This document shows positions 1 through 64,000 of a stretch of 64,000 nucleotides of DNA, in pieces. The DNA lies in assembly GCA_977862235.1 (NCBI GenBank), contig OZ374561.1, positions 2,232,001-2,296,000 on the forward strand. The letters are read 5' to 3'. The translations under genes and the position numbers were made by a program. Under the pieces are notes generated by a model that worked only from the letters and a program-made list of their open reading frames with translations, made no database searches and was not told the origin of the DNA. Each line of letters opens with the position of its first letter. Positions within the stretch are counted from its first letter, which is position 1. The stretch is from Dudresnaya verticillata. Its lineage: Eukaryota.

Positions 1-1010
1 AAGAGGAAGTCTTGCTCCCTTTTGCATATTACTGTAATAGCCCGCTTGTCAAATATACGACAGCTGGCCCCCTGCCGGGCTGGGACGGATATCGGCCCCG
101 GGGCTGAGCCGAGGTCCGATACAGTGTTTGCTCTAGTTCATTAGCCCCGGGCACTCATCACCGCCCTCGTCAGCAGAGAAGTGGACCGCATGACAAGGAT
201 TCCGACCAAAACATCCGGATCGCAGTCGAAGCCCTGACAAGACGGCATGCCATAGTCGCGGCCATTCGCGCACGTGCGCCCGCGGTGCGCCAGTCCGCAC
301 GACGGCGGCCAGGCAACGGCAGGCGACCGCCCGCTGTTGACCGCGCAACATCCGCGTGCACACTGCTCTCGGTGTAAGACACTGTAATTAGATACTGTAA
401 CCCTAGATGATTCCCGACAGCCGTCCATACGACGTGACCGGTTCCTGCGGGATAAGTATCCCGCTGGCCGCCACGGTCATCCCCTCGACAGTCTTCCCCA
501 TCATTCTACTCTACAGTAAACCCCGCTTCTCCAACACTGGGAAAAACATTCTGTCGGAGTGACACTGTAAGCCGTTGGCTGTGCGCTGATTTGTTGATGC
601 ACAGTTCGTCCTCCCGACGTCAGCTTTCCGCGTGCGTGCCGAATTCGACTCTCTCTAGCACAGGCACATGCATCGCGCAGGCCGTGAAGCAGGTACTGGT
701 ACTGTTAACAACTGTACATACAGTAGTAGCCGCTTACGCGCGGCAGGTCTCGTTGCACACGTCACAAGGGTCTGCCCGAAAAAAAAAAATGGAGATCCAG
801 CAGCGGAGACTCCGCGTGTCCACGGCGCGGCACCGGGCCGCCAGAGCGGTCCCCGGGCTGCGCCCATCGCGCGGCTCGCACACGCCAACCTCCCGCCATC
901 CGCACTCCGCATCGCCCGCTGCGCCCTTCTTGCACATCTGCCCGCACGCAGTTCCATTCCGCCTGTCTGCCCGTCTGCGTCCGAGTGCACCAGTTGCCTG
1001 TCAGCCCTCC

Positions 1011-1042
<32 letters not shown>

Positions 1043-1053
1043 GCCGCCGCCGC
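1011..1053 (+). repeat. (CCG)n trinucleotide repeat, ~14 units with one CCA interruption, upstream of the hemerythrin-RING gene
   Basis: Direct reading of the sequence. Confidence 0.9.
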
Positions 1054-1149
1054 AGTCGACACCTCCGCGAAAGGATGTGCTAGCTCCGGGCCGAGCCCGC
1101 AGCTCCGCACCCACCCGCACGCAACTCTACCCCCGCTCCCCCTCCCAAC

Positions 1150-4100
1150 ATGACGCCCACCACTGCCCCCGTGCAGCACCTCTTCGTCCTGCATGCAGCC
1201 ATCCGGTCGGCCACCTCAAAGCTCCTGCGCTCGGTCCACACCCTGTCGGCACTGGCCCCGGATGCCCATCTGGACGACCTGGGGCGCAGGGTTCAACTCC
1301 TCGCCGACATTGTCCTGGCCCACTGCATGGTCGAGGACCGCACCGTCCTGCCCGTCCTACGCGCCGCCGCTGAGAAGAGCAACAAGTCTGCAGCCGTCAT
1401 CCCGTCTTTTTCCCCACACGACCGCCCCGCCAAGCGCCCACGCACCTCGGCCTCGCCGGCCTCCGTCCTGCTGGAGGACACCCACGTCGAGCATGCGCAG
1501 CTCAACTCCACCTTTCGCAGCCTCAAGGCAGCCATCACACGCCTCAGAGCAGCCTCCATGCTCACCGCCTCGGCCCCCGACCAGCCACCTGCGGAGGGCG
1601 CAGAGTCCAGACCCGCCAGTCCTGTCCTCACCAGGGTCGATGCCATAGCCCGCGTCCGCGAGGAGGCCAAGCGCATGAGTGATCTCGTTTACCACCACAT
1701 GCACGCCGAGGAGGAGCATATTCTACCGCTGTGCGCGCGTTACCTGAGCCTGGCCGAGCAACGCCAGTTGCTCGTCCAATGTATGCATGCTACGGTTTCC
1801 GTCGCGCATCTGCCCGACGCTTTTCGCTTTGTCTCGCGTGACGATTTAGCCGGCTTGTTCTCTGCGCTAGGTGATTGCGCTTCCCAAGAAGATTTGCGCA
1901 GCGTCGCGTCCGCCATTGCGTCCGGCTTCTCGCTTGACGAGTGGGCTGCCCTGTGCAAACGAGTAGATGGACTGGGAGAGCTGGTTACACCAAAACATAA
2001 TCCGCTCATTGAGATCACACACCTCCACAAAGCTATTGGCAAAGAGCTTGATGACATTGTCGCCTACTGCAAGAACATGGATGTCGTAGATCCGAAACAG
2101 ATGCAATCGCTTGTTGCCCGCTTTGAGTTTCTGAGGACTGTACATACGTGTCACTCTGACGGTGAGGATAGTGTCTTGCTGAGAGAGTTGAACGTCAAGC
2201 TGCAGTCGTCGCCGTGCTCTCCAGATGCCCATAGCTTTCATGAGGAGCATGACGATGATTCTGAGCTGTTCGACAACTTTGTGCATCAACTCGGCAAATT
2301 GCAGCAGGAGACGAAGAACACTTCGAAGGAGCAGGAAGATGTGCTTGTGAAACTCAAGAAGGAGATGCAGCAGTCTGTGGAGAGCATCGCCAATCATCTC
2401 AAGGAGCACATGCACGAGGAAGAGACAAAGCTCCTCCCACTTGTACGAAAGCACTTTAGTTTGGAGGACCAATACGGCATGATGCGCCGTGTCATGGCTC
2501 GTGTCCCTTCTGAGTTTCTGTACGAGCTCATCCCGTGGATGTTCGGCTATTTATCTGTAGACGAACAGGAATCACTGCTGCGAAGTCTGGTCAGGAGTTC
2601 TCCACGAGATCAAGTGCACAAAGTTGTGAGCGCAATTGCGCATAGCGTCAGGAAAGGCATGACAAATCGTACAGAATGGAATGAGCTTTGTCTGCGTGTG
2701 CCCGACGTTGATGTTGAGTACAAGAAAATTATTGAAGCAGATGTTGAGCAGGACCCAGGGCCGGTCTCTGAGATTCTGCGAGTTCACCAAGCTTTTCGAA
2801 TTGAGCTCAATGCACTGCTCAGGAGGGCAAAGAAGATCCCAGCTGACGGGTTGAGCCCCGACCCTCGCACTCTTTCGTCTCTGGCCGATAGTGTTGCTTT
2901 TCTCAGAAAGATGGTTGGGGATCACTCGCAGGCCGAGGATGATATCCTGCTTCCCCGCCTGGAACGGCGAGTGCCAGGCATATCTTCAAAGTACAAGGAT
3001 GACCACTGCGATGAGCGGCAGCTTTTTAGCGATTTGGCAAAGTGCTTGGAGGAGCTCCAGTGTGCTACCAGTGAATCCGACTGTACAGCGCTCGTGCAAA
3101 GGCTTCACATACTGGCCAGGACTCTGATGGATGAAATGGTGCAGCACTTGGCGCAAGAAGAAGAGCATCTGTGGCCGTATGTAACGACACACTTCACGCC
3201 GAAAGAGCAGACGGAGATAGTAGCAATGGTCTTTGGCCAAATGCCGTGCAGTCGTTTGCGTGAGTTGTTACCGTGGATGATCCGAGTGTTATCAGTATCG
3301 GAGAGCAACACGATGATGAATCACATTCTGCTAGTGACAAAATCAACTATGTTTGAGACGTGGTTGAAGACATGGTTGCCGCTAGACGAGGGCAAACTTC
3401 CTGGAGACAAAAGTTCGACCTTGACTCGTGCTAAGGTCAGTGCAGGTTCTGTTGCGAAAAGTGCTCAAAGAGGCACGGGAGGTATGGGAGGTTCTGCGAA
3501 CACAGCGCTGCTGATGTTGAGAGGAAAGGACAATATGGAAAGAACCATGCGCGACCTAGCGCAAGACTCCTCGTTGACAGTGCAAGATCGAACTAGAATG
3601 ATGCAACAAGTCATGCTAGCACCTTACAATGAGGTGAAGGCCGGCGCTTTGGCAGCTCATCGCAAGCAGCACAACGACAAGGACGACTTATCGGCAATAT
3701 ACCGAGTTGACAAGAATGGGAAGAGACGTCTTGGATGCAAGCACTACTTGCGTGCAAGCAAGCTGCGGGCATCTTGTTGCAACCGTCTGTACACGTGCCG
3801 GTTATGCCACGACGACGCGGAGGTATCTCACGTCATGGATCGGAGTGCGACTACAGAAGTGCTTTGTATGCGGTGCCAAACGCTACAGCCGGTTGGAGCC
3901 AGTTGCATCAACGAGAAATGTGGAAAAGCATTCGCACGTTACTTCTGCCGGGTGTGTGTATTCTACGACAATGCAGAAGACCGCAATATATATCACTGCC
4001 ATAGCTGCAATGTGTGCCGGGTAGGGAAGGGTCTGGGACAAGACTACTTCCACTGCATGAAATGTAACCAGTGCATGAGCATGAAGTACCGTGAGACTGG

Positions 4101-4527
4101 GCACGTGTGCGTGGAGAACTCGATGGAGTCGGACTGCCCGGTGTGCTACCAGTACCTCTTTACAAGCACAAGTCCTGTGAAGTATCTCGCGTGCGGACAT
4201 TTGATGCACCAGACATGCTACAAGGCGTACATTAAGCAGCGGATCAGCTGCCCTGTCTGTGCTCGGTCGCTGGAGGAGATGAAGCCACTCTATCAGCAGC
4301 TGGACCGCGAGCTCGCGGTTGAGAGGACCAACATGCCACGAGAGTACCGCACGGCGCGATGCGACATTTTCTGCCTGGACTGCCATAAGCCGAGCAATAC
4401 GGCATACCATTTCATGTACAACAAGTGCCCCCACTGTTCAAGTTATAACACGAGGCTTGACCGTGTGGACGCGAATGCTGTGGAACAAGAACCTCTGGCA
4501 GCCCCAGAGGGTGAACCACCGCGGTAG
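1150..4527 (+). CDS. BRUTUS/HRZ-like iron-sensing E3 ligase: three hemerythrin (HHE) domains, then CHY zinc finger, CTCHY, RING and zinc ribbon
   Basis: 1125-aa intronless ORF. Repeated HxxxE motifs (LHAAIR/HCMVED/HMHAEE; LHKAI/HSDGED/HMHEEE; VHQAFR/HSQAED/HLAQEE). C-terminal GCKHYLR..CCNRLYTCRLCHD, YFCRVCVFYD, CPVC..LACGHLMHQTC..CPVC and CLDC..KCPHCSSYNT. Confidence 0.93.
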   Translation: MTPTTAPVQHLFVLHAAIRSATSKLLRSVHTLSALAPDAHLDDLGRRVQLLADIVLAHCMVEDRTVLPVLRAAAEKSNKSAAVIPSFSPHDRPAKRPRTSASPASVLLEDTHVEHAQLNSTFRSLKAAITRLRAASMLTASAPDQPPAEGAESRPASPVLTRVDAIARVREEAKRMSDLVYHHMHAEEEHILPLCARYLSLAEQRQLLVQCMHATVSVAHLPDAFRFVSRDDLAGLFSALGDCASQEDLRSVASAIASGFSLDEWAALCKRVDGLGELVTPKHNPLIEITHLHKAIGKELDDIVAYCKNMDVVDPKQMQSLVARFEFLRTVHTCHSDGEDSVLLRELNVKLQSSPCSPDAHSFHEEHDDDSELFDNFVHQLGKLQQETKNTSKEQEDVLVKLKKEMQQSVESIANHLKEHMHEEETKLLPLVRKHFSLEDQYGMMRRVMARVPSEFLYELIPWMFGYLSVDEQESLLRSLVRSSPRDQVHKVVSAIAHSVRKGMTNRTEWNELCLRVPDVDVEYKKIIEADVEQDPGPVSEILRVHQAFRIELNALLRRAKKIPADGLSPDPRTLSSLADSVAFLRKMVGDHSQAEDDILLPRLERRVPGISSKYKDDHCDERQLFSDLAKCLEELQCATSESDCTALVQRLHILARTLMDEMVQHLAQEEEHLWPYVTTHFTPKEQTEIVAMVFGQMPCSRLRELLPWMIRVLSVSESNTMMNHILLVTKSTMFETWLKTWLPLDEGKLPGDKSSTLTRAKVSAGSVAKSAQRGTGGMGGSANTALLMLRGKDNMERTMRDLAQDSSLTVQDRTRMMQQVMLAPYNEVKAGALAAHRKQHNDKDDLSAIYRVDKNGKRRLGCKHYLRASKLRASCCNRLYTCRLCHDDAEVSHVMDRSATTEVLCMRCQTLQPVGASCINEKCGKAFARYFCRVCVFYDNAEDRNIYHCHSCNVCRVGKGLGQDYFHCMKCNQCMSMKYRETGHVCVENSMESDCPVCYQYLFTSTSPVKYLACGHLMHQTCYKAYIKQRISCPVCARSLEEMKPLYQQLDRELAVERTNMPREYRTARCDIFCLDCHKPSNTAYHFMYNKCPHCSSYNTRLDRVDANAVEQEPLAAPEGEPPR

Positions 4528-5437
4528 AATTTGTAGGGTGTTCTCGGAGGTGACTCAAAGAAGAGCCTGTGGATAGAGATGAGATGGTGGGCAGAGAGTT
4601 TGTCTGAAACGCCAGGAGCTGAGGGAAAAGGCGAGAGGATTAGAGGTGGTGACGTTGCAGTTGCTAGGCATTAAAAGACATGTGCAACATGGATGCGAGT
4701 GCAAGTGATCTTGAGATCAAGAGCAAGCGGGCGAGGTACAGTAGATGCAGCAGTGTCCGGTACTTTACACGACTCGCAACTGTGTTGTGTCTGTTGCGCG
4801 TGTTAGCGTTTTCGATGCGGTGGCCTTCGGTGGGGGTGGACAGACATGTCGGTTATTTAGCGTGCCATGCTCGTTTCGATGCCGAGTTCGTTCGTAGAAA
4901 CGGCGGAGGGCGCGGAGGCGCGGTCCACGGAGGTTTAGTACAGTGCAATTACAAACGGCAGAGAGCAATTGTGCAGCTGGGGCTGCGCGTGCCACTTGCA
5001 TCTTACGCTGTGACGTCCGCAAAAACCCAAATTTGAAACAACGCGCTGGCGCATGCAGATGCCCATTATGCCACAACCGATCATCACCGCTCCCGCCCGC
5101 CGACACACTCCGCGCGCCGTGTGCGCCGCCTTTTCCCGTGCACAGTCACCCCGCCCAACAGCAACGCATCCGACTGCCTCCGTCCCGCCCGCCTGCCGAC
5201 GCCAACACCTCTTGTCCCGTTCCGCCTTTCCGACGCTCGGCCACACCCCCGTGCTTCATAACCACCCCGCGTCCTCTGTCTTTCCCCCTTCCGTCGCCGG
5301 CACAGACCGCCCCGACACGTCCTCGCTTCGAGACTCCCTGCGCTCCGACCCGCGTCGTGTCTCTCGGGCGCAGTCTTCCTCCCGCCACTCCCATACATAC
5401 CCAAGCCGCTGGCAACACCCCCCCGCACCGCCCCACC

Positions 5438-6673
5438 ATGAAGCGCTCCTCCTCCAAGCTCATCTCCAAGGCGGGGTCCGTGCGAAACATCAACAAGGTC
5501 GGCTATAAGTTCAAGTTCGAGCTGCACGTCGAGTCGGTCGACAAGATGATGGGCTCGAACGAGGTTGTTGTCACTTGGGAGCGCGGCCCAAAGCTCCTAT
5601 CCACCCGCCCGGCGAAGATTGACAAGTCATCCCGCGTCGCCCATTTTGGTGGCGAGGTCCTCTCGCAGGAGGTCACCATGTTCAAGAAGAAGAAGGAGGG
5701 CTCCTCGTTCGAGGAGAAAGTCTACCGCCTCACCATCCGCCACGGCTCGGACCGTGGCAAGATTGTCGGCAGGATCGACATCGACTTTGCCACCTACGTC
5801 GACATCCCCTCCTACTCGAAGCGCATCGGCGCCACCTTGTCGTCTGGCGGCCGCATCGTCCTGCGCGTCTCGTCCAACTTTATTGGCGAAGCGAAGCCCC
5901 GCGGCACCGGCCGCGGCTCGCGCGGCTCCGCTTCGCAGGGTAGCCGTGACCCAGAGTCGGACGGGCTGTCTACGGCGGCACCGGACGATGAGGACGAGCG
6001 CAGTGAGCTGGACGCTGACTTGGGCCCGGACCTGGACGACCTGGAGGTGGACGAAGAGCCGCTGCCTCGCCATCACGCGCCACCGCCGCCGCAGCAGTTG
6101 TCGGTTATGAAGAAGGCACCATCGTTGCGCGGGCGCAACCGCCCGCCTAACCCGTCCCCGCCGTCTGATGAGACGCCGACGTCGTCTGCTGGCAGTGGCG
6201 TTCTGACCAAGATGCGCCGCAGGCCATCTGCACCGTCGCCGAAGCGTGATACCGGCGGCGACTCTGGCTCTTCCTCGGGGCTAATCGCGACCCGTGGCGT
6301 GCGCTCAAGGCAGGACAGTGATGTCGGTGCGACCAATGCAGGCGGGCCGTCAAAGGCAGAGTTTGACAAGCTGAAAAGGGATAATCGCCAGTTGAGGCGG
6401 AAGGTAGAGGACTTGGAACAGCGGAACGGCGAACTGGAACGGCAGCTCGCGGAGGGAGAGGACTTTGGTGGCAGTTCAGAGTCACTCGAACAGTTGATGG
6501 TGGAAAATACGGCACTGAGGAGGGACGTCGGTGACTTACAGGCAAGGCTGGATCGGGAACCAGTTTATTCCGATGTTGTCAGAGACTTGAGGGAGGCAAA
6601 GATGGCCCTTGCAATCCTAACTCTCGAAAAGGACGAGCTCATTCAAGAAGTGCGGAAGCTGCGGAGACGCTAA
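5438..6673 (+). CDS. NT-C2 (EEIG1/EHBP1 N-terminal C2) domain protein with C-terminal coiled coil
   Basis: ATG in CCACCATG context at 5438. Motifs YKFKFELHVE, VVVTWERG, VTMFK, FEEKVYRL and GRIDIDFATY are typical of NT-C2. Low-complexity linker and heptad-rich C-terminus. Confidence 0.85.
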   Translation: MKRSSSKLISKAGSVRNINKVGYKFKFELHVESVDKMMGSNEVVVTWERGPKLLSTRPAKIDKSSRVAHFGGEVLSQEVTMFKKKKEGSSFEEKVYRLTIRHGSDRGKIVGRIDIDFATYVDIPSYSKRIGATLSSGGRIVLRVSSNFIGEAKPRGTGRGSRGSASQGSRDPESDGLSTAAPDDEDERSELDADLGPDLDDLEVDEEPLPRHHAPPPPQQLSVMKKAPSLRGRNRPPNPSPPSDETPTSSAGSGVLTKMRRRPSAPSPKRDTGGDSGSSSGLIATRGVRSRQDSDVGATNAGGPSKAEFDKLKRDNRQLRRKVEDLEQRNGELERQLAEGEDFGGSSESLEQLMVENTALRRDVGDLQARLDREPVYSDVVRDLREAKMALAILTLEKDELIQEVRKLRRR

Positions 6674-7034
6674 AACGAAGCTGTTGCGGCGTAAGTTTGT
6701 ACGGAGATATGGGCTTGCCTTTTCTTACTTTTCGCTTTGGTACAATAGAATACAAGCTAAGCATAGTGGCAACTAGAACATAACGCAGTTTCTGGGAAAG
6801 CCGCAGTGTACAGGAAACTACAACTGCAGTGTGGTGCGACGCCAGACCGCGAACAACTAAACCAACTTTTTTGATTGTCAACAGGTCGAGTGAATTTACG
6901 TTGACAACTTTATATATTAGTATCGTAAGCAAACTCAGGTGAGTGCAAAGCATTCAGTTGCTGTTTCGCTAGCTTCCCAGTTGTACAGTATTCTACAGCC
7001 ATCGCGTCCCTAATTCAATATTGTATTCGAAATG

Positions 7035-8459
7035 CTACCAGCTGCCGCCACCCCCACCTCCGCCACCACTCGAGCCGCCACCAAATGAGAATGAGCTTCC
7101 GCCCCCTCCAGAAGACCTCGCTGCCGCAACGACCGCAGGATTAACCGCTGTGAATGCCGTACTAGTCGCCATGGGCCGGTGCGACTGGTAGCGATCCCGT
7201 TCCCAAGAGGTCATCATACTGTACGTGATGAAATCCGGGTAGAACGCCCGCGCCCGTCGCACACGGAAGGCATATTCCGGATCGTAAACATCCCATCCTC
7301 CGCGATGGCTGTAGTCCACGCGCGCCTCCGTCGACCTGGTACCCTCATCTTCCACAATAGGCTGCCTGCAAATTGGGCACTGGTTGTTGTTCTCACGCGG
7401 CCCTGAGAACCACGTGACAATGCACCCCTCGTGAAACTTGTGCCCACATGGCAGTGTACGCACGGCGTCTTGCGCAGAGTCTGTCGCACTGTTCGTAGCG
7501 CGCCCAGCTGCGGTCTGACGCAGCCCGGCTCGGAGCGTGCGCGTAGGAGTGGTGCCATTCTCGCTGATGTTCACGGAAACGCTTTCGTCGGCACCTACAT
7601 CACCGTCATTCTGACTTTCGAGGCTCCCTTCACCAACCGCAAAGTCCTCCAAGCAAATCGGACAGCTGGTCGCCACGTAGTCGTTGTTGTTCGCCTTCGC
7701 GCGGTCGGCGTCGATCTTCTCCAGCGCCTTTCGGCACTGCTGGTACCGTCCGCGATTGCGATTGGACATACATGTACAACATGAGAAGCAGGCGACGAAG
7801 GCTGCAACCTGCAAGAACCCAAAGATGTCCGAAAAATTAGCCTCAGTGGGTGGGGGCGGGGGTGGGGCGCCGCTGACAATGTTGCCGATCGCGTTAATGG
7901 CATCCTCAAGGGCCAGTCCGTACTGCTGTTCCCTGAGCTTCGGCTTCATGATGTCCATGACGCGCGGGAGCAGGCTGTCTGGGAAGGCCGAGCGGACGCC
8001 GGCTCCGATGGAGAAGCCCATGGCACGGTCTTGAACTGCAAGGACTACCACGACGCCATTCTGGCAAGAGGCGTCGCCGACGCCCCAGCGGTCGTGCAGG
8101 TCGCGCGCGAAGCGGAAGGCGCGCTTCTCCTTGTCGCCAGACCCGGTCATGGAGTCGAAGATGGCAACGGCGATCTGGGCACCCGCGGGTGACCCCGAGC
8201 AGGTCAGGCCCTGCTTGAAGCCGTGCGTGCCGGCCTCGATGAAGTTGGAAAGGCCGTCCAGCGTGTCGGCGTCAGAGGCTGACAGCAGCCCGTCTGGGTC
8301 GCACACGGCCGACTTCTTTCCGCCACGGCGGCACACGTCGGACGCATCTTTCTGCGGCGAAGGCAGGTCATGAGAGGAGTATCTTCGCGCCAGGCAGTGG
8401 GAAGTTAGAAAACAAAGCAGCAGCGCGAAGAGAGCGCCCCGAGGGGCGCGTCCCGCCAT
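7035..8459 (-). CDS. Signal peptide + TPM domain + transmembrane helix + RING-H2 + Gly-rich tail protein
   Basis: ATG at 8459 followed by a hydrophobic signal peptide. TPM motifs VCDPDGLLS, FARDLHDRWGVG, NGVVVVLAVQDR and MKPKLREQQYGLAL. RING-H2 CPICLEDF...LPCGHKFHEGC..W..CPICR. Ends FGGGSSGGGGGGGGSW. Confidence 0.85.
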   Translation of the reverse strand: MAGRAPRGALFALLLCFLTSHCLARRYSSHDLPSPQKDASDVCRRGGKKSAVCDPDGLLSASDADTLDGLSNFIEAGTHGFKQGLTCSGSPAGAQIAVAIFDSMTGSGDKEKRAFRFARDLHDRWGVGDASCQNGVVVVLAVQDRAMGFSIGAGVRSAFPDSLLPRVMDIMKPKLREQQYGLALEDAINAIGNIVSGAPPPPPPTEANFSDIFGFLQVAAFVACFSCCTCMSNRNRGRYQQCRKALEKIDADRAKANNNDYVATSCPICLEDFAVGEGSLESQNDGDVGADESVSVNISENGTTPTRTLRAGLRQTAAGRATNSATDSAQDAVRTLPCGHKFHEGCIVTWFSGPRENNNQCPICRQPIVEDEGTRSTEARVDYSHRGGWDVYDPEYAFRVRRARAFYPDFITYSMMTSWERDRYQSHRPMATSTAFTAVNPAVVAAARSSGGGGSSFSFGGGSSGGGGGGGGSW

Positions 8460-8483
8460 GGAGAGGTCGATGGAGAGGTCGGC

Positions 8484-8539
8484 GGGGGGGGGGGGGAAGG
8501 GGGGGAAGGGGGGGAAGGGGGGGAAGGGGTGGGTGGGGG
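8484..8539 (+). repeat. G-tract repeat (G13, then GnAA units) just upstream of the TPM-RING start codon; G-quadruplex-capable
   Basis: Direct reading; more than four runs of G3 or longer. Confidence 0.7.
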
Positions 8540-9909
8540 CTGGCCGAGGGTCAGTCGGCCCCTGACCGTGAGGTGCGGATGCAAGGCGGAAGAATGTCCG
8601 GTGGGCCACAGCCTTGCAAGCCACATTCTTGCCTCCTTCGCAAACCGGCCCGGACGACAAAGCTGGAACCGCAATTTTTTTCGGTACTGTACAGTATGCC
8701 CGCAGCCCTCATTGCTGTGACTATCAAAAGTGACGCGGCTCTCCCTTTGGCCCATTGCAACGGCCCTCCTGCTGAAGCCCCGGCTTACTGCCCGCCATCT
8801 CCGGGAGGCTGGTCCAGCACCGATCCGCGCCATCGCTTCGGTGGTGGCAACGCCCCGCCCACGTCCCGCAGCTAGCAGGGGCGGAGACCATTGCGCCGGG
8901 AAGATTGATCCGAACCGTGAAGCAAAGAGGGCTGCATGGTGCTACTCAGAGCACGGTGCTGGCGCCCGAGCTGACCCGCCAGTCGATCGCCCCTAGAGCT
9001 GCGAAGTGAAATGAGCTGCAGGTCGTACCTCGTCAAAGCTTGGAAGCAGTTATCTAGAGCCGTCTCCTCTTGTCCAATCTTCTGTCGTGGTAGTCTTTGC
9101 CCACTGCTTTTGACTAAGGCTTCTCTTTTATTTCCTGGGAAGCCTGAGGGATGAGACCCCTTCATGTCGCCGCTAGCTACATTCGGTGAATATGTCGCGC
9201 CCCCGTGCGCGATCTGCCTCCCGTCGGCAGCGACGGCACCGATACGTAGCGGCATCTTCACTATTCCTTTCTCCGCATGAACTCAACACGCTTCACACGC
9301 TTCCTTTTTGCGATCGGTATCCGTGCCCAATGTCGCAACTTGGTCTTGTCCTTTGGTACAGTAGTGTTACATCCTTTCTCCCAAGTGCGTTCTCCACCCG
9401 CGCACCGCCTCAACTTGAAACGCTGCTGCTCGCGCACCGTCCTACGCGCTCGCGAGGCTCTTCAAGCTCTTCGGACTCCATTATACGCTTTAGAGGGGCT
9501 GAAAATGGTGATTATTCAGTAGAAGATGAGGCCCCATAATCATGAACATGGGCATTCACACGCCTTGTTAATCGCTGCACCAATTTCTCTCCCCCGTCTG
9601 CGGTTTTGGGTTCCGAATGAACATGTTCTACTTGCAACGCATTCTTGGCATTCACCGACAAATGTGAGTCCTATTCTATACAAGTAGTCTTCCTCATGGC
9701 CTGAAGTCAACTGCAATACGAACTCGCCTTACCAACAGAAACATAACAAAGCTGCATCAAGCCAAGCCCAGGAAGCCAAGCACCAAGGACCGCACTTGGC
9801 GTCCCCCACACGCGCACAATTTTGAGGTTTTTTTATCCTTCAACTGATCGCGGTGAACGCACGGACCCATCCGTGCATCGAGTACCCGAAAGCGTTCTGA
9901 TACTCAACC

Positions 9910-11112
9910 ATGGTTTCTACCTCGAAACTCGAAGCAGGGGAACAATCCTCCGAGGCTGTGAGTCCTCGAGTTGGGGAAGAAGACCTCTCCTCGTATCTAT
10001 CCTCCATAACAGCCTTGATTTGCCGTGAGAAAAAGCCATGCGCAGAAGCCCTGAGGCACGCCTGCCGCTCGCGCCTGGCTCGTCAAGTGCTGCAATTGCC
10101 CGACTCCGCATCCACAGCACTAGTGGGTACTGCAACGAGTGACCTTCCGGTCGCGTCGCTAGCGCTGGCCCTCGGGTCTGCTAGTTTGACCGTCAACCAT
10201 GCCCGCGCTAGACGTTTTCTCCCCGCAGTCCAAGCTGCAGATGTGGCAATGGTTTTCCTCGGTATGCCAGAGGCTGCCCCTCTGGTCAAGTTTGTGGCAT
10301 TTGTTGAGCGAACTGGACTACTCGAGCTAGGGGAAAACTCAATTGCCACGGGACGCATCGGGGAAGTCCAGATCATTGAGGCAGATGCTGCCGCGCCGAA
10401 ATTAAGGTCACCATGCCAAGAGATATGCGCCCCAGACTTATCGCTTAAGCAATTCAGTGAGCTCTTCCAGCACGATCAACCCCTGATTATCCGAGGGTGT
10501 GCTGCAGAATGGCCTGCTCTGAAAAAGTGGCCTGAGGCTTCGTACCTCAGCAAGTTGTTCGGACACCGCACCGTGCCGGTCGAGTCGATCACTGTAGGGA
10601 AGGTGGAAATGGAGGAGAGGTTTTATTCCCTTAACGACGTGCTGCGAATGATGCTGGTAACATCTGGGAAGAAAGAAGAGTCGGTCTACATAGCTCAGCA
10701 TCCGCTGTTTGACTACATTCCGGCCCTCCAGCACGACATTGCGCACCCGAAATATATGCACGTGGTAGGGAAGAGCCGTGCAGATCTCGTGAACATATGG
10801 ATGGGCACCCCCGGGAGTGGATCAAAGCTGCATTACGACTCCGCAGACAACTTTCTCGTTCAGGTCGTCGGTGAGAAAAAAGTGGTTCTCATCCCACCCG
10901 CCCAAAGCAACCTGCTGTATCGGAAATCAGCAACTGCTAATGTTTCCCCTGTGGATGTCGGCAAGCCGGACCTGACGACATTTCCCCTCTTTGAACGGGT
11001 TGAGGCGGTAACTGCAATTTTGCGACCAGGAGACGCGTTGTACATCCCAGCGATGCACTGGCATTGGGTTACGGCCTTCTCCGCATCTGTGTCAGTGAAT
11101 TTTTGGTTCTGA
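9910..11112 (+). CDS. JmjC/cupin-8 domain 2-oxoglutarate oxygenase (JMJD5/KDM8-like)
   Basis: PLIIRGCAAEWPALKKW, GHRTVPVE, YIAQHPLFD, NIWMG, LHYD (HxD), QVVGEKKVVL, LRPGDALYIPAMHWH, SVSVNFWF. Confidence 0.9.
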   Translation: MVSTSKLEAGEQSSEAVSPRVGEEDLSSYLSSITALICREKKPCAEALRHACRSRLARQVLQLPDSASTALVGTATSDLPVASLALALGSASLTVNHARARRFLPAVQAADVAMVFLGMPEAAPLVKFVAFVERTGLLELGENSIATGRIGEVQIIEADAAAPKLRSPCQEICAPDLSLKQFSELFQHDQPLIIRGCAAEWPALKKWPEASYLSKLFGHRTVPVESITVGKVEMEERFYSLNDVLRMMLVTSGKKEESVYIAQHPLFDYIPALQHDIAHPKYMHVVGKSRADLVNIWMGTPGSGSKLHYDSADNFLVQVVGEKKVVLIPPAQSNLLYRKSATANVSPVDVGKPDLTTFPLFERVEAVTAILRPGDALYIPAMHWHWVTAFSASVSVNFWF

Positions 11113-11204
11113 ACACAACGAAATACAGCTGTGAGTGCAGTCTCAAACGCGAAGGACTGCTGCAGATGGTCCACCCAACCTGATTCCTGTGCCATGCGCG
11201 CTCC

Positions 11205-12290
11205 TCATTTTTGGCTTCGCTGCCTTTGAGCTTCAAAAAGGATCACAGTGCCAGCCATTGCAGCGTTCAAACTTTCCATGCCGTCTCTCATGGGAATACA
11301 AATACTCTGCTGAGCAGCCTCAAAAGCAGTCCGGCTTGGCCCGTCGGCTTCCGAGCCAACAACCAAGGCACTAGGTACTCTCCAGTTAACGTCTGTGTAG
11401 CTCATGTCAGAAGAACCTTCTGCAACACGAATTTCGCTCTTCGTCTCTCGCATATATTCAGCAATATCAGACCAACTCATCCCTGCCCTTGTCGGCAACC
11501 GAAACTGCGCTCCCATTCCAGATCTCAAGACCTTGAGGTTCCAAATATCTGCACACCCCGTGGTAAGGCATGCCGCCTGCACACCGGCTGCAGCCGCTGA
11601 TCGCAGTAATGTCCCCAGGTTCCCAGGGTCGCGTATTTCATCACATATCAAAGTCAAAGTAGTCGTCATGGGCAAGTGCACTTCCGGTCTGTCAAAAATT
11701 GCTACCAAGCCCTTATGTCCGAAACGATGCCACAATTGCAACTTGGTTAGTCTCATGACCACATCGCTATCGCATGTTGGAAGAAAGCAAGCTCTGGTTT
11801 GAAGTCTGGGACAGCTTACCTGGGGGCTAACTGTGTCCGAAAACGACCGAATAACGCTTTCAGACACCATGACGTCCTCGCTGCCGATATGTCGAATGCG
11901 CTCCCGAAGCTCATGGTTGACTACATTCCTGTTGAGAGCTTCTTTCGTGTAAAAGAAGCATCTGGGCTGAACACCAGCTTGCAAAGCATCCGATATCAAT
12001 CGCTGTCCCTCGAGGAGAATTCTTCCGTCTTTATCGCGTTGTCTGCGGCGAAGTAATGAGCGAGCGTCTTTCGCCCGCGGATTTTTGAGGCTCTGTATTT
12101 CAGATTCAGCATGTGAGACCATGCGCACTCTCTTGAAGGATCTGAAGCATGTCTTTGGCACTTTTGCCAGCAATCTCTCCGACCGCCCGACAAGGATGCA
12201 TGGAGAGAAGCAGATCTGGGAGAGCTGCCTGCCACTGCGAATCACGCCTTCTTCCCAGTACCCCATTTCCTTAATCCTCTTCCTATGCAT
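11205..12290 (-). CDS. SpoU/TrmH-family (SPOUT) RNA 2'-O-methyltransferase with one in-frame intron at 11712-11819; start codon uncertain (12290 or 12122)
   Basis: IQSLKNPRAK, LLEGQRLISDAL, IRDPGNLGTLLRSA, VLRSGMGA, LVVGSEADG, IPM..MESLNAAMAGTVILFE. Removing GTAAGC...ACTAAC...AAG (108 nt) restores TVSPQ|GLVA. Confidence 0.9.
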   Translation of the reverse strand: MHRKRIKEMGYWEEGVIRSGRQLSQICFSPCILVGRSERLLAKVPKTCFRSFKRVRMVSHAESEIQSLKNPRAKDARSLLRRRQRDKDGRILLEGQRLISDALQAGVQPRCFFYTKEALNRNVVNHELRERIRHIGSEDVMVSESVIRSFSDTVSPQVSCPRLQTRACFLPTCDSDVVMRLTKLQLWHRFGHKGLVAIFDRPEVHLPMTTTLTLICDEIRDPGNLGTLLRSAAAAGVQAACLTTGCADIWNLKVLRSGMGAQFRLPTRAGMSWSDIAEYMRETKSEIRVAEGSSDMSYTDVNWRVPSALVVGSEADGPSRTAFEAAQQSICIPMRDGMESLNAAMAGTVILFEAQRQRSQK

Positions 12291-12866
12291 TGACGTTGCA
12301 TTCAGTCCTCGAATATGTCAAATCCGCTTAGGCCCTCACAATAAAGCGCCAGCAGGTTCGAAATTGTCTTCCTGGTAGCGTTGCTCAGTGAAGCTGCGTC
12401 TGTAGAAACGAGTTGGGCACGAGATCAAGAAAAAAAAAGAAAACTGTATTGGATTTTCCCGTTCTGCGAGAAAATGGTCGGATCGGATCAAGCGAAAAAG
12501 CCGAAACTACAACTGCTCCTTACTCCTCGCGGTCATGGCTTGCATGCCACTCGTGATAGTACCTGTAGAACAAGCGTACTAGGCTTTTTGTACGGAAGCT
12601 CGCCTCACGTTCCTCGTTCCCGCGATTGCTTCCTCGCTTCCGCGGAAGAACCGCCCAGGGTCTCTGAGGATCCTCACAACTCAAAAGGTTCACAGCTTGG
12701 GCCATCGCCGGTTGGTGGAAAAGCACTGTTAGTCACTGCCTTCTTCTGTTTCCCATCACAGTTTGGTGCCATTTGGTCCTCGAAGCTTTTTACGATTTCT
12801 CCTGAGCTCTGGGGTGTGTGAAATTCCCTTCTTCCGGAAGAACAAACACAAGGCACCACATTCCAC

Positions 12867-14048
12867 ATGGTTCTATCAAAGTCCCTTACGCTGTCGCTGT
12901 TGACCAGTCGAACTTTCTGGGCACAAAGAACCCACCCGGCCATACGAACTCTGAGATTTTTAGAGCTCTCAAGAAGGCATTATACAAGGCAAGCCACCGC
13001 ATTCGTTGACCGTATCGTAATTGTTGTCAAGGCAGGAAATGGCGGGCCAGGATGCGCCTCATTCGCGAAAGGACCCAACAAAGAAATCGCCCCGCCGGAT
13101 GGTGGTCATGGTGGCCACGGCGGATCTGTGTGGGTCGAAGCGTCGTCGAAATGTAATTCCCTTCGGTCATCTGCTCTCAAATTGCGGGCAGAGAATGGTG
13201 GAGCCGGTTTTTCCGCAAACCAAAAAGGCAAGCAGGGCAGTGACCTGGTCATCCCCGTACCTCGAGGAACTATTATTCGGGAAAAACCTTTCATTTCAAA
13301 TGATCCGTTTTCGGAGCCACTGGAGGCTGAACCGCTAGAGGGTATGCTAATCTCTGAGCTGAATGAAGATGGTCAGCGAGCTGAAGTTGCTCGAGGGGGG
13401 CATGGGGGCCGTGGCAACTCATCATTCAAGTCTTCTCGAAACCGGTCTCCAACAAACTCTGAACCTGGTGAATCTGGTGAGAAGCGTCGTCTTGAGCTTG
13501 AGTTGAAGAGCATAGCGGACATTGGGCTTGTTGGGTTTCCAAATGCTGGCAAGAGCACGCTTCTTCGAGCTATCTCCCACGCAAAACCGAAAGTTGCGTC
13601 ATACCCATTTACAACCTTAAGACCACATATCGGGGTCGTACAAACAGCATCCCCAACTGACAAGTTTGCCGAACGAACAATGACAGTTGCAGACATACCA
13701 GGGTTAATTGAGGGGGCACATGCGAATCGTGGCCTTGGACACGAGTTCCTGCGTCACATTGAGAGAACAAGGTTCCTTGCTTACGTTCTAGATCTATCGG
13801 TCTCAAACAGCAACTTGGTTGAAGAGTTAGGTGTTCTGCACAACGAGCTGGAGATGCACGAAGAAGGCCTGTCCAAGCGACAGTCGTGCATTGTTGCTAA
13901 CAAGATGGATGCTGGACCGACGTCTCACGAAAACCTGAGCTCGCTGTTACATGCGGTCGGGGACGAAACAACAATCTTTCCGATTTCCGCTAAGCACAAG
14001 ACTGGCGTTCAGGATGTCATAGACCACTTTGCAGCCAGTCTTTCATGA
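12867..14048 (+). CDS. Obg/CgtA-family GTPase, probably organellar (MTG2/GTPBP5-like), with N-terminal targeting peptide
   Basis: FVDR..VKAGNGGPG, Gly-rich Obg fold, ELKSIADIGLVGFPNAGKSTLL, YPFTTLRP, DIPGLIEGA, NKMD, ISA. The N-terminus is basic and Ser/Thr-rich. Confidence 0.93.
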   Translation: MVLSKSLTLSLLTSRTFWAQRTHPAIRTLRFLELSRRHYTRQATAFVDRIVIVVKAGNGGPGCASFAKGPNKEIAPPDGGHGGHGGSVWVEASSKCNSLRSSALKLRAENGGAGFSANQKGKQGSDLVIPVPRGTIIREKPFISNDPFSEPLEAEPLEGMLISELNEDGQRAEVARGGHGGRGNSSFKSSRNRSPTNSEPGESGEKRRLELELKSIADIGLVGFPNAGKSTLLRAISHAKPKVASYPFTTLRPHIGVVQTASPTDKFAERTMTVADIPGLIEGAHANRGLGHEFLRHIERTRFLAYVLDLSVSNSNLVEELGVLHNELEMHEEGLSKRQSCIVANKMDAGPTSHENLSSLLHAVGDETTIFPISAKHKTGVQDVIDHFAASLS

Positions 14049-14457
14049 GGTCTCAGCTGACTTCCTTCGAAGAGTCTCGAAGAAAACTAGCCTTGAGCCA
14101 GAATCTCGCGAACATGTTCTACCCCCGAAGGGACTCCTCAGAAAGCACATGTACTCATACCATAACTACAATGATGTTGGTCAGATGGTCCTGAAATGCA
14201 TTCGCCGGGCCTTGAAGGAATACTCAGTTCAGGCACCGCTCGGTTAGAGGCCAGCGTTTCAAAAACTTGAGGGACTCAAAAACTCAACAATTGGCGGGAG
14301 AAGTCGATTCTCGAAATTTGCAGTGATTTGCCGACGGTCAGCGCTTCACACAAGCTTCGTGAGGCCTTCTTTGACCCGCGTTGCAACCTGTGCAAGTTGA
14401 GTAGTAGTTTGCTGTGGTGCGTTCTCAGTCAGACGACCGCAGTAGTTTCCATCCAGC

Positions 14458-15009
14458 ATGCCTGCCTCAATAACTGAAGACGAAAAGAGGGAGCTCAGGA
14501 AGTCCTTCGACTTGTTTGACGACTCCAAGACAGGTAAGCACACGCACCAGCTACCGCATGTCCCTATCTTCACTTCTACCTGGTCCACTGTCAATGCCTA
14601 ACTCCGTGGGGTGCTTGATACATTCATATTACCAGGGCATGTCCTCGCGTCACGAATAGGCCTGATTGTGCGTGGCTGTGGTGAGAACCCGTCTGAGGCA
14701 CGAATCGATGACATTGTCAAGCGTGCAAACGAGAAGGACGGGACGATTAGTTTCGATGAGTTCCTCGATATCGTGCAGGACATTCGTGCAAACGAGAAAC
14801 GACTGACTGCTGCAGATCTCGAGACGGCCTTCAGGGTCTTTGACCCTGAAAAAACAGGGTGCATCCATCAAGACGAGCTCCGCAAAGTTCTGACCACCCT
14901 TGGTGAGAAACTTTCGGATGAGGAGGTTGGAGAAATGTTTGGGCTTGTTGACACTGCTGCCGACGGTACGATAGACTATGTCTCCCTTTCAAAGAAACTT
15001 GTTCCATGA
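14458..15009 (+). CDS. Divergent calmodulin-like / myosin-light-chain-like EF-hand protein (149 aa); exons 14458-14533 and 14636-15009
   Basis: Exon 1 reads MPASITEDEKRELRKSFDLFDDSKTG. Intron 14534-14635 is GTAAGC...CCTAAC...CAG. Exon 2 contains GENPSEA, DGTISFDEF, AFRVFDPEKTG, LGEKLSDEEV and DGTIDY. Confidence 0.88.
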
Positions 15010-15910
15010 GTTGCACGGCAAAGACCGCCTCGCTGGCCGACTTGCTTCGAGTTGCTTCGACAAGCGTCGGCACTACTATTCGTTTCCCGGGTGCTGCCTT
15101 CTCAGAAATATTATCATCTGCGATGACTGATGCTTGCAAGTAAGGCCACTGGCTACGATTGAATTCCGTTTCAGAGAAAGAGAAAAGCCTTCGTTGTACG
15201 TCGACTCGAGCCAGCACTACGGGATATTCGCTTAAGTTTGGTAGCGCCCTGACGGTAGCTGACCACCTGTGCCATAAAACTGGGAGTTTTTGGCCTGGTC
15301 TTCCTGTTCCTTCCAGGAGGTGTTCGATGTTGTCTCCCTGCTCATGTTCCGCCTAAAGCCAAAGTAATATGCCCCCAAATGCTGAAACTTGTACGAGCCG
15401 TGCCCGCTCGGCGAGAAATATCCTATCCTAGGATTCTTTGCTTTCTGCGTCTATTCCTGTTAGGTGGCAAATAGCAATGACCATTCCTTCTTTCCTTATC
15501 CTCGTTTGTTTATGAAGTTGATTTGACAACAGGACTGTGCCCTGTCAATCAAGCAGTAAGTTTTGTTTCCGGCCTACTAAGAGCTGAACTGAAGAATGCA
15601 ATTCCTTGAAGGATGAACAAAGCGTAGGATTTTCAAGCCGAATACCTCCAATCCCTAGAGGAAGGCCGTTATCTGAGCAATGCTTCTATCCGAAGCAGCG
15701 CCGTGCTGGGCGGCATAATCTATGACCAAAGTATGAAGATGCACCAACTAAAGGAAGGCTGGACGCTCGGCAGCATGAACTAAGTTTACGAGCAAATTCC
15801 ACAAAAAAATACGCCTTGGTCGAGGTCAAGGTCTTAACGTGGGATGTAAGCAAGATTCCATCCGTGTATTAAGTCCCCTGACGAGTCGAAAGCCCTTTCA
15901 GTGCCCCTTC

Positions 15911-16558
15911 TTAAGCAACTGGGGTGCCTTCCACATCGTCAGCATCCATAATAATCGTGTGCACACCTATCACAACCAACAGAAAGACTGTCAATGAAAC
16001 TAGGAAGTTCAAAGCCCCTGCCCAAAATACAACAACGAGTCCTGTTCCAACCATTACACCAATCTTTCCATGATCATCAAGCACAAAAAGACCTCCAACT
16101 TCGATGTCCTCCACACTTTTCGCAAAAAGGAACCAGAAAAGTGCCACCCAGGCAGCCATTGCTGCAATTGTCCAGAAATGCCCTAGAGAGAAAAACGTCA
16201 TGTGAAGGAGCGCTAACAAGAAGAAGTTATAGAAGTACATCCGAAGGTTCTTTCCCATACGGTTCCGTACTTCTGCCCAATTTTGGGGCCGGTTCAACTT
16301 GGAGAAATCGAAAAAGTCCCTCCAAGGTTGTGCATTCTGCAGTATGAGGCTCAGCCGGTCTTTGGCCGACATATCCGTCGAAAGATCAAGTGGCTCGAGG
16401 TATAAGTCATCGAGCTCAGGCAATGCTTCCTTTGCACGCTTCCATGCATTGTCCAGAAATGAAAACATAGGCCAAGACTCATCCATATCGCAGCCAGTTT
16501 GAATGCCTAAAGGTTTGGGTGGAGGAACGGGTAACTCTGCTTCCAAAGTCAGTAACAT
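15911..16558 (-). CDS. PRA1 (prenylated Rab acceptor) family membrane protein
   Basis: QPWRDFFD..P....EVRNRMGKNLRMYFYNF, followed by hydrophobic segments and VIGVH. Alternative start at 16486. Confidence 0.82.
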   Translation of the reverse strand: MLLTLEAELPVPPPKPLGIQTGCDMDESWPMFSFLDNAWKRAKEALPELDDLYLEPLDLSTDMSAKDRLSLILQNAQPWRDFFDFSKLNRPQNWAEVRNRMGKNLRMYFYNFFLLALLHMTFFSLGHFWTIAAMAAWVALFWFLFAKSVEDIEVGGLFVLDDHGKIGVMVGTGLVVVFWAGALNFLVSLTVFLLVVIGVHTIIMDADDVEGTPVA

Positions 16559-17620
16559 ATTCAGTCTGCATGCATACCAGGCGCACCTGTGCTGGTCGCC
16601 TTACATGGAAACCTCATCTTTGAAAGCCCGAAAACTCAGAGACGGATACGGGGCAACTCAGCCCAATCGAAACAGCAATGCGAATTGGACCTTAGCGCCC
16701 AACCCTCGACAATTTGCGTGGCTAGAACGTCCTGCCCCATGATTGCCCCGGCATCGATGCACAGGGCCCCACTGGAGCTGTGAAGACATCCATGAGAGGT
16801 AGTTCGATCTTGTGCGTTGCAAAGCAAGAGCCGTTCCCAACTCGAGAATTACGCGAATTACACAAATTACGCACTCCTCAAGACCTTTTGGAACTGCTTG
16901 CTTGGACTGAAGAGGTGGAAGCGGTACAGAGAGACCTTCTGTGCATCTGTCCTATGTAAACCCTTCGAAGGTCCCGGTGGAGACGCTTGGAAGAAAACCA
17001 CACTGGGAATAATTCCCTAAGGGTACTGGTCTCGCAGCAACAAAGGCACCGCTATAAGTTCCCATACGATTCTGGATCGTGCTCGAGAACAACAGAATTG
17101 TGTCGAAGGGACATCGCTGATTGTCGCGTTCCGGGGCACCCGTACTGTACAAGAGGGTACCCCATTCTCAACAATACAACAAACTGCGGCCGCCGAGTAG
17201 GGCACGTTGTGCTGTTTGGGCGTAACGCTTCGTAACGCTCTCGCCCTTGAAATGCATTATAATTACGTCAAGGACCCTTCTGCTTACAGTGGTGGCAGAA
17301 AGTATAAAGCACCCCCCTAAAAGGGAAAATGCTGGACAGTGCGGACTGTAGAGCGCTTTAAAAGGAGTGTCCTAAAAGGTATTTGGCCCGCGAAGAACGA
17401 ATCAGAAGCCCGTTTTATAAAAGCTTTAATCGTTTTCGAGATATTCAACAACGCGCCAATATGGGGTGGAAGTGTCTATAAGGCACTTGGCTTTCAGTTC
17501 AGTACTCGCGGGAAAAGCAAACAGTAGCGATGTATACCTTGCGCAGAACGACTGCAGGGACACAAAGGAAGCTGCACGCAGTCGAACACCGAGCAGAAAG
17601 GCAACTGGGAGGCCGCAACT

Positions 17621-19223
17621 ATGCCTCGCGGAACCATGCTGACAGAAGAGGAGAAAGGCAAGATAAGCGCATTTCACAAGGCCTCTTGGTCACAGGTGGC
17701 TATCGCCCGAGAGCTAGGACGAAGCAGAGCCGTGGTACAGAACTTTCTGCGTCGTCCAAGCCAGTATGGGAAGGCTGGTCGTAAGGGAAGGCCGCTCAAG
17801 TTGACTGCTGCAGGCAAACGACAGCTACTTCGTGAAGCCTCGAAGGGCGTTTTAGGCTCAAACGCCTTACGCCAGTCTCTCTCCTTGACAGTAAGCGCCC
17901 GCCGCGTTCGCCAAGTCCTTAACGCAGCGCCCAATCTCAAGTATACGAAAATGATGCCGTGCCCGATGATGCTACCCAGACATATCAAGGACCTAATCAA
18001 CTGGGCTACGGATAAGGTGACCTGGAACATGTGCGATTGGAATAACGTTGTCTGGAGCGACGAAAAAAGTTTAACTTGGACTGTCCTGATGGGTTTGCCT
18101 ACTACTGGCACGACCTGAGGAAGGAACGGCGCATCTTTTCGAAGCGACAAAATGGCGGTGACTCGGTAATGATATGGGGGGCATTTGCTCGAAGGAAGAA
18201 GTGTTAATTGGCCGTTTGTGGTACAACGGCGATTTGCGCCAAGTGGGCGCTCGACGCTGTAAGTCGTAACGGGCCAATGCCCTGTAAGGCGCTGGCATTG
18301 CCGGACTGCGCCATGATGCGACAAGTGATTGGCGCCTGGCGCGAAATCATCTGCGCCTCAGACGAGCAATTGGCGCCTGATCATTGGTGCGGCGCTGGGA
18401 TATTTCCCGATTATACGCCGCCACAGGGGCGTAGATCCGCCTCCCATTGCTCAATGTAATTCTTGTACAGTACACTGTAGTAGTTAGTATTAGCACGGGC
18501 ACAAGCCCTATTTATTGGTCCCCTGAATAGCAGGGCACCCCTGATTGAACCCTACGGGGAGGTTCTCGGTCTTGACCATTTTCTGGATTCCGGGCGCTTC
18601 CCGTTCCCGTTTTGGACGCCAACTACAGGCTCATCACCGCACGGCAGGTTCTCTGCGGAATACCGGGTCGCGTCCCCCTTTTTCCCTTTCCTTTTTCCTG
18701 GTCTAGCGCCATTCTACCAAGCCTCTACCGCACCCGAGCTACCTGTGAGCACGACGGTTCCGGACAGGTGTCCTTTGTTCTTTTTGCTCTTCCTGGGATG
18801 GACCCGGTGTGCTACACCGTTCTTGAGAACAAACAGAACGCTGTGAAGTACAAGCAAACCCTGGAAGACTATCTACTTCCATTTGTGGACGAAGAGATGG
18901 GTTCGAGCTGGACTTTTCAGCAGGATGGTGCCAGCATCCATACTGCCTACGCTGTCAGGGAGTGGTTTACTGAAGAGAATATCGTGGTAATGGACTGGCC
19001 GGCCAAGTCTCCCGACTTGAACCCGATAGAAAACCTCTGGGCCATCTTGGCGCGTCCTGTGTACAGAAATGCGAGGCAGTTCAGTACCGTTGATGAGCTT
19101 CTAGACGTGATCTTTCATGAATGGGATGCAATTTCCGACACAATCCTTGACAACCTCGTGCGGTCAGTGCAAAAGCGCTGCATTGAAGTCCGGCGTCGCA
19201 AGGGACTGACCACCAAGTATTAA
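17621..19223 (+). pseudogene. Tc1 transposase with a frameshift, a stop and a solo-LTR insertion
   Basis: MPRG N-terminal HTH, WSDEK, VMIWGAF, FQQDGASIH-(34 aa)-SPDLNPIENLW. Frameshift near 18065-18085, TAA near 18205, insertion at 18217-18816. Confidence 0.92.
18217..18816. mobile_element. Solo LTR (600 bp) inside the Tc1 transposase
   Basis: Ends TGTGGTACA...TGTGCTACA, with 5-bp TSD CCGTT at 18212-18216 and 18817-18821. Removal rejoins ...LAV|LENKQNAVKY. Confidence 0.9.
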
Positions 19224-19821
19224 AGTATTTTTAGCAGTTATAGTCGCGTCGGAAGGCCAAGTGCCTTATAGGCACTTCCACCCCATATTGGCGCGTTGTT
19301 GAATATCTCGAAAACGATTAAAGCTTTTATAAAACGGGCTTCTGATTCGTTCTCCGCGGGTCAAATACCTTTTAGGACGCTCCTTTTGGGGCGCTCTACA
19401 GTCCGCACTGTCCAGCATTTCCCCTTTTAGGGGGTGCTTTATACTTTCTGCCACCACTGTAGTACAGTGCCCGAATTTTAAATAAATACACCCACCGTCA
19501 CCGTGCTAAATACGGTTTCCCGTCCAGCAATGAGCGCAACAACACCGCCCTTAGAGCATCTCTACCGGTACGGTAAAACATATTTCTAACCCGCATTTTT
19601 ATCCTACTGAAGACCGGAAGGTTTTTTGTGATGAAATCGGACACGGCTGACACGTGGCCACCGGGGAAGGCGCAGCGACTTAGGCCGGCGCGCAACTCTC
19701 GCGCCGGCACCGTCGCCCCGCTATGCCTTTGTTCTCGCCGGTTCCTGTTTCCGACGAGAATTCTCCACGTCCCTTGGGGTGTGGCAGTAGGCCTTTCAAA
19801 GCAGTTGCCAGACAACTGTGG

Positions 19822-20491
19822 TGTAGTGAAAACCCACGAACTCCGAGACGGACAGCTGGCCTGACTTTCCTTAACGGACGAGAGCAACATTACCTCCACG
19901 GGGTGGTAGAGCAGTTCGCACCGAGACGGGAGAACAGCTAGCGGCTAACCGAGACGGATATTGGGAAGCAACAGACAAGGGGGTGGTACAAGTGCCGGGA
20001 CGGACTCCGTAACGGTGGTGGTGGTAGACCGCAACGGGCTCGGCGCGGGGAAAACCGTAAAGGATTGGGCTAAGGTTGCTTACCCGTTTACCTTAGGAGC
20101 CGCTGCGGTGCCGCCCTGATATACAAGTCAGGGTGGCACCGAGCGGCCCGGTCCGTGGGGGCCAGACCCTAGTGGCCTGGACCCATGGTGGAATCGGCCC
20201 TGCTGGTCCCAATCTCCGACACGGACATGCGCAGCATTCTCATTGGCTGGCGCACTACTCTACATACTGTACAGATGATCACTAAAAATAAAGAATAAAC
20301 ACTACAAATACTCCGATATGGTTGGTGCGCTTCACTGCTGTACAGCAATGCGTACCGGCGTACAGCAATGCGCACGACATCCGACACAGTTACACGTTGC
20401 CAGATCATCAGCGTGGCGTATTGCCACATCATCCGTTACGGTTGGCTTGCAGTCGGCGTGCCGCGTGCGCGCCACGGCTCACTTCACCACA
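19822..20491 (-). repeat. 3' LTR of element A (670 bp)
   Basis: Minus-strand ends TGTGGTGAA...TTCACTACA; polypurine tract immediately upstream. Confidence 0.85.
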
Positions 20492-20493
20492 GA

Positions 20494-20510
20494 CCCCCCT
20501 CCTTAAATGG
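20494..20510 (-). other. Polypurine tract of element A (CCATTTAAGGAGGGGGG)
   Basis: Purine run ending 2 nt before the TG of the 3' LTR. Confidence 0.85.
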
Positions 20511-20624
20511 CGCCACGTCCTCGGGCGTCCACCGTCACGGATTACCTTTGCTTCCACACCCACACACAATCGATACGGTATCGTGCTCAACTTTTCCTCC
20601 CCCTTCGTGCGCGCTTCTCCCACC

Positions 20625-23473
20625 ATGGCAGGGGAGGAGAGCAAGCGTTCCCCTTCCCCCTTTCAACCGACACGGCGTACCCGCGCGAGCTCGACGACGC
20701 GAGCGCCAGGTGCGCCTACCGTTACGGATGCTTCGACGCAAGCGCAGGCCTCGCCCTCGGCGGTTGTGGCACCACGCACGACGAGTGGTTGCGTGGATGT
20801 TTCCGCAGCGGAACCGTCGCAGGCACTATCGGCGGGCCGCGGCTGGTCTATCTACGATCCGAATCGGTTTGCTGCTGGCCCAGCCCCAAGGAGTACCCCG
20901 TCATGGAACGTAGCGACACACCGCCGCGGAGAAGATGTGACCAAGGATGACGACGAGGAGATCCGACGTGGAGGGGAGGAGCTCAACTTGGCGGACCTAC
21001 CCGCGATTCCGTTACGGACGCCATCGACCCCAATCTCAACCCCGATGCGGAACCTGGGTGCAAGCCCATATACGTCAGGCAGTACTCCGAAACGGTCGCG
21101 GGTGCGAGTGCGGAGCACGACGCCGACGACCGGCTCTTGGATGCCAATGGCGCGTACCCGTAGCGGTGAGGGCCCTGCTCCGAGCGGATCTTGGCCGGGA
21201 CACCATTTCGACCACCGTGCGGGGCGCCCGACGAGATCCGATGCGGAACGGGCTAAGGTGACACCACCGATGACAGTGTCAAACTTCATCGAGGGTTACC
21301 CAACCGTGTTGGAAGCGCAACGATACCAAGCCGTTTCGGAGCAGCCCTTCAAGGCAAACCAGCGAATTGGTTTCGTACCGAATCGGCGGGCGTTTGTGTG
21401 GCAAAGCCGATGGGTACACAGCTACTGCCAAGAGCGCACCTCTACCGTTTCGGATTTGTTGTGGTACCGTTGCCACGGAGAAGTGGGGTATACGGCGAAG
21501 GTGAGCCGCTTGTTGGTGACGGCGTTCCGTCTACGTGGGGCGCCGATCGGGGTGCAGTTTATCTGCTTTGACCCTCCGTATGACCAGTCGGTGTATTGGT
21601 TCCGCTATGCCGACGGGTGGAAAGACGACGCGGCGACGGAACACCGATTGCGGACGCGTAACCGAGACGGAATGCACGTGGGGGCACCCATCTTGCACAC
21701 GTGGAATACCAAAGAGTTCTTCCACCTTCCGTATCGGATGCGACGTGAGCTCTACCTCACAGCTCCGCCGTGGTGGGATAAATACGAGGTAACTCGTTGG
21801 TTATCCGTGCCTACGCCTTCTGTGGTGGCCTACTTCTCAGCAGACCTGCTCACGGAGCGGGAATGGAATCGCGAACATCCGAACGGAGAGCGTTCCCCTA
21901 TCCAGGATCAACTCGATGTGCTTTGGCGCATCTTCCGATCGGAGTGGGCAATGCTGGTGCTGTTTTCGTGGCTCCAAGTTGCCTACTACGGAGTGCGGTG
22001 CAATACCAAGTTATCCGACTGGCGCTGCTTCCCGCGTGATGATGCTGACCTACCCGGAGGGGACTGTGGCCGTATCTTTCAACTTCCCGTGACGGTGATT
22101 GCTCTAATTCGCCAAGTCGGTGTAGCCGATTTGGTGACGGGGTCGGCGTACCCACTCCATCGGGTTGAGCGTCTTTTATCCGTACACGGAGAGCAGGATT
22201 GGCAACGCACTCCGGGCTTCTTGGGGTATAGTTGGGATGAGGACCGTGTCCTATCGGTGCCCCCGCTTAGGCCCGGAGTGAGTGAGCCATATTTCCTTCA
22301 TCGAGAAGACCCGCGTCCGGAATGGTTGGCATTAGAGGTGCAGGCCCATCGGTGCTATGCTCCTCGCCAAGCACCAAGGGATGCGTACCGTGACTGTTTG
22401 GACGGAGCTGAAGATTGGGGGAGCTGTCAGGAGGCAGCGGGGCGTTCGCGTACAATCGACCCGCTCGATTCCGTTACGGTGAGGCAGCAAGAGGCTGACC
22501 CCTTCTTGGAAGACCAGGAGGAGGTCATGCCCGTGGCCTCAATGGAAGCGGGTAGCGAGAAGACACCCGCTCCAATCCTTCCGGTGGCCGCGACAACCAC
22601 GTCGCACGATGTGGATCGTGAGACTCCTATTCCCGTATCGGATAAGGCCCCAACGCCCATAGGCGTGGTTGCGCCGACTATGGCGGTGCCCAAGCTTGCG
22701 GCACCATCCAAGGAGGGAGTCTCAAAGGAGCAGATCGTTTCGGAAGTGGCGCCGGATACTGTACCGGCGGCACCGTCTCCTGCAACGCAAATGCCTGCCG
22801 CCGCGGAACCGCCCCTGCCAAGTGCTCCGCTGTCGGCGCCCACTCCCGCACCAGCGGTGAGTGAGGCACCGATCACCGTATCGGCAGTGGCTGCAAAGCG
22901 CCCAAGTGTTGGGGCAACTGGAGACAAGCCCTCTTTTCTCGCGTCAAGTCATGAACCGTTACGGAAAAGCGATATCGCCTCGCCAGAGAAGGACACGGAT
23001 CCACCGCTGCGGAAGGACGTACCTTCACCCGAGTCGGGACCATCCGTATTGGTGGTTTCCTCAACGGAGCATTCACTCGAAGCCGGGGTTAGGGATAAGC
23101 CGTCGATCTCCCCGAAGGTAGAGCTTCAAGAAGATGAGGATCCCCCGTTACGGTTCCGGCTCATCTAGCCGCTACGGAAAGTGGGTTACAGGTGCTGCGA
23201 GGCATTTGCCGTACGCAGCGCTTCCCATTGCCAGGATCCGTTCAGGAAGCGCTAACCTTAGCGGAGGGGTTGATGGAACAGGTAATTCATCTCCGCGCGG
23301 TGGTCCGTCGTCAACGTCGGCGCATGGATAGTGCGATTCGCGTCTTGGGAGATGATACGCAACGCGTATTCCAGTCGGATCCGAGTGGGGAACCCGGCTT
23401 ACGAACGGGACAGGGGAGTAACGAGGAAGCTACAGTTGCCCCTGCTCCGAAGCGGCGTCGACGTACCTCTTAG
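20625..23473 (+). CDS. Antisense accessory ORF of element A, function unknown: 847 aa to 23168, plus a frameshifted C-terminus (coiled coil, KRRRRTS) to 23473
   Basis: ATG in CACCATGG context ~130 bp inside the 3' LTR boundary. Long open frame with a Trp/Tyr-rich globular core flanked by low-complexity regions. Probable frameshift in the C5 run at 23142-23146. Confidence 0.75.
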
Positions 23474-23576
23474 AGTTACAGTGCGACGATCTCCTTAACG
23501 GTTTCCATTATTCCTCGATCTTCGCTTGCGATAAACATTGTGTATTCTGCTCACGCCCCAGCACTCCAATTGTCCG

Positions 23577-26500
23577 TTACGGTGAGTGACGTGTTGGATT
23601 AGCACGTCGCCTTGGCTTACCCTTAGTGGATGTCTTTTTCTTTTGCTTCCAATATCGGTAGATGAAATTCTGCGGTAACTCCTCCGCGGGCTCAAAAGTG
23701 TCTTGATCCGGAGGGTAACCATACCAGCGGACTTTGTATGTCATCCCAGTAGGTTCGTCGCGGTGACCGACAATCTTTTCGATCACATATTCCGTATCGG
23801 CTTGCAGTGGTTCCGTCGCGGAGGGAGTAGTACCTTCTGGAGGTGGCACTAATTCTCCGTAGACGGTTGATGGCGTGACAGGCGGCACTGTTAAGGGTGC
23901 CGGCTGAACCGCAACTCCGATCGGGACCTTCGTGATGCGATCAATACTTACGGGGATCAATACCCCTTCCTTTCGGATTGTAACAACATGTTCCGTTGCG
24001 GATTCCACTTCGTAAGGCCCAGTAGCTCTCGGAAGGAGTTTCTTCATTTCCTGAGCCACCTCGCCTACATCATCCGGCTTGCCTTCCAATCGGTCCCGTT
24101 CACGGCGTTCGGCAGGCCGCAAGTTATGGGGCGGCCTGTCGACGTAGACTTGATCTCCGTTACGGATTATGAGCCTAAAGCGCACCTTACGGTCAAACAG
24201 TGCCTTGGCTTTTTGCTGAGCCACTGTTTGCTTCGTGCGCGCTGTTTGGAGCGCATACCGTAAACGGCGCATGGTACTCCGCTTATGTAGCGCCGGGGTC
24301 ATACGTCCTTCCGTAACGGTTTCTTGATGCTCGACAGGAGCCCCTCGTACAACAATGTCCGATGGGTGGCGTGTCAGCACCAAATCAAATGGCGTTGTTT
24401 CCGTAACACGGTGTACCTGCATGTTGTACGCATACGTCAACGGTTGCAGGTACAGATCCCAATCGGAATGATGATCCTCAACGTAATGGCGCAAACGCTG
24501 AGCGATTGTCTTATTAAATCGCTCAGCTTGCCCATTCGTCTGCGGATGGTAGGCAGCGGTGAGCAGGTGCCTGACTCCGAGTAAGGAACACACCGCGTCG
24601 AAGAACTTAGCAGTAAACTGCGGTCCGTCTTCGGTTAGGACAAATTGGGGTGCGCCGTAGGCGTACACCCAAAAGTCCAGAAAGGCGTTAGCCACCACAA
24701 CGGCTGTTGTTGTCCGTAACGGAATACAGCGCGTCAGCTTAGAGAACCAATGGGTTATGACCAAAACGTAGACATAACCCCGTTTTGTCTTCGGAAGTGG
24801 CCCGAGAATGTCGATAGCGACAAACTCCAAAGGTCCGCTAGCGGGGAAAATTTTCATAAACCTTTGATTCCGAAAGCGGGTTCCCTTTGTCTTCACGCAG
24901 GAGCGACATGTCCAAACGGATTCAAAGACATCGTTGGCCATATGAGGCCAATAATAATCCTGTCGGAGTGTATAATACATCTTAATTCCGCCTGGGTGAC
25001 CCGACATCAGGGTGTAGTGGGATAAATACAATACCCGTCCACGGAGCTCGCTTGGCACCACCTTCTGTAGAGCGCCATCCAATTGGGACTTGCGTACCAA
25101 GAATCCGTTACGGTCATAGTCAAACTATGATCCAGGGGAGCATACCGTATCGGCTTTGAGACGACAGAAAGGGTCTCTGGCTTGCGCTTCGAGAAACTCC
25201 TCCCTGGTAATTGTCTCATCCTTAACGTCGGATTCTTGGATTACAGTAAACCGTGACGGTATTGCGTCGGGCTTATCAGGGGAGGCGGATGCGCTCCCAC
25301 TGGCGGGCTCCATGGCGCATATTACGTTATTTTCCGTAGCGGTTTCTCGCGATGTGGCCCAATCGGTTAAATAAACTCCATGCTCATATAATCCGTCGAC
25401 GGTATTTTCGGCGATAAAGCAGGGCATCTCTTCATCCAAAGGTCTATCGTCACCACCATCCGTTCGGAGTCGCGACATCCCATCGGCGAGTTGATGCTTA
25501 ATTCCAGGATGGTATTGCACCTCAAATTCAAATTCCGATAGGCGAAGCCTCCACCTGGCTAGGCGGCCAGATGAGTCTGCGAGGTTCAGGATCCACCGCA
25601 GGGCATCGTGATCCGTTCGGAGAATAAAATTATCACCGTAAAGGTAGGGTCGGAGTGTTAACATGCTCCAGACCACGGCTAAGCATTCCTTTTCGGTTGT
25701 CGTATAATTTTCTCCGCATCGGTGAGGCTTCGGCTCCAGTATCCAATGGAGGTGATTGCCATTCGGTTGTTCCTGCAGAAGGACACAGCCGACTTGGTGG
25801 TCACATGCGTCAGTGTCCAACGTATATTTATATCCGTGACGGGGTAGAGCCAATATAGGTGGAGAGATAAGGCGTCTCTTCAGTTCCTCGAAGGCTTCAT
25901 ATTCCGTATCGGATAATATTCCAAACTCAAAGGGTGAGCCCTTGCCGGTTTTCTTATTTAGCGGAGCTGAAATCCGAGCGAAGTTGGGTACAAAGCGACG
26001 ATACACGTTACACATTCCCAGGAAGGATCGCAATTCCGTTTGGTTTGTCGGCGGCTTCGCGACCTTAACGGATTGGATATTTCTATTATCCACTTCTAAT
26101 TTTCCGGGACGGATAACATGCCCCAGGTATTGTACAGACGCGTTGAAGAAGTCACACTTTGACAATTTCAACGTTACCCCAGCGGATCGTAAAAGCGTAA
26201 GGACTTCCTTCAGGTGGTGGAAATGTTCCGTAACGGTTTTTGAGTAGACAATTACATCGTCTAGGTAGACGAGGGCAAATTGTCATTTAACCGTAGAAAG
26301 GATTATATCCACTGCCCGTTGGAAGGTTGCCGGTGCATTTTTCAATCCGAATGGCATTCTCCAAAAACGGTATAAGCCAAAATGGCTAGTGAAGGTAGTT
26401 TTGTCCCTTTCCTCTTCCGGAATCTCGACTTGCCAATATCCACTATTGCAATCCAGGGTGGTAAATACAGTAGCTTCCCCAAGGGAATCTATGCACTCAT

Positions 26501-27641
26501 CCATCCTGGGCAAGGGATATGAGTCCCTAACCGTTACGGAATTGAGCCTTCTATAGTCAACACAGAACCGCATGGTGCCGTCCTTTTTTGGAACGAAAAC
26601 CACGGGGCTGGCCCACTCCGATGAGGCTGGTTCAATTACCTTAGCGGAAAGCATGCGATCGATCTCTGTCTTTTCGAGATCTCGCTGCTTATGTCCGGCA
26701 CGGTATGGGGCTTGATATACTGGCTTAGCTCCGGGATTTAACTCGATGCGGTGCTTGGCAGCTGTAATGTTGCCAAGATCGCCACTCCACATCGACTTAT
26801 ATTCCTCGAGTAGGGTTAAAATCCGTTTGCGGAGCGATGCTTCTTCTGTGCCGATCTGGACTTGATCCTTCCAATTGGTAGTATTTGTATTTTCCGTTAC
26901 GGGTTTGCTTAGTTCCTTGTCGTGACGGGAGATGCTGCTGGCCTTTTCGGAGGTAGGGTTAGAATTAAATGATTGAATAATTCCTCCCCCCTCCTTAAAT
27001 GGAGGTATACCGTCAACGGTAAAAATAGCAGAAGGGCAGCAGTAGCGAGGTCCACGACAGTAGATTTGGGCAACCGTACCGGCTTGTTAGAAAAATTAGA
27101 GACCCAGATCCGAAACGGTTTGTTAGGTACAACATCCATAATACCATTAGCCATTAACGTAAGGTGCTTAAAAGCCGGCTTAGGATGATTTTGTAGAAAG
27201 CATAACCCACCCGTGGGGTATTAACCGTTACGGTGGCTTGAGTCATAGGGGGAATAAGGGTAGATTTTGCTAAACGAATTTTCTGAGAAACCGTAGCGGT
27301 AGAAAGAGGTGAGGGCTGTAGGGTTGCAGTGGTTCCCGTCTTCGGAATTTTGGCTTGACCAACAAGGGATACCGGTGGGTAATGATGAAAAACAACTTTC
27401 CGTAACGGAGGGAGTATTGCCTTCACGTAGCGGTCGATGAAGGTAGTTCCCAAAATACAGGGAGCCGCCAAGTTCGCGACCACTAGAAAATGGACGCGAG
27501 CACGGAGCTCTCCGACACGGACGAAAAGTTGGATCTGACCAAGAGGGCGTATAGCACGATTAGACGCATCCCGTAATTGAGGACTGGCTGCTGGGCGTAT
27601 GAGTGGGAGCTATTGGCGCGGAAGGCGCCTGGCACTAATGA
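23577..27641 (-). pseudogene. pol of element A: protease C-part, dUTPase-like segment, RT, RNase H, integrase, chromodomain (stops/frameshifts)
   Basis: WASPVVFVPKKDGTMRFCVDYRRLN, MPFGLKNAPATFQR, VYLDD (~26255-26270), TDAC, LRTDH, HHCC zinc finger, AIDILGPLP, YHPQTNGQAERFN, chromodomain EYVIEKIVGHR..YKVRWYGY..DTFEP. Confidence 0.93.
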
Positions 27642-30600
27642 GCAAAATCGGAGCGTTCCGTCTTTCCTAGGTGCAAACACCACTGGCGAGGCCCAAGGCG
27701 ATTGAGAGGGCTCGATGACGCCGTGACGGAGCATGCGATCAACCTATTCCTGTGAAAACTGGCGCTGCCGCGGCCCCGCCCTGTAGGGCGGCGAGGCAAA
27801 CGGGCGCGCGCCGGGAAGGAGGTCAATATAATGCTCCGTCGTGGTGGTTTCACCTAGGGAACCATCCCACATGGCGGAGAACCGCTGAAGTAACCGTCTT
27901 ACCCGCTCGTGGTGAGCAGCGGGTAAGTGGCTAAGGTCCACGTCGTCGACAGTTAGAGTTATCTCCTGTGCGTCCCCCGGTGAGGGGGCGTCGTTGCGGG
28001 TTGACACGTGTGTCTCGTGCTTTCCACGTTAAGTAACTCGTCCGCTTCCGTCGTCGCGATGCCCAACACATCCCCCAGCTGCACGTGGCTGGGGATGACG
28101 GCAGTGGGGTGCGGCAGGGCGGTTGCGACGACTTGCCCCTTGGGGAGCAAGCGCTTCGTCGCGGAGAAGTTCGCGACGAGTATGCGGAACGGTTCGTTCG
28201 GCGTTACTTGGGCAATCCCATTTGTGGCGAGGACGCCGTGTCGCTGGTAATGGAGTCACAGGGCTGGATGCATATTGCACCCGCCCGTTCAGTGGTGACC
28301 CGCATCCACTTCTGCGACCGCTCAGGTATTACTAACTTTTCGGCGATCCGAATTTTTGGCGACAAGCGCCCCGTGATCGAGCTAGGCTCGAGATCACTTG
28401 CGGTTAACCGCTGTGCAGCTGGGAGGTGGGAGAGTGGACGACGAGTGATGGGCACTGCTGTGCCATCGTCCATCTCTACTTCCCTTGAGCGTGGGTGGAT
28501 CTCCTCCACGAACCGGTCGCAGAAGTCGCACCCAAGTATGACGGGTGCGGCGAGCTGGTCGCACACGATGAAGTCAAGCTTCACAACGCGCCGGCCCAAG
28601 CGGACCGCAAGACCCAAGGTTCCTAGGGTCTTGATCGCGTTGTTGTTCGTATCGGCGATCTTCGGGATATTACCCGTGCGCAGCGCCTCCAGTGCGGAGG
28701 GCGCCACTTCGGTTTTCCGAATGAAGTTGGGGCCTGCCCCAGTACCGAGAACACTCAACTTCCTCGTCATGGCCGCGGTGGTGCTGCCAATGTCGGCATA
28801 CACCTTATAGTTACGCTTGGCCAAGACGAAGACTCGGTCTCTCAATTATGGGGGCCGGTAGAGCGTCTGCGCTTTGGTTTTAACACCTTTGTTTGGGTGA
28901 ACCCCTGTTGACGGAGACGACCCCTTTTTTTGGCTCGGCATTCACAGTCGCCTCCCCTGTTGGGACATGGGGAGGTGACTCCCCTGCCTGGAAAGGCGGA
29001 ACCCGGCCTAGTTTTTCGGCTCGTGGTGAGCCAGCGGGGCACGGCGAAGCACACCCGGATGGCGCTCCGACTTCCGTGCTGCGGGTGGACCCGGTGATCG
29101 AGAACGCTCCCGGGCGTTGTGTTGCTGGGCCAGGTACCGGGTGTGCAGCTGCTCAGAGTAGCTGCGCGCCGGCACTTGGGCCTGCTCCTCGTCCGTGAGC
29201 GCCTCGAAGTTGATGATGATCTGACCGCGGTCACGGTATGTGAGGGTGCAATCCGTAGCGTAGTGTCCTCGACCGTACCTCGACCGTAACACGCGTGGCA
29301 GATCACCGTTGGCCCTCGCCCTGCTGGACGTTGAGCCATCGGGCGACTTGGGCGGCGGCCCTGCCAACCGGGACGAGATCGCTCGAATCCTGGAGAATGC
29401 TCCTGAAATGCGACGCGCGGCGCGGGGATGTGCCTTGGGGCCATGGCCAGCGCCGGGTCTTCTTCCGTACCGTAACCGGTATCGGTGGGGAGGTCCGTCG
29501 TCGGGAACGACGACGTGTCCGTTCCCAGTAGGTGTAAGTCACCATCATTGTTTCGGATGACCCCGTGTTCGCGCTCGCTGCGGTCCCGGAATTCAACCGA
29601 GGATTCGGCGAGCAGCGCTTGACCACGCCCTCGCGCCGTTGAAGGCGGAAGACGGGCTCTGGCCGTAGTCGGCGAAGCGGGGACTACCCCTGGTCTGCGG
29701 GATGCACCCGTTCTTGCGCGATGAGCGTCGCCCTCGTCCTGTGCAAAGTGGACGAGGTGCTCAAAGGTGAGTTCACCTCGCCGGGTCTCTTCGCGATGGC
29801 GCGCAACAAGGGAGCGGATGGTAGGGTCCAGCCCGTCGATGAACAGAGTCATCTTCTCCCAGGCCGGGTAGACGTTGCCGCAGCGATGGCACCCTTTAGA
29901 AAGGCGCATCGCAAACGCGGACTCCGTCTCACCCGGCCGTTGCGTGGTTGCACGAAGAGCGAGGGTGGCCTCACGTATGGTGCAAGGCATCGCATACGTG
30001 CACAGTAAGTAATGCACGTCCTCCGGCCACGAGTTGATTCCACCATCTGCTCGCGATGACGCGCCGCGTACACTCCGGAACTGCTGCGAAGCAGTTCCAC
30101 GGAGGACGTTCGGGAGGGCGATGAACTCCTGGGCCTCATTCATCTCCACGGTGTCGGCCTCGTCGACAAACCTCGAGAGAAAGTCAAGAATGGGCACGGG
30201 GTCATCCCCAGCAAACGCGCAGTCGCGTAAGGTCAACTCTAGCCGCTTGATTTGGTCTTTGACCTTACCAGTTTGGCGACTCGAGCGCCTTTGGGAAGTG
30301 TCGGCCAGCCGATATGTCCTGTAGGACAGTAGCCGGTCGAACAGGGGGTTCGTGGGCGTGAGCTCCTTCAGCCCCCTGTACTTCCTTCCGCCTTTGCGCT
30401 ATTGCGGCGGGCCGAGGGGCGACCCTCGGAACCGCTGTCGGATGAATCCGAGTTATGGGAGTGATCTTCAGAAGAGGACGAGGGGACGAGTTACCGTCAT
30501 CGTGACGACTACCGCGCCTGTTCCCATCGTTTGCGCGGCCACGATCACCGCGTCCACTTCGGGTCCGGTGCTCGCCTGCGCGCCGTTCTTCCGCACGCCG

Positions 30601-31674
30601 CGCCTCCGCGTCGATGATGCGGAGGTCCGTTCCGACTGGAACAACCCAGTCATACTCGCGTGCGTCGCGTTCGGCTTGGATGTACCCATTGCGATCCGGG
30701 TTCTCGACGTCCCCCGGACCGCGACCACACGAGAGTGGGCTGCCGGTCTCTCCTTCGCGTATCGGGCGATCCCGTGAAATGGGGTCAGCCCCTGCAACTC
30801 GCTCTTCCAGGAGACGGTTAACGTCTGCCCGGAGGGTGCGTAGTTCGCGGTTGACTTCATCGCGTCGGGCGTGATCGCCATGGGGACAATTCCCGGAGGC
30901 ACCGGCGTCGACGCGCGTGTTAAGCGCAGCGACTTGGCCTTCGATGTCCTGTATACGGGCGTTAACGCCATTAAACTGTTCACGGCAGGTCGCCGTGAAC
31001 TGCGCCACTGCCGCGTCTACTCACTGAGCCAGGTTGTCCACCAGGACGGCGTCCTGCGAGATGCAAATCTCGCGGACCGCCGCCCTGGGGACAGTGAGTC
31101 CTGAGGCGATGTGGACGCTGGCAGGCTCGGGATTACCCGCTGCTCCGGCCGTTGGGCCTTCCGGATACGGCGGCGGAGGCGCAGGTTCCGGCGAACGAAT
31201 CGGGCTAACCCGTGGACTGCGAGGCGCAGGAGATCCGTTAATGGATACGGTATTGGCCGGACCGTCGCAAGACGGTGCGTGGCCTTGCGGATCATACGCT
31301 GTTTGATATACAGTCGGCGCCCTTTCCACAGGGGCGCTGACTGTAGACTCCGGGGTCGATGCCGACGGCGCCAAAGGTGCCGTGGCGGTCGAAGTCGGAT
31401 CGGGATAACCCGTGTAATTAGACACAGGCGTCTGTGAAGGCGTCTGTGAAGGCGCCTGCAAGACGGGATACCCCGGGGTTGAATAAGCAGGGGCCTGCGA
31501 AGGCGCCTGCGGAGCGGGATAACCCGTAGAGATCGGTTCGGGCGCCTGAAAAGGCCCCTGGGAGACGGGAGGTCCCACGTTCGCGGTCGAACTGGCGGGA
31601 GTTCCCGTGAAGGGAATGGTTGTGGCCGGCATTGCCGGCGGAGGGTCGGACGCCATTGGCAGTCCGGCGGTCAA
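27642..31674 (-). pseudogene. gag-pro-RT(N) of element B
   Basis: Pro-rich N-terminus, capsid-like LSYRTYRL..FAGDDPVPILDFL..TQRPGETESAFAMRL..FIDGL, zinc knuckle CHACYGRGHYATDC broken by an 11-bp duplication near 29270, protease VLGTGAGPNFI..APVILGCDF, RT WASPVVFAPRKDG. Confidence 0.88.
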
Positions 31675-31993
31675 AGCGCTCGCCGTCGGTTACGCGGGAT
31701 CACCCGTTCACTGGCTGTCGGCACCAACGCGCGAGCGGCTTAAAAGCTGTCCAATCTACGGGCTTGGTCCCGGATTTGGCTGCGAGTGACCTTGAAAGCG
31801 GAGGGGGCGGCGGGGCTCCGAAGTGAGCGAGCTCGCCTTGCGGCTCGAGGTAGCTGGTCTCACCATAACGCGCGTGCGTTTTGGGAGAGCCCTTGGAAGC
31901 AAGACGAAGCGGCCGACCAATCGGAAAGGTCGGCGGGGCAGGAAGAAAAGCGGGAGAACCCGACCGGACGGAGAACGCTCCAATCGGGTGGGA

Positions 31994-32011
31994 TTCTAGG
32001 TCGGGAGACCA
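31994..32011 (-). other. Primer-binding site TGGTCTCCCGACCTAGAA (probably tRNA-Tyr)
   Basis: Starts with TGG 6 nt after the LTR end; identical 18-mer at 45610 and 48795. Confidence 0.85.
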
Positions 32012-32017
32012 TAAATG

Positions 32018-32803
32018 TGTAGTGCAACCCTCCGAATGAGAGTCGCAACCAACACAACCCACTAGTCCGACGTGGGAGGGTAGCCGCGGTGACGTGTGTG
32101 AGCGCGTCGGTACGTGGTAGGGTAGAGCAAGGGGAAGGCCCCACCCAGTGTACGGACTGTAAACACACACCAAAGCCGTGTGAGCACGTAGTGAGCCAGA
32201 AGGTGGGGGCACCGGCACAACAAGCGTGTGAAAACGAAGGTAGAAAAGGTTTCAGCACCATAGGCGTACGTAGCCCAGCTCCACGATGGCTTCACTCGCC
32301 AAGCGCACGGAGGTAGGGGTACCCTAAGTGTGGAGCCGAAGCTTGGGTTTACTCGAGGAGGTCGGTCCTAGCCCCTTAACTCCCACCGCGGGCGGCGGCG
32401 CCTAGGCGGTGGCGACTAGGGCTACTGTACACTAGCAAATAAACTAACACTAGAGTACAATAAACTAACACTACAGTAGCACAGTGTACCTACTGTACAC
32501 CGACACCAGCACGCTGTAAGACGTGTAATGACGCATGCGTGTGCGCGTGTGCACGTGTCACGCGTGTTGCGCGTGTCTTGCGCGCGCTTGCGTGGCGGTG
32601 GCTGTAAGGCGGCGAGTGCGGCCCTGTAACGGCGACGGCGGGGGAAAGCCCCAAGGGTGGGCGCGGGCCCACTGTAGTGGTCAACCATGGTCCAATGGGA
32701 ATGCCCAGCTTGGCGGCGCGCGTCGCGGACGCGCGCGAGCCATCACGCGTAGAAATGGGGTTATCAACCCCCAGCTCGGAGAGGGCTTGGGCGTTGCACC
32801 ACA
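32018..32803 (-). repeat. 5' LTR of element B (786 bp)
   Basis: Minus-strand ends TGTGGTGCAAC...GTTGCACTACA (10/11 inverted repeat), followed by the PBS. Confidence 0.85.
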
Positions 32804-33208
32804 AAAGCCAACGATTGCCGCGCGAACGGACCTAAACGTTTCGAAAGTCAAGTCCGTCGGAAGGAGTTTCAACTTTTCGACGTAAGTAGGTTGAGTAATC
32901 CGGAACGACTTCGGCGCTATCGTTTCCAAGAGCATGCCGTAGAACTCGAAGCAATCCCAGGCTCTGTCGCGAGACTCGAACTTTTCCAGCATGCGCTCGG
33001 TGAGAGCCTGAAACGCATCGTTGCCCGCTGACAACCCGTCATCGACGAACATTCCCAGCAGCCCATGAGCCTTGCTAGAACTTTCGGTCGTGCAGTATAG
33101 AGATGGTTCTCCTACCAACGGTGATAATCCGAGGTCCTTCTGCGCGTGGTTGTCGATGGTGACTCCCCAATAGTCTACAGCATCTGGCGCGCCATATAAA
33201 GGTCGGAT
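32804..33208 (-). pseudogene. Ty1/Copia reverse transcriptase fragment; target of the element B insertion
   Basis: RPLYGAPDAVDYW...EPSLY...GMFVDDGL...FYGM...ITQPTYVEKL. Confidence 0.8.
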
Positions 33209-36200
33209 GGTTTTGGTTCAGGTGCCACTCATCTAGAGTGACGTACGAGGTAGGTAAAATCTTTCTACATGCCCCCATGCAGGCTGCACTCTGATCCATT
33301 GCAACTATTGAGGGAAGCGCCGCTCCGTAACATTCCTTAAACTTTCGAAAGAACCACTCGAATGTTTCCATGGTCTCATCTGAAAGAAACCCCATCATAG
33401 TAGTGAATACCTTTCCACAATTTGTTCTGCCATTCACTGTAACCAAATTCATAAGATACTCATTTCCTTTGTACTTGCAATCAAAGCCCACCTCCGGAAT
33501 GACTCCATATCTCAAGTAATTTGCTTTCCATTCGGAAAAGCACCAGACTATCGCATGGAGCCTAGCACTGTCCTCCATTCTTGTCACATGGCAGAAGGCC
33601 CCCAGGTCGTCATTTCGTATGTTCATCAAGTTGCGAACAAGACGCATCGCTGCTAAATCTTTGGGTCTGCCCTCCTCAGCATGCCGTGCCAATGGCCTCT
33701 GGATCCTCCTTTTTATCGCAAGTGAAGTTAAACTTGTCCTCCAGGTAGCGAATAACATCTTGGAAGGAAACGTAACACCGATTATACATGGAATCGGCCT
33801 CTTTGAAAATATGGGTTGGCAAGCGCAACTTCAACTTATTCGTTTCTGGTGCGTGTGAGTGGTCCGCTGCAGAAACATGACCATAATACCGACGGTAGGT
33901 TACCATAGAACCAGGGGCCTTTGTATTTTCCCTCCCCATACCCCCGGCTTGACCTGTCACCATTGTGCTCCGCACTGCCACTGAGAACTGGCATAATAAG
34001 CTTACTGCGCTCTTTCCCTTGTTTCTACCACAAGTGAAGACGCATATGTTAAGAACCCTAGAACTGCCTTCCGTTTCGTAGCGTGATCTTCTAACGACCG
34101 TGTCGAAACCGAAGCTTTCAGAAATGATTCGGATTCCATCGTAGACGTCCTGACCTGTAGTTACCGGTGGCAACGATTCGAAAAAGGGTTCAAGAGTGCA
34201 TCTCATATCTCTCGAAGGCGTAGACCAAGGGAGAATTGATACTGGTGGATGCGCCATTGGCACAGCAGCCAAAGTGTCTGACCCGCCCATGTCAGCCTTT
34301 GCTGTACCAGCAGAAACAGTACTGTCATCTTCCGAGGAGGGACGTACAGAGAATTCAATAGCCTCACGCTGATGTTCAGCTCCTCGCACGGAGTCGGTAA
34401 CATGAATAGATGCTGATGCCCCATGTAACACTATGGAGGAGCCAGTGGAAGGAACGGAGGTCCCTGTGGGAGGAGCCACTTCCCGGGCCGGGAGGTGATT
34501 CGGGGGTGATAGCAACTGGGCAAGAACTTTGTCCTTGTAAAATTCTGCCAGCTTACGCTTGTATGAATGTCTGCTGTTCCCAACCTCAGCGCTATGGTTG
34601 TGTTTACCGTGGACTTGTGGTGATTGGGCCAAATATCCCAGCCGTCTCCACTCTCTCGCAAATCGAGCACACGAACATTACCTCACAAGGAGGGTTTCCG
34701 CCCAGAGGTGATTGCCGTCTGAGCAGCGAAATCTCTCCTTGACCCCTTTCTTATTCTTCCGGACGTACTGTTTGGTGAAGAAAAACCCCATGTTCGCAAA
34801 CCGAGCTGCATACTCGGCACAGTTTTCTATGCGGCCGAGAAGGTGGAAAGTGACTTTCTTATCGGTCCTGCGCCGCGCTGACCGTTCATCTGGTGGGAGG
34901 AGGGCAGGGATGTAGATGGGGCCATGGGGGCAGCCGGAACAGCTGCTGCATCGTGAGGAGTCACCGTACACCGTTCTTTAGAATTACCGCTCTCTCTCTG
35001 AGGGGCGTGTCCCGGGCTGAATTTGTTGCCGCTGGTAACCGGACGTGGGGGTGTTCCTTTGAAGAGAACCTTTCCCACTTTATCACGCGTGCCCCCTGCA
35101 TCAGGAGGTGGGGTGTGGGGCCGGGCACGACTGCCGCTCTCTATCTGAGGGGCATTGGAGGCACTATCGCTGCTGGAGCTGGTGGAGTCATTTCTAGACT
35201 TGCCGGGCAGCGATGAGTTCGTACCATTGGGCATAATCCAAGGGTTACTCTCCCTTTTGTGCTTCAAACGCTGGAGACGTGAGTGCATCTCCTTCTTCCT
35301 ATGTTGCAAGATGGCTGGTATTGTTAACAATCTGGGTGGAGCCCGAAATTCCAACTCGCTCTCACTGCTACTATTGATGGGCGGAAGACAATCCAACGGG
35401 TTCTGAAGCTCTATTTACATTGTCCGAAAGCGTTTCGGTGACAGCAGTGGCCGATCCAATTCCCCCTCGCACTGAGCAATCTGCCCCGTTACAATCGGTG
35501 AATGTCTCGGACTGGGAAGACCAATAGAGAAGCGTTCCGGCGGACGCCTGTCATTTCTCTCATGCTTGCTATCGTGACCATCGCTGTCGGAGATCACAAA
35601 CTCTATTGGCTCGGGCTGATGTAATGCTTCACAGTGTATATATGTACCTTCCTCACGGTCTTCATCCGAATCTGTAACCAACACAACTGCCCTACTGAGC
35701 TGCCGGTCGGGGGCTGGCTGGGAAAACTTCCATCTTGTTGCAAGCTCTATGTAGAGCCTACTCTCAATCATACTCGGGTCGAACGTATCGTCATCCGCTA
35801 CACACAGATTCAAATGCGAAAAGATTGCGCGGACACATCCAGACAGGATTTTCTCGGTAAGAGCTGGTTTGTAGTGCGGGCGAAAGGCGTCAATGGGAAC
35901 ATCTTCAAAACGCCACGTTTCCCATGTTGAGCGAATCGGAATCAAGACGCAATAACATAAAAGCCACAGACGTGCGCATCCTGCTGCTTTCCGTACCCCA
36001 AAAAGGATCGACTTGTCATAAAATTGTTCCCAGGCGCAGAGAAAATAACCATTGGGTATAGAGTGTGGGAGATGCCTAACAGAAGTTCTGGAAGAGCCTT
36101 GGGAAGTCCGGAACGTGATAACATAGCCAAAATATCACCCCAGTACAGGACACCGTGCCCTGTAGACTCAGGGGTAGACTCGCTCGCAACAACATCTTCA

Positions 36201-36673
36201 AAAGTAATGTCTAGAAGTACCATGACGAAGTGAACATTCTGGCAGACGGGGAACACCACTTCGGAGCGCTTGTGAACGCTATGGCGAATAACGCTTCTGA
36301 TGAACTCGTTACATTTTTCTCTCCATGGCCATTCAGAATGGCATTCCAGAACTTTTGTCACTAGTACGACTGTAAATGCATGTCTAGTAATGCTCACTGT
36401 GGGCAGAAAACGCATTGCGTTCGAACCAATCTCAATCATGAATGTGCTCATCTTGCCAGGCTGGGTGAGGTCGAGCCATTCGCACGTTGAGGACAAGCTG
36501 CGATGTCGCCCTTTTGGAACCACCGCTTTATAGTACCTCAAAAATAATGCCTTGTCTTCCGGATCGGAGAAGCAACCGTCATTTTCCAAGCGCCGTAGAA
36601 TCATTGAGCGTCGTTCTTTCTCGCTCTGCCAAAGATTCATGGTGCAAGGCAGAGCTCTAGGCGGATACAACAA
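33209..36673 (-). pseudogene. Mutator-like (MULE) transposase polyprotein: Ulp1/C48-like protease, two FAR1/WRKY-GCM1-like zinc fingers and the MULE DDE domain; decayed and 3'-truncated
   Basis: HFVMVLLD and QQDAHVCGFYV (36673-35942). Two C..C..HxH fingers (34971-34600; 34100-33850). VGFDCKYKGNEYLMNL..SDETMETFEWFF..AMDQSAA..LDEWH (33758-33209). Segments are joined by single stops or frameshifts. Confidence 0.8.
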
Positions 36674-36823
36674 ATCGGTGTGAAGAGGGCTACCACAACG
36701 TTGAAGGCGAGGCGGTGTGCTCGGACGGATGGACAGACAGACAGATCGTCGGACAGCGGTGCAGGGAGAGGGTGCGAACGGGGTAAGGTGACACAGTGGG
36801 TATGGAGGTGGATAGGCGGGTGA

Positions 36824-36870
36824 GGATGCGGGGAGGGGGATGCGGGGAGGGGGATGCGGGGAGGGGGATG
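36824..36870 (+). repeat. Tandem repeat (GGATGCGGGGAGGG) x3 upstream of the MULE ORF
   Basis: Direct reading. Confidence 0.8.
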
Positions 36871-37474
36871 TGGGGGGCGGCCCCGGGCGGGTGTGTCCAT
36901 CGCCATCATGTGCTTGGGATCACGTGCGCGGATCAATGCGCACTTGCCTTTCAAATTTGAAGCAGTCCCTCTCATCTTTGTCACGTCACGCATGGCTAGC
37001 AGTCTCCGTGAGGGCCGGTCGCAACAGAGCCCTTTTTGCGTCGCATCCCCCCTCACGTTAAATTAACATCCATCGGAGCCGTGTTCGCCTCCGAGGAATT
37101 AAAGTGCGGCCGCGCGACGGCCGCCGCACGGGACATGCGTCGTGTCAAGGTGGCGCGCTACGTGAAACGCGATGGGCACTTGTCAGATATTTGTGTAGAC
37201 ATAATGCCGTTCTGGGATCCGGATCGTGCACAAAAGATGCAAAAGTTGCGCTCCCGAGGAGTTGGCTGCTTCGATAGGAAGGGAAGGGAAAGCACGAGTG
37301 TGCCGACGCAGCTGCAACTCCTAGCCACACCGCGCATCCGACCCAAGACAAAGACATCTCCCGCCGTGCCTTCTCTACAGGCTCGCGTTACCCCGTCTCC
37401 TATTCCATTTCTGCGCGTGTACAATCCGACTAACATCAACTTTAACCTTCTTCGTTTTTATTTTTCTATCCGCA

Positions 37475-39042
37475 ATGGCATCTTCGGATGAGGACATAAA
37501 GCCTGCCATAAGCCATCCCCTGCGCCCGAATCCCCGCTTCCTCGAAGATCGCCAAGATTCTCCCGCAAGCGATCGAGTGAAGAAGCTGAAGACAGCACAC
37601 TGCCCAACCGCGAATCAATAATCCGCCCCAACGCGCCGCTTACTGGTGGCCCTCAAGTTTTAGACGTGCAACATGGCTCAATCCCCAGTGCAAAGGATCC
37701 CACGCTTACGCACGTTTTTCAATGCCTCTCTGACTGCAACAAGACTGATACAAAATCTATTGCAAGGATCTGGAAGCGAAAGATTAGCGGTACCAAGCAG
37801 ATACTGGTCTACCGCCTCTATCGCTATTTCCACTACCAAGCCGAGGAGCTACATCGTGATATTGTGTCTGCTGTACTTTACAACAAGTACTTTCCGGACA
37901 ATAACGATCTTATAGAGCTTTGGAACCGAATTGAGGCTGAACTTACACTGCCACCGCCAGTCTTAGTAATTGCGTTCACATTAGAGAAGGTTGGCGACCT
38001 GGCTGAGAGCTCTTTTCAGCCTTCTCCGACGCCAATTCCTTCTTCAACACCGGAAAGTTCCCCCACTCTCACACCAACCGGACCACAGCAAGGACCTGGG
38101 CAGGGTGAGGAAATTGCCCTTATCACCGATAGCGCGAGCACACCTGACTTTTGTATTTCCGAATTTGCGCGATTGGTTGTTATTATTGGTGTGGATCCTA
38201 TTGCTAGAAGAGCATTATTCCTGCTATCGCAAGAGTTGAACCGGATGCAACTGGATGCAGGCATTTCCCGAGATGCCTTTTGGGCGACCATCGCAGATCG
38301 ATTCAGTGACACCACTTTACAGCCCTGTTTTTCTTTTTCTGGGTCAGTTGATGAAGCAGATCCATCTCTTCCACCGCTGGCTAATCGCAGTGCTGGGACA
38401 TTGAAATCCTAATTTCATCAAGCGCGTTCCAAGTTTACCATCTTCAAAGCAAGGTGGACGGTTTCAGGTAACAATGGCCCAGCTACATTCCCTAACTGTC
38501 TTGCACCTTCTAGTGGACAAAGAATGTCCGTTATGTCTGAGAGGGTCTGGATTTTATTTTATTGTTGCGCGTGTTGGTACGGCACATGAAGACAGCGAAT
38601 TTTTGCAGAGCTCATCTAAGGTGATGGCTCCTGGCATAGGCTATGAGGGAGGGATCGAAATTGGGGCGATGGGCGAGACTCTGCACAGGCACTTCCACAG
38701 TGCACAGGCACTTTCAACGATGATTTGTACGGAGAGATGCAGAACGCTGTGAGCGCTGTACGAGAAGTTGCTGATAACGAGGCAATTAGCATGCGGGTGT
38801 CGGGCCTTTCTGCTGATATCCAGAAAGAGGAGGACCTTGAGAAGCTCCTTGATATGTTGGTCAAGGCACAAGATCGGCTTGAGAAGATGAAGGAGAAAAC
38901 GCCTTCTGGTCTGCAGAATCAACTTGTGAAACTCGCAGACGATCGATACCAGCGAGTGATTCACAAGTACATGAAGCGAACAGCTACAACTACCGGAGAC
39001 ATTCCTGTCAACTCACCTGCCGGTTTGCATGCCCAAAAGTAA
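37475..39042 (+). pseudogene. Decayed SAP-like + Myb/SANT-like + coiled-coil protein, probably PIF/Harbinger ORF1
   Basis: LSDCNKTDTKSIARIWKRKISGTKQILVYRL (SAP-like). AFWATIADRF...LKS*FHQARSKFTIFKARWTVSG (Myb/SANT-like). C-terminal heptads. Convergent with the Harbinger transposase at 42988-43860. Confidence 0.5.
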
Positions 39043-40373
39043 TTAAACTGGTGCCCCTGTGACTAACTACTCGGCTTAACGTTTTCTGGTTCACTCCTGT
39101 GTTGTATTTTTTTGTGCTTGTTTGTGGTATGTGTTTGACTTTTCTGTTCTGTTCGGGTCAGTCTGTTTATGTCTTCTTCTATGCGCCGCGAGCCGCGCCA
39201 CCCGTCTCGGATGGTATTGCTTCCGCAGTCAACGTCTCTGCTCCTGTCATTGATGCGGAGCCCGCACGCCCCGAAGGGCTAGCCCAGCAGGGGCTCCTGC
39301 AATTTACCGTCCCGGTTAACGAGAGCGCTTCTGGTGCGCCGCTGCTTGAGTCTGGCGGATGCCTGATTGGCCTTCCTCTTCAGAGCATTGATGTCGAATT
39401 TCATCTGGTAGACGTTGTGGTACCGTCTGACCTGCAATGTTGGTGCGTTTTGGCGAGTTGTGCACAGCAGTACAAAGAGGCTAGGAGCTCAACTGCTACA
39501 GTATTTTCATGGCTGAAGAAGGACCTAACAGTCTTGTTCTCGAGGAGCTCGCGTCTGGTCACCGAATCGGAGTCGAGTAAGCTAGCTGTGGCACTAGCAT
39601 ATCAACTGATCAGCATCCTCGAGGACGGGGTGTTATCCTGGACTTACATTGGGATAAGAGGTTGCGCATTTCGAAAAGTCAGAAGCAGAAGGAGACACAT
39701 GCACTCAAGTGATCGCCCTGAGAAGTCTCCTTCGTACGAAGGAGACTACCACGTGGTATTTAGGAGCTTGGCGAGAGGGAGTGATGCTTCGAGTCTGATA
39801 GCAGGCTCGCCGTGGCACTTATTTCGTTTTAAAACTCTGTACTCTTTTTCGTGCACGATGAGACATGTCGCATAATGGAAGGCCAAATCCGCGACGTCTT
39901 CGGTAATGTTCAAGACGTCCTAGGAACAGCTGCTCTGTCAAGGTAGATGTTGCGAATGTACAGAACACAAGCAGCATTATTATGCCTGTCCCGCCGTTTG
40001 GAACACAAATATTCATTACGATCGCCGCGAAGAACATCTGCTGTTGTGCAGAGCTGCAATGGTATCGGCATGGCAGACGGTTGGATGCTTCGACTTGAAT
40101 TGAGGAAGGACAAACGTTTATTGAAAAAGCCAGTTTCATCTCAGCAGGCCGAAGACCGTACGGTTGTGGAGACATCAGACGAAATGGTGAGGACCATGGC
40201 ATTTCGAAATGGACATCGGATCCAAGCACCCATCCATTCGAAGCGCCTCTGCGCCTACAACTCCAAGTTTCTACTTCATGCGGGGAGAAAACTCGTACAA
40301 GGGCACATCATCTGCAGATTCATGCCTCTCCCATTTGCGCGCGTGCCCCATTTTCTCTCGAACTAACTCCCTT

Positions 40374-41269
40374 TCATGGCTTGTTTGTCTCGATTTGCTT
40401 CTTGATTTTGTCTTGGCGTGCCATTATCCCGTGCTTTCGTGAGCGCAAATGTTCACTCCACGGATCCAAGCCTGTGCAGGTGACCTTGCACAAGTCGCAA
40501 GTATACTGCTCGAATCCATGTGTGGGGATAGAAGGCAGCAAACCAATCTCACGGAGTTTACGACGACGGCGCGACATTCGCTTGCGAAGATAAGCCGGGG
40601 TGCCCGACGGAGCGAACCAACTATCTGCAGATTATAACAGTGTCTCGAAATGGTCAAGGCCTGTATCTGCAGGCGCCGCGTCTTCTAAACCAGCTTGGCT
40701 TTCGAAACTCCCACGCAGGCCCTGCCCCTGTGGCACGCCTGCTAGTAGAGTGAGTTCTTGTTCTTCTTTTTTGGACATCTGCGATTCTAATTCTTCCCCA
40801 CTAAGTTCTTTCTTCTTCTCGCGATTGTCATCTATTTGCGTCATTGTCCCAACGTCATTCTTAACATCGCCGGCTCGTCCGGCGGACTCGTTTAAGGACT
40901 CGGAGTCCTTTAAAATCGATCCGATCGAAGCGATCGGTGCTCGTGGGGCGTCGGAAAAGCGGGAGAATCTCGGTTCTCGCTTGACAGGCTTGAACCCGAA
41001 ATTGGTGGGTAATATGTTGGCTTACGGTTGGGCAGAGGATCCTTCTGACTTGTAAGCGCCCGTGGGCGTACGGCTTGTCGATTCTGGTGCACCGTAATAA
41101 CGTGAGCCCTTTCCCCCTTGATCCTTCAATGCAGCGCATGTGCTCAAGTTCGCGTCGGGCGATGCTGTGTCTTCTTCCGCGGGCAGGACTCCGGGCGCAT
41201 ACGAAGATCGCGACTTGCGGCGCCTTTTTCTTCGTTCGTTCCTGTCTACGGAGACAGGGGGGTTGACAT
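40374..41269 (-). pseudogene. Decayed ORF containing a U1/matrin-type C2H2 zinc finger
   Basis: YTCDLCKVTCTGLDPWSEHLRSRKH at the end of a frame broken by several stops. Confidence 0.5.
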
Positions 41270-42987
41270 TTTCGCGACGCGTTGAGAAGATAATGGGAAA
41301 ACGTCAGGAAATGGGTTATGATGTTGGCGAGGTGGTCTGGTGCCGGCTGGGACACCTAGCGATTTGGGGGTATTTCGACGGACTGGATCTATTGGACTTA
41401 GGCGATTTTTGAAGATCAATACCGGCACCGTCGCAAAGTTTTCGTACATTTTGACTACCATAGTGCCCCCCATTCGCCCATACTGTGTCATCAGCTTCCT
41501 CGACGGCTAGCGCAACGATCAAGGTGACCAAAGAAGGGATGTCCGCCGACGGCGCCGAGAGGGGGCAGCAGTCGCGGCGGTCGCGGCCCGCGTCCGGCGC
41601 TGGTGCGCGCGGCGGCCAGGAGGAGGTGGCGTGTGGAGCGGCCATGAACCCGTGGGTTTCAGTCGTATCGGTCTTTGAGATGCTAGTGGGTCGAACAGAC
41701 AGTTGAAAAGAGCACCATGCGAGGTTTTTACACATCTTAGGGCCTTTTGATGGGCACGAGAGTTGCTATTTGGATCATGCAGTAGATTGTGGGGGGCTAA
41801 CCCCGCAATTGCAACAATCCTTAACGTAATGAAACCGCGGAGGCGCCACCCTCCGGATGTCCGACAACGCGTTGTCAACTTGGGCCATTGGAATCTAGTG
41901 TTGGTGTTTATTCGTTGGTACACCTGCAAGTGCACTTTCTCCCATCACGCCCCTTGCCCTGTACAGGGTGACAACGCGTTGTCGCGGCTTCACAGCTCGA
42001 TGCGATAAAGCTGACATTACTTCCGTCTCCTGTCATCAATTGACATCCGCTCGAGTGGATCCACCTCCTCTATCCTCCGCAGCGCGACGCAATCCCGCAT
42101 GCCCCCAGATCAGATCTCACCTCGAGTTTATGTCGATGTCCTAACCCTCCCTCATCAGCGCCAATAAATTAGAAGTCTTGACGTCCTTATCCTTCAATAG
42201 TGCCTCGGCAAGATTGGCTGAAATCGACTCGAGTCGCCAAGCATCGAATTGCAATGAAAGCTCTAAGGCCCCTTCGTGCCGGCACGGTACTTCCCAGCCA
42301 CAAACAGGTTCGTGGCGATCTTACCGGTGCTAGGCCGACGGTTCGGACCGTACGCCGCCATATGCATTCATGTCGATCGACAAATATCGATCTTTAAGTA
42401 TCGATCTTCACCAAACGCATCACCTCGAGGTGTCGATCGTCCACGTCTCTCTCCGCCACTTCCTCCTTCACCAGAATCCGCGCATGGGACTCAGCAACTC
42501 GGACGAGCGACTCGAGCTGCCGAAGCGTTGCCGTAAAGCAGATACATGAAGGTCCACCTCCACGCATATCTAGATAACCGCTCACACCTGACTTACTTTC
42601 TTCGAGTACTCGACACGTGCTTTTAATTGAAAGAAGTTAACTGCTGTCCCACCTCCACCAGGTACCAGATAGGTACCGCAACATGTTAACACGAAATTGC
42701 ACGTCGACGTTCGGTATCCTCATGCCCGATATCGCATGCGATTCATCTCGATCGCAATATATCGTTGTATTGCGTACGCATCTCGGCACGCTTGAGCTGC
42801 AGCATCAGCGTATACGCGAGAAAATGTAAAGAATAGAGAAGGTTTTATATACTCACCTGTCAATACAAATCGACGACATCTGCTTACCTGCATGCATCTT
42901 TGCGTGGGAACGCCAAAGACTTCCCAAGGATCTAGTAACAACTGTTAGCTTAAGCTACAACGGGCGGTCGCTACAGTCTCCTATCCT

Positions 42988-43860
42988 TCACAACAGAAGC
43001 CATTTGGTCTCCCAATTTGGATAGCGTCGCGGCTCCTTTCCTAGCCTTTGTTGTTTCCTACTATCTGAACCCCTCACACGCCCCCGTTTCCGACTCTCAG
43101 CAATCTCCCTCACTTCCGCGGCATCCTCTTTCGCTAACATGTACCAATCCTCCGATTGCGAAAGTACGCGAACCACTTCCCCGTAGCTCGCGGCTCTAGG
43201 ATTTGACTTCCTTTGGCCAATTTCTTCGTCAATAACGAAGTTGTGCAACTTCATCGCTAGATAAATAACTCGACAGTCCACATCAACAGTAAACTCAAGC
43301 CTTTGTAATATCCTCCATTTCGCAACGAGCATCCCAACTCCTTGTTCAACGTGCATGCGAAGCGACGAGTGCCAAAAATTAAAAGCGTCTTCCCAGAACG
43401 TAGCCAAAGCCGCAGAAAATGGCGTTATTAGCCATTCTGCGCACATGTATGCTTCATCACCAGCTATCCAGAACCCGAGCTCTAGCAATCCGGAAGACAA
43501 AAATTGTCCGAGTTTAGAAACAGCGTGAGCAAGAGAGTCGTGAGTACTTCCAATGCATATCACAGAAAAAGATAAAAAGCGGTAGTTAGAATCAACTGTA
43601 GCCTGAACGGGCATGGCATAATAGGACTTTCTGCACCAATAAGCTGCAGGGCTAAGATCATTTTCTGGCTTCCTGATCTTAACAGCAATCCCATCAAGGG
43701 CCGCAACGCAACCCGAAAGCGGGCTGGCCGGCTTTCTAGACATCGTAAATGCCTCGGATGATTCCAGCAAGGCCCCCCTCGTAGTCGGTATTCCAGGCAG
43801 GTCTAAACAGCGATTGAGTGCAACGCAGGTGGAGTGGTATACCTTGTAGATTGTGGACTT
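42988..43860 (-). pseudogene. PIF/Harbinger transposase (DDE_Tnp_4), C-terminal part; N-terminus displaced by LTR insertions
   Basis: GCVAALDGIAVKI, YWCRKSYYAMPVQATVD, GSTHDS, IAGDEAY, LITPF, FNFWHSSLRMHVEQGVGMLVAKWRIL, LHNF. Confidence 0.9.
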
Positions 43861-44761
43861 TGTGGTGCAAGGGGGGTGAGCCCCTTTTTCGCTGAAAGCG
43901 GAGCAACAAATACGTCGACCGACGGAGAAACCGCCACCGGCGCTCACCACCGCCGTTGGCGCGCGAACACGTGATCGACGGCTCACTGGGGTGCGCGCGC
44001 ACGTTGCGCGTCGCGCGCCATACGGGCACTGTACAGTGATGGGCCGATATGGCGCCCCGGGGCACTGTAACACGGATCTAGACGGGATCCGGATCCAGTA
44101 TCCAGATTGGCTATCTGGATCGCCTGCGCTATAATGTACGCCCCTGTAAGGCTGCGAGTGCTCGCATTGCTGGCCCGGATCCGGATGGGGATCGGGATCA
44201 GACAAGTATCGGATTAGATCAAGGGCGCACGCTCTACAGTACACGCGCGTGCACAGCTGTAAGGCACACGCGTCTACGTGTGTGTAAGCGCCCACGCAGA
44301 AGGTTGCGCGGCAACCTCTCAGGCGCGCGGCTGCATACGGTGGGTGATCTGTCAGACGCGCCTCGGGACGACACGTGTCCCGAGTTCCCGCGCTACGCAC
44401 ACGCACCGCCGTCGCCGCACCACCGTTCTATACTTATGTAAGCCGTCCCAGACGTAGCAGTAAACGCCCGGGCAAGCCGGCGTTGGTCCAGACTTCCCCG
44501 TTCCGCACGCACGTACCCTACCGCTGCCTACGGCCTAAGCGTCTACCTCCCGTGCTTCCACGTTCATCACCGTCCTTGACGTGTTTCCTTTTTGTTCCCT
44601 TTTGTTCTTCCTTTCCGCCTCGGGCGTCTGCAGTCCACCAAAGGCGTGTCAACTGCTCTACCACAAGCCGCCCAAGGCGAGGCTACTCACCACCACGGGC
44701 GTCGCTACCCACCGAGCCCCGAACTGCTCGGCGGTGTTCCGTCCAGGACGTTTGCACCACA
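43861..44761 (+). mobile_element. Solo LTR (901 bp), family F
   Basis: Perfect 10-bp terminal IR TGTGGTGCAA...TTGCACCACA; flanked by GACTT at 43856-43860 and 44762-44766; homologous to 58972-59882. Confidence 0.92.
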
Positions 44762-44765
44762 GACT

Positions 44766-45608
44766 TGTGGTATAGACGCTATCCGCGAGACGACTCCGTG
44801 GTCTACGTGAAAATAATCGAGAAATACGAATTTCGAAGTGACTCCGTGAATGCGCACGCCACGATGGCAAACGTATTACAATGCGCATATTGTGCGCGCG
44901 CCACGATGGCATTCGCATTACAGCATGCACGTGATACGAAATCGCTGACACCTCCGGACGAATCCCGAGCTGACTTCGTGATCGCGCGCGCCACGATGGC
45001 ATTCGCATTACAGTGCGCCCCCGATACGAAATCGCTGACACCTTCGTGACTTTCCCGTTGTCTCCCGCGCGTAACGACACCGGGGCCCACGAGACACGCG
45101 CACCTCCGTATGCATCGCTGGCGCACTTCGTAACCGCCACCATACGTCAGGCGACCGTTCGTTGGCACCGAGGCCGTTACGAATCATTCGAGTACGAACC
45201 GTCTCCCGCGTTGACGTGTATTCGTGCTCACGTAGTATTACTTAGCCAGTCGTCTGGCACAACCTCCGAGAGTTTCCGGTAAGCGACTAGCGCCCGGACC
45301 TCGGAGTCTTCGGTAAACGCCTGTTTCTTCGAGTTCGGTGTCTTCGTCTTCGTGACCGCGGATACGGTCGAGCCTCGCTTTCGATAGCCCCGCGCACCCG
45401 GAGTCATCCCCGGTGATCTATCGCTCGAGTTCTCCCTTCCGCACACGAATAGGTTGACACCGTGGTCCTTCGTATTGGTCGCTCCGCTCTACCATGCTAC
45501 CACCCCTTTTCGTTTCTCCGCTAGGCTACGAGGCCATTCGTCAGGCTCCGAGACCATTCCTTTCAGTGCGAGACTTCCCCGCGTCAACGTGGACTTCGTT
45601 ATACCACA
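44766..45608 (+). repeat. 5' LTR of Gypsy element D (843 bp) with ~60-bp internal direct repeats
   Basis: TGTGGTATA...TATACCACA, followed by the PBS. The repeat GCGCGCGCCACGATGGCATTCGCATTACAG...GATACGAAATCGCTGACACCT occurs at ~44894 and ~44984. Confidence 0.85.
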
Positions 45609-45609
45609 C

Positions 45610-45627
45610 TGGTCTCCCGACCTAGAA
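45610..45627 (+). other. PBS TGGTCTCCCGACCTAGAA of element D
   Basis: 1 nt after the LTR-terminal CA. Confidence 0.88.
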
Positions 45628-45679
45628 GGTGGTCCCGAAGTTTCGCAATTATTTGTAATTCGTTTCTATCCGAGACACA

Positions 45680-48019
45680 ATGTCTCACGCTCCGAGTCGT
45701 CCCGATTCGCCGGTACCGAAACCCGACGACGTACCGATTCCGGAGCTCCCGTTGTTCGACTCGAACGCGAGTGACCGAGAACCGTTTTCTCACACTCGCG
45801 CTTCACGAATAACGGTACCCGATCTTCGCACAGACTCGCGTTCGCAGGCTCACGGGAGCCAGTTCGACCTTTCGTATTGTGGCATAGCTGTAAGACCAGC
45901 TGTGCCACGCACGCGAAGCTGTAAGACCAGCTGCGCCACGTGTGCACTGCTGTGCGCACGCTGTCAGCCGGTGGCGCCGAAGCCCCGCTGAACTGTAAGG
46001 AAGTGCGCAGTGGCACGCGAAGCTGTAAGACCAGCTGCGCCACGTGTGCACTACTGTGCGCACGTTGCCAGCCTGTGGCGCTGAAGCCCCGCTGAACTGT
46101 AAGGGAGTGCGCAGTGGCGCCCACGTGTGCACGCGTTCGCGTGTGACACTGAAACTCCCATGTAATTTCTACATTTATTGTTTTGTAGTGTACAGCACCG
46201 TCTAGTGTAAGCGGCGGTCGAACGCCCTGCTGTCCTGCGCGCTGTGCGCACGCACTCCGGCGCAGAGCCGTTGAGTGCGTGACACGCGCGCGCGCACTCC
46301 GGCGTCGAGCCGTTGAGTACGTGTGGACCGTTCCACCTACGCGCGCCCCCGGGTTACCGTTACCCGTACGCGTCGACGCGTGTTGGGGCGCGCCGGCGCA
46401 TCTCCCGGGTTGGTGCCGCCGCAGGCCCTGTAGTATATCTAGTAGTCGCCCCTCTCGGCTTCAGTAAACCAGGCAAGCCAGCCTACGCCTGGCTTTCCCT
46501 TTCTGCTTTGGGTTTCTTTCCCAGTCCTTCGCCCTACGGCTTCCCTCTTTCCCTAGCCGCCTAGGCTTTCCTTTTCCTTTCCCTACCGTCGGCTTCGTGC
46601 CGCCCCACTACTGGGACGCAGGGATCCGGCCGCTGCCGCCCGCGTACGGTACGCCCCGTGCGCGCTCAGGCTTCGACGCCGTTGATCCGCGACCGTCGAC
46701 GGCGCACGCGGCCGACACCACCGCTCTACCACCACAGCTACTACCCTTCGACGGGTCTGGGTGCGACTGATCGACCAGCGCAGCTAGACGTCAGTTCGAC
46801 CTGACGTCTATGCCACACGAATACGTACACTGCGTTGGAAATCGTTCCCTCGGATACCGTCGATCGACTCTTCTCGATGAAGGAAGTCTCCGGTGCAGAA
46901 CTACGTTTACTCTACGAAGAGTTCATCGACGCGCTTTCCACTGCGTACCGTATCACGCAGCTCTCAACTCGTAATACGCATAATCGAGTTCACGCAGAGT
47001 TCGACAATCTCCGCGCTGGCAAGGTCCGTAGGATCGAAGACTCACTCGAGAGTCTCCGGGATCTCGTCTCGGGAGTCAGCAACCGGTTTCTCGTGCTCGA
47101 GCGCAACGTATCCGCCCTAGTGGGCAAGGAGAGTCACTCGCCTCCCGTTCGCAGCTCGCACGCATTCTCGGAGGAACAGTTGAACGCTATTCGTGATATC
47201 GTGTCCGCCGCGTTACCGAAGGAAAAGACTCGAAGTCGCGAAGATCGTCCCGAAGCCCGTCCTGATCCCCGCAATTCGCCGCTAGTTCAACCCGTGCAAG
47301 GCCCGGGTGTCCAATCTACGTTACCGAAAAAGACGTTTCCGAATCAGTCTTCGCACCCTTTATCGCATCAGGCAAACGATGCCTCCGACAACCCCCGTAT
47401 CAACCCCGCAGTATTCCGAGCTTCCCTTCAACCACCGATGTCCCCCGGAGGACCCGTAATCGAAAATCCGTTATCGCTCGCGGGACCCGTGTCATCGTTC
47501 TGGCACTGGGGAACGCTCGAGCCGGGCGTCGAACCGATACCGACGCTCATCCCCGAATTCGCACGGGCCGTAAGCTATCGATCATATCGACTCACAAATT
47601 TGTCACCTCGGGATAATCAACACGAAGTCTTCCGAGGTAACAAGTCGAAAACCGTTTCCCGCATGCGTTCGATGATGCCGAGACTCGAGAAGTTTACGGG
47701 ACGCGACCCGATTAAGGTTCTCGCATTTCTTCGTGATATTCGACAAGCGCTGAACGGAGTCGGGCTCACCGAAGGAGCAGCAATTCGAACGATTTCGTGG
47801 TTCCTCGACGAGACCGCGCTCAAGGTTTATCAACACTATGCCTTCGGAGGCGTTCGTACTGGCAACCCGGTTTGCTGGTCCGCTATCGTGAACGTATTGC
47901 TACAACGATTTCTCACGGAAGACGTAATCGCTGACGCACACGATCGCGTGATTACCGCGAAGCAGAAGTCCGAAGAAACCGAGATGGAATTCGCGACTCG
48001 TCTAGAAGGCTAGGCAGAT
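45680..48019 (+). pseudogene. gag of element D, interrupted by a solo LTR (45878-46817) and truncated by element C
   Basis: Removing the solo LTR and one TSD copy joins FDLSY|TYTALEIVPSD in frame. Clearly homologous to gag of C (GPVSSFWHWG, FARAVSYRSYRL, FTGRDPIKVL, TAKQ..EFATRL). Confidence 0.88.
45878..46817 (+). mobile_element. Solo LTR (940 bp) related to the element C LTR, with an ~100-bp internal tandem duplication
   Basis: Perfect IR TGTGGCATAG...CTATGCCACA; TSD CGTAT/CGAAT (4 of 5). Shares blocks such as GGGATCCGGCCGCTGCC and TACGCCCCGTGCGCGCTC with 48020-48793. Confidence 0.88.
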
Positions 48020-48793
48020 TGTAGTATAGCTGTCAGCACACTATCAGCAGCGGCTGTAAGGTATGCTGGCAGCGCCGCACTGTAATGGTGCACACGATGA
48101 CGCCCGCTGGCGAGTCGTGGTTGGGCAGCGTGCCCTTAGTTTTTTCGTTGAATTAGTAGCGGTCGACCGCATTGCTGCCGGCAGCGGCCACGCGCCGTGC
48201 CGCACACGGCGCGCCCCTGTGACGCTCTCCGGCATCGAGCCGTTGAGAGGGCCGCTGCCCGTTACGCCCCGCGCGCGCCCACGGGTAACCGTTACCCGGA
48301 CGTGTCGACACGTGTATGGGCGCGCGCTCGCACACCTCCCGCGTTGGTGTTGTGGGGTGCACCTACTGTAGAAGTAGTCGTAGTGCACATAGTGTAGGGT
48401 ATTTAAGACCGTCGGCCATCGACGGCTCAGTAAACCGGGCAAGTAACAGCTCGCGCTGAGGCTTGCCCCCAGCCTTTTCGGGTTCGATCCCTTTGCCTTA
48501 CGCCAGCGGGCGGTTTCCCTTTTCCCCCTTGCCTCGCTAGGCTTTCCCCTTTCCTTTTCCTTTCCGTCGGCTTCGTGCCGCCCTTCGACAGGGACGCTGG
48601 GATCCGGCCGCTGCCTACCCGCGTACAGTACGCCCCGTGCGCGCTCCGGCATCGACGCCGTCGATCCGCACCTGCGGGGCGCACGCGCCCGACACCGCTC
48701 TACCAACCCCAACAGCTACCCATCGACGGGTCTGTGTGGCGGCTTCGGACCGGCAAGTATCAGACGTCGGATCGATCCGACGTCTATACTACA
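48020..48793 (+). repeat. 5' LTR of Gypsy element C (774 bp)
   Basis: Perfect IR TGTAGTATAG...CTATACTACA, followed by the PBS; interrupts gag of D. Confidence 0.92.
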
Positions 48794-48794
48794 C

Positions 48795-48812
48795 TGGTCT
48801 CCCGACCTAGAA
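48795..48812 (+). other. PBS TGGTCTCCCGACCTAGAA of element C
   Basis: 1 nt after the LTR-terminal CA. Confidence 0.88.
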
Positions 48813-48860
48813 GTCGTCGAGACCCAAGTACTTCTCGCATCGACGCGATCGAAGTAAAGG

Positions 48861-51292
48861 ATGTCGAGTCCTTCTGACCCGGCCGCTGCCGCATCGGCCG
48901 CTGCCGGAAAAGTTGAGGACGCGACGCGTCGCACCTCAATACTGAGTACCATCGGCGTCTCAGGTACTCCTCTACACGATGTGAGGCTCGAGCGGAGGGC
49001 CGCGCTGCAAAAGGCCCTCGCCGGGAGTCTGGTCTCGGTGGCCGACCTCCAGCTGCTGTATGAGGAGACCATGGACTCGCTAGCCGAGGTGTACGACCAC
49101 CTTACAGCTTCAATAGCTGCGGCGAAGGCCGACGGCCAGCAAGACCTGGACACGCTTCGACGCGGTCCTTTGGCGTCCATCGAGGACGGAATAACCCGGT
49201 CACAGGGGCTCCTCGATGAGCTACGCCGCCGCGTTGAGTTGATAGAGTGCGCGCCGACGCGGCAACGCCAGCGGGCTACGGGCCCGTCGTCGGCGCAGCG
49301 CTCTCCGCCGCGACCGCAGTCACCAGCGGGTGCAGTTCAAGAATTGGCCACTGCCATACTTGCCGAGCAACGAGCTCGATATCGCTTTCCTTCACTACCG
49401 CCATCTCCACCGAGGAGTGCGGCGGGGTCGCACCATCCGAGTGGGGACCCCAATCCGTTCTACGCGGTCGACCCCAGGTTGCTCCAACAAGCCCTCGACG
49501 GGCAAAACACAAATGGGGGACCGACCCCCCAACAGCACGAGGGCCCCGTCTCTGCCTATTGGCATTGGGGCCCACTCATGGCAGGCATCGAGCCTTTAAC
49601 CACGTTGGTGCCAGAGTTCGCTAAGGCGATCGACTACCGCTCGTACCGTCTCGATGACGTAGATCAGCGGGACAATCAACAGCAGGTATGCAGCGGCAAT
49701 ACTGCGAAGATTGTCAGCCGCATGAAGGCCCTGATGCCCCGGCTCGACCGGTTCGACGGCAAGGAGCCTATCCGCCTGCTAGGTGTGCTTCAACAGCTAC
49801 GCCAAGCATTCAATGGCGTTGGACTATCCGAAGGCGCAGCGGCGCGTGTGGTGTCCTGGTTCCTCGATGGAACCGCGTCAAAGGTGTACGCGAGTCACCT
49901 GTCCTCTGGGGTGCGCACAACGCAGCGCGGCACCCCACCCTGCTGGGCCTCGGTGGTCAATACCCTCGTCGAGAGGTTCGTCACGGACGACGTCATCGCA
50001 GACCCCCATGACCGGCTGACCACCGCCAAGCAGAGGGACGCCGAGTCCGAGCTTGAGTTCGCTACTCGCCTCAAAGGGTATGCGGACGCCTGCGCCGGTG
50101 TGTACTCCGATGAGAACTTGACGCATCCGTTCCTTCGGGGCCTGCTGCCCACGACAAGACCCGCAGTGGCGGAGAAGGTCAGGCAGCTGCCTATGGTCGA
50201 ACAGACCAATTTTAGTACCGTTCGTCGGATTGCCCATAGCGAGGGCACAACCTACCGCGCCCGTTCGGCAAAGGCAGCGCAGCCTACGAACACCTCAGGG
50301 CGCGACAGGTCAGGTGGCAGCTCGGCAAGCGGCCGTACACTGCTCATCGAGGGCCCACCAAGCTATCCCAGCGGGGACGTTACTATCGACAACACAATGC
50401 TGGCACAATGCTGGTGGACCCTGACGCCGACGGGTTCGAACCCGTGATGGTCGCACCCGAGCTATCGACAGCCGGGCCGAGGCCGTTGAGATCCTCGACA
50501 TTACAGGACGCATCGACGCGGTCCTACCCAAGCGCATACCACCGCTCACTCCAACGCAGGAGGCGATGGCACGCGCAGTCATCCCTGATTGACAGGGATG
50601 GTACATCTGCTAGTTCTGCCGTGAGGTCGGTCACATCATGTATTCGTGCCCGTACCTCACGAAGGAACAGCAGGCATACTGCGCGTATGCGACCTGCAAC
50701 CATCGAATGGAAACGCAGCCGCATTCGCGCAATATGCTCCAACAGCTCATCGAAGGGCGCGCGCCAGCGGGCGCAAGGACAAGGAACCCCGCACGGCGCT
50801 ACGACGCGCCGCGGGGTGGGAACCGACGCTTCGACGCGAGAGGTCCCCCGCAGCGCATGGGCGCACCAAGGTACCGCGGAGAGCCACAGGGGTACCGCGG
50901 GGATCGTCGAGACCCACGCCGCGAGTACCGCCAAGGCGACGCACCACGGTTCCTGCTGCGCGATAAGCGGGTCGGCTTTGATGAGCCCGCCGGCCGTCAA
51001 CCTCAGGCATCGACCTCCGAGGGCTGACCCGCGCCGCGAACTGCTTCGAGCAGTTATGACGGTGCAGGAGCACACAGGCCTCACCACCGACGAGTGGCTT
51101 CCGCAAGCGCTCGATGCGCGACACAAGGGAGAAACAGCCAGCGGGCAGGGAAGCGATTCCCCTCTCCTTTTTGACACGCCTCCGCGATTGACGCGAGGCG
51201 CCTCAGGGGTTACGAAACACCCAATCGGAATCGAGTACGAAAGTTCGGATTCCGAGGATAATTCTGACCGGGTCGATCCGGAAAAAGAATAA
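48861..51292 (+). pseudogene. gag of element C (frameshifted), with zinc knuckle
   Basis: 528-aa ORF with capsid-like motifs. C*FCREVGHIMYSC knuckle near 50608-50650 and an RG-rich tail in other frames. Confidence 0.85.
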
Positions 51293-51306
51293 AGGCGGCG
51301 CCGCTC

Positions 51307-54300
51307 GTGCGGTCGCGCGCATCGTCTTGTCCAACACCAGACCCACCATCCCTTCCACCTTCGACGGCGTTGGGGGCAGCGAGCCCCCACGTCGGGCGCA
51401 GCGGCGCTTCGAAGGACACGAGCGACGTCCCGGTCGACGGGACGTCGTGGGCGGCGCGTACCAAACCGTCCTGGCCGCCGCGGCGTCGACGCAAGCGACA
51501 GGCCAGGCGGAAAGGGCGCAGCTCCCCAACGGCGGGGCAGGCGGTACCCGAAGCTCGACGCGAGGGTACCGGGGTTCCATGCATCGACGCAGAGCCGGCC
51601 ACTACCCCCGATGGGTACGTGTGCCTCCTGTCCTCCGAGATTTACCGAGTGTCCGTGTCCCTCGGTGCGGACCCGCGGGTTATGATATCCCACACCATCG
51701 CGGTGGACACCGGCTCCGGGTACAACCTCATCGCTCGAGGTGCCCTGCCCGCAGGCTGGGAGAAAAACACGTCAGAGATCGATTCCGCGCCACGCCTGGC
51801 AGGCGCCGACAAGACTCCGCTGAGGCTGTCCGGCGTCGTCCACCTCTTGATGAGGTTGGGGAACACGACGTTCCGCATGCCTTTCATCGTCGCCGAAACG
51901 CTCGCGGTCGACGTACTGATAGGCACGCAGTTTATCAACGCGCACGTGCGCGGAATCGACGTCGAGTTGAGAAGGCTGACGCTGAGGAAAGGAGGCTCGG
52001 TGCCCATCCTCAGCCGCAGGAACCCTAGCGAGGGAACCGGTCCGGCAACGCAGCCGAAGAACCCATCGAAGGGTTTGTCGAAGAAGCACAAGCGGGAGCT
52101 CCTCGATTGGGATCACGATACCCACACCATACGCCTCGCTAGGCAGGTGGTTGTCCCAGCCTACTCGCAGAGGCTCGTCTCGGTGACGTCGGGGGCTAGT
52201 GGGTTAATCCACACGGAGCCCAAACCCTCGTTGCAGTTCCGCCACGGCGTGAGACTGACCAACGGGGTGCACGACATCGAGTCGGGGCGACCCTTCGGGT
52301 TTATCTTGGGCAACTGGACGGACAAAGCCCGGACCCTACCGAAGGGTACCGTCATCGGATACGCAGCTCGAAACCCGCTCGCGATCTTGACACCCGATCG
52401 CGAAGTCGCGGATTCGTTTTCCAAGGTGCTCAAAATCTCCACGTTACGTGAGCACGACGACTCGAAGTCACCCCAAGAATCCGTATCCACGAAGGAAAAA
52501 CCTCTTACGAAGGGCGCCGCGACGGCAGCAGCCGAAGCCAATTCGAGTTCCCGCGATTGGAAAGAACGCGTAGACCTTCGAACATACCCGATGAAACTAT
52601 GCGAAACGAGGTCCTCGAGATGCTACGTAAGCACGAATCGATGTGGAACGGAGACCTCACGATCACAGCCACGGAGCATCGGATCGATCTACAACCCGGG
52701 ACTCGCCCTATTCGTTCGATGCCCTACCGTCAAGGGCCCGCAATACGTGAAATCGTCCGTAACGAGATCGACAGTATGCTCGAAGCCGGAGTAATCGAAT
52801 CAGCCACCTCGGAGTGGGCGTCCCCCGTAGTCCTCGCACCGAAGAAAGACGGAACACTTTTTTTTGCGTAGATTACCGAAGATTCAATACGAAGACACTA
52901 TCCGAGGCGTACCCGCTTCCCCGGATGGAAGATTGTATCGATTCACTCGGAGACGCTTCGATTTTCTCGACACTCGATTGTGACAGCGGATACTGGCAGA
53001 TTCCGGTTGCCCCCGAAGACCACGATAAGACTACGTTTACTTCGTTTCTCGGAACTTATCGTTATCTTCGTATGCCCTTCGGTTTGAAATACGCGCCCGC
53101 TACGTTTCAACGTGCACTCGATATCATTCTATCCGGAGTCCGTTGGCAGTGCTGTCTCGTCTACCTCGATGACGTGATCGTTTTCTCCGCGAATCTTCGA
53201 GAACACATCGCGCATCTCGATCAAGTCCTCACGCTACTTCGTAATTCCGGGGTTTCCCTCAAAATAAAGAAGTGCTTCCTTTTCCGCAAGCGAGTCGACT
53301 ATCTCGGACACGTAATTTCCCCGGGGAAGCTTAGTATGGCTGAGAAGAGCTCCGAGGCATTCCGATACGCGAAGTTCCCGAAGACCCTCACGCAAGTCCG
53401 TTCGTTCCTCGGCGCGTGTAACGTATACCGAAGATTCGTGAAAGACTTCGCGAAAATTGCGCGCCCGTTGACGAACATGACACGAAAAGACGCGGATCCT
53501 GACTACGAGAATCCCACGGAGGATCAGGTTACCGAATTCGAAACGTTCAAACGGAAGCTGGTGTCACCGCCGATACCCCGGTTACTGCAACTCGGGAAAC
53601 GCAACATCATCGATACGGACGCGTCTGCGTATCGACTCGGGTGCGCGTTGCTACAGGAGCAAGATAAAGAAGAGTTCCAACCGGTGGGCTACTGGTCTTA
53701 TTCGTTAAACGATGCCGAGAAGAACTACTCCGCAACCGAGCGCGAATGCTACGCAGCCGTATGGGCGGTTACTTCGTTAGTCCGTATATCGAAGGGACCC
53801 GGTTCACCGTACGTACGGACCACGACGCACTCCGCTGGCTTCTTTCTCTCACTGATTCGTCCGGGCGACTCACGCGATGGCGGCTGCGCTTAGCCGAATT
53901 CGACTTCGAAATCGTGCATCGCCCCGGTCGCGTCCATCAGATTCCCGTTGCCCTCTCACGATTGCTACTTCCGCATCGCGAACACCCCGCAATCGACGAC
54001 GAAGTGCCTCCGTTTGACTCGGATCACAACGCCGCAAAGCACGAAGCAAGCTTCCCAAACGACGTCGCGAAAACTATCGAAAACGCAAGAGACCCGGTTC
54101 TCATCACTACGAGATCTCTCAAACTTCAAACGAACGTTACCGCGATTCGCCACGACTCCACGCAGACGACCACGCCCGCAACACGGGTAATTCGAGGCGG
54201 CACTACGCAAAGACCCACGGAGGTCCCGAAAAATAACGCAGGTCACCATCCGCAAAGCCGCGAAGGCTGCACCCACGCACAAGACGAAGCACTACGTGAG

Positions 54301-55995
54301 GAATACGCAGGACAAAACGAGGTCTACGATGACTGCGATTTATGGGACGATATCGATGACGAGGATCCCTTTGACCTTTATCGAATCGACCCTAACGAAG
54401 AACCGCGTAACCTAACCGATGTCAAGCCCGTAGACATACCCGCGCCGATTACTGTATCCGAGATCCTCGAGGGACAGCGTATTGATTCATTCTGCCAAAC
54501 GGTGCAAGCACGACAATCGAAAACAAAGGATAGTGTCTTTCACGAAGATGGAGACGGTCTCCTGCGACGAACGTATCCGACAATTCCGAACTTAACGCAG
54601 ATCTTATTGCCCGAAACGCTCCGACCCCGGTTACTTACGCTAGCGCACCATTCGTTACTCGCTGGCCACCCGGGGCAGAATCGAATGTTCTACTCATCTC
54701 GTGAAACGTATTACTGGTCTTACATGTCTGCCGATATCGCATCTACGGTCCGAAGTTGCAAGCACTGCGCACGAAATCGGATTCGCTTACGAAGGAACCT
54801 TCATCGCTTGAAGCTCTCCCCAGCTACGCGCCCACTCGAATCGGTCGCGATTGACATCTTAGGCCCGTTTGCCACGTACGAAAGCCGGACGCAAGTTCAT
54901 CCTCGTGATTATGGATCAATTTACGAAGTGACCCAGGTGGCCACACTACGAGTAATAACCGCGTATCACGTGGCCGTTGCCTTTTGCGAAGTTTGGATAT
55001 TCAAGTATGGACCGCCAGCCTCGGTGCTCTCGGATAACGGGAAACAGTTTACTTCGAAGTTCTTTCAGGGCGTCTGACGCTTACTCGGGTTATCGAACGA
55101 GTTCACCTCCGCATATCATCCGCAAACGAATGGACAAACCGAACGATATAACCGGACTATCCTCGCGATGCTTCGTAACTACGTGAACGACCACCAAATC
55201 GATTGGGTCCGCTACGTCTCCGCGTTAACGTCTTCGTACAATTGCCACGTTCATCGGTCTACGAAGACAACTCCGTTCAATCTCGTTTTATCGCGACCGC
55301 CGCCCGAATTCACCGTGAAGCATCGCTCCCGTAAGCACCGACCGAAACCTACGGAGGACATTCGAAACGATTTCATTAAACGACTCGATGTCGCAATCAC
55401 CTCAGCAAGAGCTTCGTTACAACGTGTGCAAAACCGATACAAGCGCGACTTCGACAAAGGCATCCGACGGACGAAGAGTCGCGTCAAACCCGGATACTAC
55501 GTGTTCCTCGATACCCACGATGGGAAAACGAAACTTCCGAAGTTGAAATCCCCCGCGGAGGGGCCGTACAAAGTGCTCTTCAACGATACGCGTACACTCA
55601 TAATCGATCGCAAGGGCCTCGTTGAACGCGTCTCCGCGGACCGCTGCATCTACGCGCCACCACCTACGAATTCGCAAGCATCGATTACGCGATCCGAAGA
55701 GATAGCATAAAAGGTCAACGAAGGTCCCGAGTACGTGGTAGATCGTATCCTCGATCACTCCACCGACGAGGACGGGAAATTCGTGTTTCGTATCAAGTGG
55801 GACGGCTACGCGACACCTACGCGGGAACCTCGTACGCACGTGCCCGAAGAACTCGTTTCACGCTACTTGGCAAGGCTTCGAAGCCAAGCGGACCCGCGTG
55901 ATCCCGTGCTACTCGCCCACGAATGGCTCTCCGGCTGGGACCCCGAGTGGTTCCGTGGCCCCGACTTCGTGATCCGCAACCCGCAGCCCGAATAA
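51307..55995 (+). pseudogene. Gypsy pol (protease, dUTPase-like segment, RT, RNase H, integrase, chromodomain); C-type to ~52.4 kb, probably D-type thereafter
   Basis: VDTGSGYNLI, WASPVVLAPKKDG, LVYLDDVIVFS, DTDAS, VRTDH, AIDILGP, SDNGKQF, YHPQTNGQTERYN, chromodomain EYVVDRILDH..FRIKWDGY; multiple frameshifts. Confidence 0.93.
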
Positions 55996-57327
55996 CGCCT
56001 ACGCCCACTCGAGTTGCGCGGCACCCGAAGCTCTTTACACGAATGGCCCCGGCGCCCACTACGCTCTTGCATCACGTGCTGACTGCGCCAGCGCTCGATT
56101 GCCCCGGAGCATACGTTTGCATGGTACCGCTACGCGCCTCTCGTGAACCCCACTTCGTGATACTCGTCTCCGTCTTCCGCAACGCGCCTTCGTCGCGCAC
56201 GACCACAGCCCCGACACACACGGTTGCCTCGGAGCAGATGGCCACCACCACGCACATGGCGCTACCGCGGCTGCGCACTTCGCCCCGTGATCGCCGTCTT
56301 CGCTTCGCTAGACCCGCACCGGATTGCGTTCGCCGCCCCACTTCCCGGCCGCGCGCCGCACGACACCGAGGTCCTCGGAGACGACACGCCACCGCATCAA
56401 CGATACGCGATCACGAAGCCAATGCCTCCACGAAGTTGCGCTCCACGCCGTCGGGCGGTGTCGACCACCACCGCCCCAACTCAGCGCCCCTCGTGAAATC
56501 CGCAAAGGCGCACCGCGCGCACCCGGTTGCACCGCGGCTCTCGCATGACAGGAGCTGAAACCGCGACGGACGGACACGGTGACCTATAAGTAACTTGTCA
56601 TACGCGCCTGACGTCATACTTCGAGGCCGATGCCACCCGCAACGCGCACTTCGACTTCGCAACCCGCGCCTCACTTGCGACACGGAGCTTACCTGTTACG
56701 ACGCGCCTTCGCAATGAGCACGGAGTCCTCGTTGTCGCCAAGCGCAATCCTCTCGCATGGCCTCGGCTTCCCATTATGAATACGTTCCGCCCGCACCGAT
56801 GCGCCCCGAAGCAGCTCGTTCACGACAGCCCCGGATCTCACGCAACTTGCCCTGCGCGATCATCACAACACCCGCACAGATCTCCGAGGAGCGCGTATCC
56901 GCAACCCACCCCCCCAAGCACGTTGGCGCGGACGCCTTCGTCTTGAGGAGGGGGCCGTGCACGCATATCGCACGAAGTCTCGATGACTCAACTCCGCGAA
57001 GGAAACACGCGTAATATTATTATTAATCAACGTCACACGCATCACGAAAAACGAAGCCGTGCCACGAACAAGTCCAGATTCGCACACTTGAGCACGAAGC
57101 TCGTTTACGAGAAGCTACGAAGCTGAAGCTACGATGCTAACAACTACGTGACTATCACCACGAGGCAAAAGAAGAGTCGAGAAAGAAAAACGTTTACTCG
57201 AGACGATACCACGAGACCGAGACCCCGCCACCGTGAGCTCCGAGAACAAGGAGCTCGATACCGAAAACGAGAAACCACGCAGCTACGAAGCTAAAAGAGA
57301 ACGTCTCGGTTCTAACACTACGTACAA

Positions 57328-58971
57328 TTACGAGCGCCCATACGGGTTCGCGGAGTCGTAAGGCGGGTTATCACGAGGATCGTTTCCGTTTTCATATCGA
57401 GTCACGCGAAGGAAGTTGGGCGCATACGGATCCGATGTCTGCGATTGTCCGTCGCAACCGCTGGGTCCGAAGCCCGAAGGGCCTCCGGAGCCAGACCCGT
57501 AACGCGGAGCATCGTAACTCGGGTAACCGTAATCTTCGCGCCGACGCTTCCCGCTCAACTTGAGGTCCCGAATACGATGACGAAGGTCCGCTATCTCCGC
57601 ATCCCGATCACGAAGCTGCTTACGAAGGAGACTCAACTCCGTGACCGCGCGAAGGAAACTTCCGCCGAGATCGTCCAGCAGTTGCCGAAGAGTCCCATCG
57701 GGGGAGATGCCCGCTTCGCGACACGCGTCGCTCACGGAGTCGAGACTGCGAATATCCGTAGGACAGCACATCTCGAGACTCGCGATCGAAGACTCCGAAG
57801 CGCTCGGCACCAACGCGACAGCCCCGGTGCCAAGAGATGACCCCGGAGTCAGCAACGACGAAGGAACCGGAGCTACAGAACGAGGAACGCGCGGCAACGG
57901 ACCAACCTCGCCTCCGATGGCACGAACCGCGGCACTCGGATGCGAAAACGGATCAACTCGCGGACCACGCCCTCCTCGTGAAGGACGGTTATGGCACCAA
58001 TCGAACCAGGCCCTGGAGCCCACGTCGTGTCCGACTACTTGGGACCACTGTCCCGTCGGGAAATCGCGACGAGTCGACTGGAGCTCCCTCCGATCCGAAT
58101 CCTCGATGGCAATCGCGAGTATCTTCGTGAACTGCATCGTGCAATCCGAGCCTCGGAGCGAAAGATCCGGATACCCGCCATCCTCGGAGAACGACTTCGA
58201 CCAACGATCACGAACGAAACTACGCAACGAAGCATCGAGCACCCACACGTATTGACGCTGCGTGACATCCGAAATCAACGCGCGACCAAGCTCGAAGCGA
58301 TATTCGGAATCCCGGAAACGCACGAAGCACTTCTTCGTAGGTTCCGCAAACAGGTCGACCACGAGCCCGAAATAACGAATCACCCTCGGAGGTGGCACGA
58401 CTAAGCCCGCGGGGGCCCGAATACACGAAGCATCGAGCCAGAACGAACTCGCAAACATGCTCAGAGGCACGCGGTCATCGAGACGCTAATTCGTATCCAC
58501 GCGATCAGGCATCGAGCCCGCGCCACGGAATAGCGCCCAGTCTCTACCACCGATGTGCACTCCGAGGATGCGCGAAATCGAGTCTACGTGACGCCATACG
58601 TTTCCCGCGGCGGACTCGAACTCCGGATAATCACGAAAGCGAGTAACCGCAACCAACGGAGAATCCACGGAGATACCCGCACCCGGTGCCAGGAGCACGT
58701 GCGCACACGCATCTACGTAAGCAACCTCGTCGACCGTGGTCACGTAGGAGACATCGCACGGAAGACCCATCGGAGTCGTATACACGGGGCCACGGGGCCA
58801 GAATACGTGAAAGACTCCGGCTCCATTATCATCATGACCCTCGCAAAGTGCACGAAAACGAGCGAGATCTGGACGAACACGGCCATCGTAGGCAGCAACC
58901 TCTTCGTGAGTAACTCCGGAGATCGCGAACTCGTCCCACGCGAAGTACAGCTGCGCAGAAGGAAGCCTCGG
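57328..58971 (-). pseudogene. Antisense accessory ORF downstream of pol (family D); one in-frame stop at 58486-58488; 5'-truncated by an LTR
   Basis: ORFs 58486-59007 and 57328-58470 are in the same frame. Shares motifs with the element A antisense ORF and ends with a coiled coil and KRRR. Confidence 0.72.
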
Positions 58972-59882
58972 TGTAGTGCCAGGGGGGTCCCCCATTTTCG
59001 CTTTCAAGCGGGTTGATATGCAGCGTCTACCGACGGACGACCGCCAACGGTGCGCTCAACCCGCCCGCGGCGCAAACACGTCACCGACGCATGCCGCTGG
59101 CCACTTGGGCCAGAACGGCTCGCTTGGCGTGCAGACCGCACGCCTGAACCCGGGCACTGTACGGCGCCACGCGTACGCGCATGGCGCAGAGGCGGGAACG
59201 TTCGCTGTAAGCGTGGCCCGAATCCGGATCCAATCGGGATCCCACATCGGGATCAGACATCGGGATTAAGGGGTGTAAGGCACGCGCCTGTAAGCCTGGT
59301 GCATCCGCACGGCTGGCCCGAATCCGGACTGGATCGCGATTGGTGCGGATCGAGATCGAACGTGCCATGGGGCGCATGCGGCTGTAAGGAAGTAATCCAC
59401 GTGTAGGTGTAAGGACTCGAACGGGTAAGCTACGCGTGATCTGTCAGGAGCGCGGCTGCATGACGGACGGATCTGTCAGACGCGCCTCGGGACAACACGT
59501 GTCCCGAGTTCCCGCGTGACGCGTACACCCGCGTCGCCGCCGCTAGGTAATTCTATACTTAGTTGATCCGTCTCAGACGTCATAGTAAACCCCGGGAAGC
59601 CGGCGTTGGTCCAGACTTCCCCGTTCAGCACGTGCGTACCCTACCGCTGCCTACGGCTAAGCGTCTACCTCCCGTGCTTCCACGTCTCTACCCGTCTTCG
59701 ATGTGTTTCCTTTTTGTTTCTTCTGTTCTTCCTTTCCGCCTCGGGCGTTTACAGTCCGCCCAAGGCGAGTCAACTGCTCTACCACAAGTCGCCCAAGGCG
59801 AGGCTACTCACCGCCAAGGGCGTCGCTACCCACCGAGCACCGAACTGCTCGGCGGTGTTCCGTCAACGACGTTCGCACTACG
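58972..59882 (+). repeat. LTR of family F (homolog of 43861-44761); no matching TSD and no PBS
   Basis: Starts TGTAGTGC and ends GCACTAC(G). Region ~59470-59880 is closely similar to ~44346-44761. Confidence 0.85.
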
Positions 59883-62800
59883 GAAGACGGTAACGTTCTC
59901 GCTTGATTCGCAGAGATGCTCGACGATAATGTCGGAGGTATCTTCAGTCGTCTACAGACGTTGGTGGAAGATCGGGACGGTGCCCTTCAAGGACTCCGTT
60001 CCGACCTCGACCGTCTGATGATGAACCCCAACCATGGAGTAGATGCTCAGCAGCCAAAGACATTGACGGTCCATTCCCAGTCGGAACTGAGTTGACGCGA
60101 ACGCTTTCAACGATTAGCAACCCGCTTAGAGCGACTGGAAACCGCCAAATGGCGCCAAGGGCCGCCGTCTGATGACGATAGTTCCGAAGAAGACCGTCGC
60201 CGACGTAAAGATCGTAAGAGACGGGGCAAGAATCGCCGCACGTCGCGTCATGGACGGAAGAAGAACCGTCACCGACTAGGGGACTCATCCTCATCCTCTT
60301 CGGACACGTCTAGTGAAGACGGGTCAACAGGCTCTTCGTCAGACGATGACGACCACGTGGCTCACGGCAGTGCCATGCGACCCCGCGGAAAGCGATACAG
60401 GGGACTGAAGGAGCTAAGCCCCTCCAATCCTCTCTTCGACCAGTTGCTATCGTACCGCACATACCGTCTCCAATATGTGGGACAGAAGCGCTCTGGACGC
60501 GAAACCAGGAAGGTCAAAGACCATATCAAGCGACTCGAGTTAAAAATGAAGGACGCTGCCTTCAACGGCAGCGACCCCGTCATGGTTCTCGAATTTTTAA
60601 CGCGGTTCGCGGATGAAGCGGACACGCTAGAGATGAGAGAAGCACAAGCGTTCGTCGCGCTGCCGTACTTCTTAGGAGGTACGGCAGCCACGCAATTCCG
60701 CTCCGTCAAATCGACGTCCTCTCGCCACCGCGGCGGCGTATCATCGTACCAGGAGGCGGTGCACTACCTCCTCCGCACGTACGCCACGCCTTCGGCGATT
60801 CGAGACGCTGTCCTCGCCCTGGGGTCGACTAGTCAGAAGCAGGGCGAAGACGAGACGACTTACGGCATGAGACTCGCCGGCGCATGTATTCGTTGCGGTA
60901 ACGTTTATCCTGAATGGGAAAAGATGACACTGTACATCGATGGGTTAGACCCGACGATCAGGTCCTTAGTGGCCCGCTTCCGCGAAGAAGCGCAGAGGGC
61001 GGAGTTATCTTTTGAACGTTTAGTCCACTTCGCGCAAGATGAAGGTGAGACGCAACGCGCAAGACACGGCAGGACCGGCTCGACGTCAGTAAGACGGGAT
61101 ATAATAGCCCCGGCCGAAGCCGCTCGCGCATTGCACCCCGCCATTGGCGACAACCGAACGGTTCTACGTCAACATACGAGGGGCACGAAGCCTGCCGCAC
61201 GCGCTATATAGCGGAGTCTTCCGTTGAGTTCCGTGATGTCACCTGTCATGCGGACGATATGGAAACACACGCCGATGGCGATCTCTATTTGGCCGATGAG
61301 CAAACGTCAGTGCCAACGTCAGCGTTACCGACGGACAGCTACGTCGAAGACGAGGACACAGGGGCAATAAATCCTACACTCGCCTTTGGGCGATCCGTTG
61401 TTCCTGCGCCACGCGTCCCGTATTCGGAGTATGCTCCCCACGTCCATCGGGCGAGGCCAGGTTGGCAAGATAGGAGTCCGCTCCGTCAAGACGCTCGCAG
61501 ACAGTTGATCTGTCATCAGTATTATGCCCGTGGCCGCATCGCACCGGACTGCTTCCTCCGCATGAGCGAGTATATGAAAGCGATCGCCAACTACGAAGGC
61601 TTAACAGACGCCGAGATGGCGGGGGTCCCCGCTGATGCGTACACTCGGTACAAAGAACGCGTTGCGCGCGAAGCAGCACGCCGTGCAGCACGACCACCGT
61701 CGCCACGGGGCGGACCTATGCCGCATGCAGCAGAACGTCATCTGACGGTGATCAATCGCTAGACAGCGCCGCTACAACCGCCGCAGGCGAAAAACTAATG
61801 AGGGTACCAACTCCTGACACGGGGTGCCGCACCAAGTAGAGAGGCTTCGGCCTCGGGTGCTGACACGGAAGGAGGACCCGAACGTAGTTAACAAATACGC
61901 TGATGGGCGGGTAGATTCGTCACAGACGTCCTTGAAGCGCCCCTGGCGTAGGTACCAGCCCCCACAAGCCCGGGGACAGTTATTCGTAATGGCCAAAAGG
62001 AACTACAAAGTATACGCCGACCTGGGCGTAACTGTAGGTACCTTGGCACGTAAACATACTGTCCTCGACACGGGGGCTGGTCCGAATTTCATTCGCATTG
62101 ACGACATTCCGCTAGAAGCGCGACCACGGATCGTATCCAAGAGTCTCCCCGTCATATCAGACATTAGCAACAAGGCGATTCAGACCCGGGGTACTATCGA
62201 CTTAGTCGTACGTCTCGGACGAAGGGTTGTCAAGTTGGAGTTGATCGTCTGTGAACGGCTCGCTGCGCCGGTCATACTTGGTTGCGACTTTTGCGACCGC
62301 TTTGTCGAAGCGATTTATCCGCGGAGTCGCGAGATTGAGTTGGATGACGGGACCCGTGTCCCTTTAACGCACCGCCTGCTGCGCTGGCCCCCGTCGTACC
62401 CCCCGTTTCCAACGGAACAAGAGTACGGCACGGCTGAAGGGCGAACGTCGCCCAAGATACGCGTTGCGGAACGGACGATCATCCCGCCGCAGGCGCAAAA
62501 GTGGATCTCGGTGACGACCGAGCGAGCAGGGGTCATTACCATCCAACCGTTTGGAACGTTATATGATCGGCAAGCTTTGGCCGTTACTAACAGGGTCGCT
62601 CAAGTAGAGCAGAGTGTTCCGGATTCTCGTCGCCAACTTCTCCCCGCGCCCGCAAGCGCTCGTTAAAGGACAAGCCGTCGCTACCGCGTTGCCACATCCC
62701 ACAGCAGTGTTCCCCAGTCACATAAGTCTGGCCGATGGCCTAGGTATCACCGAGGAACAGGCAGTGGAGGAGGAGGCGAATCAGGATTTCCGTTTTCAAA

Positions 62801-64000
62801 CGAATGATGGGGTAACGGCGCAGCCGGATACATTCGCTAAGTCGATCGCAGCAACTGTAGCTAAATCTCCTTCAGTGGACGAGTTGGACCTGAGTCATCT
62901 CTCAGCCGAACATCAAGGACGGCTGAAAGAGATGCTGCGCAGGTACTCGTCGATGTGGGACGGTTCATTAGGAGAAACCGCAACCACGGAGCACTATATT
63001 GACCTGCTTCCCGGCTCCAGGCCGATTTCATCCCCACCTTACCGCGCTGACCCAAAACAAAGGCAACTCGCTCAAGCGGAGGTGGATCGCATGTTGCGTC
63101 AGGGGGTTATCGAACCCGCACAATCTCCATGGGCGTCGCCGGTCGTCTTTGTTCCCAAGAAGGACGGTACACTCCGCTTCTGCGTTGACTACCGTCGCTT
63201 GAACGCGGTAACGGTACGAGGTACGTACCCTCTCCCGCGAATCGATGAATGTATTGACAGCCTAGGGGAAGCGAACGTCTTCACCACCCTAGACTGCAAT
63301 AGTGGTTACTGGCAGGTGCCCATCAATCCGCGAGATCGCGACAAGACGGCGTTCACGTGCCATGCCGGGTTGTTCCGCTACAAGCGTATGCCCTTCGGAC
63401 CTACTAACGCACCGGCCACGTTTCAACGGACCCTCGATATCCTGCTTGCTGGTTACAAGTGGCGCTCATGCCTCGTCTACCTTGACGATGTGATCATCTT
63501 CTCGAACGATATCGACAGTCACTTCCGTCATGTTTACGAGATCCTTTCGACCTTGCATCGGGCCGGGGTGACGTTGAAATTAACCAAGTGCGACGTCTTC
63601 ACCCCGACCGTCAACTATCTAGGCCATGTGATACGTCCGGGACGATTAGGAGTAGACCGTACGGTCACAGCCGCGTTACGCGAAGCCAAGCATCCGCGGG
63701 ACCAGAAGGAGTTACGGAGCTTTCTCGGATTGTGCAACGTCTATAGACGGTTTGTATCGCGATACGCGCACGTCGCCGCTCCCCTCAACAAATTGTTGAG
63801 GAAAGAGCAAGACTTCCAGTTACAACCGTTCACCGAGGAGCAAGCTCGGGCATTCAGCACGCTTGTCGAAGCGGTGATTCACCCGCCCATCCTGGCGTTG
63901 CCACAGCAAGGACTACCGTACTCCGTCGATTGTGACGCGAGTGAATACCAAGTTGGCTGCGCACTCTTTCAAACGCAGCCTGACGGCGAACGGAAGCCGC
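59883..64000 (+). mobile_element. Gypsy element E (related to B): gag, protease, dUTPase-like segment, RT-RNase H running off the window end
   Basis: KELSPSNPLFDQLLSYRTYRL (also in B), VLDTGAGPNFI, WASPVVFVPKKDGTLRFCVDYRRLN, LVYLDDVIIFS (~63472), DCDASEYQVG. Confidence 0.9.

What the first reader, a model, noticed from the sequence alone, without database searches (positions are those of the whole stretch)
19822..58971. Candidate self-recognition system in Gypsy retrotransposons: antisense accessory protein plus a family-specific DNA motif seeded across each element
Seen: two different chromodomain-Gypsy families (A at 19.8-27.6 kb; D at 44.8-48.0 and ~52.4-59.0 kb) each carry a large antisense ORF behind pol, and these ORFs appear distantly homologous. 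Each family is also peppered with its own short CpG-containing motif (A: CCGTANCGG; D: ACGAAG/CTTCGT) in LTR, coding and spacer DNA, in both orientations. Neighbouring elements largely lack these motifs. Established: Arabidopsis VANDAL (Mutator) elements encode VANC proteins that bind short element-specific motifs and locally remove silencing. Inference: the antisense ORF may be an analogous, rapidly diverging sequence-specific DNA-binding or anti-silencing factor whose target motif co-evolves with each family. I am not aware of such a pairing described for LTR retrotransposons, but I could not search.
Basis: partly seen in the sequence, partly recalled or inferred. Interest (0 to 1): 0.9.

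Follow-up and report, generated by a model that had tools for sequence, protein, structure and literature searches.

The report
Mini-hairpin self-tags in algal retrotransposons
A group of jumping genes from a likely red seaweed carries dozens of tiny, family-specific inverted-repeat tags through its genes, plus (where its far end can be seen) an extra backwards gene for a protein with no matching known fold, which likely reads those tags so that each family recognises its own DNA.

Summary
All five chromodomain-Gypsy-clade families in the window carry their own dispersed tag; host genes and DNA transposons do not. A's tag is CCG-N3-CGG (61 vs about 6). In B, C, D and E the tags are 11-12-bp inverted repeats whose arms covary and stop after 3-4 pairs. 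They are enriched in both orientations with no G·U bias, which points to DNA mini-hairpins. The A and D antisense ORFs belong to one family of about 90 fast-diverging proteins. AlphaFold models it confidently, with no Pfam or fold match. Algal-type contigs in another assembly repeat the pattern: 12 of 14 clade contigs show the excess against 0 of 12 other retroelements, and sister families share tags. Tags and ORF co-occur in 6 of 6 elements and are both absent in 2 of 2, but this is confounded by clade. Binding and anti-silencing are untested, so the VANC analogy is plausible, not shown. This scan earlier noted related motif-studded retrotransposons in fungi and in green-algal Copia elements.

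The parts
19817..20491 (-). Family A 3' LTR (TGTGGTG...CACCACA); 9 CCG-N3-CGG tags
20492..20504 (-). Family A polypurine tract
   Evidence: sequence
20625..23168 (+). Family A antisense ORF, 847 aa open; conserved core about 21210-22319, then a low-complexity linker
23138..23473 (+). C-terminal small helical domain, predicted coiled coil and basic tail of the A antisense gene, in a shifted frame (this copy is broken here)
   Evidence: tail profile E 0.0015
23577..27640 (-). Family A pol (protease part, RT, RNase H, integrase, chromodomain), broken by stops and frameshifts; 25 CCG-N3-CGG tags
19817..27640 (.). Family A tag field: 61 CCG-N3-CGG sites against about 6 expected, fixed sequence, no arm covariation
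27641..33000 (-). Family B 5' part (LTR end and PBS near 32.0 kb, gag, pro, start of RT; left end joined to A; right end approximate). Tag: 4-4-4 inverted repeats, 86 vs 26; N-GGG-N4-CCC-N' paired in 19 of 22
44000..44765 (+). Family E LTR fragment (left end approximate) with 6 E-type tags against 0.5
44766..48019 (+). Family D 5' LTR (44766-45608), PBS, leader and truncated gag. Tag NN-C-NNCGDA-G-N'N': 5+6 sites by strand against 0.3+0.4
48020..52290 (+). Family C 5' LTR (48020-48793), PBS, gag and pro, nested in D gag. Tags NN-C-AGCG-G-N'N' (11+6 vs 0.5+0.2) and NN-C-ATCGA(C)-G-N'N' (10+3 vs 0.2+0.1)
52291..55899 (+). Family D pol (RT, RNase H, integrase, chromodomain 55711-55899), broken; D tags in both orientations
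57328..58998 (-). Family D antisense ORF, one in-frame stop at 58486-58488; distant member of the A family with predicted coiled coil and basic tail
59275..64000 (+). Family E LTR (start approximate), gag and pol, cut by the window end. Tag CG-Y-N-N3-N'-R'-CG: 31 vs 2.0

Best explanation
Each family of this chromodomain-Gypsy clade carries a dispersed, family-specific 9-12-bp inverted-repeat tag through its LTR and genes, which likely forms a small hairpin in DNA and is likely read by the element's own antisense-encoded protein, predicted to be nuclear, so that the family would mark and favour its own copies. Shown: the tags, their covarying 3-4-bp arms, their presence in both orientations and in coding frames, their turnover between families, and the antisense protein family with its faster divergence. 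Inferred: hairpin or cruciform formation, binding by this protein, and the benefit. The most likely benefit is keeping the integrated copy or its cDNA free of host repression, as VANC does for VANDAL. Copies with more tags would transpose more, which would drive the tags even into coding sequence.
For: Tags form a diagonal table over five families, with none in host genes or DNA transposons.

Arms covary. E: symmetric 30 vs cross 7, and CGCC/CGTC crosses 0 against 10 and 8. C: outer pairs 17/18, 17/18 and 12/18, then background. D2: 37/60 vs 15.5 and 28/60 vs 15.8. D1 repeats this at 12/16 and 12/16.

Outside the antisense ORF both orientations are enriched: 108 vs 9.0 and 84 vs 7.2. G·U and C·A near-misses are equally raised, 653/553 and 754/641.

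In G001, 12 of 14 clade contigs reach z 4.4-17.7 (the two shortest 3.2), while 0 of 12 other Gypsy, RT and Copia contigs exceed z 3.0. Codon shuffles agree.

L025 and L026 have the family ORF antisense behind an intact pol. Six of 6 ORF-bearing elements are tagged (A, D, L025, L026, L028, L040). Two of 2 with a PPT directly after pol (L030, L034) are untagged.

L026 and L028 are RT sisters (96/92), have the closest ORFs and share a DGAA-loop tag (cosine 0.70). L055, in D's RT group, shares D's tag at 3.5 vs 3.4 per kb, with at most 0.94 elsewhere. Their pol is 74% identical but their ORFs 38-43%.

The core has many conserved Arg, Trp and Tyr residues, and the ORFs end in basic tails.
Against: No binding or chromatin data exist, and no known nucleic-acid-binding fold or family was matched.

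ORF and tag are confounded by clade. The two ORF-less controls belong to a distant group, and no complete ORF-less member of the clade was seen. L027 is strongly tagged (z 11.7) and has 2.1 kb behind pol with no long ORF, but also no PPT, so it is undecided. The 3' ends of B, C and E are not in the window.

Family A shows no covariation, so one recognition mode may not fit all families. Stems of L033, L038 and L055 extend somewhat further (pairing 0.37-0.50 beyond the core). Predicted DNA folding energies are weak, with medians of -1.3 to -3.9 kcal/mol. Even spacing is seen only in A, not in B, D2 or E.

CpG o/e of about 1.0-1.7 in the elements gives no sign of methylation-driven decay. An unchecked scan note (e1-7572074) reports motif loads in fungal relatives that lack their antisense gene.
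Confidence: 0.45

Rival explanations
1. The tags are self-recognition signals read by a core element protein (Gag with its variable N-terminal extension, integrase-chromodomain or RT) on genomic RNA and minus-strand cDNA, as with dispersed packaging signals. The antisense ORF is then a separate clade trait.
For: Tag and ORF are confounded by clade. The spacers are hairpin-loop sized. L027 is tagged with no ORF in 2.1 kb. Unchecked notes describe strand-specific hairpins in Copia elements.
Against: Both orientations are enriched in LTR, gag and pol (108 vs 9.0; 84 vs 7.2), and there is no G·U excess. An RNA-only signal should be one-sided. Gypsy and Copia elements with the same core proteins have no tags.
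Confidence: 0.24
2. The tags are a neutral mutational footprint: clade-specific template switching or fold-back repair during reverse transcription makes short near-palindromes perfect.
For: Template switching naturally makes arms covary. Stems extend a little in L033, L038 and L055.
Against: Loop words are fixed and family-specific (AGCG in 22 of 62 sites with a stem in C, background elsewhere). Stems stop sharply at 3-4 pairs in B, C, E, L025, L026 and L028. A's fixed, evenly spaced sites influence its amino-acid sequence (rank 6-7 of 448).
Confidence: 0.11
3. The tags are layered sites of ordinary homodimeric DNA-binding specificities, past and present, with a conserved spacing; no hairpin forms.
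For: A behaves like a homodimer site, tolerating one-sided mismatches (CCT 18 vs 6, CCA 13 vs 7.5). Spans are about one helical turn.
Against: In C, D, L026 and L028 the fixed part is an asymmetric loop and the arms are free but paired (20 of 61 and 25 of 51 fully paired against 1.6% expected). Mixtures of symmetric words do not give this.
Confidence: 0.1
4. Host factors read the tags (transcription factors co-opted as dispersed enhancers, or a defence system being evaded).
For: The elements depend on host transcription; nothing here excludes a host reader.
Against: Tags are absent from 17 kb of host genes and from other transposons. They differ between close families, with reciprocal CTTCG/CATCG changes at 2 aligned D/C sites. 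They are not concentrated in LTRs.
Confidence: 0.1

Closest known systems
VANC proteins and target motifs of Arabidopsis VANDAL (Mutator-like) transposons (PMC5735166, passages read; PMC13547354, passages read)
   Same: A transposon-encoded, fast-diverging protein and a short family-specific motif at high density in the element. VANC21 is predicted to dimerise through a coiled coil.
   Different: VANDAL is a DNA transposon. Its motifs are plain sequences, mainly non-coding, same-orientation and built by tandem repeats. Here they are non-tandem, inside coding frames, in both orientations and mostly defined by arm pairing. No VANC-like or MAIN-like family match was found. Binding and anti-silencing are proven for VANC and untested here.
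Antisense additional ORFs between pol and the 3' LTR (aORF-3R): maize Grande gene23, rice RIRE2, Retand TRP28 ORFs, Botrytis Boty (PMC7264820, parts 1-2 of 3 read; PMC11963269, passages read)
   Same: Same position and orientation; unknown function; a nuclear or DNA-binding role has been suggested.
   Different: A different protein family (no PF04195 hit) in a chromodomain clade of likely red algae. The parts read report no element-wide tag.
Dispersed packaging signals of single-stranded RNA viruses (MS2, STNV, HBV; recalled, no paper read)
   Same: Many small stem-loops with a loop consensus, spread through coding sequence.
   Different: Those act on one RNA strand and tolerate G·U. These tags are enriched in both orientations with no G·U bias.
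[quoted passage not shown]
   Same: Family-variable palindromes able to form hairpins in an LTR retrotransposon.
   Different: Confined to the LTR cis-region of a Copia lineage and linked to siRNA targeting; not element-wide 12-bp tags in coding DNA.

Membership tests
VANC/VANDAL anti-silencing system | Host element is a Mutator-like DNA transposon | tested here: not met
   RT, RNase H, integrase, chromodomain and LTRs
VANC/VANDAL anti-silencing system | Protein belongs to the VANC/MAIN-related family | tested here: inconclusive
   No Pfam hit for the core or for 91 alignment members beyond coiled coils; no fold match. A missing match does not exclude a remote link.
VANC/VANDAL anti-silencing system | Short motif at high density, specific to the family | tested here: met
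VANC/VANDAL anti-silencing system | Motifs mainly non-coding, same orientation, in tandem repeats | tested here: not met
   51 of A's 61 sites lie in the antisense-ORF and pol regions; both orientations are enriched; site flanks are unrelated
VANC/VANDAL anti-silencing system | Protein binds the motif and removes silencing marks | not testable with these tools
   No binding, ChIP or methylome data
aORF-3R antisense accessory genes of Gypsy elements | Long ORF antisense to gag-pol between pol and PPT/3' LTR | tested here: met
   A and L025 (ORF starts beside the PPT); antisense behind pol in D, L026 and L028
aORF-3R antisense accessory genes of Gypsy elements | Conserved across families, not a one-off capture | tested here: met
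   90 representatives at E<=0.001; five near-identical G. chorda genes; four ORFs in G001
Retand TRP28 antisense ORFs | Transposase_28 (PF04195) domain | tested here: not met
   No hit
aORF-3R antisense accessory genes of Gypsy elements | Transcribed from its own antisense promoter; nuclear protein | not testable with these tools
   No sequencing run was listed; basic tails suggest nuclear import only by inference
Chromodomain-bearing Ty3/Gypsy elements | RT-RH-IN order with a C-terminal chromodomain | tested here: met
   Chromo E 3e-11 in A, 2e-7 in D, 3e-4 in L025
Dispersed RNA packaging signals | Stem-loops confined to the genomic RNA strand, tolerant of G·U | tested here: not met
   Both orientations enriched; no G·U bias

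The most novel reading that the evidence does not exclude
A red-algal retrotransposon clade encodes a protein of new fold that recognises its own DNA by structure: 12-bp mini-hairpins with a family-specific loop, written into every gene on both strands. Protein and tag co-evolve family by family to shield the element from host silencing. This would be a shape-coded, retrotransposon counterpart of VANC.
Probability: 0.3. Interest if true: 0.93.

Novelty: new variant of a known kind. Interest (0 to 1): 0.85.

Why it matters
Antisense genes between pol and the 3' LTR have had no known function for decades. Here one comes with a concrete, family-matched candidate target, so binding can be tested directly with swaps between families. 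Covarying, strand-symmetric mini-hairpin tags inside coding DNA did not turn up in ten literature searches (listings only, open-access library). If a protein reads them, it shows how a retrotransposon tells self from competitor at the DNA level, and adds a fold with no current match. The tags also work as family barcodes for annotating fragmented algal repeats.

Tried and rejected
No whole genome is held for the window, and no sequencing run was listed (no evidence either way). Copy-level conservation and expression were therefore not tested.

Word-indexed homology searches found nothing for the A core or for D, and only one known member for the alignment. Scans of viral contigs found no relative, nor did a pol scan of genome contigs. 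All 19 metagenome pattern hits were chance. D's ORF found no close relative in G001. Contigs continuing L027 and L038 were not found.

Fold searches gave no match: best Z 2.9 for the core, none at Z>=2 for its N-half, and no Foldseek E<=0.001 in PDB or BFVD. PDB sequence search best E was 0.1; the Atlas gave no usable hit. None of this proves a new fold. Complex prediction of a dimer was not available.

Reading tags back from protein sequence alone ranked A's tag 6-7 of 448 but missed B and E and gave a false high in a host gene, so it was not applied to homologues. My guess that L040 and L041 are one element was not supported (no overlap, cosine 0.07). The C-terminal profile did not score D above shuffles (12 of 1000 equal or higher).

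Rejected: low-order composition or codon usage as the cause; general palindrome richness; a regional genome effect (tags switch at element junctions); CpG as the defining feature. Five short contigs of the 31 fetched (L042, L043, L044, L047, L054; 1.1-1.5 kb) were left out. Some of the 14 clade contigs are pieces of one element (L035+L038; L053+L039+L037), so they stand for about 11 elements. Supplements of the cited papers were not read.
Full report
Setting. The window is eukaryotic: intron-poor host genes fill 1-17 kb (hemerythrin-CHY-RING, JmjC, SpoU, Obg, PRA1) and a nest of transposons follows. No genome is held. The only named homologues of the antisense protein that give an organism are Gracilariopsis chorda genes (30 of 90 representatives were looked up), so the host is likely a red alga (inference). 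Five Gypsy pieces are present. A is the 3' half with pol, antisense ORF and LTR, joined at about 27.64 kb to the 5' half of B. D is split by a nested C, with the switch back to D at about 52,290. E appears as an LTR fragment and a 5' half. B, C and D share one primer-binding site. A and D both have chromodomains.

The observation. CCGTANCGG occurs 28 times in A and once elsewhere. Codon-preserving shuffles give 1.4 where 24 are seen; the sites fall in all three frames and are more evenly spaced than random. The full motif is CCG-N3-CGG, 61 against about 6: 9 in the LTR, 1 in the leader, 26 in the antisense-ORF region and 25 in pol. ACGAAG is 41 against 10.9 in D2 and is part of CGDAG, 77 against 36 in pol and 52 against 22 in the antisense ORF. 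The neighbours are not blank: B has GGG-N4-CCC (22 vs 3), E has CGC-N5-GCG (23 vs 3-4), and C has CAGCGG and CATCGA. A family-wise null puts A, B and E far beyond chance (log10 p -38, -12 and -10 against null minima of -3.5 to -4.6). Tc1, MULE and other regions stay within it; the one host outlier is TAC-N-GTA.

What the tags are. In four of five families the arms covary. In B the bases flanking GGG-N4-CCC are complementary in 19 of 22 sites against 7.6, and 4-4-4 inverted repeats number 86 against 26. In E, symmetric half-site pairs number 30 and crosses 7; CGCC and CGTC arms occur 10 and 8 times with their own partner and never crossed. In C the loop AGCG is closed by C-G and by further pairs of any sequence in 17/18, 17/18 and 12/18 sites, then falls to background. 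In D the loop NNCGDA is closed by C-G plus two free pairs (37/60 vs 15.5; 28/60 vs 15.8), and D1, not used to define this, repeats it (12/16, 12/16). The full tags give a diagonal table across families and survive codon shuffling. A is the exception: fixed arms, one-sided mismatches tolerated, no covariation. At two aligned leader sites D has CTTCG where C has CATCG; the few alignable B/E and A/E sites are never shared (0 of 3, 0 of 3, 0 of 3, 0 of 4).

The protein. A's ORF is open for 847 aa. Its C-terminal domain continues in a shifted frame to 23473. A search of 1.84 billion representatives gave 90 hits over residues about 190-560 at 24-43% identity, among them five near-identical G. chorda genes on different contigs, as expected of a transposon gene (inference). 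The layout is a core, a low-complexity linker, a small helical domain with a predicted coiled coil, and a basic tail. BLASTP does not link A and D. A profile built without either scores D at 15.8 bits against a maximum of 5.1 in 1000 local shuffles, and ranks it first after A in the window (E 0.0012; earlier versions). AlphaFold models the core at pLDDT 88.7, pTM 0.90, mostly helical. No Pfam, PDB or BFVD match was found for it, and no PDB match for its N-half. Conserved positions are rich in Arg, Trp and Tyr, compatible with nucleic-acid binding but no proof.

Independent test. A search for the shared primer-binding site hit two contigs in a bacterial assembly, G001, which holds many intact retroelement contigs, presumably algal contamination. 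L025 and L026 have gag, pol and a family ORF of 853 and 1007 aa on the opposite strand behind pol. L028 has a cut one, 38% identical to L026's, and L040 is an ORF-only contig. Blind scoring of 4-bp inverted repeats gave z 4.4-17.7 in 12 of 14 clade contigs (about 11 elements; the two shortest scored 3.2). It gave at most 3.0 in 12 other Gypsy, RT and Copia contigs; five short contigs were not scored. Codon shuffles confirm this within gag, pol and the antisense ORFs. L030 and L034 have a PPT directly after pol, so no ORF, and no tags. L026 and L028 are RT sisters with 74% identical pol, 38-43% identical ORFs and a shared DGAA-loop tag. L055 falls in D's RT group and carries D's tag at the same density. 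Against the link: L027 is strongly tagged and shows no long ORF in 2.1 kb, but the contig ends before any PPT (spacers elsewhere are 0.1-1.7 kb); the ORF-less controls are a distant group, and their branch was drawn open (90/84).

DNA or RNA. Outside the antisense ORF, asymmetric-loop tags are enriched in both orientations (108 vs 9.0 and 84 vs 7.2; loop words were chosen from the same data, pooled over strands). G·U near-misses are no more raised than C·A. Stems end abruptly at 3-4 pairs in B, C, E, L025, L026 and L028, and less abruptly in L033, L038 and L055. This fits recognition in DNA, where one inverted repeat offers a hairpin on either strand, better than an RNA packaging signal. The hairpins are weak on their own, so a protein would have to stabilise them (inference).

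Mechanism. Most likely the antisense protein, made from a promoter in the 3' LTR and imported into the nucleus (both inferred by analogy with Grande gene23, PMC7264820), binds its family's tags along the integrated element or cDNA and keeps it active. Copies with more tags would spread more, driving tags into coding frames. [quoted passage not shown] I give this reading 0.45; a core protein as reader 0.24; a mutational footprint 0.11; layered homodimer sites 0.10; host factors 0.10.

Comparison and novelty. It would work like VANC/VANDAL (PMC5735166, passages) but is not a member: it is a retrotransposon, its tags are coding, non-tandem and two-directional, and no protein relationship was detected. 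In position the gene is an aORF-3R like those of Grande, Retand and Boty, but of a different family. Ten literature searches listed nothing on element-wide covarying tags or on this protein in red-algal retrotransposons; only listings and the passages named were seen, in an open-access library. Unchecked notes of this scan describe palindrome-studded fungal Gypsy elements with accessory genes and strand-specific hairpins in green-algal Copia elements, so the theme may be widespread; those notes are leads, not support.

Verdict. The tags and the protein family are real and replicated in a second assembly; their functional pairing is plausible and directly testable but not shown. Interest 0.85; new variant of a known kind.

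Noticed in passing
window 1-17200 and LTR/leader regions (e.g. 20265, 32423-32491, 44235, 48364): TACAGTA/TACTGTA is over-represented in host DNA (10 vs 0.8 in 1-17 kb) and recurs in several LTR regions; possibly a host promoter or terminator element.
   Followed up: partly
window 17285-19461: Tc1/mariner element with about 210-bp terminal inverted repeats (95% complementary) and a broken transposase; no tag excess.
   Followed up: partly
window 33078-36919 (-): MULE transposase region preceded by several ORFs without Pfam hits; no motif excess.
   Followed up: partly
window 37012-41052 and 42991-44427: Unannotated ORFs, one weakly trypsin-like (39063-39872), and a Harbinger-type DDE_Tnp_4 ORF. 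Eight E-type tags lie in 33-44 kb (vs 1.6), clustered near 41.5 and 43.9 kb.
   Followed up: no
window 27640 and 52290: Two chimeric junctions (B RT to A protease; C to D RT). The tag type switches sharply at each, so tags can map recombination points.
   Followed up: partly
window 55900-57328: 1.4-kb spacer in D between chromodomain and antisense ORF, with a PPT-like purine run near 56945; D's 3' LTR is missing from the window.
   Followed up: no
window 44826-45046 and 45909-46118: Short tandem duplications in D's LTR and leader (about 90-130-bp and 104-bp units).
   Followed up: no
G001 (L020-L055) and G073 (contigs C116, C153, C184): Bacterial genome assemblies contain intact eukaryotic Gypsy and Copia contigs, presumably host contamination; 2 of 201 genomes searched had such integrase hits.
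   Followed up: partly
L027:1-2127: Strongly tagged clade member with 2.1 kb behind pol and neither a long antisense ORF nor a PPT; the key undecided test case.
   Followed up: partly
window D tags (52291-59050): CGDAG matches the C-GNA-G core of very stable DNA mini-hairpins (recalled), but the covarying pairs here enclose a six-base loop instead.
   Followed up: partly

What the first reader, a model, noticed from the sequence alone, without database searches (positions are those of the whole stretch)
20007..27408. About 28 copies of CCGTANCGG (17 exact CCGTWACGG) confined to element A
By-eye positions. CCGTAACGG: 20007, 24311, 24714, 26228, 27400. CCGTTACGG: 20433, 20719, 21009, 22471, 22956, 23145, 23574, 24157, 25105, 26531, 26894, 27225. 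CCGTATCGG: 21729, 22633, 22876, 23792, 25145, 25904. CCGTAGCGG/CCGCTACGG: 21158, 23169, 25334, 27291. CCGTACCGG: 27074. Under uniform base composition about 0.24 copies are expected in 7.8 kb. The motif is read in different frames of the integrase (TVTE, PLR, IRNG), occurs in the LTR and in ORFs on both strands, and essentially stops at the A/B junction (~27641). One extra copy lies just outside the LTR (19565). This points to selection at the nucleic-acid level. The CCG-N3-CGG inverted half-site layout suggests a dimeric DNA-binding protein (inference).
Basis: seen in the sequence. Interest (0 to 1): 0.85.

Follow-up and report, generated by a model that had tools for sequence, protein, structure and literature searches.

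The report
Retrotransposon families barcoded with DNA mini-palindromes
A jumping gene of a type found in red seaweeds is studded along its whole length, even inside its protein-coding genes, with one short palindromic DNA word, related jumping genes carry different words, and these words likely serve as family-specific landing sites for a protein of unknown fold that the element itself encodes.

Summary
All 28 listed copies are at the stated positions; 17 exact CCGTWACGG lie in the 8.0-kb element, none in the other 56 kb. They are the core of a wider dyad, CCG-N3-CGG (61 copies, 5.5 expected), in the LTR and in every reading frame, far above synonymous-codon shuffles, dispersed and not tandem. 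The element is a truncated chromodomain Ty3/Gypsy retrotransposon whose closest named relatives are red-algal. It carries an intact 847-aa antisense gene of a conserved, unnamed family with a confident model and no clear fold match. Neighbouring and related elements each carry a different word (GGG-N4-CCC, CGY-N5-RCG, CGNAG, GGC-N4-GCC, CTC-N6-GAG), mostly perfect 4-bp inverted repeats with 3-5-base gaps; in two multi-copy families these are about half as variable at silent sites. Distant Ty3 elements and host genes lack them. Strand symmetry and no G-T tolerance point to DNA rather than RNA. Best reading (inferred, 0.45): family-specific self-recognition by the antisense protein, working like plant VANC/TnpA anti-silencing. 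Binding and function are untested.

The parts
19628..27641 (-). Element A: 5'-truncated chromodomain Ty3/Gypsy LTR retrotransposon (no gag or 5' LTR in the window), carrying 61 CCG-N3-CGG dyads, mean gap 128 bp
   Evidence: the junction near 27641 is read from the sequence, where element B's reverse-transcriptase start breaks off
19628..20490 (-). 3' LTR, TG...CA with short inverted ends; 9 dyads (10.4 per kb), 2 exact
   Evidence: ends set by eye from TG/CA ends and the purine tract, no second LTR to compare
20493..20506 (-). Polypurine tract just before the 3' LTR
20625..23168 (+). Intact antisense accessory gene, 847 aa from the ATG; folded domain about 21261-22310 between low-complexity arms; 24 dyads in all three frames (10/11/3)
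   Evidence: 109 relatives; pLDDT 90.8, pTM 0.91
23577..25124 (-). Integrase with chromodomain; 7 dyads
25125..27086 (-). Reverse transcriptase and RNase H, interrupted by in-frame stops; 12 dyads
27154..27609 (-). Protease-like region in a shifted frame; 4 dyads in the ORF, 1 more at 27110
   Evidence: no Pfam hit, the name rests on position and resemblance
20007..27408 (.). The 28 core copies CCGTANCGG (17 exact CCGTWACGG), a subset of the 61 dyads at 19843-27520
27642..32700 (-). Element B (gag, protease, start of RT): different word, GGG-N4-CCC 21 vs 3.1, arms covary; internal control for family specificity
44800..59400 (+). Element C: non-palindromic word CGNAG 353 vs 183, equal on both strands; broken antisense ORF 57328-59001 with only a weak match to A's antisense family
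59900..64000 (+). Element D (gag, protease, RT): CGC-N5-GCG 18 vs 3.3 and CGT-N5-ACG 13 vs 3.0, inner positions covary

Best explanation
This retrotransposon carries 61 dispersed copies of the palindrome CCG-N3-CGG through its LTR and its coding genes, and these likely act as a family-specific DNA barcode that the element's own antisense-encoded protein would bind along the whole element, probably to keep its own family active against host silencing. Shown: the excess, its confinement to this element, its independence of reading frame, its strand symmetry, different words in other families, silent-site conservation in two related families, and a conserved antisense gene in the same clade.
For: Excess over codon shuffles in pol (23 vs 3.1, max 10 of 1000) and in the antisense ORF (24 vs 3.9, max 12). 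Copies have unrelated flanks (identity 0.31 vs 0.30 random) and no tandem array, so they arose one by one. Symmetric matrix: spacer position 1 A12 C13 G1 T35 vs complement of position 3 A15 C8 G3 T35; flank -1 A20 C5 G7 T29 vs complement of +1 A19 C6 G5 T31. Folding z-scores are alike on both strands (pol -0.84 sense, -0.90 antisense). C's non-palindromic word is equal on both strands (176 and 177). Four elements in one window have four different words, each near background for A's word, which argues against one host factor or one genome-wide mutation bias. Relatives form one clade (25 rows, 100/99) whose words differ even between close sisters; 10 of 11 clade gag-pol sets other than A exceed all 150 codon shuffles for 4-bp inverted repeats, 0 of 6 distant Ty3 loci do. 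Four-fold sites inside arms differ at 0.119 vs 0.215 elsewhere (24 copies) and 0.085 vs 0.160 (19 copies), control arms 0.237 and 0.160; the drop holds in all base classes. The antisense gene family recurs antisense and downstream of pol in L082 and L088 (E 4e-21, 6e-17) and, more distantly, in the metagenome families (HH probability 84%, E 8e-6). Precedent: VANC binds 8-9-base family-specific motifs (PMC5735166, passages); TnpA needs dense motif clusters (10.64898/2026.08.24.746577, passages).
Against: No binding, expression or chromatin data. The antisense domain has no Pfam family and nothing in it points to DNA binding by homology. In B, D and relatives the variable arm positions are complementary within each site (B 18 of 21 vs 7.7; L086 15 of 17 vs 5.4; L083 18 of 25 vs 6.7), which is what base pairing predicts and not what a simple dimer site predicts. 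Gene and word co-occur at clade level only, so they are not independent observations; the gene was detected in 2 of the 8 contigs L081-L088, L084 shows no dyad, and L029's best dyad is within the null range. No other copy of family A was found, so silent-site conservation was tested on relatives only, whose copies are not independent. VANC motifs lie in non-coding tandem repeats and are absent from tested exon probes, unlike here. Element A is itself broken (stops, frameshift).
Confidence: 0.45

Rival explanations
1. The words are tiny stem-loops on the genomic RNA or on the single-stranded cDNA, read by Gag, the reverse-transcription complex or a Rev/CERV-like export factor as dispersed packaging or export signals.
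For: Covarying 4-bp arms with 3-5-base gaps in B, D and relatives; A also has CCG-N4-CGG (pol 11 vs 1.7); elements fold more stably than shuffles. Dispersed packaging signals are known in RNA viruses (PMC6281560, listing only); CERV is an LTR-element accessory protein needed for RNA export (PMC10309623, abstract).
Against: No G-T tolerance: perfect 5-bp arms 573 vs 196 in control gaps, but one internal G-T 209 vs 198 and A-C 294 vs 249 (six loci pooled). No strand preference in A's matrix or in most folding scores (L034 alone leans to sense, -0.89 vs -0.39). A's flanks do not pair (18 vs 21.9); its 3-bp hairpin is only about -1.2 to -1.4 kcal/mol. CGNAG flanks do not pair. A hairpin on either DNA strand is not excluded by these tests.
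Confidence: 0.2
2. A host dimeric DNA-binding factor (for example a CGG-triplet or MYB-type reader) binds the word, and the element has collected its sites.
For: Each exact copy contains TAACGG, a MYB-type site (recalled); everted CGG triplets resemble Zn2Cys6 sites (recalled). AACGG outside dyads is 1.49 of expected in A against 0.5 in host genes.
Against: Host genes are at background for the dyad (7 vs 5.8 in 17 kb); AACGG outside dyads is as high in B (1.29) and D (1.94); each family has another word and geometry, which would need many host factors; sites fill coding regions rather than the promoter.
Confidence: 0.13
3. The palindromes are a by-product: fold-back template switching by the reverse transcriptase perfects short quasi-palindromes, or a modification and mutation bias leaves them behind.
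For: Perfect repeats are enriched while one-mismatch repeats hardly are; correction would also lower variability. Template switching can create and maintain hairpins (PMC8794818, listing only).
Against: It does not explain a fixed word in A (61 of 186 arm-3/gap-3 repeats are CCG, the next arm has 6) or non-palindromic CGNAG in C. Arms stop sharply at 4-5 bp with family-specific gaps. Compensatory double changes are not raised (0.003 of cells vs 0.003-0.009 in controls), although copying a mutation across would raise them. Several words hold no CG.
Confidence: 0.12
4. The words are preferred integration targets that draw new copies into old copies of the same family, as a safe harbour.
For: LTR elements often insert into palindromes (PMC6911290, listing only); the window is a nest of elements; one core copy lies 60 bp outside the LTR.
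Against: The outside copy is within chance; no same-family nested insertion is seen in A; an element gains little from targets inside its own essential genes.
Confidence: 0.04

Closest known systems
VANC/VANDAL anti-silencing (Arabidopsis Mutator-like DNA transposons; PMC5735166)
   Same: Short (8-9 base) family-specific motifs in many copies per element, differing between related families, beside an element-encoded accessory gene.
   Different: DNA transposon; motifs are non-palindromic, in non-coding tandem repeats; binding and demethylation shown. Here an LTR retrotransposon, palindromic words dispersed through coding DNA, an unrelated protein, no function shown.
Spm/CACTA TnpA motif clusters (10.64898/2026.08.24.746577)
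   Same: Family-specific motifs whose density gives specificity (4 or more per kb counted as high; element A has 7.6 per kb).
Retand/Tat Ty3 elements with antisense TRP28 ORFs (PMC11963269)
   Same: Conserved antisense ORF between pol and the 3' LTR, function unknown, DNA binding predicted.
   Different: Flowering-plant non-chromovirus lineage, Pfam TRP28 domain and local tandem arrays; here a chromodomain integrase, no Pfam match, no tandem array, element-wide words.
Dispersed packaging signals of RNA viruses; Cer1 CERV export protein
   Same: Many short degenerate signals over a whole genome; an accessory protein serving its own element.
   Different: Those act on one RNA strand; here the signal is strand-symmetric and shows no G-T tolerance.
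Red-algal chromodomain Ty3/Gypsy elements (Chondrus crispus, Agarophyton chilense, Gracilariopsis chorda proteins)
   Same: Integrase up to 57% identical over 97% of its length; antisense family present as hypothetical proteins in G. chorda.
   Different: No description of the words or of the antisense family was found in the searches run.

Membership tests
Ty3/Gypsy LTR retrotransposon with chromodomain | pol order RT-RNaseH-integrase with C-terminal chromodomain | tested here: met
   Pfam RVT_1, RT_RNaseH, Integrase_H2C2, rve, Chromo in this order on the minus strand
Ty3/Gypsy LTR retrotransposon with chromodomain | LTRs with TG...CA ends, purine tract, gag, target-site duplication | tested here: inconclusive
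   One LTR and the purine tract seen; gag and 5' LTR are missing, so no duplication can be checked
VANC/TnpA-type sequence-specific anti-silencing | Dense family-specific short motif that differs between related families | tested here: met
VANC/TnpA-type sequence-specific anti-silencing | Motifs in non-coding tandem repeats or subterminal clusters | tested here: not met
   47 of 61 dyads lie in ORFs, flanks unrelated, no tandem array
VANC/TnpA-type sequence-specific anti-silencing | Reader homologous to VANC (MAIN-like) or to a transposase-derived TnpA | tested here: inconclusive
   No Pfam family for the domain among 110 members; fold libraries gave no clear match, which does not exclude a family
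VANC/TnpA-type sequence-specific anti-silencing | Protein binds the motif and removes silencing marks in trans | not testable with these tools
   needs binding and chromatin assays
Retand/Tat antisense TRP28 ORF | Pfam PF04195 domain in the antisense ORF | tested here: not met
   no Pfam hit at E 0.01 for the query, PF04195 not among member hits
RNA packaging-signal stem-loops | Single-strand preference and G-U tolerant stems | tested here: not met
RNA packaging-signal stem-loops | Binding by capsid or nucleocapsid protein | not testable with these tools
   no assay available; family A gag is not in the window

The most novel reading that the evidence does not exclude
A whole clade of red-algal LTR retrotransposons writes a family-specific barcode of 9-14-bp DNA mini-palindromes into its own coding sequence, and a fast-evolving antisense protein of a new fold reads both their sequence and their two-fold symmetry, coating each family's copies to free them from host silencing: a retrotransposon self-recognition system that arose apart from VANC and TnpA.
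Probability: 0.35. Interest if true: 0.9.

Novelty: new variant of a known kind. Interest (0 to 1): 0.78.

Why it matters
Sequence-specific self-recognition by element-encoded proteins is established for plant DNA transposons; antisense accessory genes of LTR retrotransposons are common but their function is open. Here a candidate cis word and a candidate trans protein come as family-specific pairs, so the question is directly testable by cross-binding. It also shows a second code laid over protein-coding DNA about every 50-130 bases, and a protein family that may give small, retargetable DNA readers.

Tried and rejected
No genome held; no sequencing run was listed; earlier findings returned nothing. 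Word-based search with the full antisense ORF found nothing, the HMMER search of its core found 109; the search for longer forms covered only 1758-5000 residues and found none. Viral contigs: no relative. PDB sequence search: best E 0.084. Fold searches of the good model: no Foldseek match at E 0.001 in viral or PDB libraries; VIA best Z 5.0 over 79 residues, rmsd 3.9, then bromodomain-like four-helix bundles at Z 4.8 or less, all weak and only for residues 70-234; this does not show a new fold. ESM Atlas: primase-like leads at 0.85 with low shared counts, not followed. Homodimer prediction: no answer. Second model (metagenome family) pLDDT 42, not used. Rfam none, tandem repeats none. Helical phasing of dyads none; a weak 160-180-bp period (uncorrected p 0.01-0.03 on dependent pairs) is not relied on. 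Peptide trace of the exact word: raised in the closest integrases (22 vs 7.8 in 10 proteins) but mostly at shared conserved residues; absent in antisense relatives (46 vs 42.5 in 43 proteins): inconclusive. CCGTWACGG is not enriched in any of 80 metagenome loci (0-2 copies each) or in the 24 genome-collection loci examined (0). GNA mini-hairpin reading of CGNAG rejected, flanks do not pair.
Full report
Observation. The Markov expectation in the element is 0.16. The word is the core of a wider dyad: CCG-N3-CGG occurs 61 times in 19628-27641 against 5.5 expected; spacers 4 and 2 give 15 and 10, the others 2-7. The preferred form is WCCGTWACGGW. Density is 10.4 per kb in the LTR, 9.3 over the antisense gene, 4.5-9.0 over pol, and 1 copy in the 559 bases after the junction. 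The dyad is read in all three frames of pol (3/13/7) and of the antisense gene (10/11/3) and exceeds all 1000 synonymous-codon shuffles in both (23 vs 3.1; 24 vs 3.9). Copies share no flanks and form no tandem array.

What the element is. Pfam gives RT, RNase H, integrase and a chromodomain on the minus strand; the named integrase relatives are from Chondrus crispus (best 57% over 97%) and Agarophyton chilense, so the host is inferred to be a red alga. One LTR (19628-20490) follows a purine tract. pol has in-frame stops and a frameshift; gag and the 5' LTR are missing. Between pol and the LTR lies an intact antisense ORF (20625-23168, 847 aa). Its core has 109 relatives at 25-43% identity; of 10 looked up, one cluster is named, as Gracilariopsis chorda hypothetical proteins. 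It has no Pfam family, folds confidently (pLDDT 90.8, pTM 0.91) and has no clear structural match.

Other elements carry other words. In the same window B has GGG-N4-CCC (21 vs 3.1), D has CGC-N5-GCG (18 vs 3.3) and CGT-N5-ACG (13 vs 3.0), and C has CGNAG (353 vs 183); each is at background for A's dyad (2, 1 and 9 vs 4.4, 2.5 and 10.7). These exceed codon shuffles too. Eighty metagenome loci (34-45% integrase identity, six clusters) hold 0-2 exact copies of A's word each, but representatives show GGC-N4-GCC (23 vs 3.8), ACC-N4-GGT (15 vs 3.1), CCG-N1-CGG (19 vs 3.6) and GTC-N3-GAC (18 vs 4.2); 7 of 8 representatives beat the best of 40 simulated sequences, L045 only barely, and L029 did not. 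Contigs filed under bacterial genome bins gave a third set: CTC-N6-GAG 25 vs 2.8 (L082) and 25 vs 2.7 (L083), CAC-N7-GTG 17 vs 2.7 (L086), CCC-N5-GGG 15 vs 1.6 (L081); L085 shows CGNAG (99 vs 60) and L084 nothing clear (I examined 24 of the 52 loci, leaving out short and bacterial ones). A tree of integrase cores places all of these in one clade (25 rows, 100/99) apart from five distant Ty3 rows, with different words in close sisters (long outgroup branches, midpoint root).

The shape of the words. In B, D and the relatives the excess is of perfect inverted repeats with 4-5-bp arms and 3-5-base gaps (arm 4, gap 4: L049 147 vs 32, L034 138 vs 31, B 84 vs 23, L082 134 vs 38; arm 4, gap 3: L067 129 vs 32, D 44 vs 18), while host genes and flanking DNA stay near background. 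Ten of 11 clade gag-pol sets other than A exceed all 150 codon shuffles (L045 does not); 0 of 6 distant Ty3 loci do. Two or three arm positions are fixed per family and the others vary but are complementary within a site. Arms end sharply. G-T pairs are not tolerated. In A the arms are fixed, and neither flanks (18 vs 21.9) nor the inner pair (29 vs 24.8, p 0.12) covary; its matrix is symmetric between strands, as are folding scores. C's word is not a palindrome and is equal on both strands.

Are they maintained? In two multi-copy metagenome families, four-fold degenerate sites inside arms differ half as often as others (0.119 vs 0.215 over 24 references; 0.085 vs 0.160 over 19; control arms 0.237 and 0.160; p below 0.02 for each of the 8 references printed), in CpG, C/G and A/T classes alike. 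The copies are related, so pooled counts are not independent. Compensatory double changes are not raised, which argues against copying by template switching. This test could not be run on family A.

The antisense gene travels with the clade. It lies antisense and downstream of pol in L082 and L088 (E 4e-21, 6e-17) and, more distantly, in the metagenome families (probability 84%, 207 columns; iterated profile). C's broken antisense ORF matches only weakly (probability 6%, E 0.006). It was not detected in six of L081-L088, several of which end soon after pol, nor in 16 distant loci.

Mechanism. Sites that are family-specific, spread over the whole element, indifferent to frame and equal on both strands are best explained by a family-encoded reader acting on DNA; the fast-diverging antisense protein is the obvious candidate (inference). 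Counter-silencing is the likeliest purpose by analogy: VANC binds family-specific 8-9-base motifs and removes methylation (PMC5735166, passages), TnpA needs dense clusters (10.64898/2026.08.24.746577, abstract and passages), and red algae are reported to mark repeats with methylation, small RNA and H3K27me3 (PMC8566409, passages). I give this 0.45. The covarying arms in relatives are unexplained by a plain dimer site and keep a hairpin-based reading alive, either on DNA (within the main reading) or as packaging or export signals (0.2). A host factor (0.13), a mutational by-product (0.12) and integration decoys (0.04) follow. MYB and Zn2Cys6 site resemblances are recalled, not from a call.

Novelty. 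Antisense ORFs of unknown function between pol and the 3' LTR are known in plant Retand elements (PMC11963269, passages); accessory proteins are surveyed in PMC13547354 (passages); CERV serves RNA export (PMC10309623, abstract). Ten searches of the open library listed no report of element-wide, family-specific palindromes in LTR retrotransposons or of this protein family. The red-algal genome papers and their supplements were not read and may bear on this. Verdict: real, works like VANC/TnpA self-recognition if the inference holds, not a member of those families; new variant of a known kind; interest 0.78.

Noticed in passing
window 1-17200, also 20260-20365 and 32420-32500: TACAGTA/TACTGTA is enriched in host DNA (11 vs 1.5) and recurs near AATAAA-like runs in the long-terminal regions of A and B; possibly a host promoter or 3'-end element.
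   Followed up: no
window 26985-27003: A second copy of the purine-tract sequence that precedes the 3' LTR sits inside pol, upstream of the RT core; possibly a central purine tract.
   Followed up: no
window 17285-19461: Tc1/mariner-type DNA transposon with long inverted ends (95% over 183 nt) and a broken DDE_3 gene, 166 bp from element A's LTR.
   Followed up: no
window 44346-44763 and 59470-59884: Two LTR-like copies about 88% alike, 15.1 kb apart; both are rich in D's word, and two gag-like regions lie between them (46805-48013, 48858-50447), so the nest is complex.
   Followed up: partly
window 52400-55900 and 55900-59000: Element C is CpG-rich (observed/expected 1.66 in pol), unusual for a repeat if CG methylation acted here.
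   Followed up: partly
L085: CGNAG is enriched (99 vs 60) as in element C, and the two group together with weak support (83/57).
   Followed up: partly
L081-L088, L090-L111: Eukaryote-type Ty3 retrotransposon contigs are filed inside bacterial genome bins of the collection: likely mis-binned host DNA.
   Followed up: partly
P0007 and P0130: An integrase relative and an antisense-family protein both list a longest contig of 8376 bases; they may be from one element.
   Followed up: no
window 33000-44000: Long ORFs without Pfam hits and a Harbinger-type DDE_Tnp_4 gene at 42988-44427; gap-0 and gap-2 palindromes are raised here (arm 5: 32 vs 10.8, 23 vs 10.5).
   Followed up: no

Follow-up and report, generated by a model that had tools for sequence, protein, structure and literature searches.

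The plus-strand open reading frame (ORF) that lies between pol and the 3' LTR of A2, a red-algal Gypsy element, is almost certainly a real, functional gene borne by the element, and its core is, judging from profile and structure searches, an undescribed protein family. In related elements this gene family is under purifying selection and has descended together with the integrase. A short palindrome dispersed along A2 is a candidate target of the ORF product and is open to testing by gel shift. The analysis covered 64,000 nucleotides of Dudresnaya verticillata DNA, and this whole stretch is called the window below.

The antisense ORF and its frameshifted tail

20625..23168, plus strand: antisense additional ORF of 847 aa, with a low-complexity N-terminus (residues 1-205), a folded core (about 205-560) and a Pro/Ala/Ser/Thr linker; ends early at a frameshift
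21237..22304, plus strand: conserved core domain, mainly alpha-helical, for which no known fold was found
23138..23473, plus strand: frameshifted C-terminal tail, with a conserved small helical motif, a coiled-coil-like stretch and a terminal KRRRR (predicted NLS)

The original prediction of an 847-aa antisense frame with a strong ATG context (CCACCATGG) was borne out. The remaining five frames across the ORF carried 17-28 stops each, and none of 2000 dinucleotide shuffles reached 847 codons (longest 468), which ruled out a chance frame. The ORF runs opposite to pol, as claimed, and this pol is of the chromodomain-integrase type (PF00665, PF00385). The start had been placed just inside the PPT/3' LTR; it is indeed near, but the ATG falls outside the LTR, 134 bp to its internal side. 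With the start codon placed in this way, the LTR does not have to be the promoter. As read from the sequence, an ATG-free leader of about 115 bp separates the ATG from a TTAAAT at the PPT, which is a predicted TATA-like promoter element. The labels NLS, TATA-like and (below) GNRA were assigned by consensus pattern.

The N-terminus and the linker were both rich in P/A/S/T and 14% of the core residues were aromatic, in agreement with the predicted layout. A coiled-coil-like segment and KRRRR, both predicted, were also present, but were located in a second frame (23138-23470) and not by the 847-aa frame itself. This copy of the ORF is broken once, by a frameshift. A profile made from homolog C-termini only ranked the 23138-23473 frame first among 2626 window frames plus reversed decoys (iE 6e-5; next 1.2), so the tail is the genuine C-terminus, frameshifted in the A2 copy, and had rightly been counted as part of the antisense ORF. 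With the tail, the ORF stops at 23473, which is 103 bp from the pol stop at 23577 (about 100 bp had been given), while the same distance was 131-163 bp in five of six intact loci. Programmed frameshifting at the ORF/tail junction was considered and is disfavoured, because the homologs read continuously through it.

The ORF had also been described as better preserved than pol. This was true by count (one lesion against about six, counted by eye, in pol: two in-frame stops and about four frameshifts), but the difference was not significant (P=0.14). The claimed lack of a TM helix, which we assessed by hydropathy, held for the A2 copy (maximum 19-residue hydropathy 1.58) but not for 27 of the 105 homologs, which reached at least 1.8, mostly in a central core helix. 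The product is not env-like, as stated before, because its orientation is antisense, unlike that of the sense env-like aORF. SUMO and SIM motifs spotted by eye in the antisense protein showed no enrichment and were discarded.

Anatomy of the host element and its neighbours

In the original prediction, the ORF was assigned to a single "element A". We rejected this because two proteases and two RT N-termini were found: element A is a composite in which the 5' half of one element (A1) is joined, near 27640, to the 3' half of a different one (A2). The antisense ORF belongs to A2, the dead 3' half of the fusion.

19817..20491, minus strand: A2 3' LTR, 675 bp, termini TGTGGTG / CACCACA; no partner LTR within the window
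20494..20504, minus strand: A2 polypurine tract AAGGAGGGGGG, 2 bp from the LTR
23577..27609, minus strand: A2 pol remnant, with truncated protease, RT, RNase H, integrase and chromodomain
27640..32475, minus strand: A1, the 5' half of the other Gypsy element, with LTR-like end, gag, protease and RT start; fused to A2

The A2 LTR limits were set by its termini and the PPT; because element A is an A1/A2 fusion, neither a partner LTR nor a target-site duplication of A2 was found in the 64-kb window. The A2 integrase has a substitution at one catalytic aspartate position and carries a chromodomain (PF00385, E 2.9e-11), which is the chromovirus trait. Its nearest named relatives were integrases of Chondrus crispus (57% identity) and Agarophyton chilense, with 41-60% identity among the top named matches. 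These matches indicate that the host is most likely a florideophyte red alga rather than a land plant. The integrase has its own terminal basic stretch, and the idea that the antisense protein supplies an NLS for integration was dropped. On the A1 side, a PBS-like stretch TGGTCTCCCGACC (31989-32013, minus strand) adjoins the LTR-like end; presumably it resembles the 3' end of tRNA-Tyr.

A second antisense ORF was found in element B:

57331..58998, minus strand: element B antisense ORF, with one in-frame stop; position and layout as in A2

This ORF is a probable remote member of the family, going by a score of 13.0 bits, where the best of 1000 shuffles reached 4.7, and an HHalign probability of 35%; BLASTP found no significant similarity between it and the A2 antisense ORF. 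Its ATG lies just within the element B 3' LTR. Element B (43861-59884) is probably also composite, because its LTRs (43861-44761 and 58972-~59881) have an overall similarity of only 72% and gag-like ORFs occur twice (46805-48010 and 48858-50444). Element C (60096-64000) starts directly after the element B LTR and is related to A1 (gag 63% identical).

The window also holds other features. A 479-aa frame (42991-44427) was rejected as a further antisense ORF, since by eye it reads like a Harbinger-type nuclease; the Harbinger/PIF-like DDE nuclease frame itself, also identified by eye, occupies 42991-43860 on the minus strand and is cut by the element B 5' LTR. A Tc3/mariner-like DNA transposon with TIRs of about 211 bp (95%) and a split transposase (PF11427, PF13358) lies at 17285-19461. 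An intact host gene of 1147 aa (1084-4524) encodes hemerythrin, CHY and RING domains, and by domain order we take it to be a BRUTUS-like iron sensor. Compact host genes for a JmjC/cupin protein, a TrmH/SpoU-like methyltransferase (by eye) and an Obg GTPase are found at 9910-14048.

A protein family that recurs behind related integrases

A full HMMER search of 1.84 billion proteins gave 106 homologs at E<=1e-3 (best 1.4e-29). One of these matches, P0183, is false, being an insect repeat protein, and P0183 and P0205 were excluded from the alignment used for folding. Among 30 representatives looked up, three carried a name with an organism: besides the false match, these were hypothetical proteins of Gracilariopsis chorda (four copies; PXF39757.1 is an intact homolog) and a transcript of Gracilaria changii, which comes from a Trinity assembly and is at most an indirect hint of antisense transcription. 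Only the full HMMER search succeeded with the antisense ORF: word-indexed protein searches and a direct metagenome scan returned no match, and the ESM Atlas contained no usable match to the protein.

The integrase scan of metagenomes gave 557 loci, of which the best 80 were used; viral contigs yielded no relative when the single integrase was the query and five weak integrase loci when an integrase alignment was used. The core profile matched 19 of 85 loci at E<=0.01 (a small database), and 17 of the 19 matches were antisense. With three profiles, two of which were built from the same loci, an antisense member was found behind the integrase in 48 of the 58 listed related loci with at least 1.5 kb downstream. 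A profile from database homologs only matched 24 of the 58, and in the other direction a profile built on those loci alone picked up the ORF of the window, with iE between 6e-8 and 4e-6 where the best decoy had 0.3. HHalign joined the subfamilies at 99%, 87% and 94%. There were also plus-strand matches in three loci (L015, L063 and L080), that in L063 being antisense to a second element. The original prediction had allowed for an ordinary host gene captured in one copy only, and the recurrence of the family behind integrases (48/58) shows that it is not so.

Five loci (L001, L002, L023, L025 and L052) have an unbroken pol, with frames of 1349-1745 aa, together with an unbroken antisense ORF. 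Locus L067 contains an additional antisense frame of 656 aa (3523-5490), coiled-coil and R/S-rich, between pol and the family core. A literature search found no description of the family or the motif; Repbase entries or the supplements of a Bostrychia preprint, which hold a curated Gypsy consensus, may note the ORF.

Selection and co-descent with the integrase

A dN/dS near 1 had been named as the sign of a frame that is not maintained. The median dN/dS, measured on relatives and not on copies of A2's own family and slightly lowered by the choice of stop-free segments, was 0.27, well below 1, compared with 0.18 for the integrase; the interval was below 1 in 15 of 16 hand-picked non-overlapping pairs. 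The antisense ORF evolved 2.6-3.1 times as fast as the integrase. Trees of the ORF and the integrase were compared in two subfamilies: in f1 (17 loci) the Mantel correlation was 0.76 and seven of eight supported splits were common, and in f2 (11 loci) it was 0.84 with one of five splits common, only two being supported in the integrase tree. In a quick tree, drawn with midpoint rooting, family members occurred on both sides of the deepest split. An antisense frame of at least 500 aa was present in six of seven loci with intact pol and in 9 of 45 others (p=0.0014), an association that could result from copy age alone.

Model of the core

AlphaFold gave a useless model from the single sequence (pLDDT 36), but with 105 sequences the core was modelled at pLDDT 88 and pTM 0.88 as mainly helical. 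The most conserved core residues are charged or aromatic, and include R233, H265, D277, R282, E286, Y289, E339 and R343 and further E364, R373, Y377, W384, P398, Y403, E440 and D465. The net charge of the core ranged from -11 to +10 among homologs.

The domain had not been recognised before, and the core indeed has no Pfam or NCBIfam family. The core alone had no Pfam match at E<=10, the NCBIfam search of the family returned coiled-coil matches only (SMC-type in 7 of 105 homologs), and PHROGs (9 proteins) and PDB sequences offered no family or structure for the core. Foldseek of the core model against BFVD and PDB gave no match at E<=0.001, and the best of 48,161 chains in VIA-align had Z 3.6 (rmsd 4.7, 109 aligned); no DNA-binding fold resembling the core appeared in the structure searches, although the matches listed cover mostly residues 67-254 and barely probe other parts, so a new fold is not proven. 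The family is widespread in red algae and has a confident model that matched no structure in these searches, and its members are at present annotated as host "hypothetical proteins".

Of 36 database homologs, 12 have a basic motif within their final 15 aa, compared with 22 of 705 background windows. Among 13 long antisense ORFs from high-GC loci none had a terminal NLS, and two had an internal RRKR.

A palindrome confined to A2

19843..27520, no strand: 61 dispersed palindromes W-CCG-(T/c/a)WA-CGG-W, median spacing 96 bp

The A2 element contains 61 CCG-N3-CGG sites in 7.8 kb, where 5.3 were expected. The original prediction does not mention this palindrome. Nine of them are in the LTR, 26 in the antisense gene, 24 in pol and two in spacers; none is in a tandem repeat, and 50 of the 61 are within the antisense gene or pol. 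The form CCGT(A/T)ACGG makes up 17 of the 61, and CCGTTACGG occurs 17 times in the window, every time inside A2, against 0.5 expected. The half-sites prefer one spacing, gaps of 0-5 giving 4, 2, 10, 61, 15 and 2 sites. Density is 0 per kb at 15-19 kb and at 28-31 kb and the palindrome ends at the A1/A2 junction; A1 is without CCG-N3-CGG. The palindrome score of A2 was z=14.4 compared with a null maximum near 3.6.

Synonymous-codon shuffling gave 3.9 sites in the antisense ORF (24 observed), 1.1 in IN (7 observed) and 0.8 in RT/RH (7 observed), and 0 of 2000 shuffles reached the observed number in each case. Because the excess survives this null in the ORF, the integrase and RT, the palindrome is a feature of the nucleotide sequence rather than of the encoded proteins. 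Its profile is two-fold symmetric with A/T flanks and centre. The 61 sites showed no covariation, compensatory change or G-U variant, and only seven of them were predicted to fold as hairpins, with a stem of just 3 bp. This symmetric, non-covarying pattern is what would be expected of a homodimer site on double-stranded DNA. The case for such a DNA site is strong for A2 and only partly general.

Inverted motifs in related elements

Other inverted motifs, selected post hoc, were found in relatives: GGG-N4-CCC in A1, CGC-N5-GCG in element C, GGC-N5-GCC in L001 and CCC-N3-GGG in L023. The motif-by-family matrix was near-diagonal, so that neighbouring families have different motifs, which points to a reader encoded by the element. 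Compared with 120 shuffles, six of 12 family elements beat all, three were marginal (1-2 of 120) and three gave nothing, namely L005 and also L052 and L057, which both have intact antisense frames; the control sets gave 6, 3 and 98 of 120. Conservation of motif sites between copies was significant in two of five pairs.

Some of these signals differ from that of A2. One flanking pair covaries in A1, C and B, the element C motif being CG(C/T)N-N3-N(G/A)CG, and in L027, L050 and L062 GNRA loops on diverse stems are preferred on the sense strand (12-21 sense vs 7-10 antisense). Over the length of L027, 4-bp stems that close 4-nt loops are in about four-fold excess. The A1, C, B and L027-clade signals point to putative RNA hairpins rather than to a DNA site.

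Proposed function and alternatives

We take the ORF to be an ancient accessory gene of red-algal chromodomain Gypsy retrotransposons. We tentatively propose, at slightly less than even probability, that its product acts in the nucleus as a dimer, binds DNA in a family-specific manner and counters silencing of its own element. It would be transcribed separately in antisense from a promoter near the PPT, would enter the nucleus via the terminal basic motif and dimerise via the C-terminal tail. The core would then bind CCG/CGG half-sites about every 100 bp along the element, and the bound protein would protect the element from silencing or activate its transcription. The A2 copy, with its frameshifted tail and dead pol, would be a broken relic, and intact copies would supply the protein in trans. 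The antisense protein is our candidate for the palindrome reader because the reader must separate families in one genome, and this protein is fast-evolving, coiled-coil-tailed and the only spare product. The broader reading, in which a clade of red-algal elements has self-recognition by a new-fold antisense protein that binds a family palindrome placed in synonymous codons, as a counterpart of VANC, is possible but more doubtful.

The reader of the palindrome might instead be a host factor, or else Gag or integrase; in that case the antisense protein would work separately through protein contacts, for example as a suppressor of chromatin or small-RNA silencing. L052 and L057, with an intact antisense gene and no detectable motif, agree with this, as do the core residues, in which acidic and aromatic positions are conserved and positive charge is inconsistent. 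The half-sites also count for a host reader, since some host zinc-cluster factors typically recognise CGG/CCG triplets. Many host contacts are predicted for TE accessory proteins in the accessible part of PMC13547354. However, three related elements in the window have three different motifs, and host genes with their flanks are nearly free of the palindrome (7 sites in 17 kb); recognition of element ends by integrase or Gag would fit poorly with a symmetric, element-wide site. We consider this explanation rather unlikely.

Binding of RNA stem-loops along the genomic RNA, with a role in Rev-like export or packaging, is less probable still. In its favour are the 4-bp stems of A1, C and B, which covary and have fixed loops, the sense-strand GNRA tetraloop hairpins of the L027 clade and several conserved core arginines, and the available text of a review proposes roles like those of retroviral accessory proteins for antisense ORFs (PMC7264820). 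The A2 sites themselves do not fit, being strand-symmetric, with a 3-bp stem, without covariation or G-U and with only 7 of 61 predicted to be paired.

That the protein serves infectivity or movement between cells in a non-canonical way, with the hydrophobic core helix as its anchor, is very improbable. The gene sits where env genes sit and the helix is hydrophobic in the 27 of 105 homologs mentioned above, but the orientation is antisense, the N-terminus is hydrophilic, the terminus carries a basic motif, the viral structure search gave no match, and the helix belongs to one domain that was modelled with confidence (pTM 0.88). Some of the 106 database homologs may be host genes, yet a captured host gene, a nested element in one copy only or a chance frame is scarcely credible, given the shuffles (0/2000), the constant position and strand in 48 of 58 loci, the agreement of the ORF and integrase trees and a core without a Pfam or NCBIfam family; the one-copy and chance readings are refuted by the recurrence and the shuffles.

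Comparison with known systems

By position (antisense, from pol to the 3' LTR) the A2 ORF is in the class aORF-3R. Examples given in the accessible parts of the reviews are gene23 of maize Grande, rice RIRE2, TRP28 (PF04195) of Silene Retand, ORF2 of bean PvRetro13 and fungal Boty, and the same parts call the function of antisense extra ORFs of LTR retrotransposons unknown (PMC7264820, PMC11963269). The aORF-3R of plant Tat/Retand elements also lies between pol and the 3' LTR in antisense, is kept in most copies and shows coiled-coil/SMC-like matches as the A2 family does; the Grande product is nuclear and its promoter is upstream of the gene (PMC7264820, PMC11963269). However, Retand is a non-chromovirus, whereas A2 has a chromodomain and belongs to a red-algal lineage. 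PF04195 (Transposase_28) matched 0 of 105 family members at E<=0.01, and the approximately 350-aa core is unrelated by profile to the TRP28 family. A dispersed palindrome is present in A2, and none is described for Tat/Retand aORFs in the available portions of PMC7264820 and PMC11963269. If the broader self-recognition reading is true, the palindrome would be the first concrete target for any antisense additional ORF.

Compared by integrase alone, the chromodomain Ty3/Gypsy elements of Chondrus crispus and Agarophyton chilense are related to A2; in the databases they appear as unnamed proteins. The accessible part of PMC12477816 describes repeated origins of chromodomains among algal Gypsy elements. 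Red-algal EnSpm transposons carry the Plavaka accessory genes PAG1-3, and PAG3 has been proposed to bind its own inverted repeats; these genes are borne by DNA transposons and encode ParB, 2OG-oxygenase, methylase and SET domains, in the accessible text of bioRxiv 10.1101/2025.02.11.637652, none of which was detected in the A2 family.

The closest functional parallel that we propose is VANC. As far as the available parts of the papers describe, the transposons that encode VANC21 and VANC6 have accumulated short motifs, different in the two, to which the respective protein binds (PMC5735166), and VANC is an accessory protein encoded by the element, in which a coiled-coil region for dimerisation is predicted (PMC13547354), as the A2 tail is coiled-coil-like. 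A family-specific short motif is enriched in the element in both systems (PMC5735166), with a mixed picture in A2 relatives. VANC belongs to MuDR DNA transposons and has a MAIN-like domain, whereas A2 is an LTR retrotransposon; a VANC/MAIN-like domain was not among the families listed by a Pfam search of the A2 family. The VANC motifs are non-palindromic and lie in non-coding tandem repeats (accessible part of PMC5735166), whereas the A2 sites are palindromic, dispersed and mostly within coding frames. Because PRC2 represses transposons in the red alga C. merolae (available text of bioRxiv 10.1101/2022.10.24.513474), a counter-silencing factor in red algae might target a mark other than that targeted by VANC.

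Follow-up and report, generated by a model that had tools for sequence, protein, structure and literature searches.

What does a short hexamer, ACGAAG/CTTCGT, do in a degraded retrotransposon of a red alga where it is strongly enriched, and what, if anything, reads it? The element lies in the window, by which we mean the whole 64,000-nt stretch of DNA analysed, in a nest of LTR elements belonging to several families. We term the motif-bearing family D. Its protease-RT-RNase H-integrase order and its TG...CA LTR with a primer-binding site identify it as a Ty3/Gypsy LTR retrotransposon, the LTR being judged on a single copy (44,766-45,608), with no second D LTR in the window. Pfam matches in 52,763-55,074 run in the order RVT_1, RT_RNaseH, Integrase_H2C2, with a protease-like segment upstream. 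Pfam Chromo was matched in family A, and D aligns with that ORF through residue 491, up to 55,866. The features of the nest are as follows, with counts of the hexamer and of the degenerate octamer YYWCGDAG defined below.

44766..45608, + strand: family D LTR (TG...CA, 843 bp); 7 hexamers, 13 YYWCGDAG
45610..45625, + strand: primer-binding-site-like sequence starting TGG; an identical one follows the C LTR
45878..46817, + strand: inserted C-type solo LTR with CRTCGA and no D motif; near-matching 5-bp duplication on its flanks
46818..48019, + strand: D gag of D-type composition, truncated by the C insertion; motif sparse (3 hexamers)
48020..52300, + strand: sister family C, with LTR (48,020-48,793), gag and protease; CRTCGA present, D motif nearly absent; an internal control
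52300..55900, + strand: D-type pol split over several broken frames, covering RT, RNase H, integrase and a chromodomain-like end; 20 hexamers, 23 YYWCGDAG
55901..57327, + strand: spacer from pol to the antisense ORF; 11 hexamers, 12 YYWCGDAG
57328..58971, - strand: D antisense accessory ORF fragment, one frame with one internal stop; 10 hexamers, 16 YYWCGDAG
58972..64000, + strand: inserted family E element (LTR, gag, protease, RT) with its own motif, CGYC-N3-GRCG
19460..28000, - strand: family A element (LTR region, antisense ORF, pol) with its own motif, CCG-N3-CGG, 63 copies
20292..23168, + strand: antisense accessory ORF of family A with 958 codons between stops, a clear family member whose core was folded

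All evidence on family D comes from one degraded, chimeric copy, and because this copy is a nested chimera, its pol and antisense ORF were assigned to D by composition. The switch from C to D composition falls near 52,300, within one open frame. At the other end the D signature stops at the edge of the inserted E element, and an E-type LTR truncates the 5' end of the antisense ORF. The C and D gag proteins are sisters (59% identity, support 100/100).

Enrichment of ACGAAG in family D

A sequence-only reading had put the hexamer at about 40 copies against about 3 expected. We counted 41 in 52,480-58,910 (ACGAAG 28 and CTTCGT 13 on the + strand) against 3.0 at order 0; the whole window holds 90. 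The same reading had reported seven copies in the D LTR, three in D gag and two in the C segment, and each count was recovered: in the LTR at identical positions, in gag at 46,914, 47,622 and 47,729, and in C at 48,571 and 50,659. Among the 41 copies, 27 have the extended form YACGAAG and 7 the form TCACGAAG. Hexamer densities vary little, with 8.3 per kb in the D LTR, 7.7 in the spacer, 6.3 in the antisense ORF, 5.8 in pol and 2.5 in gag, so the suggestion that they are densest in the spacer and antisense ORF holds only weakly.

The counts might have been explained by a second- to third-order Markov background. Models of orders 0, 1, 2, 3 and 4 trained on the region itself predict 3.0, 5.8, 10.5, 20.9 and 37.3 copies, and ACGAAG ranks first among hexamers of 52,480-58,910 at orders 0-3. 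The explanation fails at order 2 (p 8e-13, Bonferroni 2e-9) and half succeeds at order 3, where the excess (p 6e-5) is not significant once corrected (Bonferroni 0.13). The order-4 model absorbs the excess, as it should, since the motif itself contains the 5-mers CGAAG and ACGAA. The enrichment in family D is confirmed as real.

It is very improbable that the excess stems artefactually from amino-acid composition, codon preference or local tandem repetition, and the idea is largely refuted. One local repeat, 57,111-57,139, does include a hexamer, and D favours CG-containing codons. However, the sequences around the 41 copies are unrelated to one another (mean 6.2/24 identical), which rejects a tandem-repeat origin, and the excess survives codon control and extends to the non-coding LTR and spacer. 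The D coding segments (5,178 nt) contain 26 ACGAAG against 7.3 expected from amino acids and codon usage, or 11.0 if the following base is taken into account too, and 38 YYWCGDAG against 10.2, with the motif found in all six frame/strand classes.

A degenerate octamer, and mutation bias as a possible source

The unit in D is asymmetric and degenerate, the 8-mer YYWCGDAG, with ACGAAG as its commonest core. It occurs 7.7 times per kb in family D, against 0.5-2.0 in neighbouring segments and a median of 0.8 over 91 related loci; host genes within the window show no enrichment (0.7/kb). Its orientation in D is balanced (sense 34, antisense 41).

Such a word could arise without selection if context-dependent mutation or protection removed C outside CpG, leaving A/T-flanked CpG words with ACGAAG the most frequent among them. 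The source would be long non-CG methylation with deamination, or a family-specific reverse transcriptase or repair bias. We consider this explanation rather unlikely, though several observations agree with it. Besides the motif, D has a wider bias toward CpG gain and CHG loss: CpG O/E is 1.56, CA 0.76 and CC 0.78; no trimer is more depleted than CAG/CTG (-0.97 log2); and non-CG cytosines are broadly lost, with C/T ratios of 0.72 vs 1.25 at CHG and 1.0 vs 1.29 at CHH. The fitted D matrix is low in information, near HHHCGDDD, the order-3 model accounts for half of the hexamer count, and the D gag branch is twice the length of that of C. The available portion of a study of the red alga Gracilariopsis chorda also describes methylation biased to non-CG sites (PMC8566409).

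Against mutation bias, the two flanks of CpG are coupled asymmetrically across 8 bp in D. With both strands counted, the odds ratio is 2.1 for YYW with DAG (p 2e-6) and 3.0 for TCW with DAG; for YYW with DAG it is 1.4 in other Gypsy segments (p 0.11) and 1.2 in host genes. The palindromic pairing CTH with DAG shows no coupling in D (odds ratio 0.95). CpG density in D is raised (124 vs 101 per kb), and the surplus lies entirely in sites at most two mismatches from YYWCGDAG (63.5 vs 37.0 per kb, a partly circular comparison, the motif having been derived from D); sites three or more mismatches away are not raised (60.7 vs 64.0 per kb). The G of CGDAG is a CHH decay target on the opposite strand, yet it is enriched. 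The bias is absent from the sister family C and from A and E in the same nest, and the gapped palindromes of A (9-bp) and E (11-bp) are not readily produced by a local bias. A selected cis-motif, whatever its reader, is in our judgement probable.

Motifs of other families, and hairpins

The sequence-only reading had further proposed that the hexamer is a family signature paralleling the motif of family A. This is borne out: the motif-by-segment table is diagonal, each motif reaching at most 2.5/kb in the other five segments, and ACGAAG is the top hexamer in none of 95 related loci. Own-motif densities per kb are 7.7 for YYWCGDAG in D, 7.4 for CCG-N3-CGG in A, 4.6 for paired CGYC-N3-GRCG in E and 9.1 for CRTCGA in C. 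The sister families C and D, though in the same nest, carry different motifs. The 63 copies of the A motif compare with 6.0 expected, and it is above the codon-controlled expectation both in pol (16 vs 2.0) and in the antisense ORF (24 vs 3.9). L087 and L090, loci of another assembly whose gag and pol frames are open, each have CTC-N6-GAG 18 times, against 2.3 and 2.1 expected, respectively, under codon control. All four window motifs contain CpG, whereas CTC-N6-GAG has no fixed CpG.

A codon-controlled dyad passes a Bonferroni-level cut-off in 5 of 29 families or segments (D, A, L009, L087 and L090); the coding segments of C and E, taken alone, fall below it. Seven loci (L061, L065, L001, L028, L035, L046 and L041) have an antisense ORF and no detected codon-controlled motif. 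The hexamers CGAGGA, GATATA and CCTTGC were rejected as family signatures since they are lost under codon control. As a practical matter, the motifs can serve as markers that show to which family a nested fragment belongs and where junctions lie, even if the reader proposed below is wrong.

The arms of the E motif co-vary (CGTC..GACG 12, CGCC..GGCG 15, mixed 0), as do those of L087/L090, a pattern not predicted for a protein that reads its two half-sites independently. The motifs might also act through structure, forming small hairpins in genomic RNA or single-stranded cDNA that serve packaging or reverse transcription; the D word would then be a loop or mini-hairpin (C-GNA-G). We regard this as quite unlikely. 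In its favour, inverted repeats of 4 bp with a 4-nt gap are in 3.1-3.7-fold excess in L087, L089, L090, L009, L027, L034 and segment B; their arms co-vary, with 2 compensatory pairs among 18 sites common to L087 and L090; and CGDAG reaches 26.6-31.7/kb in D pol, spacer, antisense ORF and LTR. D, however, has no inverted-repeat excess, and the motif is used in both orientations. A GNA mini-hairpin reading of CGDAG was rejected, its flanks being unpaired (59 complementary vs 61.1 expected), as were sense-strand RNA hairpins, G-T against A-C mismatches showing no sense-strand bias in 16 of 16 sequences (lowest p 0.06). At 4-fold degenerate sites in the inverted-repeat arms of relatives, conservation is above background in 12 of 14 paired comparisons, 2 of them at p<0.05, and 6 of 9 controls likewise have an odds ratio above 1.

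A candidate reader and its precedents

Antisense ORFs behind integrase belong to a single divergent family (36 ORFs linked; 887 clusters with E<=0.001), with members in Gracilariopsis chorda. The D antisense ORF is probably a broken, distant member, to judge from weak, position-consistent matches: hmmsearch E 0.008 and 0.002, both among ~7,200 ORFs; hhalign probability 31%, E 5e-4; and blastp E 0.003 to L113. The helical core, modelled in family A, is predicted with confidence (pLDDT 88), and some of the proteins end in basic runs. Pfam scans found no family for the D or A ORFs nor for any of 60 family members, and 17 aligned cores gave only 4 single weak Pfam matches, to unrelated families. 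Fold searches of PDB, PDB representatives and BFVD returned no match at E<=0.001 (best Z 5.5) and none to a known DNA-binding fold, which does not in itself prove the fold novel; ESM Atlas gave leads only at or under 0.90. One partial match in a solved-structure sequence search (E 3.5e-4, an unrelated enzyme) received no support from the fold searches. The aligned core has no conserved Cys pattern, and no locus related to these elements was found among viral contigs. A stretch in the A protein, ICFDPPY, resembles an adenine-methyltransferase motif; that reading was rejected, the stretch not being conserved in the alignment and the model being mostly helical.

The chances are about even that the element's own antisense protein is the reader. 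A host factor might instead read the selected motif, either a transcription factor or a reader of unmethylated CpG, with a different host protein for each family and another role for the antisense protein. This is unlikely. The CpG in all four window motifs, the antisense ORFs without a motif in some families and the lack of a match between the antisense core and known DNA-binding folds speak for it; the change of motif between sister families better fits a co-evolving, element-encoded reader, and the unenriched host genes of the window and the lack of a fixed CpG in the motif of L087/L090 also speak against it.

The closest precedent is the VANDAL/VANC system of Arabidopsis Mutator-like DNA transposons, in which, in the available text of Hosaka et al. 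2017 (PMC5735166), fast-evolving accessory proteins encoded by the element bind family-specific 8-9 bp motifs that accumulate in the cognate element and differ between related families. Here, however, the host element is an RT-bearing LTR element of a red alga; the motifs are dispersed singly through coding and non-coding sequence and enriched in coding frames, rather than confined to non-coding tandem arrays as that text has them; and the accessory protein has no Pfam match, including to the DUF1985 of VANC or to the Plant Mobile Domain (PMD). Antisense ORFs of Gypsy elements have lacked a function, according to the accessible part of PMC11963269, which describes Retand/Tat ORFs (TRP28) that also lie between pol and the 3' LTR, are conserved across families and are proposed to bind DNA. 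Unlike these, the algal ORFs have no TRP28 (PF04195) match in Pfam scans and their lineage bears a chromodomain; Retand carries its family-specific tandem arrays between pol and the LTR, and that part reports no dispersed whole-element motif. In Plant Mobile Domain modules (MAIN/MAIL), as far as the accessible part of 10.1101/2024.09.27.615353 describes them, transposon-related proteins and short DNA motifs likewise oppose silencing, and PMD-A proteins are retrotransposon-encoded; the motifs there lie in host promoters, and the algal proteins have no PMD match in Pfam scans. The literature searched, with subscription journals mostly outside it and bioRxiv supplements not included, describes no dispersed family-specific motifs or such an antisense family in red-algal retrotransposons.

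The explanation that we favour, and which could equally hold or fail, is that the D motif is a selected, family-specific cis-signal read by the antisense protein in anti-silencing of the VANC/VANDAL kind, outside that system. The protein is predicted to read YYWCGDAG on double-stranded DNA, and this reading would keep cognate copies active against host silencing. Copies with more sites would transpose more, so that sites would build up at synonymous positions and in non-coding sequence, one per 130 bp or so, and protein and motif would diverge jointly until each family had its own word. We count the codon-controlled excess, the flank coupling, the CpG surplus near the motif, the balanced orientation, the diagonal table, the motifs of A and of L087/L090, the conserved antisense family with its helical core and the VANC precedent for this explanation. 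Against it we count the small number of families with a codon-controlled dyad, the antisense ORFs without a motif in several families, the weak D match, the co-varying arms, the broad loss of non-CG cytosines in D, the order-3 result and the single degraded D copy.

More tentatively, and with the balance somewhat against it, red-algal Gypsy families may run a self-recognition code. Each would place a word of its own, 8-12 bp long, at synonymous and non-coding sites over its entire length, the word being in some families an inverted repeat of fixed geometry whose arms co-vary, and a co-evolving antisense protein of new fold would read it and shield cognate copies from silencing. To our knowledge, such self-recognition has so far been shown for plant DNA transposons alone. 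If true, the code would be a VANC-like system that LTR retrotransposons evolved on their own, and it would offer natural protein-motif pairs by the hundred; it would bring to light a large protein family, of unmatched fold, that reads DNA sequence-specifically, and would mean selection on synonymous sites throughout a retrotransposon. A predicted target word for each family makes the function of the antisense ORFs directly testable.

Composition of the D element and its hexamer

The first 14 kb of the window hold eukaryotic host genes, and the remainder is a nest of Ty3/Gypsy elements. One host gene (1,084-4,527) encodes hemerythrin, CHY zinc finger, RING and zinc-ribbon domains, a layout shared with the plant BRUTUS/HRZ iron-sensing ubiquitin ligases. 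The Gypsy reverse transcriptase (RT) has a relative in Chondrus crispus at 53%, and the accessory protein has relatives in Gracilariopsis chorda; the host is probably a red alga. Two DNA transposon-like sequences were also seen: a 2.2-kb unit at 17,285-19,461 with terminal inverted repeats of 211 bp (95% identity), and a DDE_Tnp_4 (Harbinger-type) transposase fragment at 42,991-44,427, split by an E-type LTR. D-type composition occupies three blocks:

44,766-45,608, LTR
46,818-48,019, cut gag
about 52,300-58,970, pol, spacer and antisense ORF

D is interrupted by a C-type solo LTR and by a C-type LTR-gag-protease, and its antisense ORF, an accessory frame downstream of integrase on the strand opposite to pol, is cut by an E-type LTR starting at 58,972. 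Pol is assigned to the D LTR on the basis of a composition common to the two. Composition switches from C to D at about 52,300, between protease and RT and inside a single open frame (51,268-52,794), so this copy of D is a chimera. The gag genes of C and D are sisters (59% identity, support 100/100), and the switch is possibly a template-switch recombinant of sister families.

A sequence-only reading had reported the hexamer ACGAAG/CTTCGT about 40 times in 52,480-58,910, 7 times in the D LTR, 3 times in D gag and about twice in segment C. We counted 41, 7, 3 and 2, the LTR copies agreeing in position as well as number. From the composition of 52,480-58,910 itself, Markov models of orders 0/1/2/3/4 predict 3.0/5.8/10.5/20.9/37.3 copies. 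At order 2 the excess over background is decisive (Bonferroni 2e-9), and at order 3 it loses significance after correction (0.13). With pol plus the antisense ORF as training sequence, 1.4 copies would be expected in the LTR at order 2 and 2.7 at order 3, where 7 are seen. The signature is real, and more general than had been seen.

The eight-base unit of D

The actual unit of D is an 8-mer, and YYWCGDAG summarizes its commonest forms, TCACGAAG (11 copies), CCTCGGAG (10), TTACGAAG (7) and TCACGTAG (7). D carries 68 copies in 8,875 bp (7.7/kb), against 0.5-2.0/kb in the five other segments of the window. Of 95 related loci drawn from public collections, the 91 that exceed 2 kb have a median density of 0.81/kb and a maximum of 2.3. 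The D motif is an 8-bp, family-specific word, independent of orientation (34 to 41) and of reading frame. The coding segments of D contain 38 copies, where amino-acid content and codon usage would give 10.2, and these copies occupy every frame and either strand. Copies are spaced at about 128 bp with no regular period and lie in flanking sequences unrelated to each other; a codon or repeat artefact is very improbable.

Around the CpG, G is avoided at -3/-2 and C at +2/+3. In D the bases on its two sides depend on each other (odds ratio 2.1-3.0), which they do not in the controls. D also shows a wider bias: its CpG O/E is 1.56, C has been lost from CHG and CHH contexts, and its CpG surplus consists of sites within two mismatches of YYWCGDAG, by a test that is partly circular. 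Methylation in G. chorda is reported to be non-CG-biased, in work cited by PMC8566409. That mutation or protection bias makes the D motif appears rather unlikely.

Motifs of other families

The proposal that D bears a different counterpart to the family A motif is borne out by a diagonal motif-by-segment table, each window family having its own motif. The strongest signature of the window is that of A, (W)CCG-N3-CGG(W), with 63 copies versus 6.0 expected in 19,460-28,000, or about one per 130 bp, most commonly as CCGTTACGG/CCGTAACGG (17). Both pol (16 vs 2.0) and the antisense ORF (24 vs 3.9) hold more copies than codon usage would give. The A motif marks a junction near 28 kb, since 28,000-32,800 is practically free of it (1 copy); this separate, E-related LTR-gag-protease segment adjoins family A pol. 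The E motif, CGYC-N3-GRCG (58,972-64,000 and 43,900-44,761), has 8 copies in the codon-controlled count versus 1.4 expected, and its arms are strictly complementary and co-varying (12 CGTC..GACG, 15 CGCC..GGCG, 0 of 27 mixed). In the codon-controlled count the C motif, CRTCGA, reaches only 14 versus 6.8.

When about 18,000 dyads were screened without bias and under codon control (one representative per family, loci outside the window on gag-pol only), 5 of 29 families or segments came past a Bonferroni-level cut-off: D, A and the related loci L009, L087 and L090. The last two carry CTC-N6-GAG (18 vs 2.3 and 18 vs 2.1 expected) in elements with open gag and pol frames; they sit among contigs of bacterial bin G001, and we infer an algal origin. 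Bacterial bins G001 (L081-L091, L096-L114) and G002 (L084) include many algal-type Gypsy contigs, several with intact frames, likely as host contamination.

The nearest RT relatives of D are L081-L086 (clade support 100/97), none of which has ACGAAG as its top word. CRTCGA is raised in L081, L082 and L084 (4.9-5.4/kb) and L084 carries CTTCGAAG; the D word may therefore have arisen from a palindrome, CNTCGANG, common to the whole clade.

Perfect 4-bp inverted repeats with a 4-nt gap are in 3.1-3.7-fold excess in L087, L089, L090, L009, L027, L034 and window 28,000-32,800. Their arms are strictly complementary and co-varying, the spacers are near-symmetric (TTCA/TGAA, for example, in either orientation), and G-U pairs show no bias to one strand. 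The E motif shares this arm co-variation; D does not. Palindromic pairing of the CpG flanks of D was not favoured in the flank-coupling test, and its copies form no stems. For D, a structural signal seems quite improbable.

The antisense protein as candidate reader

The antisense proteins form a conserved family. Antisense ORFs downstream of integrase make up a single linked group of 36, that of A included, and a profile search recovered 887 clusters with E<=0.001. Sixty members were compared with Pfam, and none matched. The core of the A protein is confidently modelled as mostly helical (pLDDT 88, pTM 0.88), with no clear structural match in PDB, PDB representatives or BFVD. The D ORF matches the family weakly over a conserved P-x-G-x-x-V-x-x-P-x-V-x-x-Y ... 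E block and resembles the ORF of related locus L113. Members at L027:4346-5476, L050:250-849 and L009:17254-19167 have the reverse of the usual orientation with respect to the matched RT, and probably come from neighbouring nested elements. At least seven families have an antisense ORF and no detectable motif. Reading of the motif by a host protein instead is an unlikely alternative.

We give an even chance to the joint reading of a selected motif, a putative antisense-protein reader and a predicted anti-silencing outcome. Element copies with more sites would be selected, the motif would be recognized on double-stranded DNA, the antisense protein is its putative reader, and binding is predicted to counter silencing. 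The proposed mode of working resembles that of the VANC/VANDAL system (PMC5735166), but D is not a Mutator element, lacks DUF1985 and has its motif outside non-coding tandem arrays. Retand antisense ORFs (PMC11963269) share the gene layout, but their TRP28 domain is absent here. Comparison literature also included 10.1101/2025.02.11.637652, 10.1101/2024.09.27.615353, PMC13547354 and 10.64898/2026.08.24.746577. In the paper listings searched, which include few subscription journals, we found no account of these motifs or the antisense family in red algae. The proposed pairing of family motif with antisense protein can be tested directly, and family A, whose antisense ORF is both long and open, is the most suitable for measuring binding.

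Follow-up and report, generated by a model that had tools for sequence, protein, structure and literature searches.

Antisense open reading frames downstream of pol in two chromodomain retrotransposons as putative members of one unnamed protein family

Antisense open reading frames (ORFs) have been reviewed in the retrotransposons Grande, RIRE2, Retand, PvRetro13 and Boty, where their origin and function are described as unknown (PMC7264820). The DNA analysed here, a stretch of 64,000 nucleotides referred to as the window, contains two elements, A and D, each with a long ORF that is antisense to gag-pol, lies downstream of pol and is oriented tail-to-tail with it. This arrangement of pol and ORF occurs twice, on opposite strands and 35 kb apart. 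The initial annotation had proposed that the two ORFs share ordered motifs and thereby define an unrecognised domain family. The locus raises the question of whether two proteins with such low similarity belong to one family, and what a protein of this kind might do for the element that carries it. The features of the two ORFs, which take the names of their elements, are as follows:

57328..58995, minus strand: antisense ORF D, from the ATG at 58995 to the TAA at 57328, 555 codons
57991..58968, minus strand: conserved core of D, approximately residues 10-335
57556..57642, minus strand: predicted coiled coil of D, residues 452-480, by heptad score
57538..57549, minus strand: KRRR basic cluster of D at residue 483, candidate nuclear localisation signal
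20625..23168, plus strand: antisense ORF A, from the ATG at 20625 to the TAG at 23168, 847 aa
21267-22265, plus strand: core of A, approximately residues 215-547
23138..23473, plus strand: probable C-terminal part of A, in another frame
23273-23356, plus strand: helical segment in the out-of-frame tail of A
23450-23464, plus strand: terminal KRRRR of the out-of-frame tail of A, about 30 residues beyond the helix

Both frames are coding. Composition alone predicts 16.7 stops over the 555 codons of D, where one is found (P ~8e-7), and 27.5 over the 847 codons of A, where there is none (P ~2e-11). The single in-frame stop of D, a TAG at codon 170 (58486-58488), is positioned between motifs 1 and 2 of the earlier comparison. 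It represents a lesion within one gene, because a related protein, P0003, aligns straight through it (30% identity over 267 aa, E 2e-23). After its KRRR cluster, D continues for about 70 more residues as a Tyr/Gly/Pro-rich tail, and about 100 bp separate the out-of-frame tail of A from the integrase stop of element A. The copies of A and D in the window are both broken, and the full protein is likely no longer made from either. A purine run is also present on the element strand (20606), 19 bp from the antisense ATG of A.

The six motif pairs (12 motifs) on which the family was originally based are all present in the sequence and colinear. As indicators of homology they fared unevenly: in an alignment of the 33-sequence family, four of the six are in register, including RIFRSEW/RFRDSEY, while PPWWD/SFWLD is shifted by one position and DGMHVGA/LGVHIGG is spurious, its members remaining unaligned. 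The last pair, GYSWDEDR and WFDWCHNR, is ambiguous, as profile comparison by HHalign instead pairs FLGYS of A with VVGHD of D. Direct comparison of A with D remains at chance level throughout. BLASTP yields best E values of 0.27 and 0.26, and a Smith-Waterman local alignment of the cores scores 39 against a shuffle mean of 35, a value equalled or exceeded by 116 of 500 shuffles. Twelve pairwise settings of matrices and gap costs, each with 500 full shuffles, give z from -0.2 to 1.3, and the MAFFT alignment has 73 identities, a number that between 15 and 23 of 100 shuffles reach, depending on which of three modes is used. Ordered short motifs of such quality are no proof of homology on their own.

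Relatives were collected by profile. Word-indexed protein searches with D alone and with A alone returned no matches, and a mixed profile of both cores (A+D) recovered P0003 first. A profile search of 1.84 billion representatives at E up to 0.001 then gave 31 proteins, which all-against-all BLASTP divided into 22 A-like sequences, 8 D-like sequences and one repeat artefact. The latter, the tandem-repeat protein P0014, joins neither subfamily and was dropped. With P0003 added to the D-like set, the family comprises 31 relatives, of which 22 are A-like and 9 D-like, or 33 members including A and D. No BLASTP link connects the A-like and D-like sets at E 1e-3, and in a tree of 17 long rows the 5 D-like sequences stand apart from the 12 A-like ones with support of 100/100. 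Because this collection relied on the mixed A+D profile, it may be enriched in sequences similar to both proteins.

Among the 21 clusters examined, the only named relatives come from Gracilariopsis chorda and Gracilaria changii, both red algae of the Gracilariales, which makes a red alga the likely host of elements A and D. The G. chorda cluster (P0018, P0042-P0044) names five loci whose proteins are 96-97% identical, a sign of mobility, and the G. changii relative, P0015, derives from a Trinity assembly, which points to expression of a relative. The hypothetical G. chorda genes BWQ96_10536, _06091, _07814, _04855 and _04265 are members of the family, and these five are likely transposon-borne. 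The ORF is no isolated capture: it recurs across copies and families, in two subfamilies and five near-identical G. chorda loci, with the relatives known as proteins. Scans of metagenomes, viral contigs and prokaryote genomes for related loci at the DNA level confirmed none.

The evidence that joins the two proteins comes from profiles. When the A-like and D-like groups were aligned separately and then compared by HHalign, they matched with a probability of 96.5% (pair E 8.6e-10, 267 columns), and omission of both window proteins left 96.4%. Trimmed alignments score 75.2, compared with 19.8 and 15.9 for reversed profiles, a maximum of 20.5 in 100 column shuffles and a maximum of 54.5 in 100 shuffles of 15-column blocks. 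Since the real score lies above all block shuffles, the order of the sequence matters. The mixed search query was the reason for further bias tests on this match, in which long members only gave 82% and low-ranked matches only 87%. By parts, residues 1-125 of D alone reach 86% and residues 126-250 alone 89%; the C-terminal third of the core gives a probability of 0.2% and has no support on its own. In profile-to-sequence comparison, the D profile scores 5.1 bits on A (1 of 1000 shuffles higher) and the A profile 3.1 bits on D (2 of 1000 higher); the best cross match reaches 20.4 bits and would fail at library scale. An additional observation concerns a D-x-x-R-F motif (A 230-234), common to both subfamilies, with the arginine present in 8/8 and 9/9 rows. 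As the search query took in A only from residue 240 onwards, this motif lay outside its A part.

Homology of the N-terminal two thirds of the core between A and D is therefore nearly certain, and by sequence comparison A and D are distant members of one unnamed family with two deep subfamilies. The proposal of one domain family is borne out by the profile-profile match of the cores (HHalign, 96.5%), to which the motifs alone contribute no evidence. The domain is also unrecognised, as had been suggested, in that the core has no match in Pfam, PHROGs, NCBIfam or PDB sequence families. Fast evolution, another part of the proposal, agrees with an identity of 41/263 (16%) between the cores of A and D, compared with higher values across gag-pol: BLASTP identities between the two elements are 29% for gag, 27% for protease, 45-68% for RT and 35-37% for integrase. 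The two subfamilies likely split together with the retrotransposon lineages that carry them.

The predicted fold of the core is compact and mainly helical, with short strands, over about 335 residues. An AlphaFold2 model of the A core built from all 33 rows has a pLDDT of 86.8 and a pTM of 0.89; it is not independent proof of homology, because D-like rows were included in its alignment, and a single-sequence AlphaFold prediction of the D core reaches a pLDDT of 31. In the D-like rows, proline occupies 5 of 439 positions (1.1%) corresponding to predicted helix interiors of A, compared with 58 of 567 (10.2%) in loops. A Foldseek comparison of the A-core model with PDB and BFVD at E up to 0.001 gave 0 matches, and a VIA comparison of the whole model with 48,161 chains gave a best Z of 3.3 (rmsd 4.7 over 105 residues), under the level reported as typical of unrelated models. 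A missing match to this predicted model in PDB and BFVD does not prove a new fold. By sequence, no Pfam family is common to more than 1 of the 33 members, and the one match that a PDB search with the core retrieved was RPB5 (E 0.08 over 48 positions). An ESM Atlas search with the A core (best 0.88) produced primase-like leads, which were flagged as probably wrong and dropped.

Several polar residues (R233, D277, E286, Y289 and E440 in A numbering) are common to both subfamilies; in the C-D motif the cysteine varies, occurring in 6/12 and 8/10 rows. Net charge of the core ranges from -13 to +12 across 16 rows and is about neutral, a composition that gives no evident sign of nucleic-acid binding. 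After the core, a coiled-coil-like segment, identified by a heptad score without a null, and a tail of low complexity are present in D and in all four of its long D-like relatives (4/4). The statement that both proteins end in a coiled coil followed by KRRR holds literally for D; in A the corresponding segment is out of frame and past the stop of the ORF. Endings of the form K[KR]x[KR] occur in 5 of 9 long A-like relatives and likewise in the out-of-frame tail of A, and hint at a nuclear location. None of the four long D-like relatives (0/4) has a basic cluster after the coiled coil, and the KRRR of D is not conserved in place, because their basic clusters are N-terminal or absent. No transmembrane segment is found in A or D, the best 19-residue hydropathy values being 1.6 and 1.5. 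In the predicted layout, the mostly helical core (about 335 residues) is joined by a low-complexity linker to a coiled coil, and a basic cluster follows.

The surroundings of the two ORFs contain the following features:

23577..32011, minus strand: element A gag-pol, with RT, RNase H, integrase and chromodomain, through to the primer-binding site (Pfam)
48020..48793, plus strand: 5' LTR of element D, with a 10-bp terminal inverted repeat
48795..48811, plus strand: primer-binding site of element D, 17 nt, identical at 32011 (minus strand, element A) and at 45610 (plus strand)
48858..55995, plus strand: element D gag-pol in several frames, with gag, protease, RT, RNase H, integrase and chromodomain (Pfam, BLASTP)
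55711-55995, plus strand: chromodomain of element D, after a stop
59270..59884, plus strand: LTR-like repeat, 275 bp beyond the ATG of D, 88% like 44258-44763 and unlike the 5' LTR of D
44258-48793: nested LTR stack, with an LTR-like repeat (44258-44763), an LTR with inverted ends (44766-45608) and a primer site (45610)
~45880-46818: further LTR of the stack, 82% like that of D
46805-48013: gag fragment of the stack, cut by the 5' LTR of D

The gag-pol of element A reads over 23577-31689 on the minus strand. With the chromodomain PF00385 at the integrase C terminus (E 3e-11 in A, E 6e-7 in D), both elements are classified by sequence as chromodomain-bearing Ty3/gypsy retrotransposons. The complement of their primer-binding site is one that we take to resemble the 3' end of tRNA-Tyr. 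The 5' LTR of element D has no matching partner within the 64-kb window, and the flanks of element A (19790-20590 and 32015-32560) are LTR-like with similar-looking ends, their alignment being not above chance. A 3' LTR matching the 5' LTR is found in the window for neither element, and non-matching LTR-like repeats follow both ORFs. Nested insertion, which could have displaced the 3' LTRs, is the simplest reading of these non-matching repeats. With matching 3' LTRs missing from the window, the ORFs are assigned to elements A and D by adjacency, by the arrangement seen twice and by the five loci of the G. chorda cluster. The spacer between the chromodomain of D and the stop of its ORF measures 1.3 kb.

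The stack at 44258-48793 suggests that chromodomain elements insert into one another. The LTR-like repeat at 59270..59884 is followed by the gag-pol of a further element, E, which starts at 60096 and is nearer to A than to D (gag identity 63% vs 27%); an antisense ORF of the A-like type is to be expected at its 3' end, which lies beyond the window. With up to 3 mismatches allowed, no copy of the 17-nt primer-binding site follows the LTR-like repeats of E (59884-60096) or of element C (46818-46900), for which decay or another priming mode is possible. Other mobile sequences in the window include an element at 17285-19461 that reads as Tc1/mariner-like, having transposase-like frames and terminal inverted repeats (about 210 bp, 95%), and fragments of a MULE transposase (PF10551, 33078-33830, minus strand) and of DDE_Tnp_4 (PF13359, 42988-44427, minus strand). 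Host genes, including those for hemerythrin-CHY-RING and TPM-RING proteins, are interspersed with these transposons and show the window to be eukaryotic.

The function of the family can be approached by analogy. A protein encoded antisense and downstream of pol may act as a nuclear accessory factor that aids the expression of its own element or its escape from silencing, a reading held with about even confidence. A promoter near the 3' end of the element would give rise to a separate antisense mRNA, the basic cluster would direct nuclear import of the protein, the coiled coil would support oligomerisation, and the core may bind to chromatin, to the DNA of the element or to a silencing factor of the host; the fold search gave no functional lead for the core. 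A somewhat doubtful but credible variant keeps the same family and position and places the action of the protein on the particle or its RNA, where binding of Gag or genomic RNA would control copy number, packaging or the entry of the integration complex into the nucleus. An import adaptor is equally compatible with a coiled coil and a basic cluster, a neutral core suits protein binding, and import of the pre-integration complex has been named as a possible role of antisense ORFs (PMC7264820). However, an antisense gene with its own mRNA would not be tied to gag-pol stoichiometry. An env-like membrane protein conferring infectivity is barely conceivable: the position after pol is indeed that of env, but the ORF is antisense, transmembrane segments are absent from both A and D, and 0 viral structures matched at E up to 0.001.

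Other explanations question the origin of the ORF or the relationship itself. That the ORF is part of a separate mobile unit, or of a neighbouring nested element beside pol, is improbable; the lack of a matching 3' LTR, the repeat of another family after the ORF of D, the nested character of the region and the 1.3-kb spacer would fit such an origin, but the same tail-to-tail arrangement occurs twice, the tail of A lies only ~100 bp from the integrase stop, and the divergence of the ORFs (16%) extends the gradient seen in gag and protease (27-29%) of the same two elements. That the core was captured from the host, as an enzyme or as a ligand-binding fold such as a strongly altered globin or phycobiliprotein-like one, is quite improbable. 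It would draw on several of the top VIA rows, which cover model residues ~73-250 at Z 2.3-3.3, and on the polar residues R233, D277, E286, Y289 and E440 shared by both subfamilies. These rows, ApcE, phycoerythrin and cytoglobin among them, are presumably globin-like folds. Even the best VIA match (Z 3.3, rmsd 4.7 over 105 residues) is below the value typical of unrelated models, the C-D cysteine varies, and no Pfam family occurs in more than 1/33 members. Finally, the view that A and D are unrelated and that their motif order arose by chance is largely refuted and very improbable. Pairwise scores at chance, the lack of an inter-group BLASTP link at E 1e-3 and a possible mixed-query bias all speak for it, but it is contradicted by the HHalign match with its controls and by a D-x-x-R-F motif that is common to both groups though it lay outside the query.

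The nuclear accessory factor reading has its closest parallels in the plant Tat/Retand aORF-3R or eORF-3'R (Grande gene23, RIRE2, Retand TRP28 with PF04195), which are likewise long, fast-evolving antisense ORFs after pol in Ty3/gypsy elements. In maize Grande, the antisense GENE23 is found in the nucleus and has a promoter of its own (PMC7264820), and TRP28 is given for 97% of Retand clusters in the available portion of PMC11963269. Some of these ORFs are reported to encode coiled-coil (Smc-like) segments or to have products that localise to the nucleus (PMC7264820; available portion of PMC11963269). Their carriers differ in being non-chromoviruses of flowering plants, whereas the hosts described here bear a chromodomain and the named relatives are red-algal. 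Neither PF04195 nor PF10536 (plant mobile domain) is detected in any of the 33 members at E up to 1, nor in full-length A, D, P0003 or P0005. Botrytis Boty/BcGypsy1 brtn is similar as an additional antisense ORF of a non-plant Ty3/gypsy element (PMC7264820), and an additional ORF is also noted in the accessible part of 10.1101/2021.04.13.439636. It differs in that no named fungal protein occurs among the 21 clusters examined.

Functional analogy, and only that, links the family to VANC of the VANDAL DNA transposons, a fast-evolving accessory protein that combines a folded domain with a coiled coil. For the anti-silencing factor VANC21, dimerisation through a coiled coil has been predicted (both points from the accessible text of PMC13547354). 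VANC differs in belonging to DNA transposons of dicots and in its MAIN-related fold, and there is no sequence match to it and no VANC structure among the fold-search rows shown. A broader proposal, that chromoviruses of red algae have kept, from the time when their two main lineages diverged, an ancient antisense gene for a protein with a new fold and sequence-specific anti-silencing activity, a counterpart of VANC, is speculative and rather doubtful. Like chromoviruses in general, A and D have the gag-PR-RT-RH-IN order, PF00385 and a primer-binding site after the 5' LTR. The survey in PMC6317226, in its available portion, covers green plants, unlike the hosts considered here; there, extra ORFs are found mainly in non-chromovirus (OTA) and SIRE lineages, and 314 eORF groups of green-plant Ty3/gypsy elements, defined by BLASTP at E 1e-10, are taken as independent acquisitions.

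What appears new here is the unnamed domain family; the antisense ORF after pol was already known in Ty3/gypsy elements. The paper titles and abstract openings searched name no red-algal antisense ORF family, though one may be described in Repbase, in the paper on the Chondrus genome, in subscription journals or in supplements. As two groups kept separate by BLASTP form one family, group counts based on BLASTP may hide ancient, vertically kept genes. The hypothetical proteins of G. chorda (PXF39757.1 and kin) are flagged as likely transposon genes. The function of the family can be tested, given a confident model, a short set of residues common to both subfamilies and natural members that are intact.
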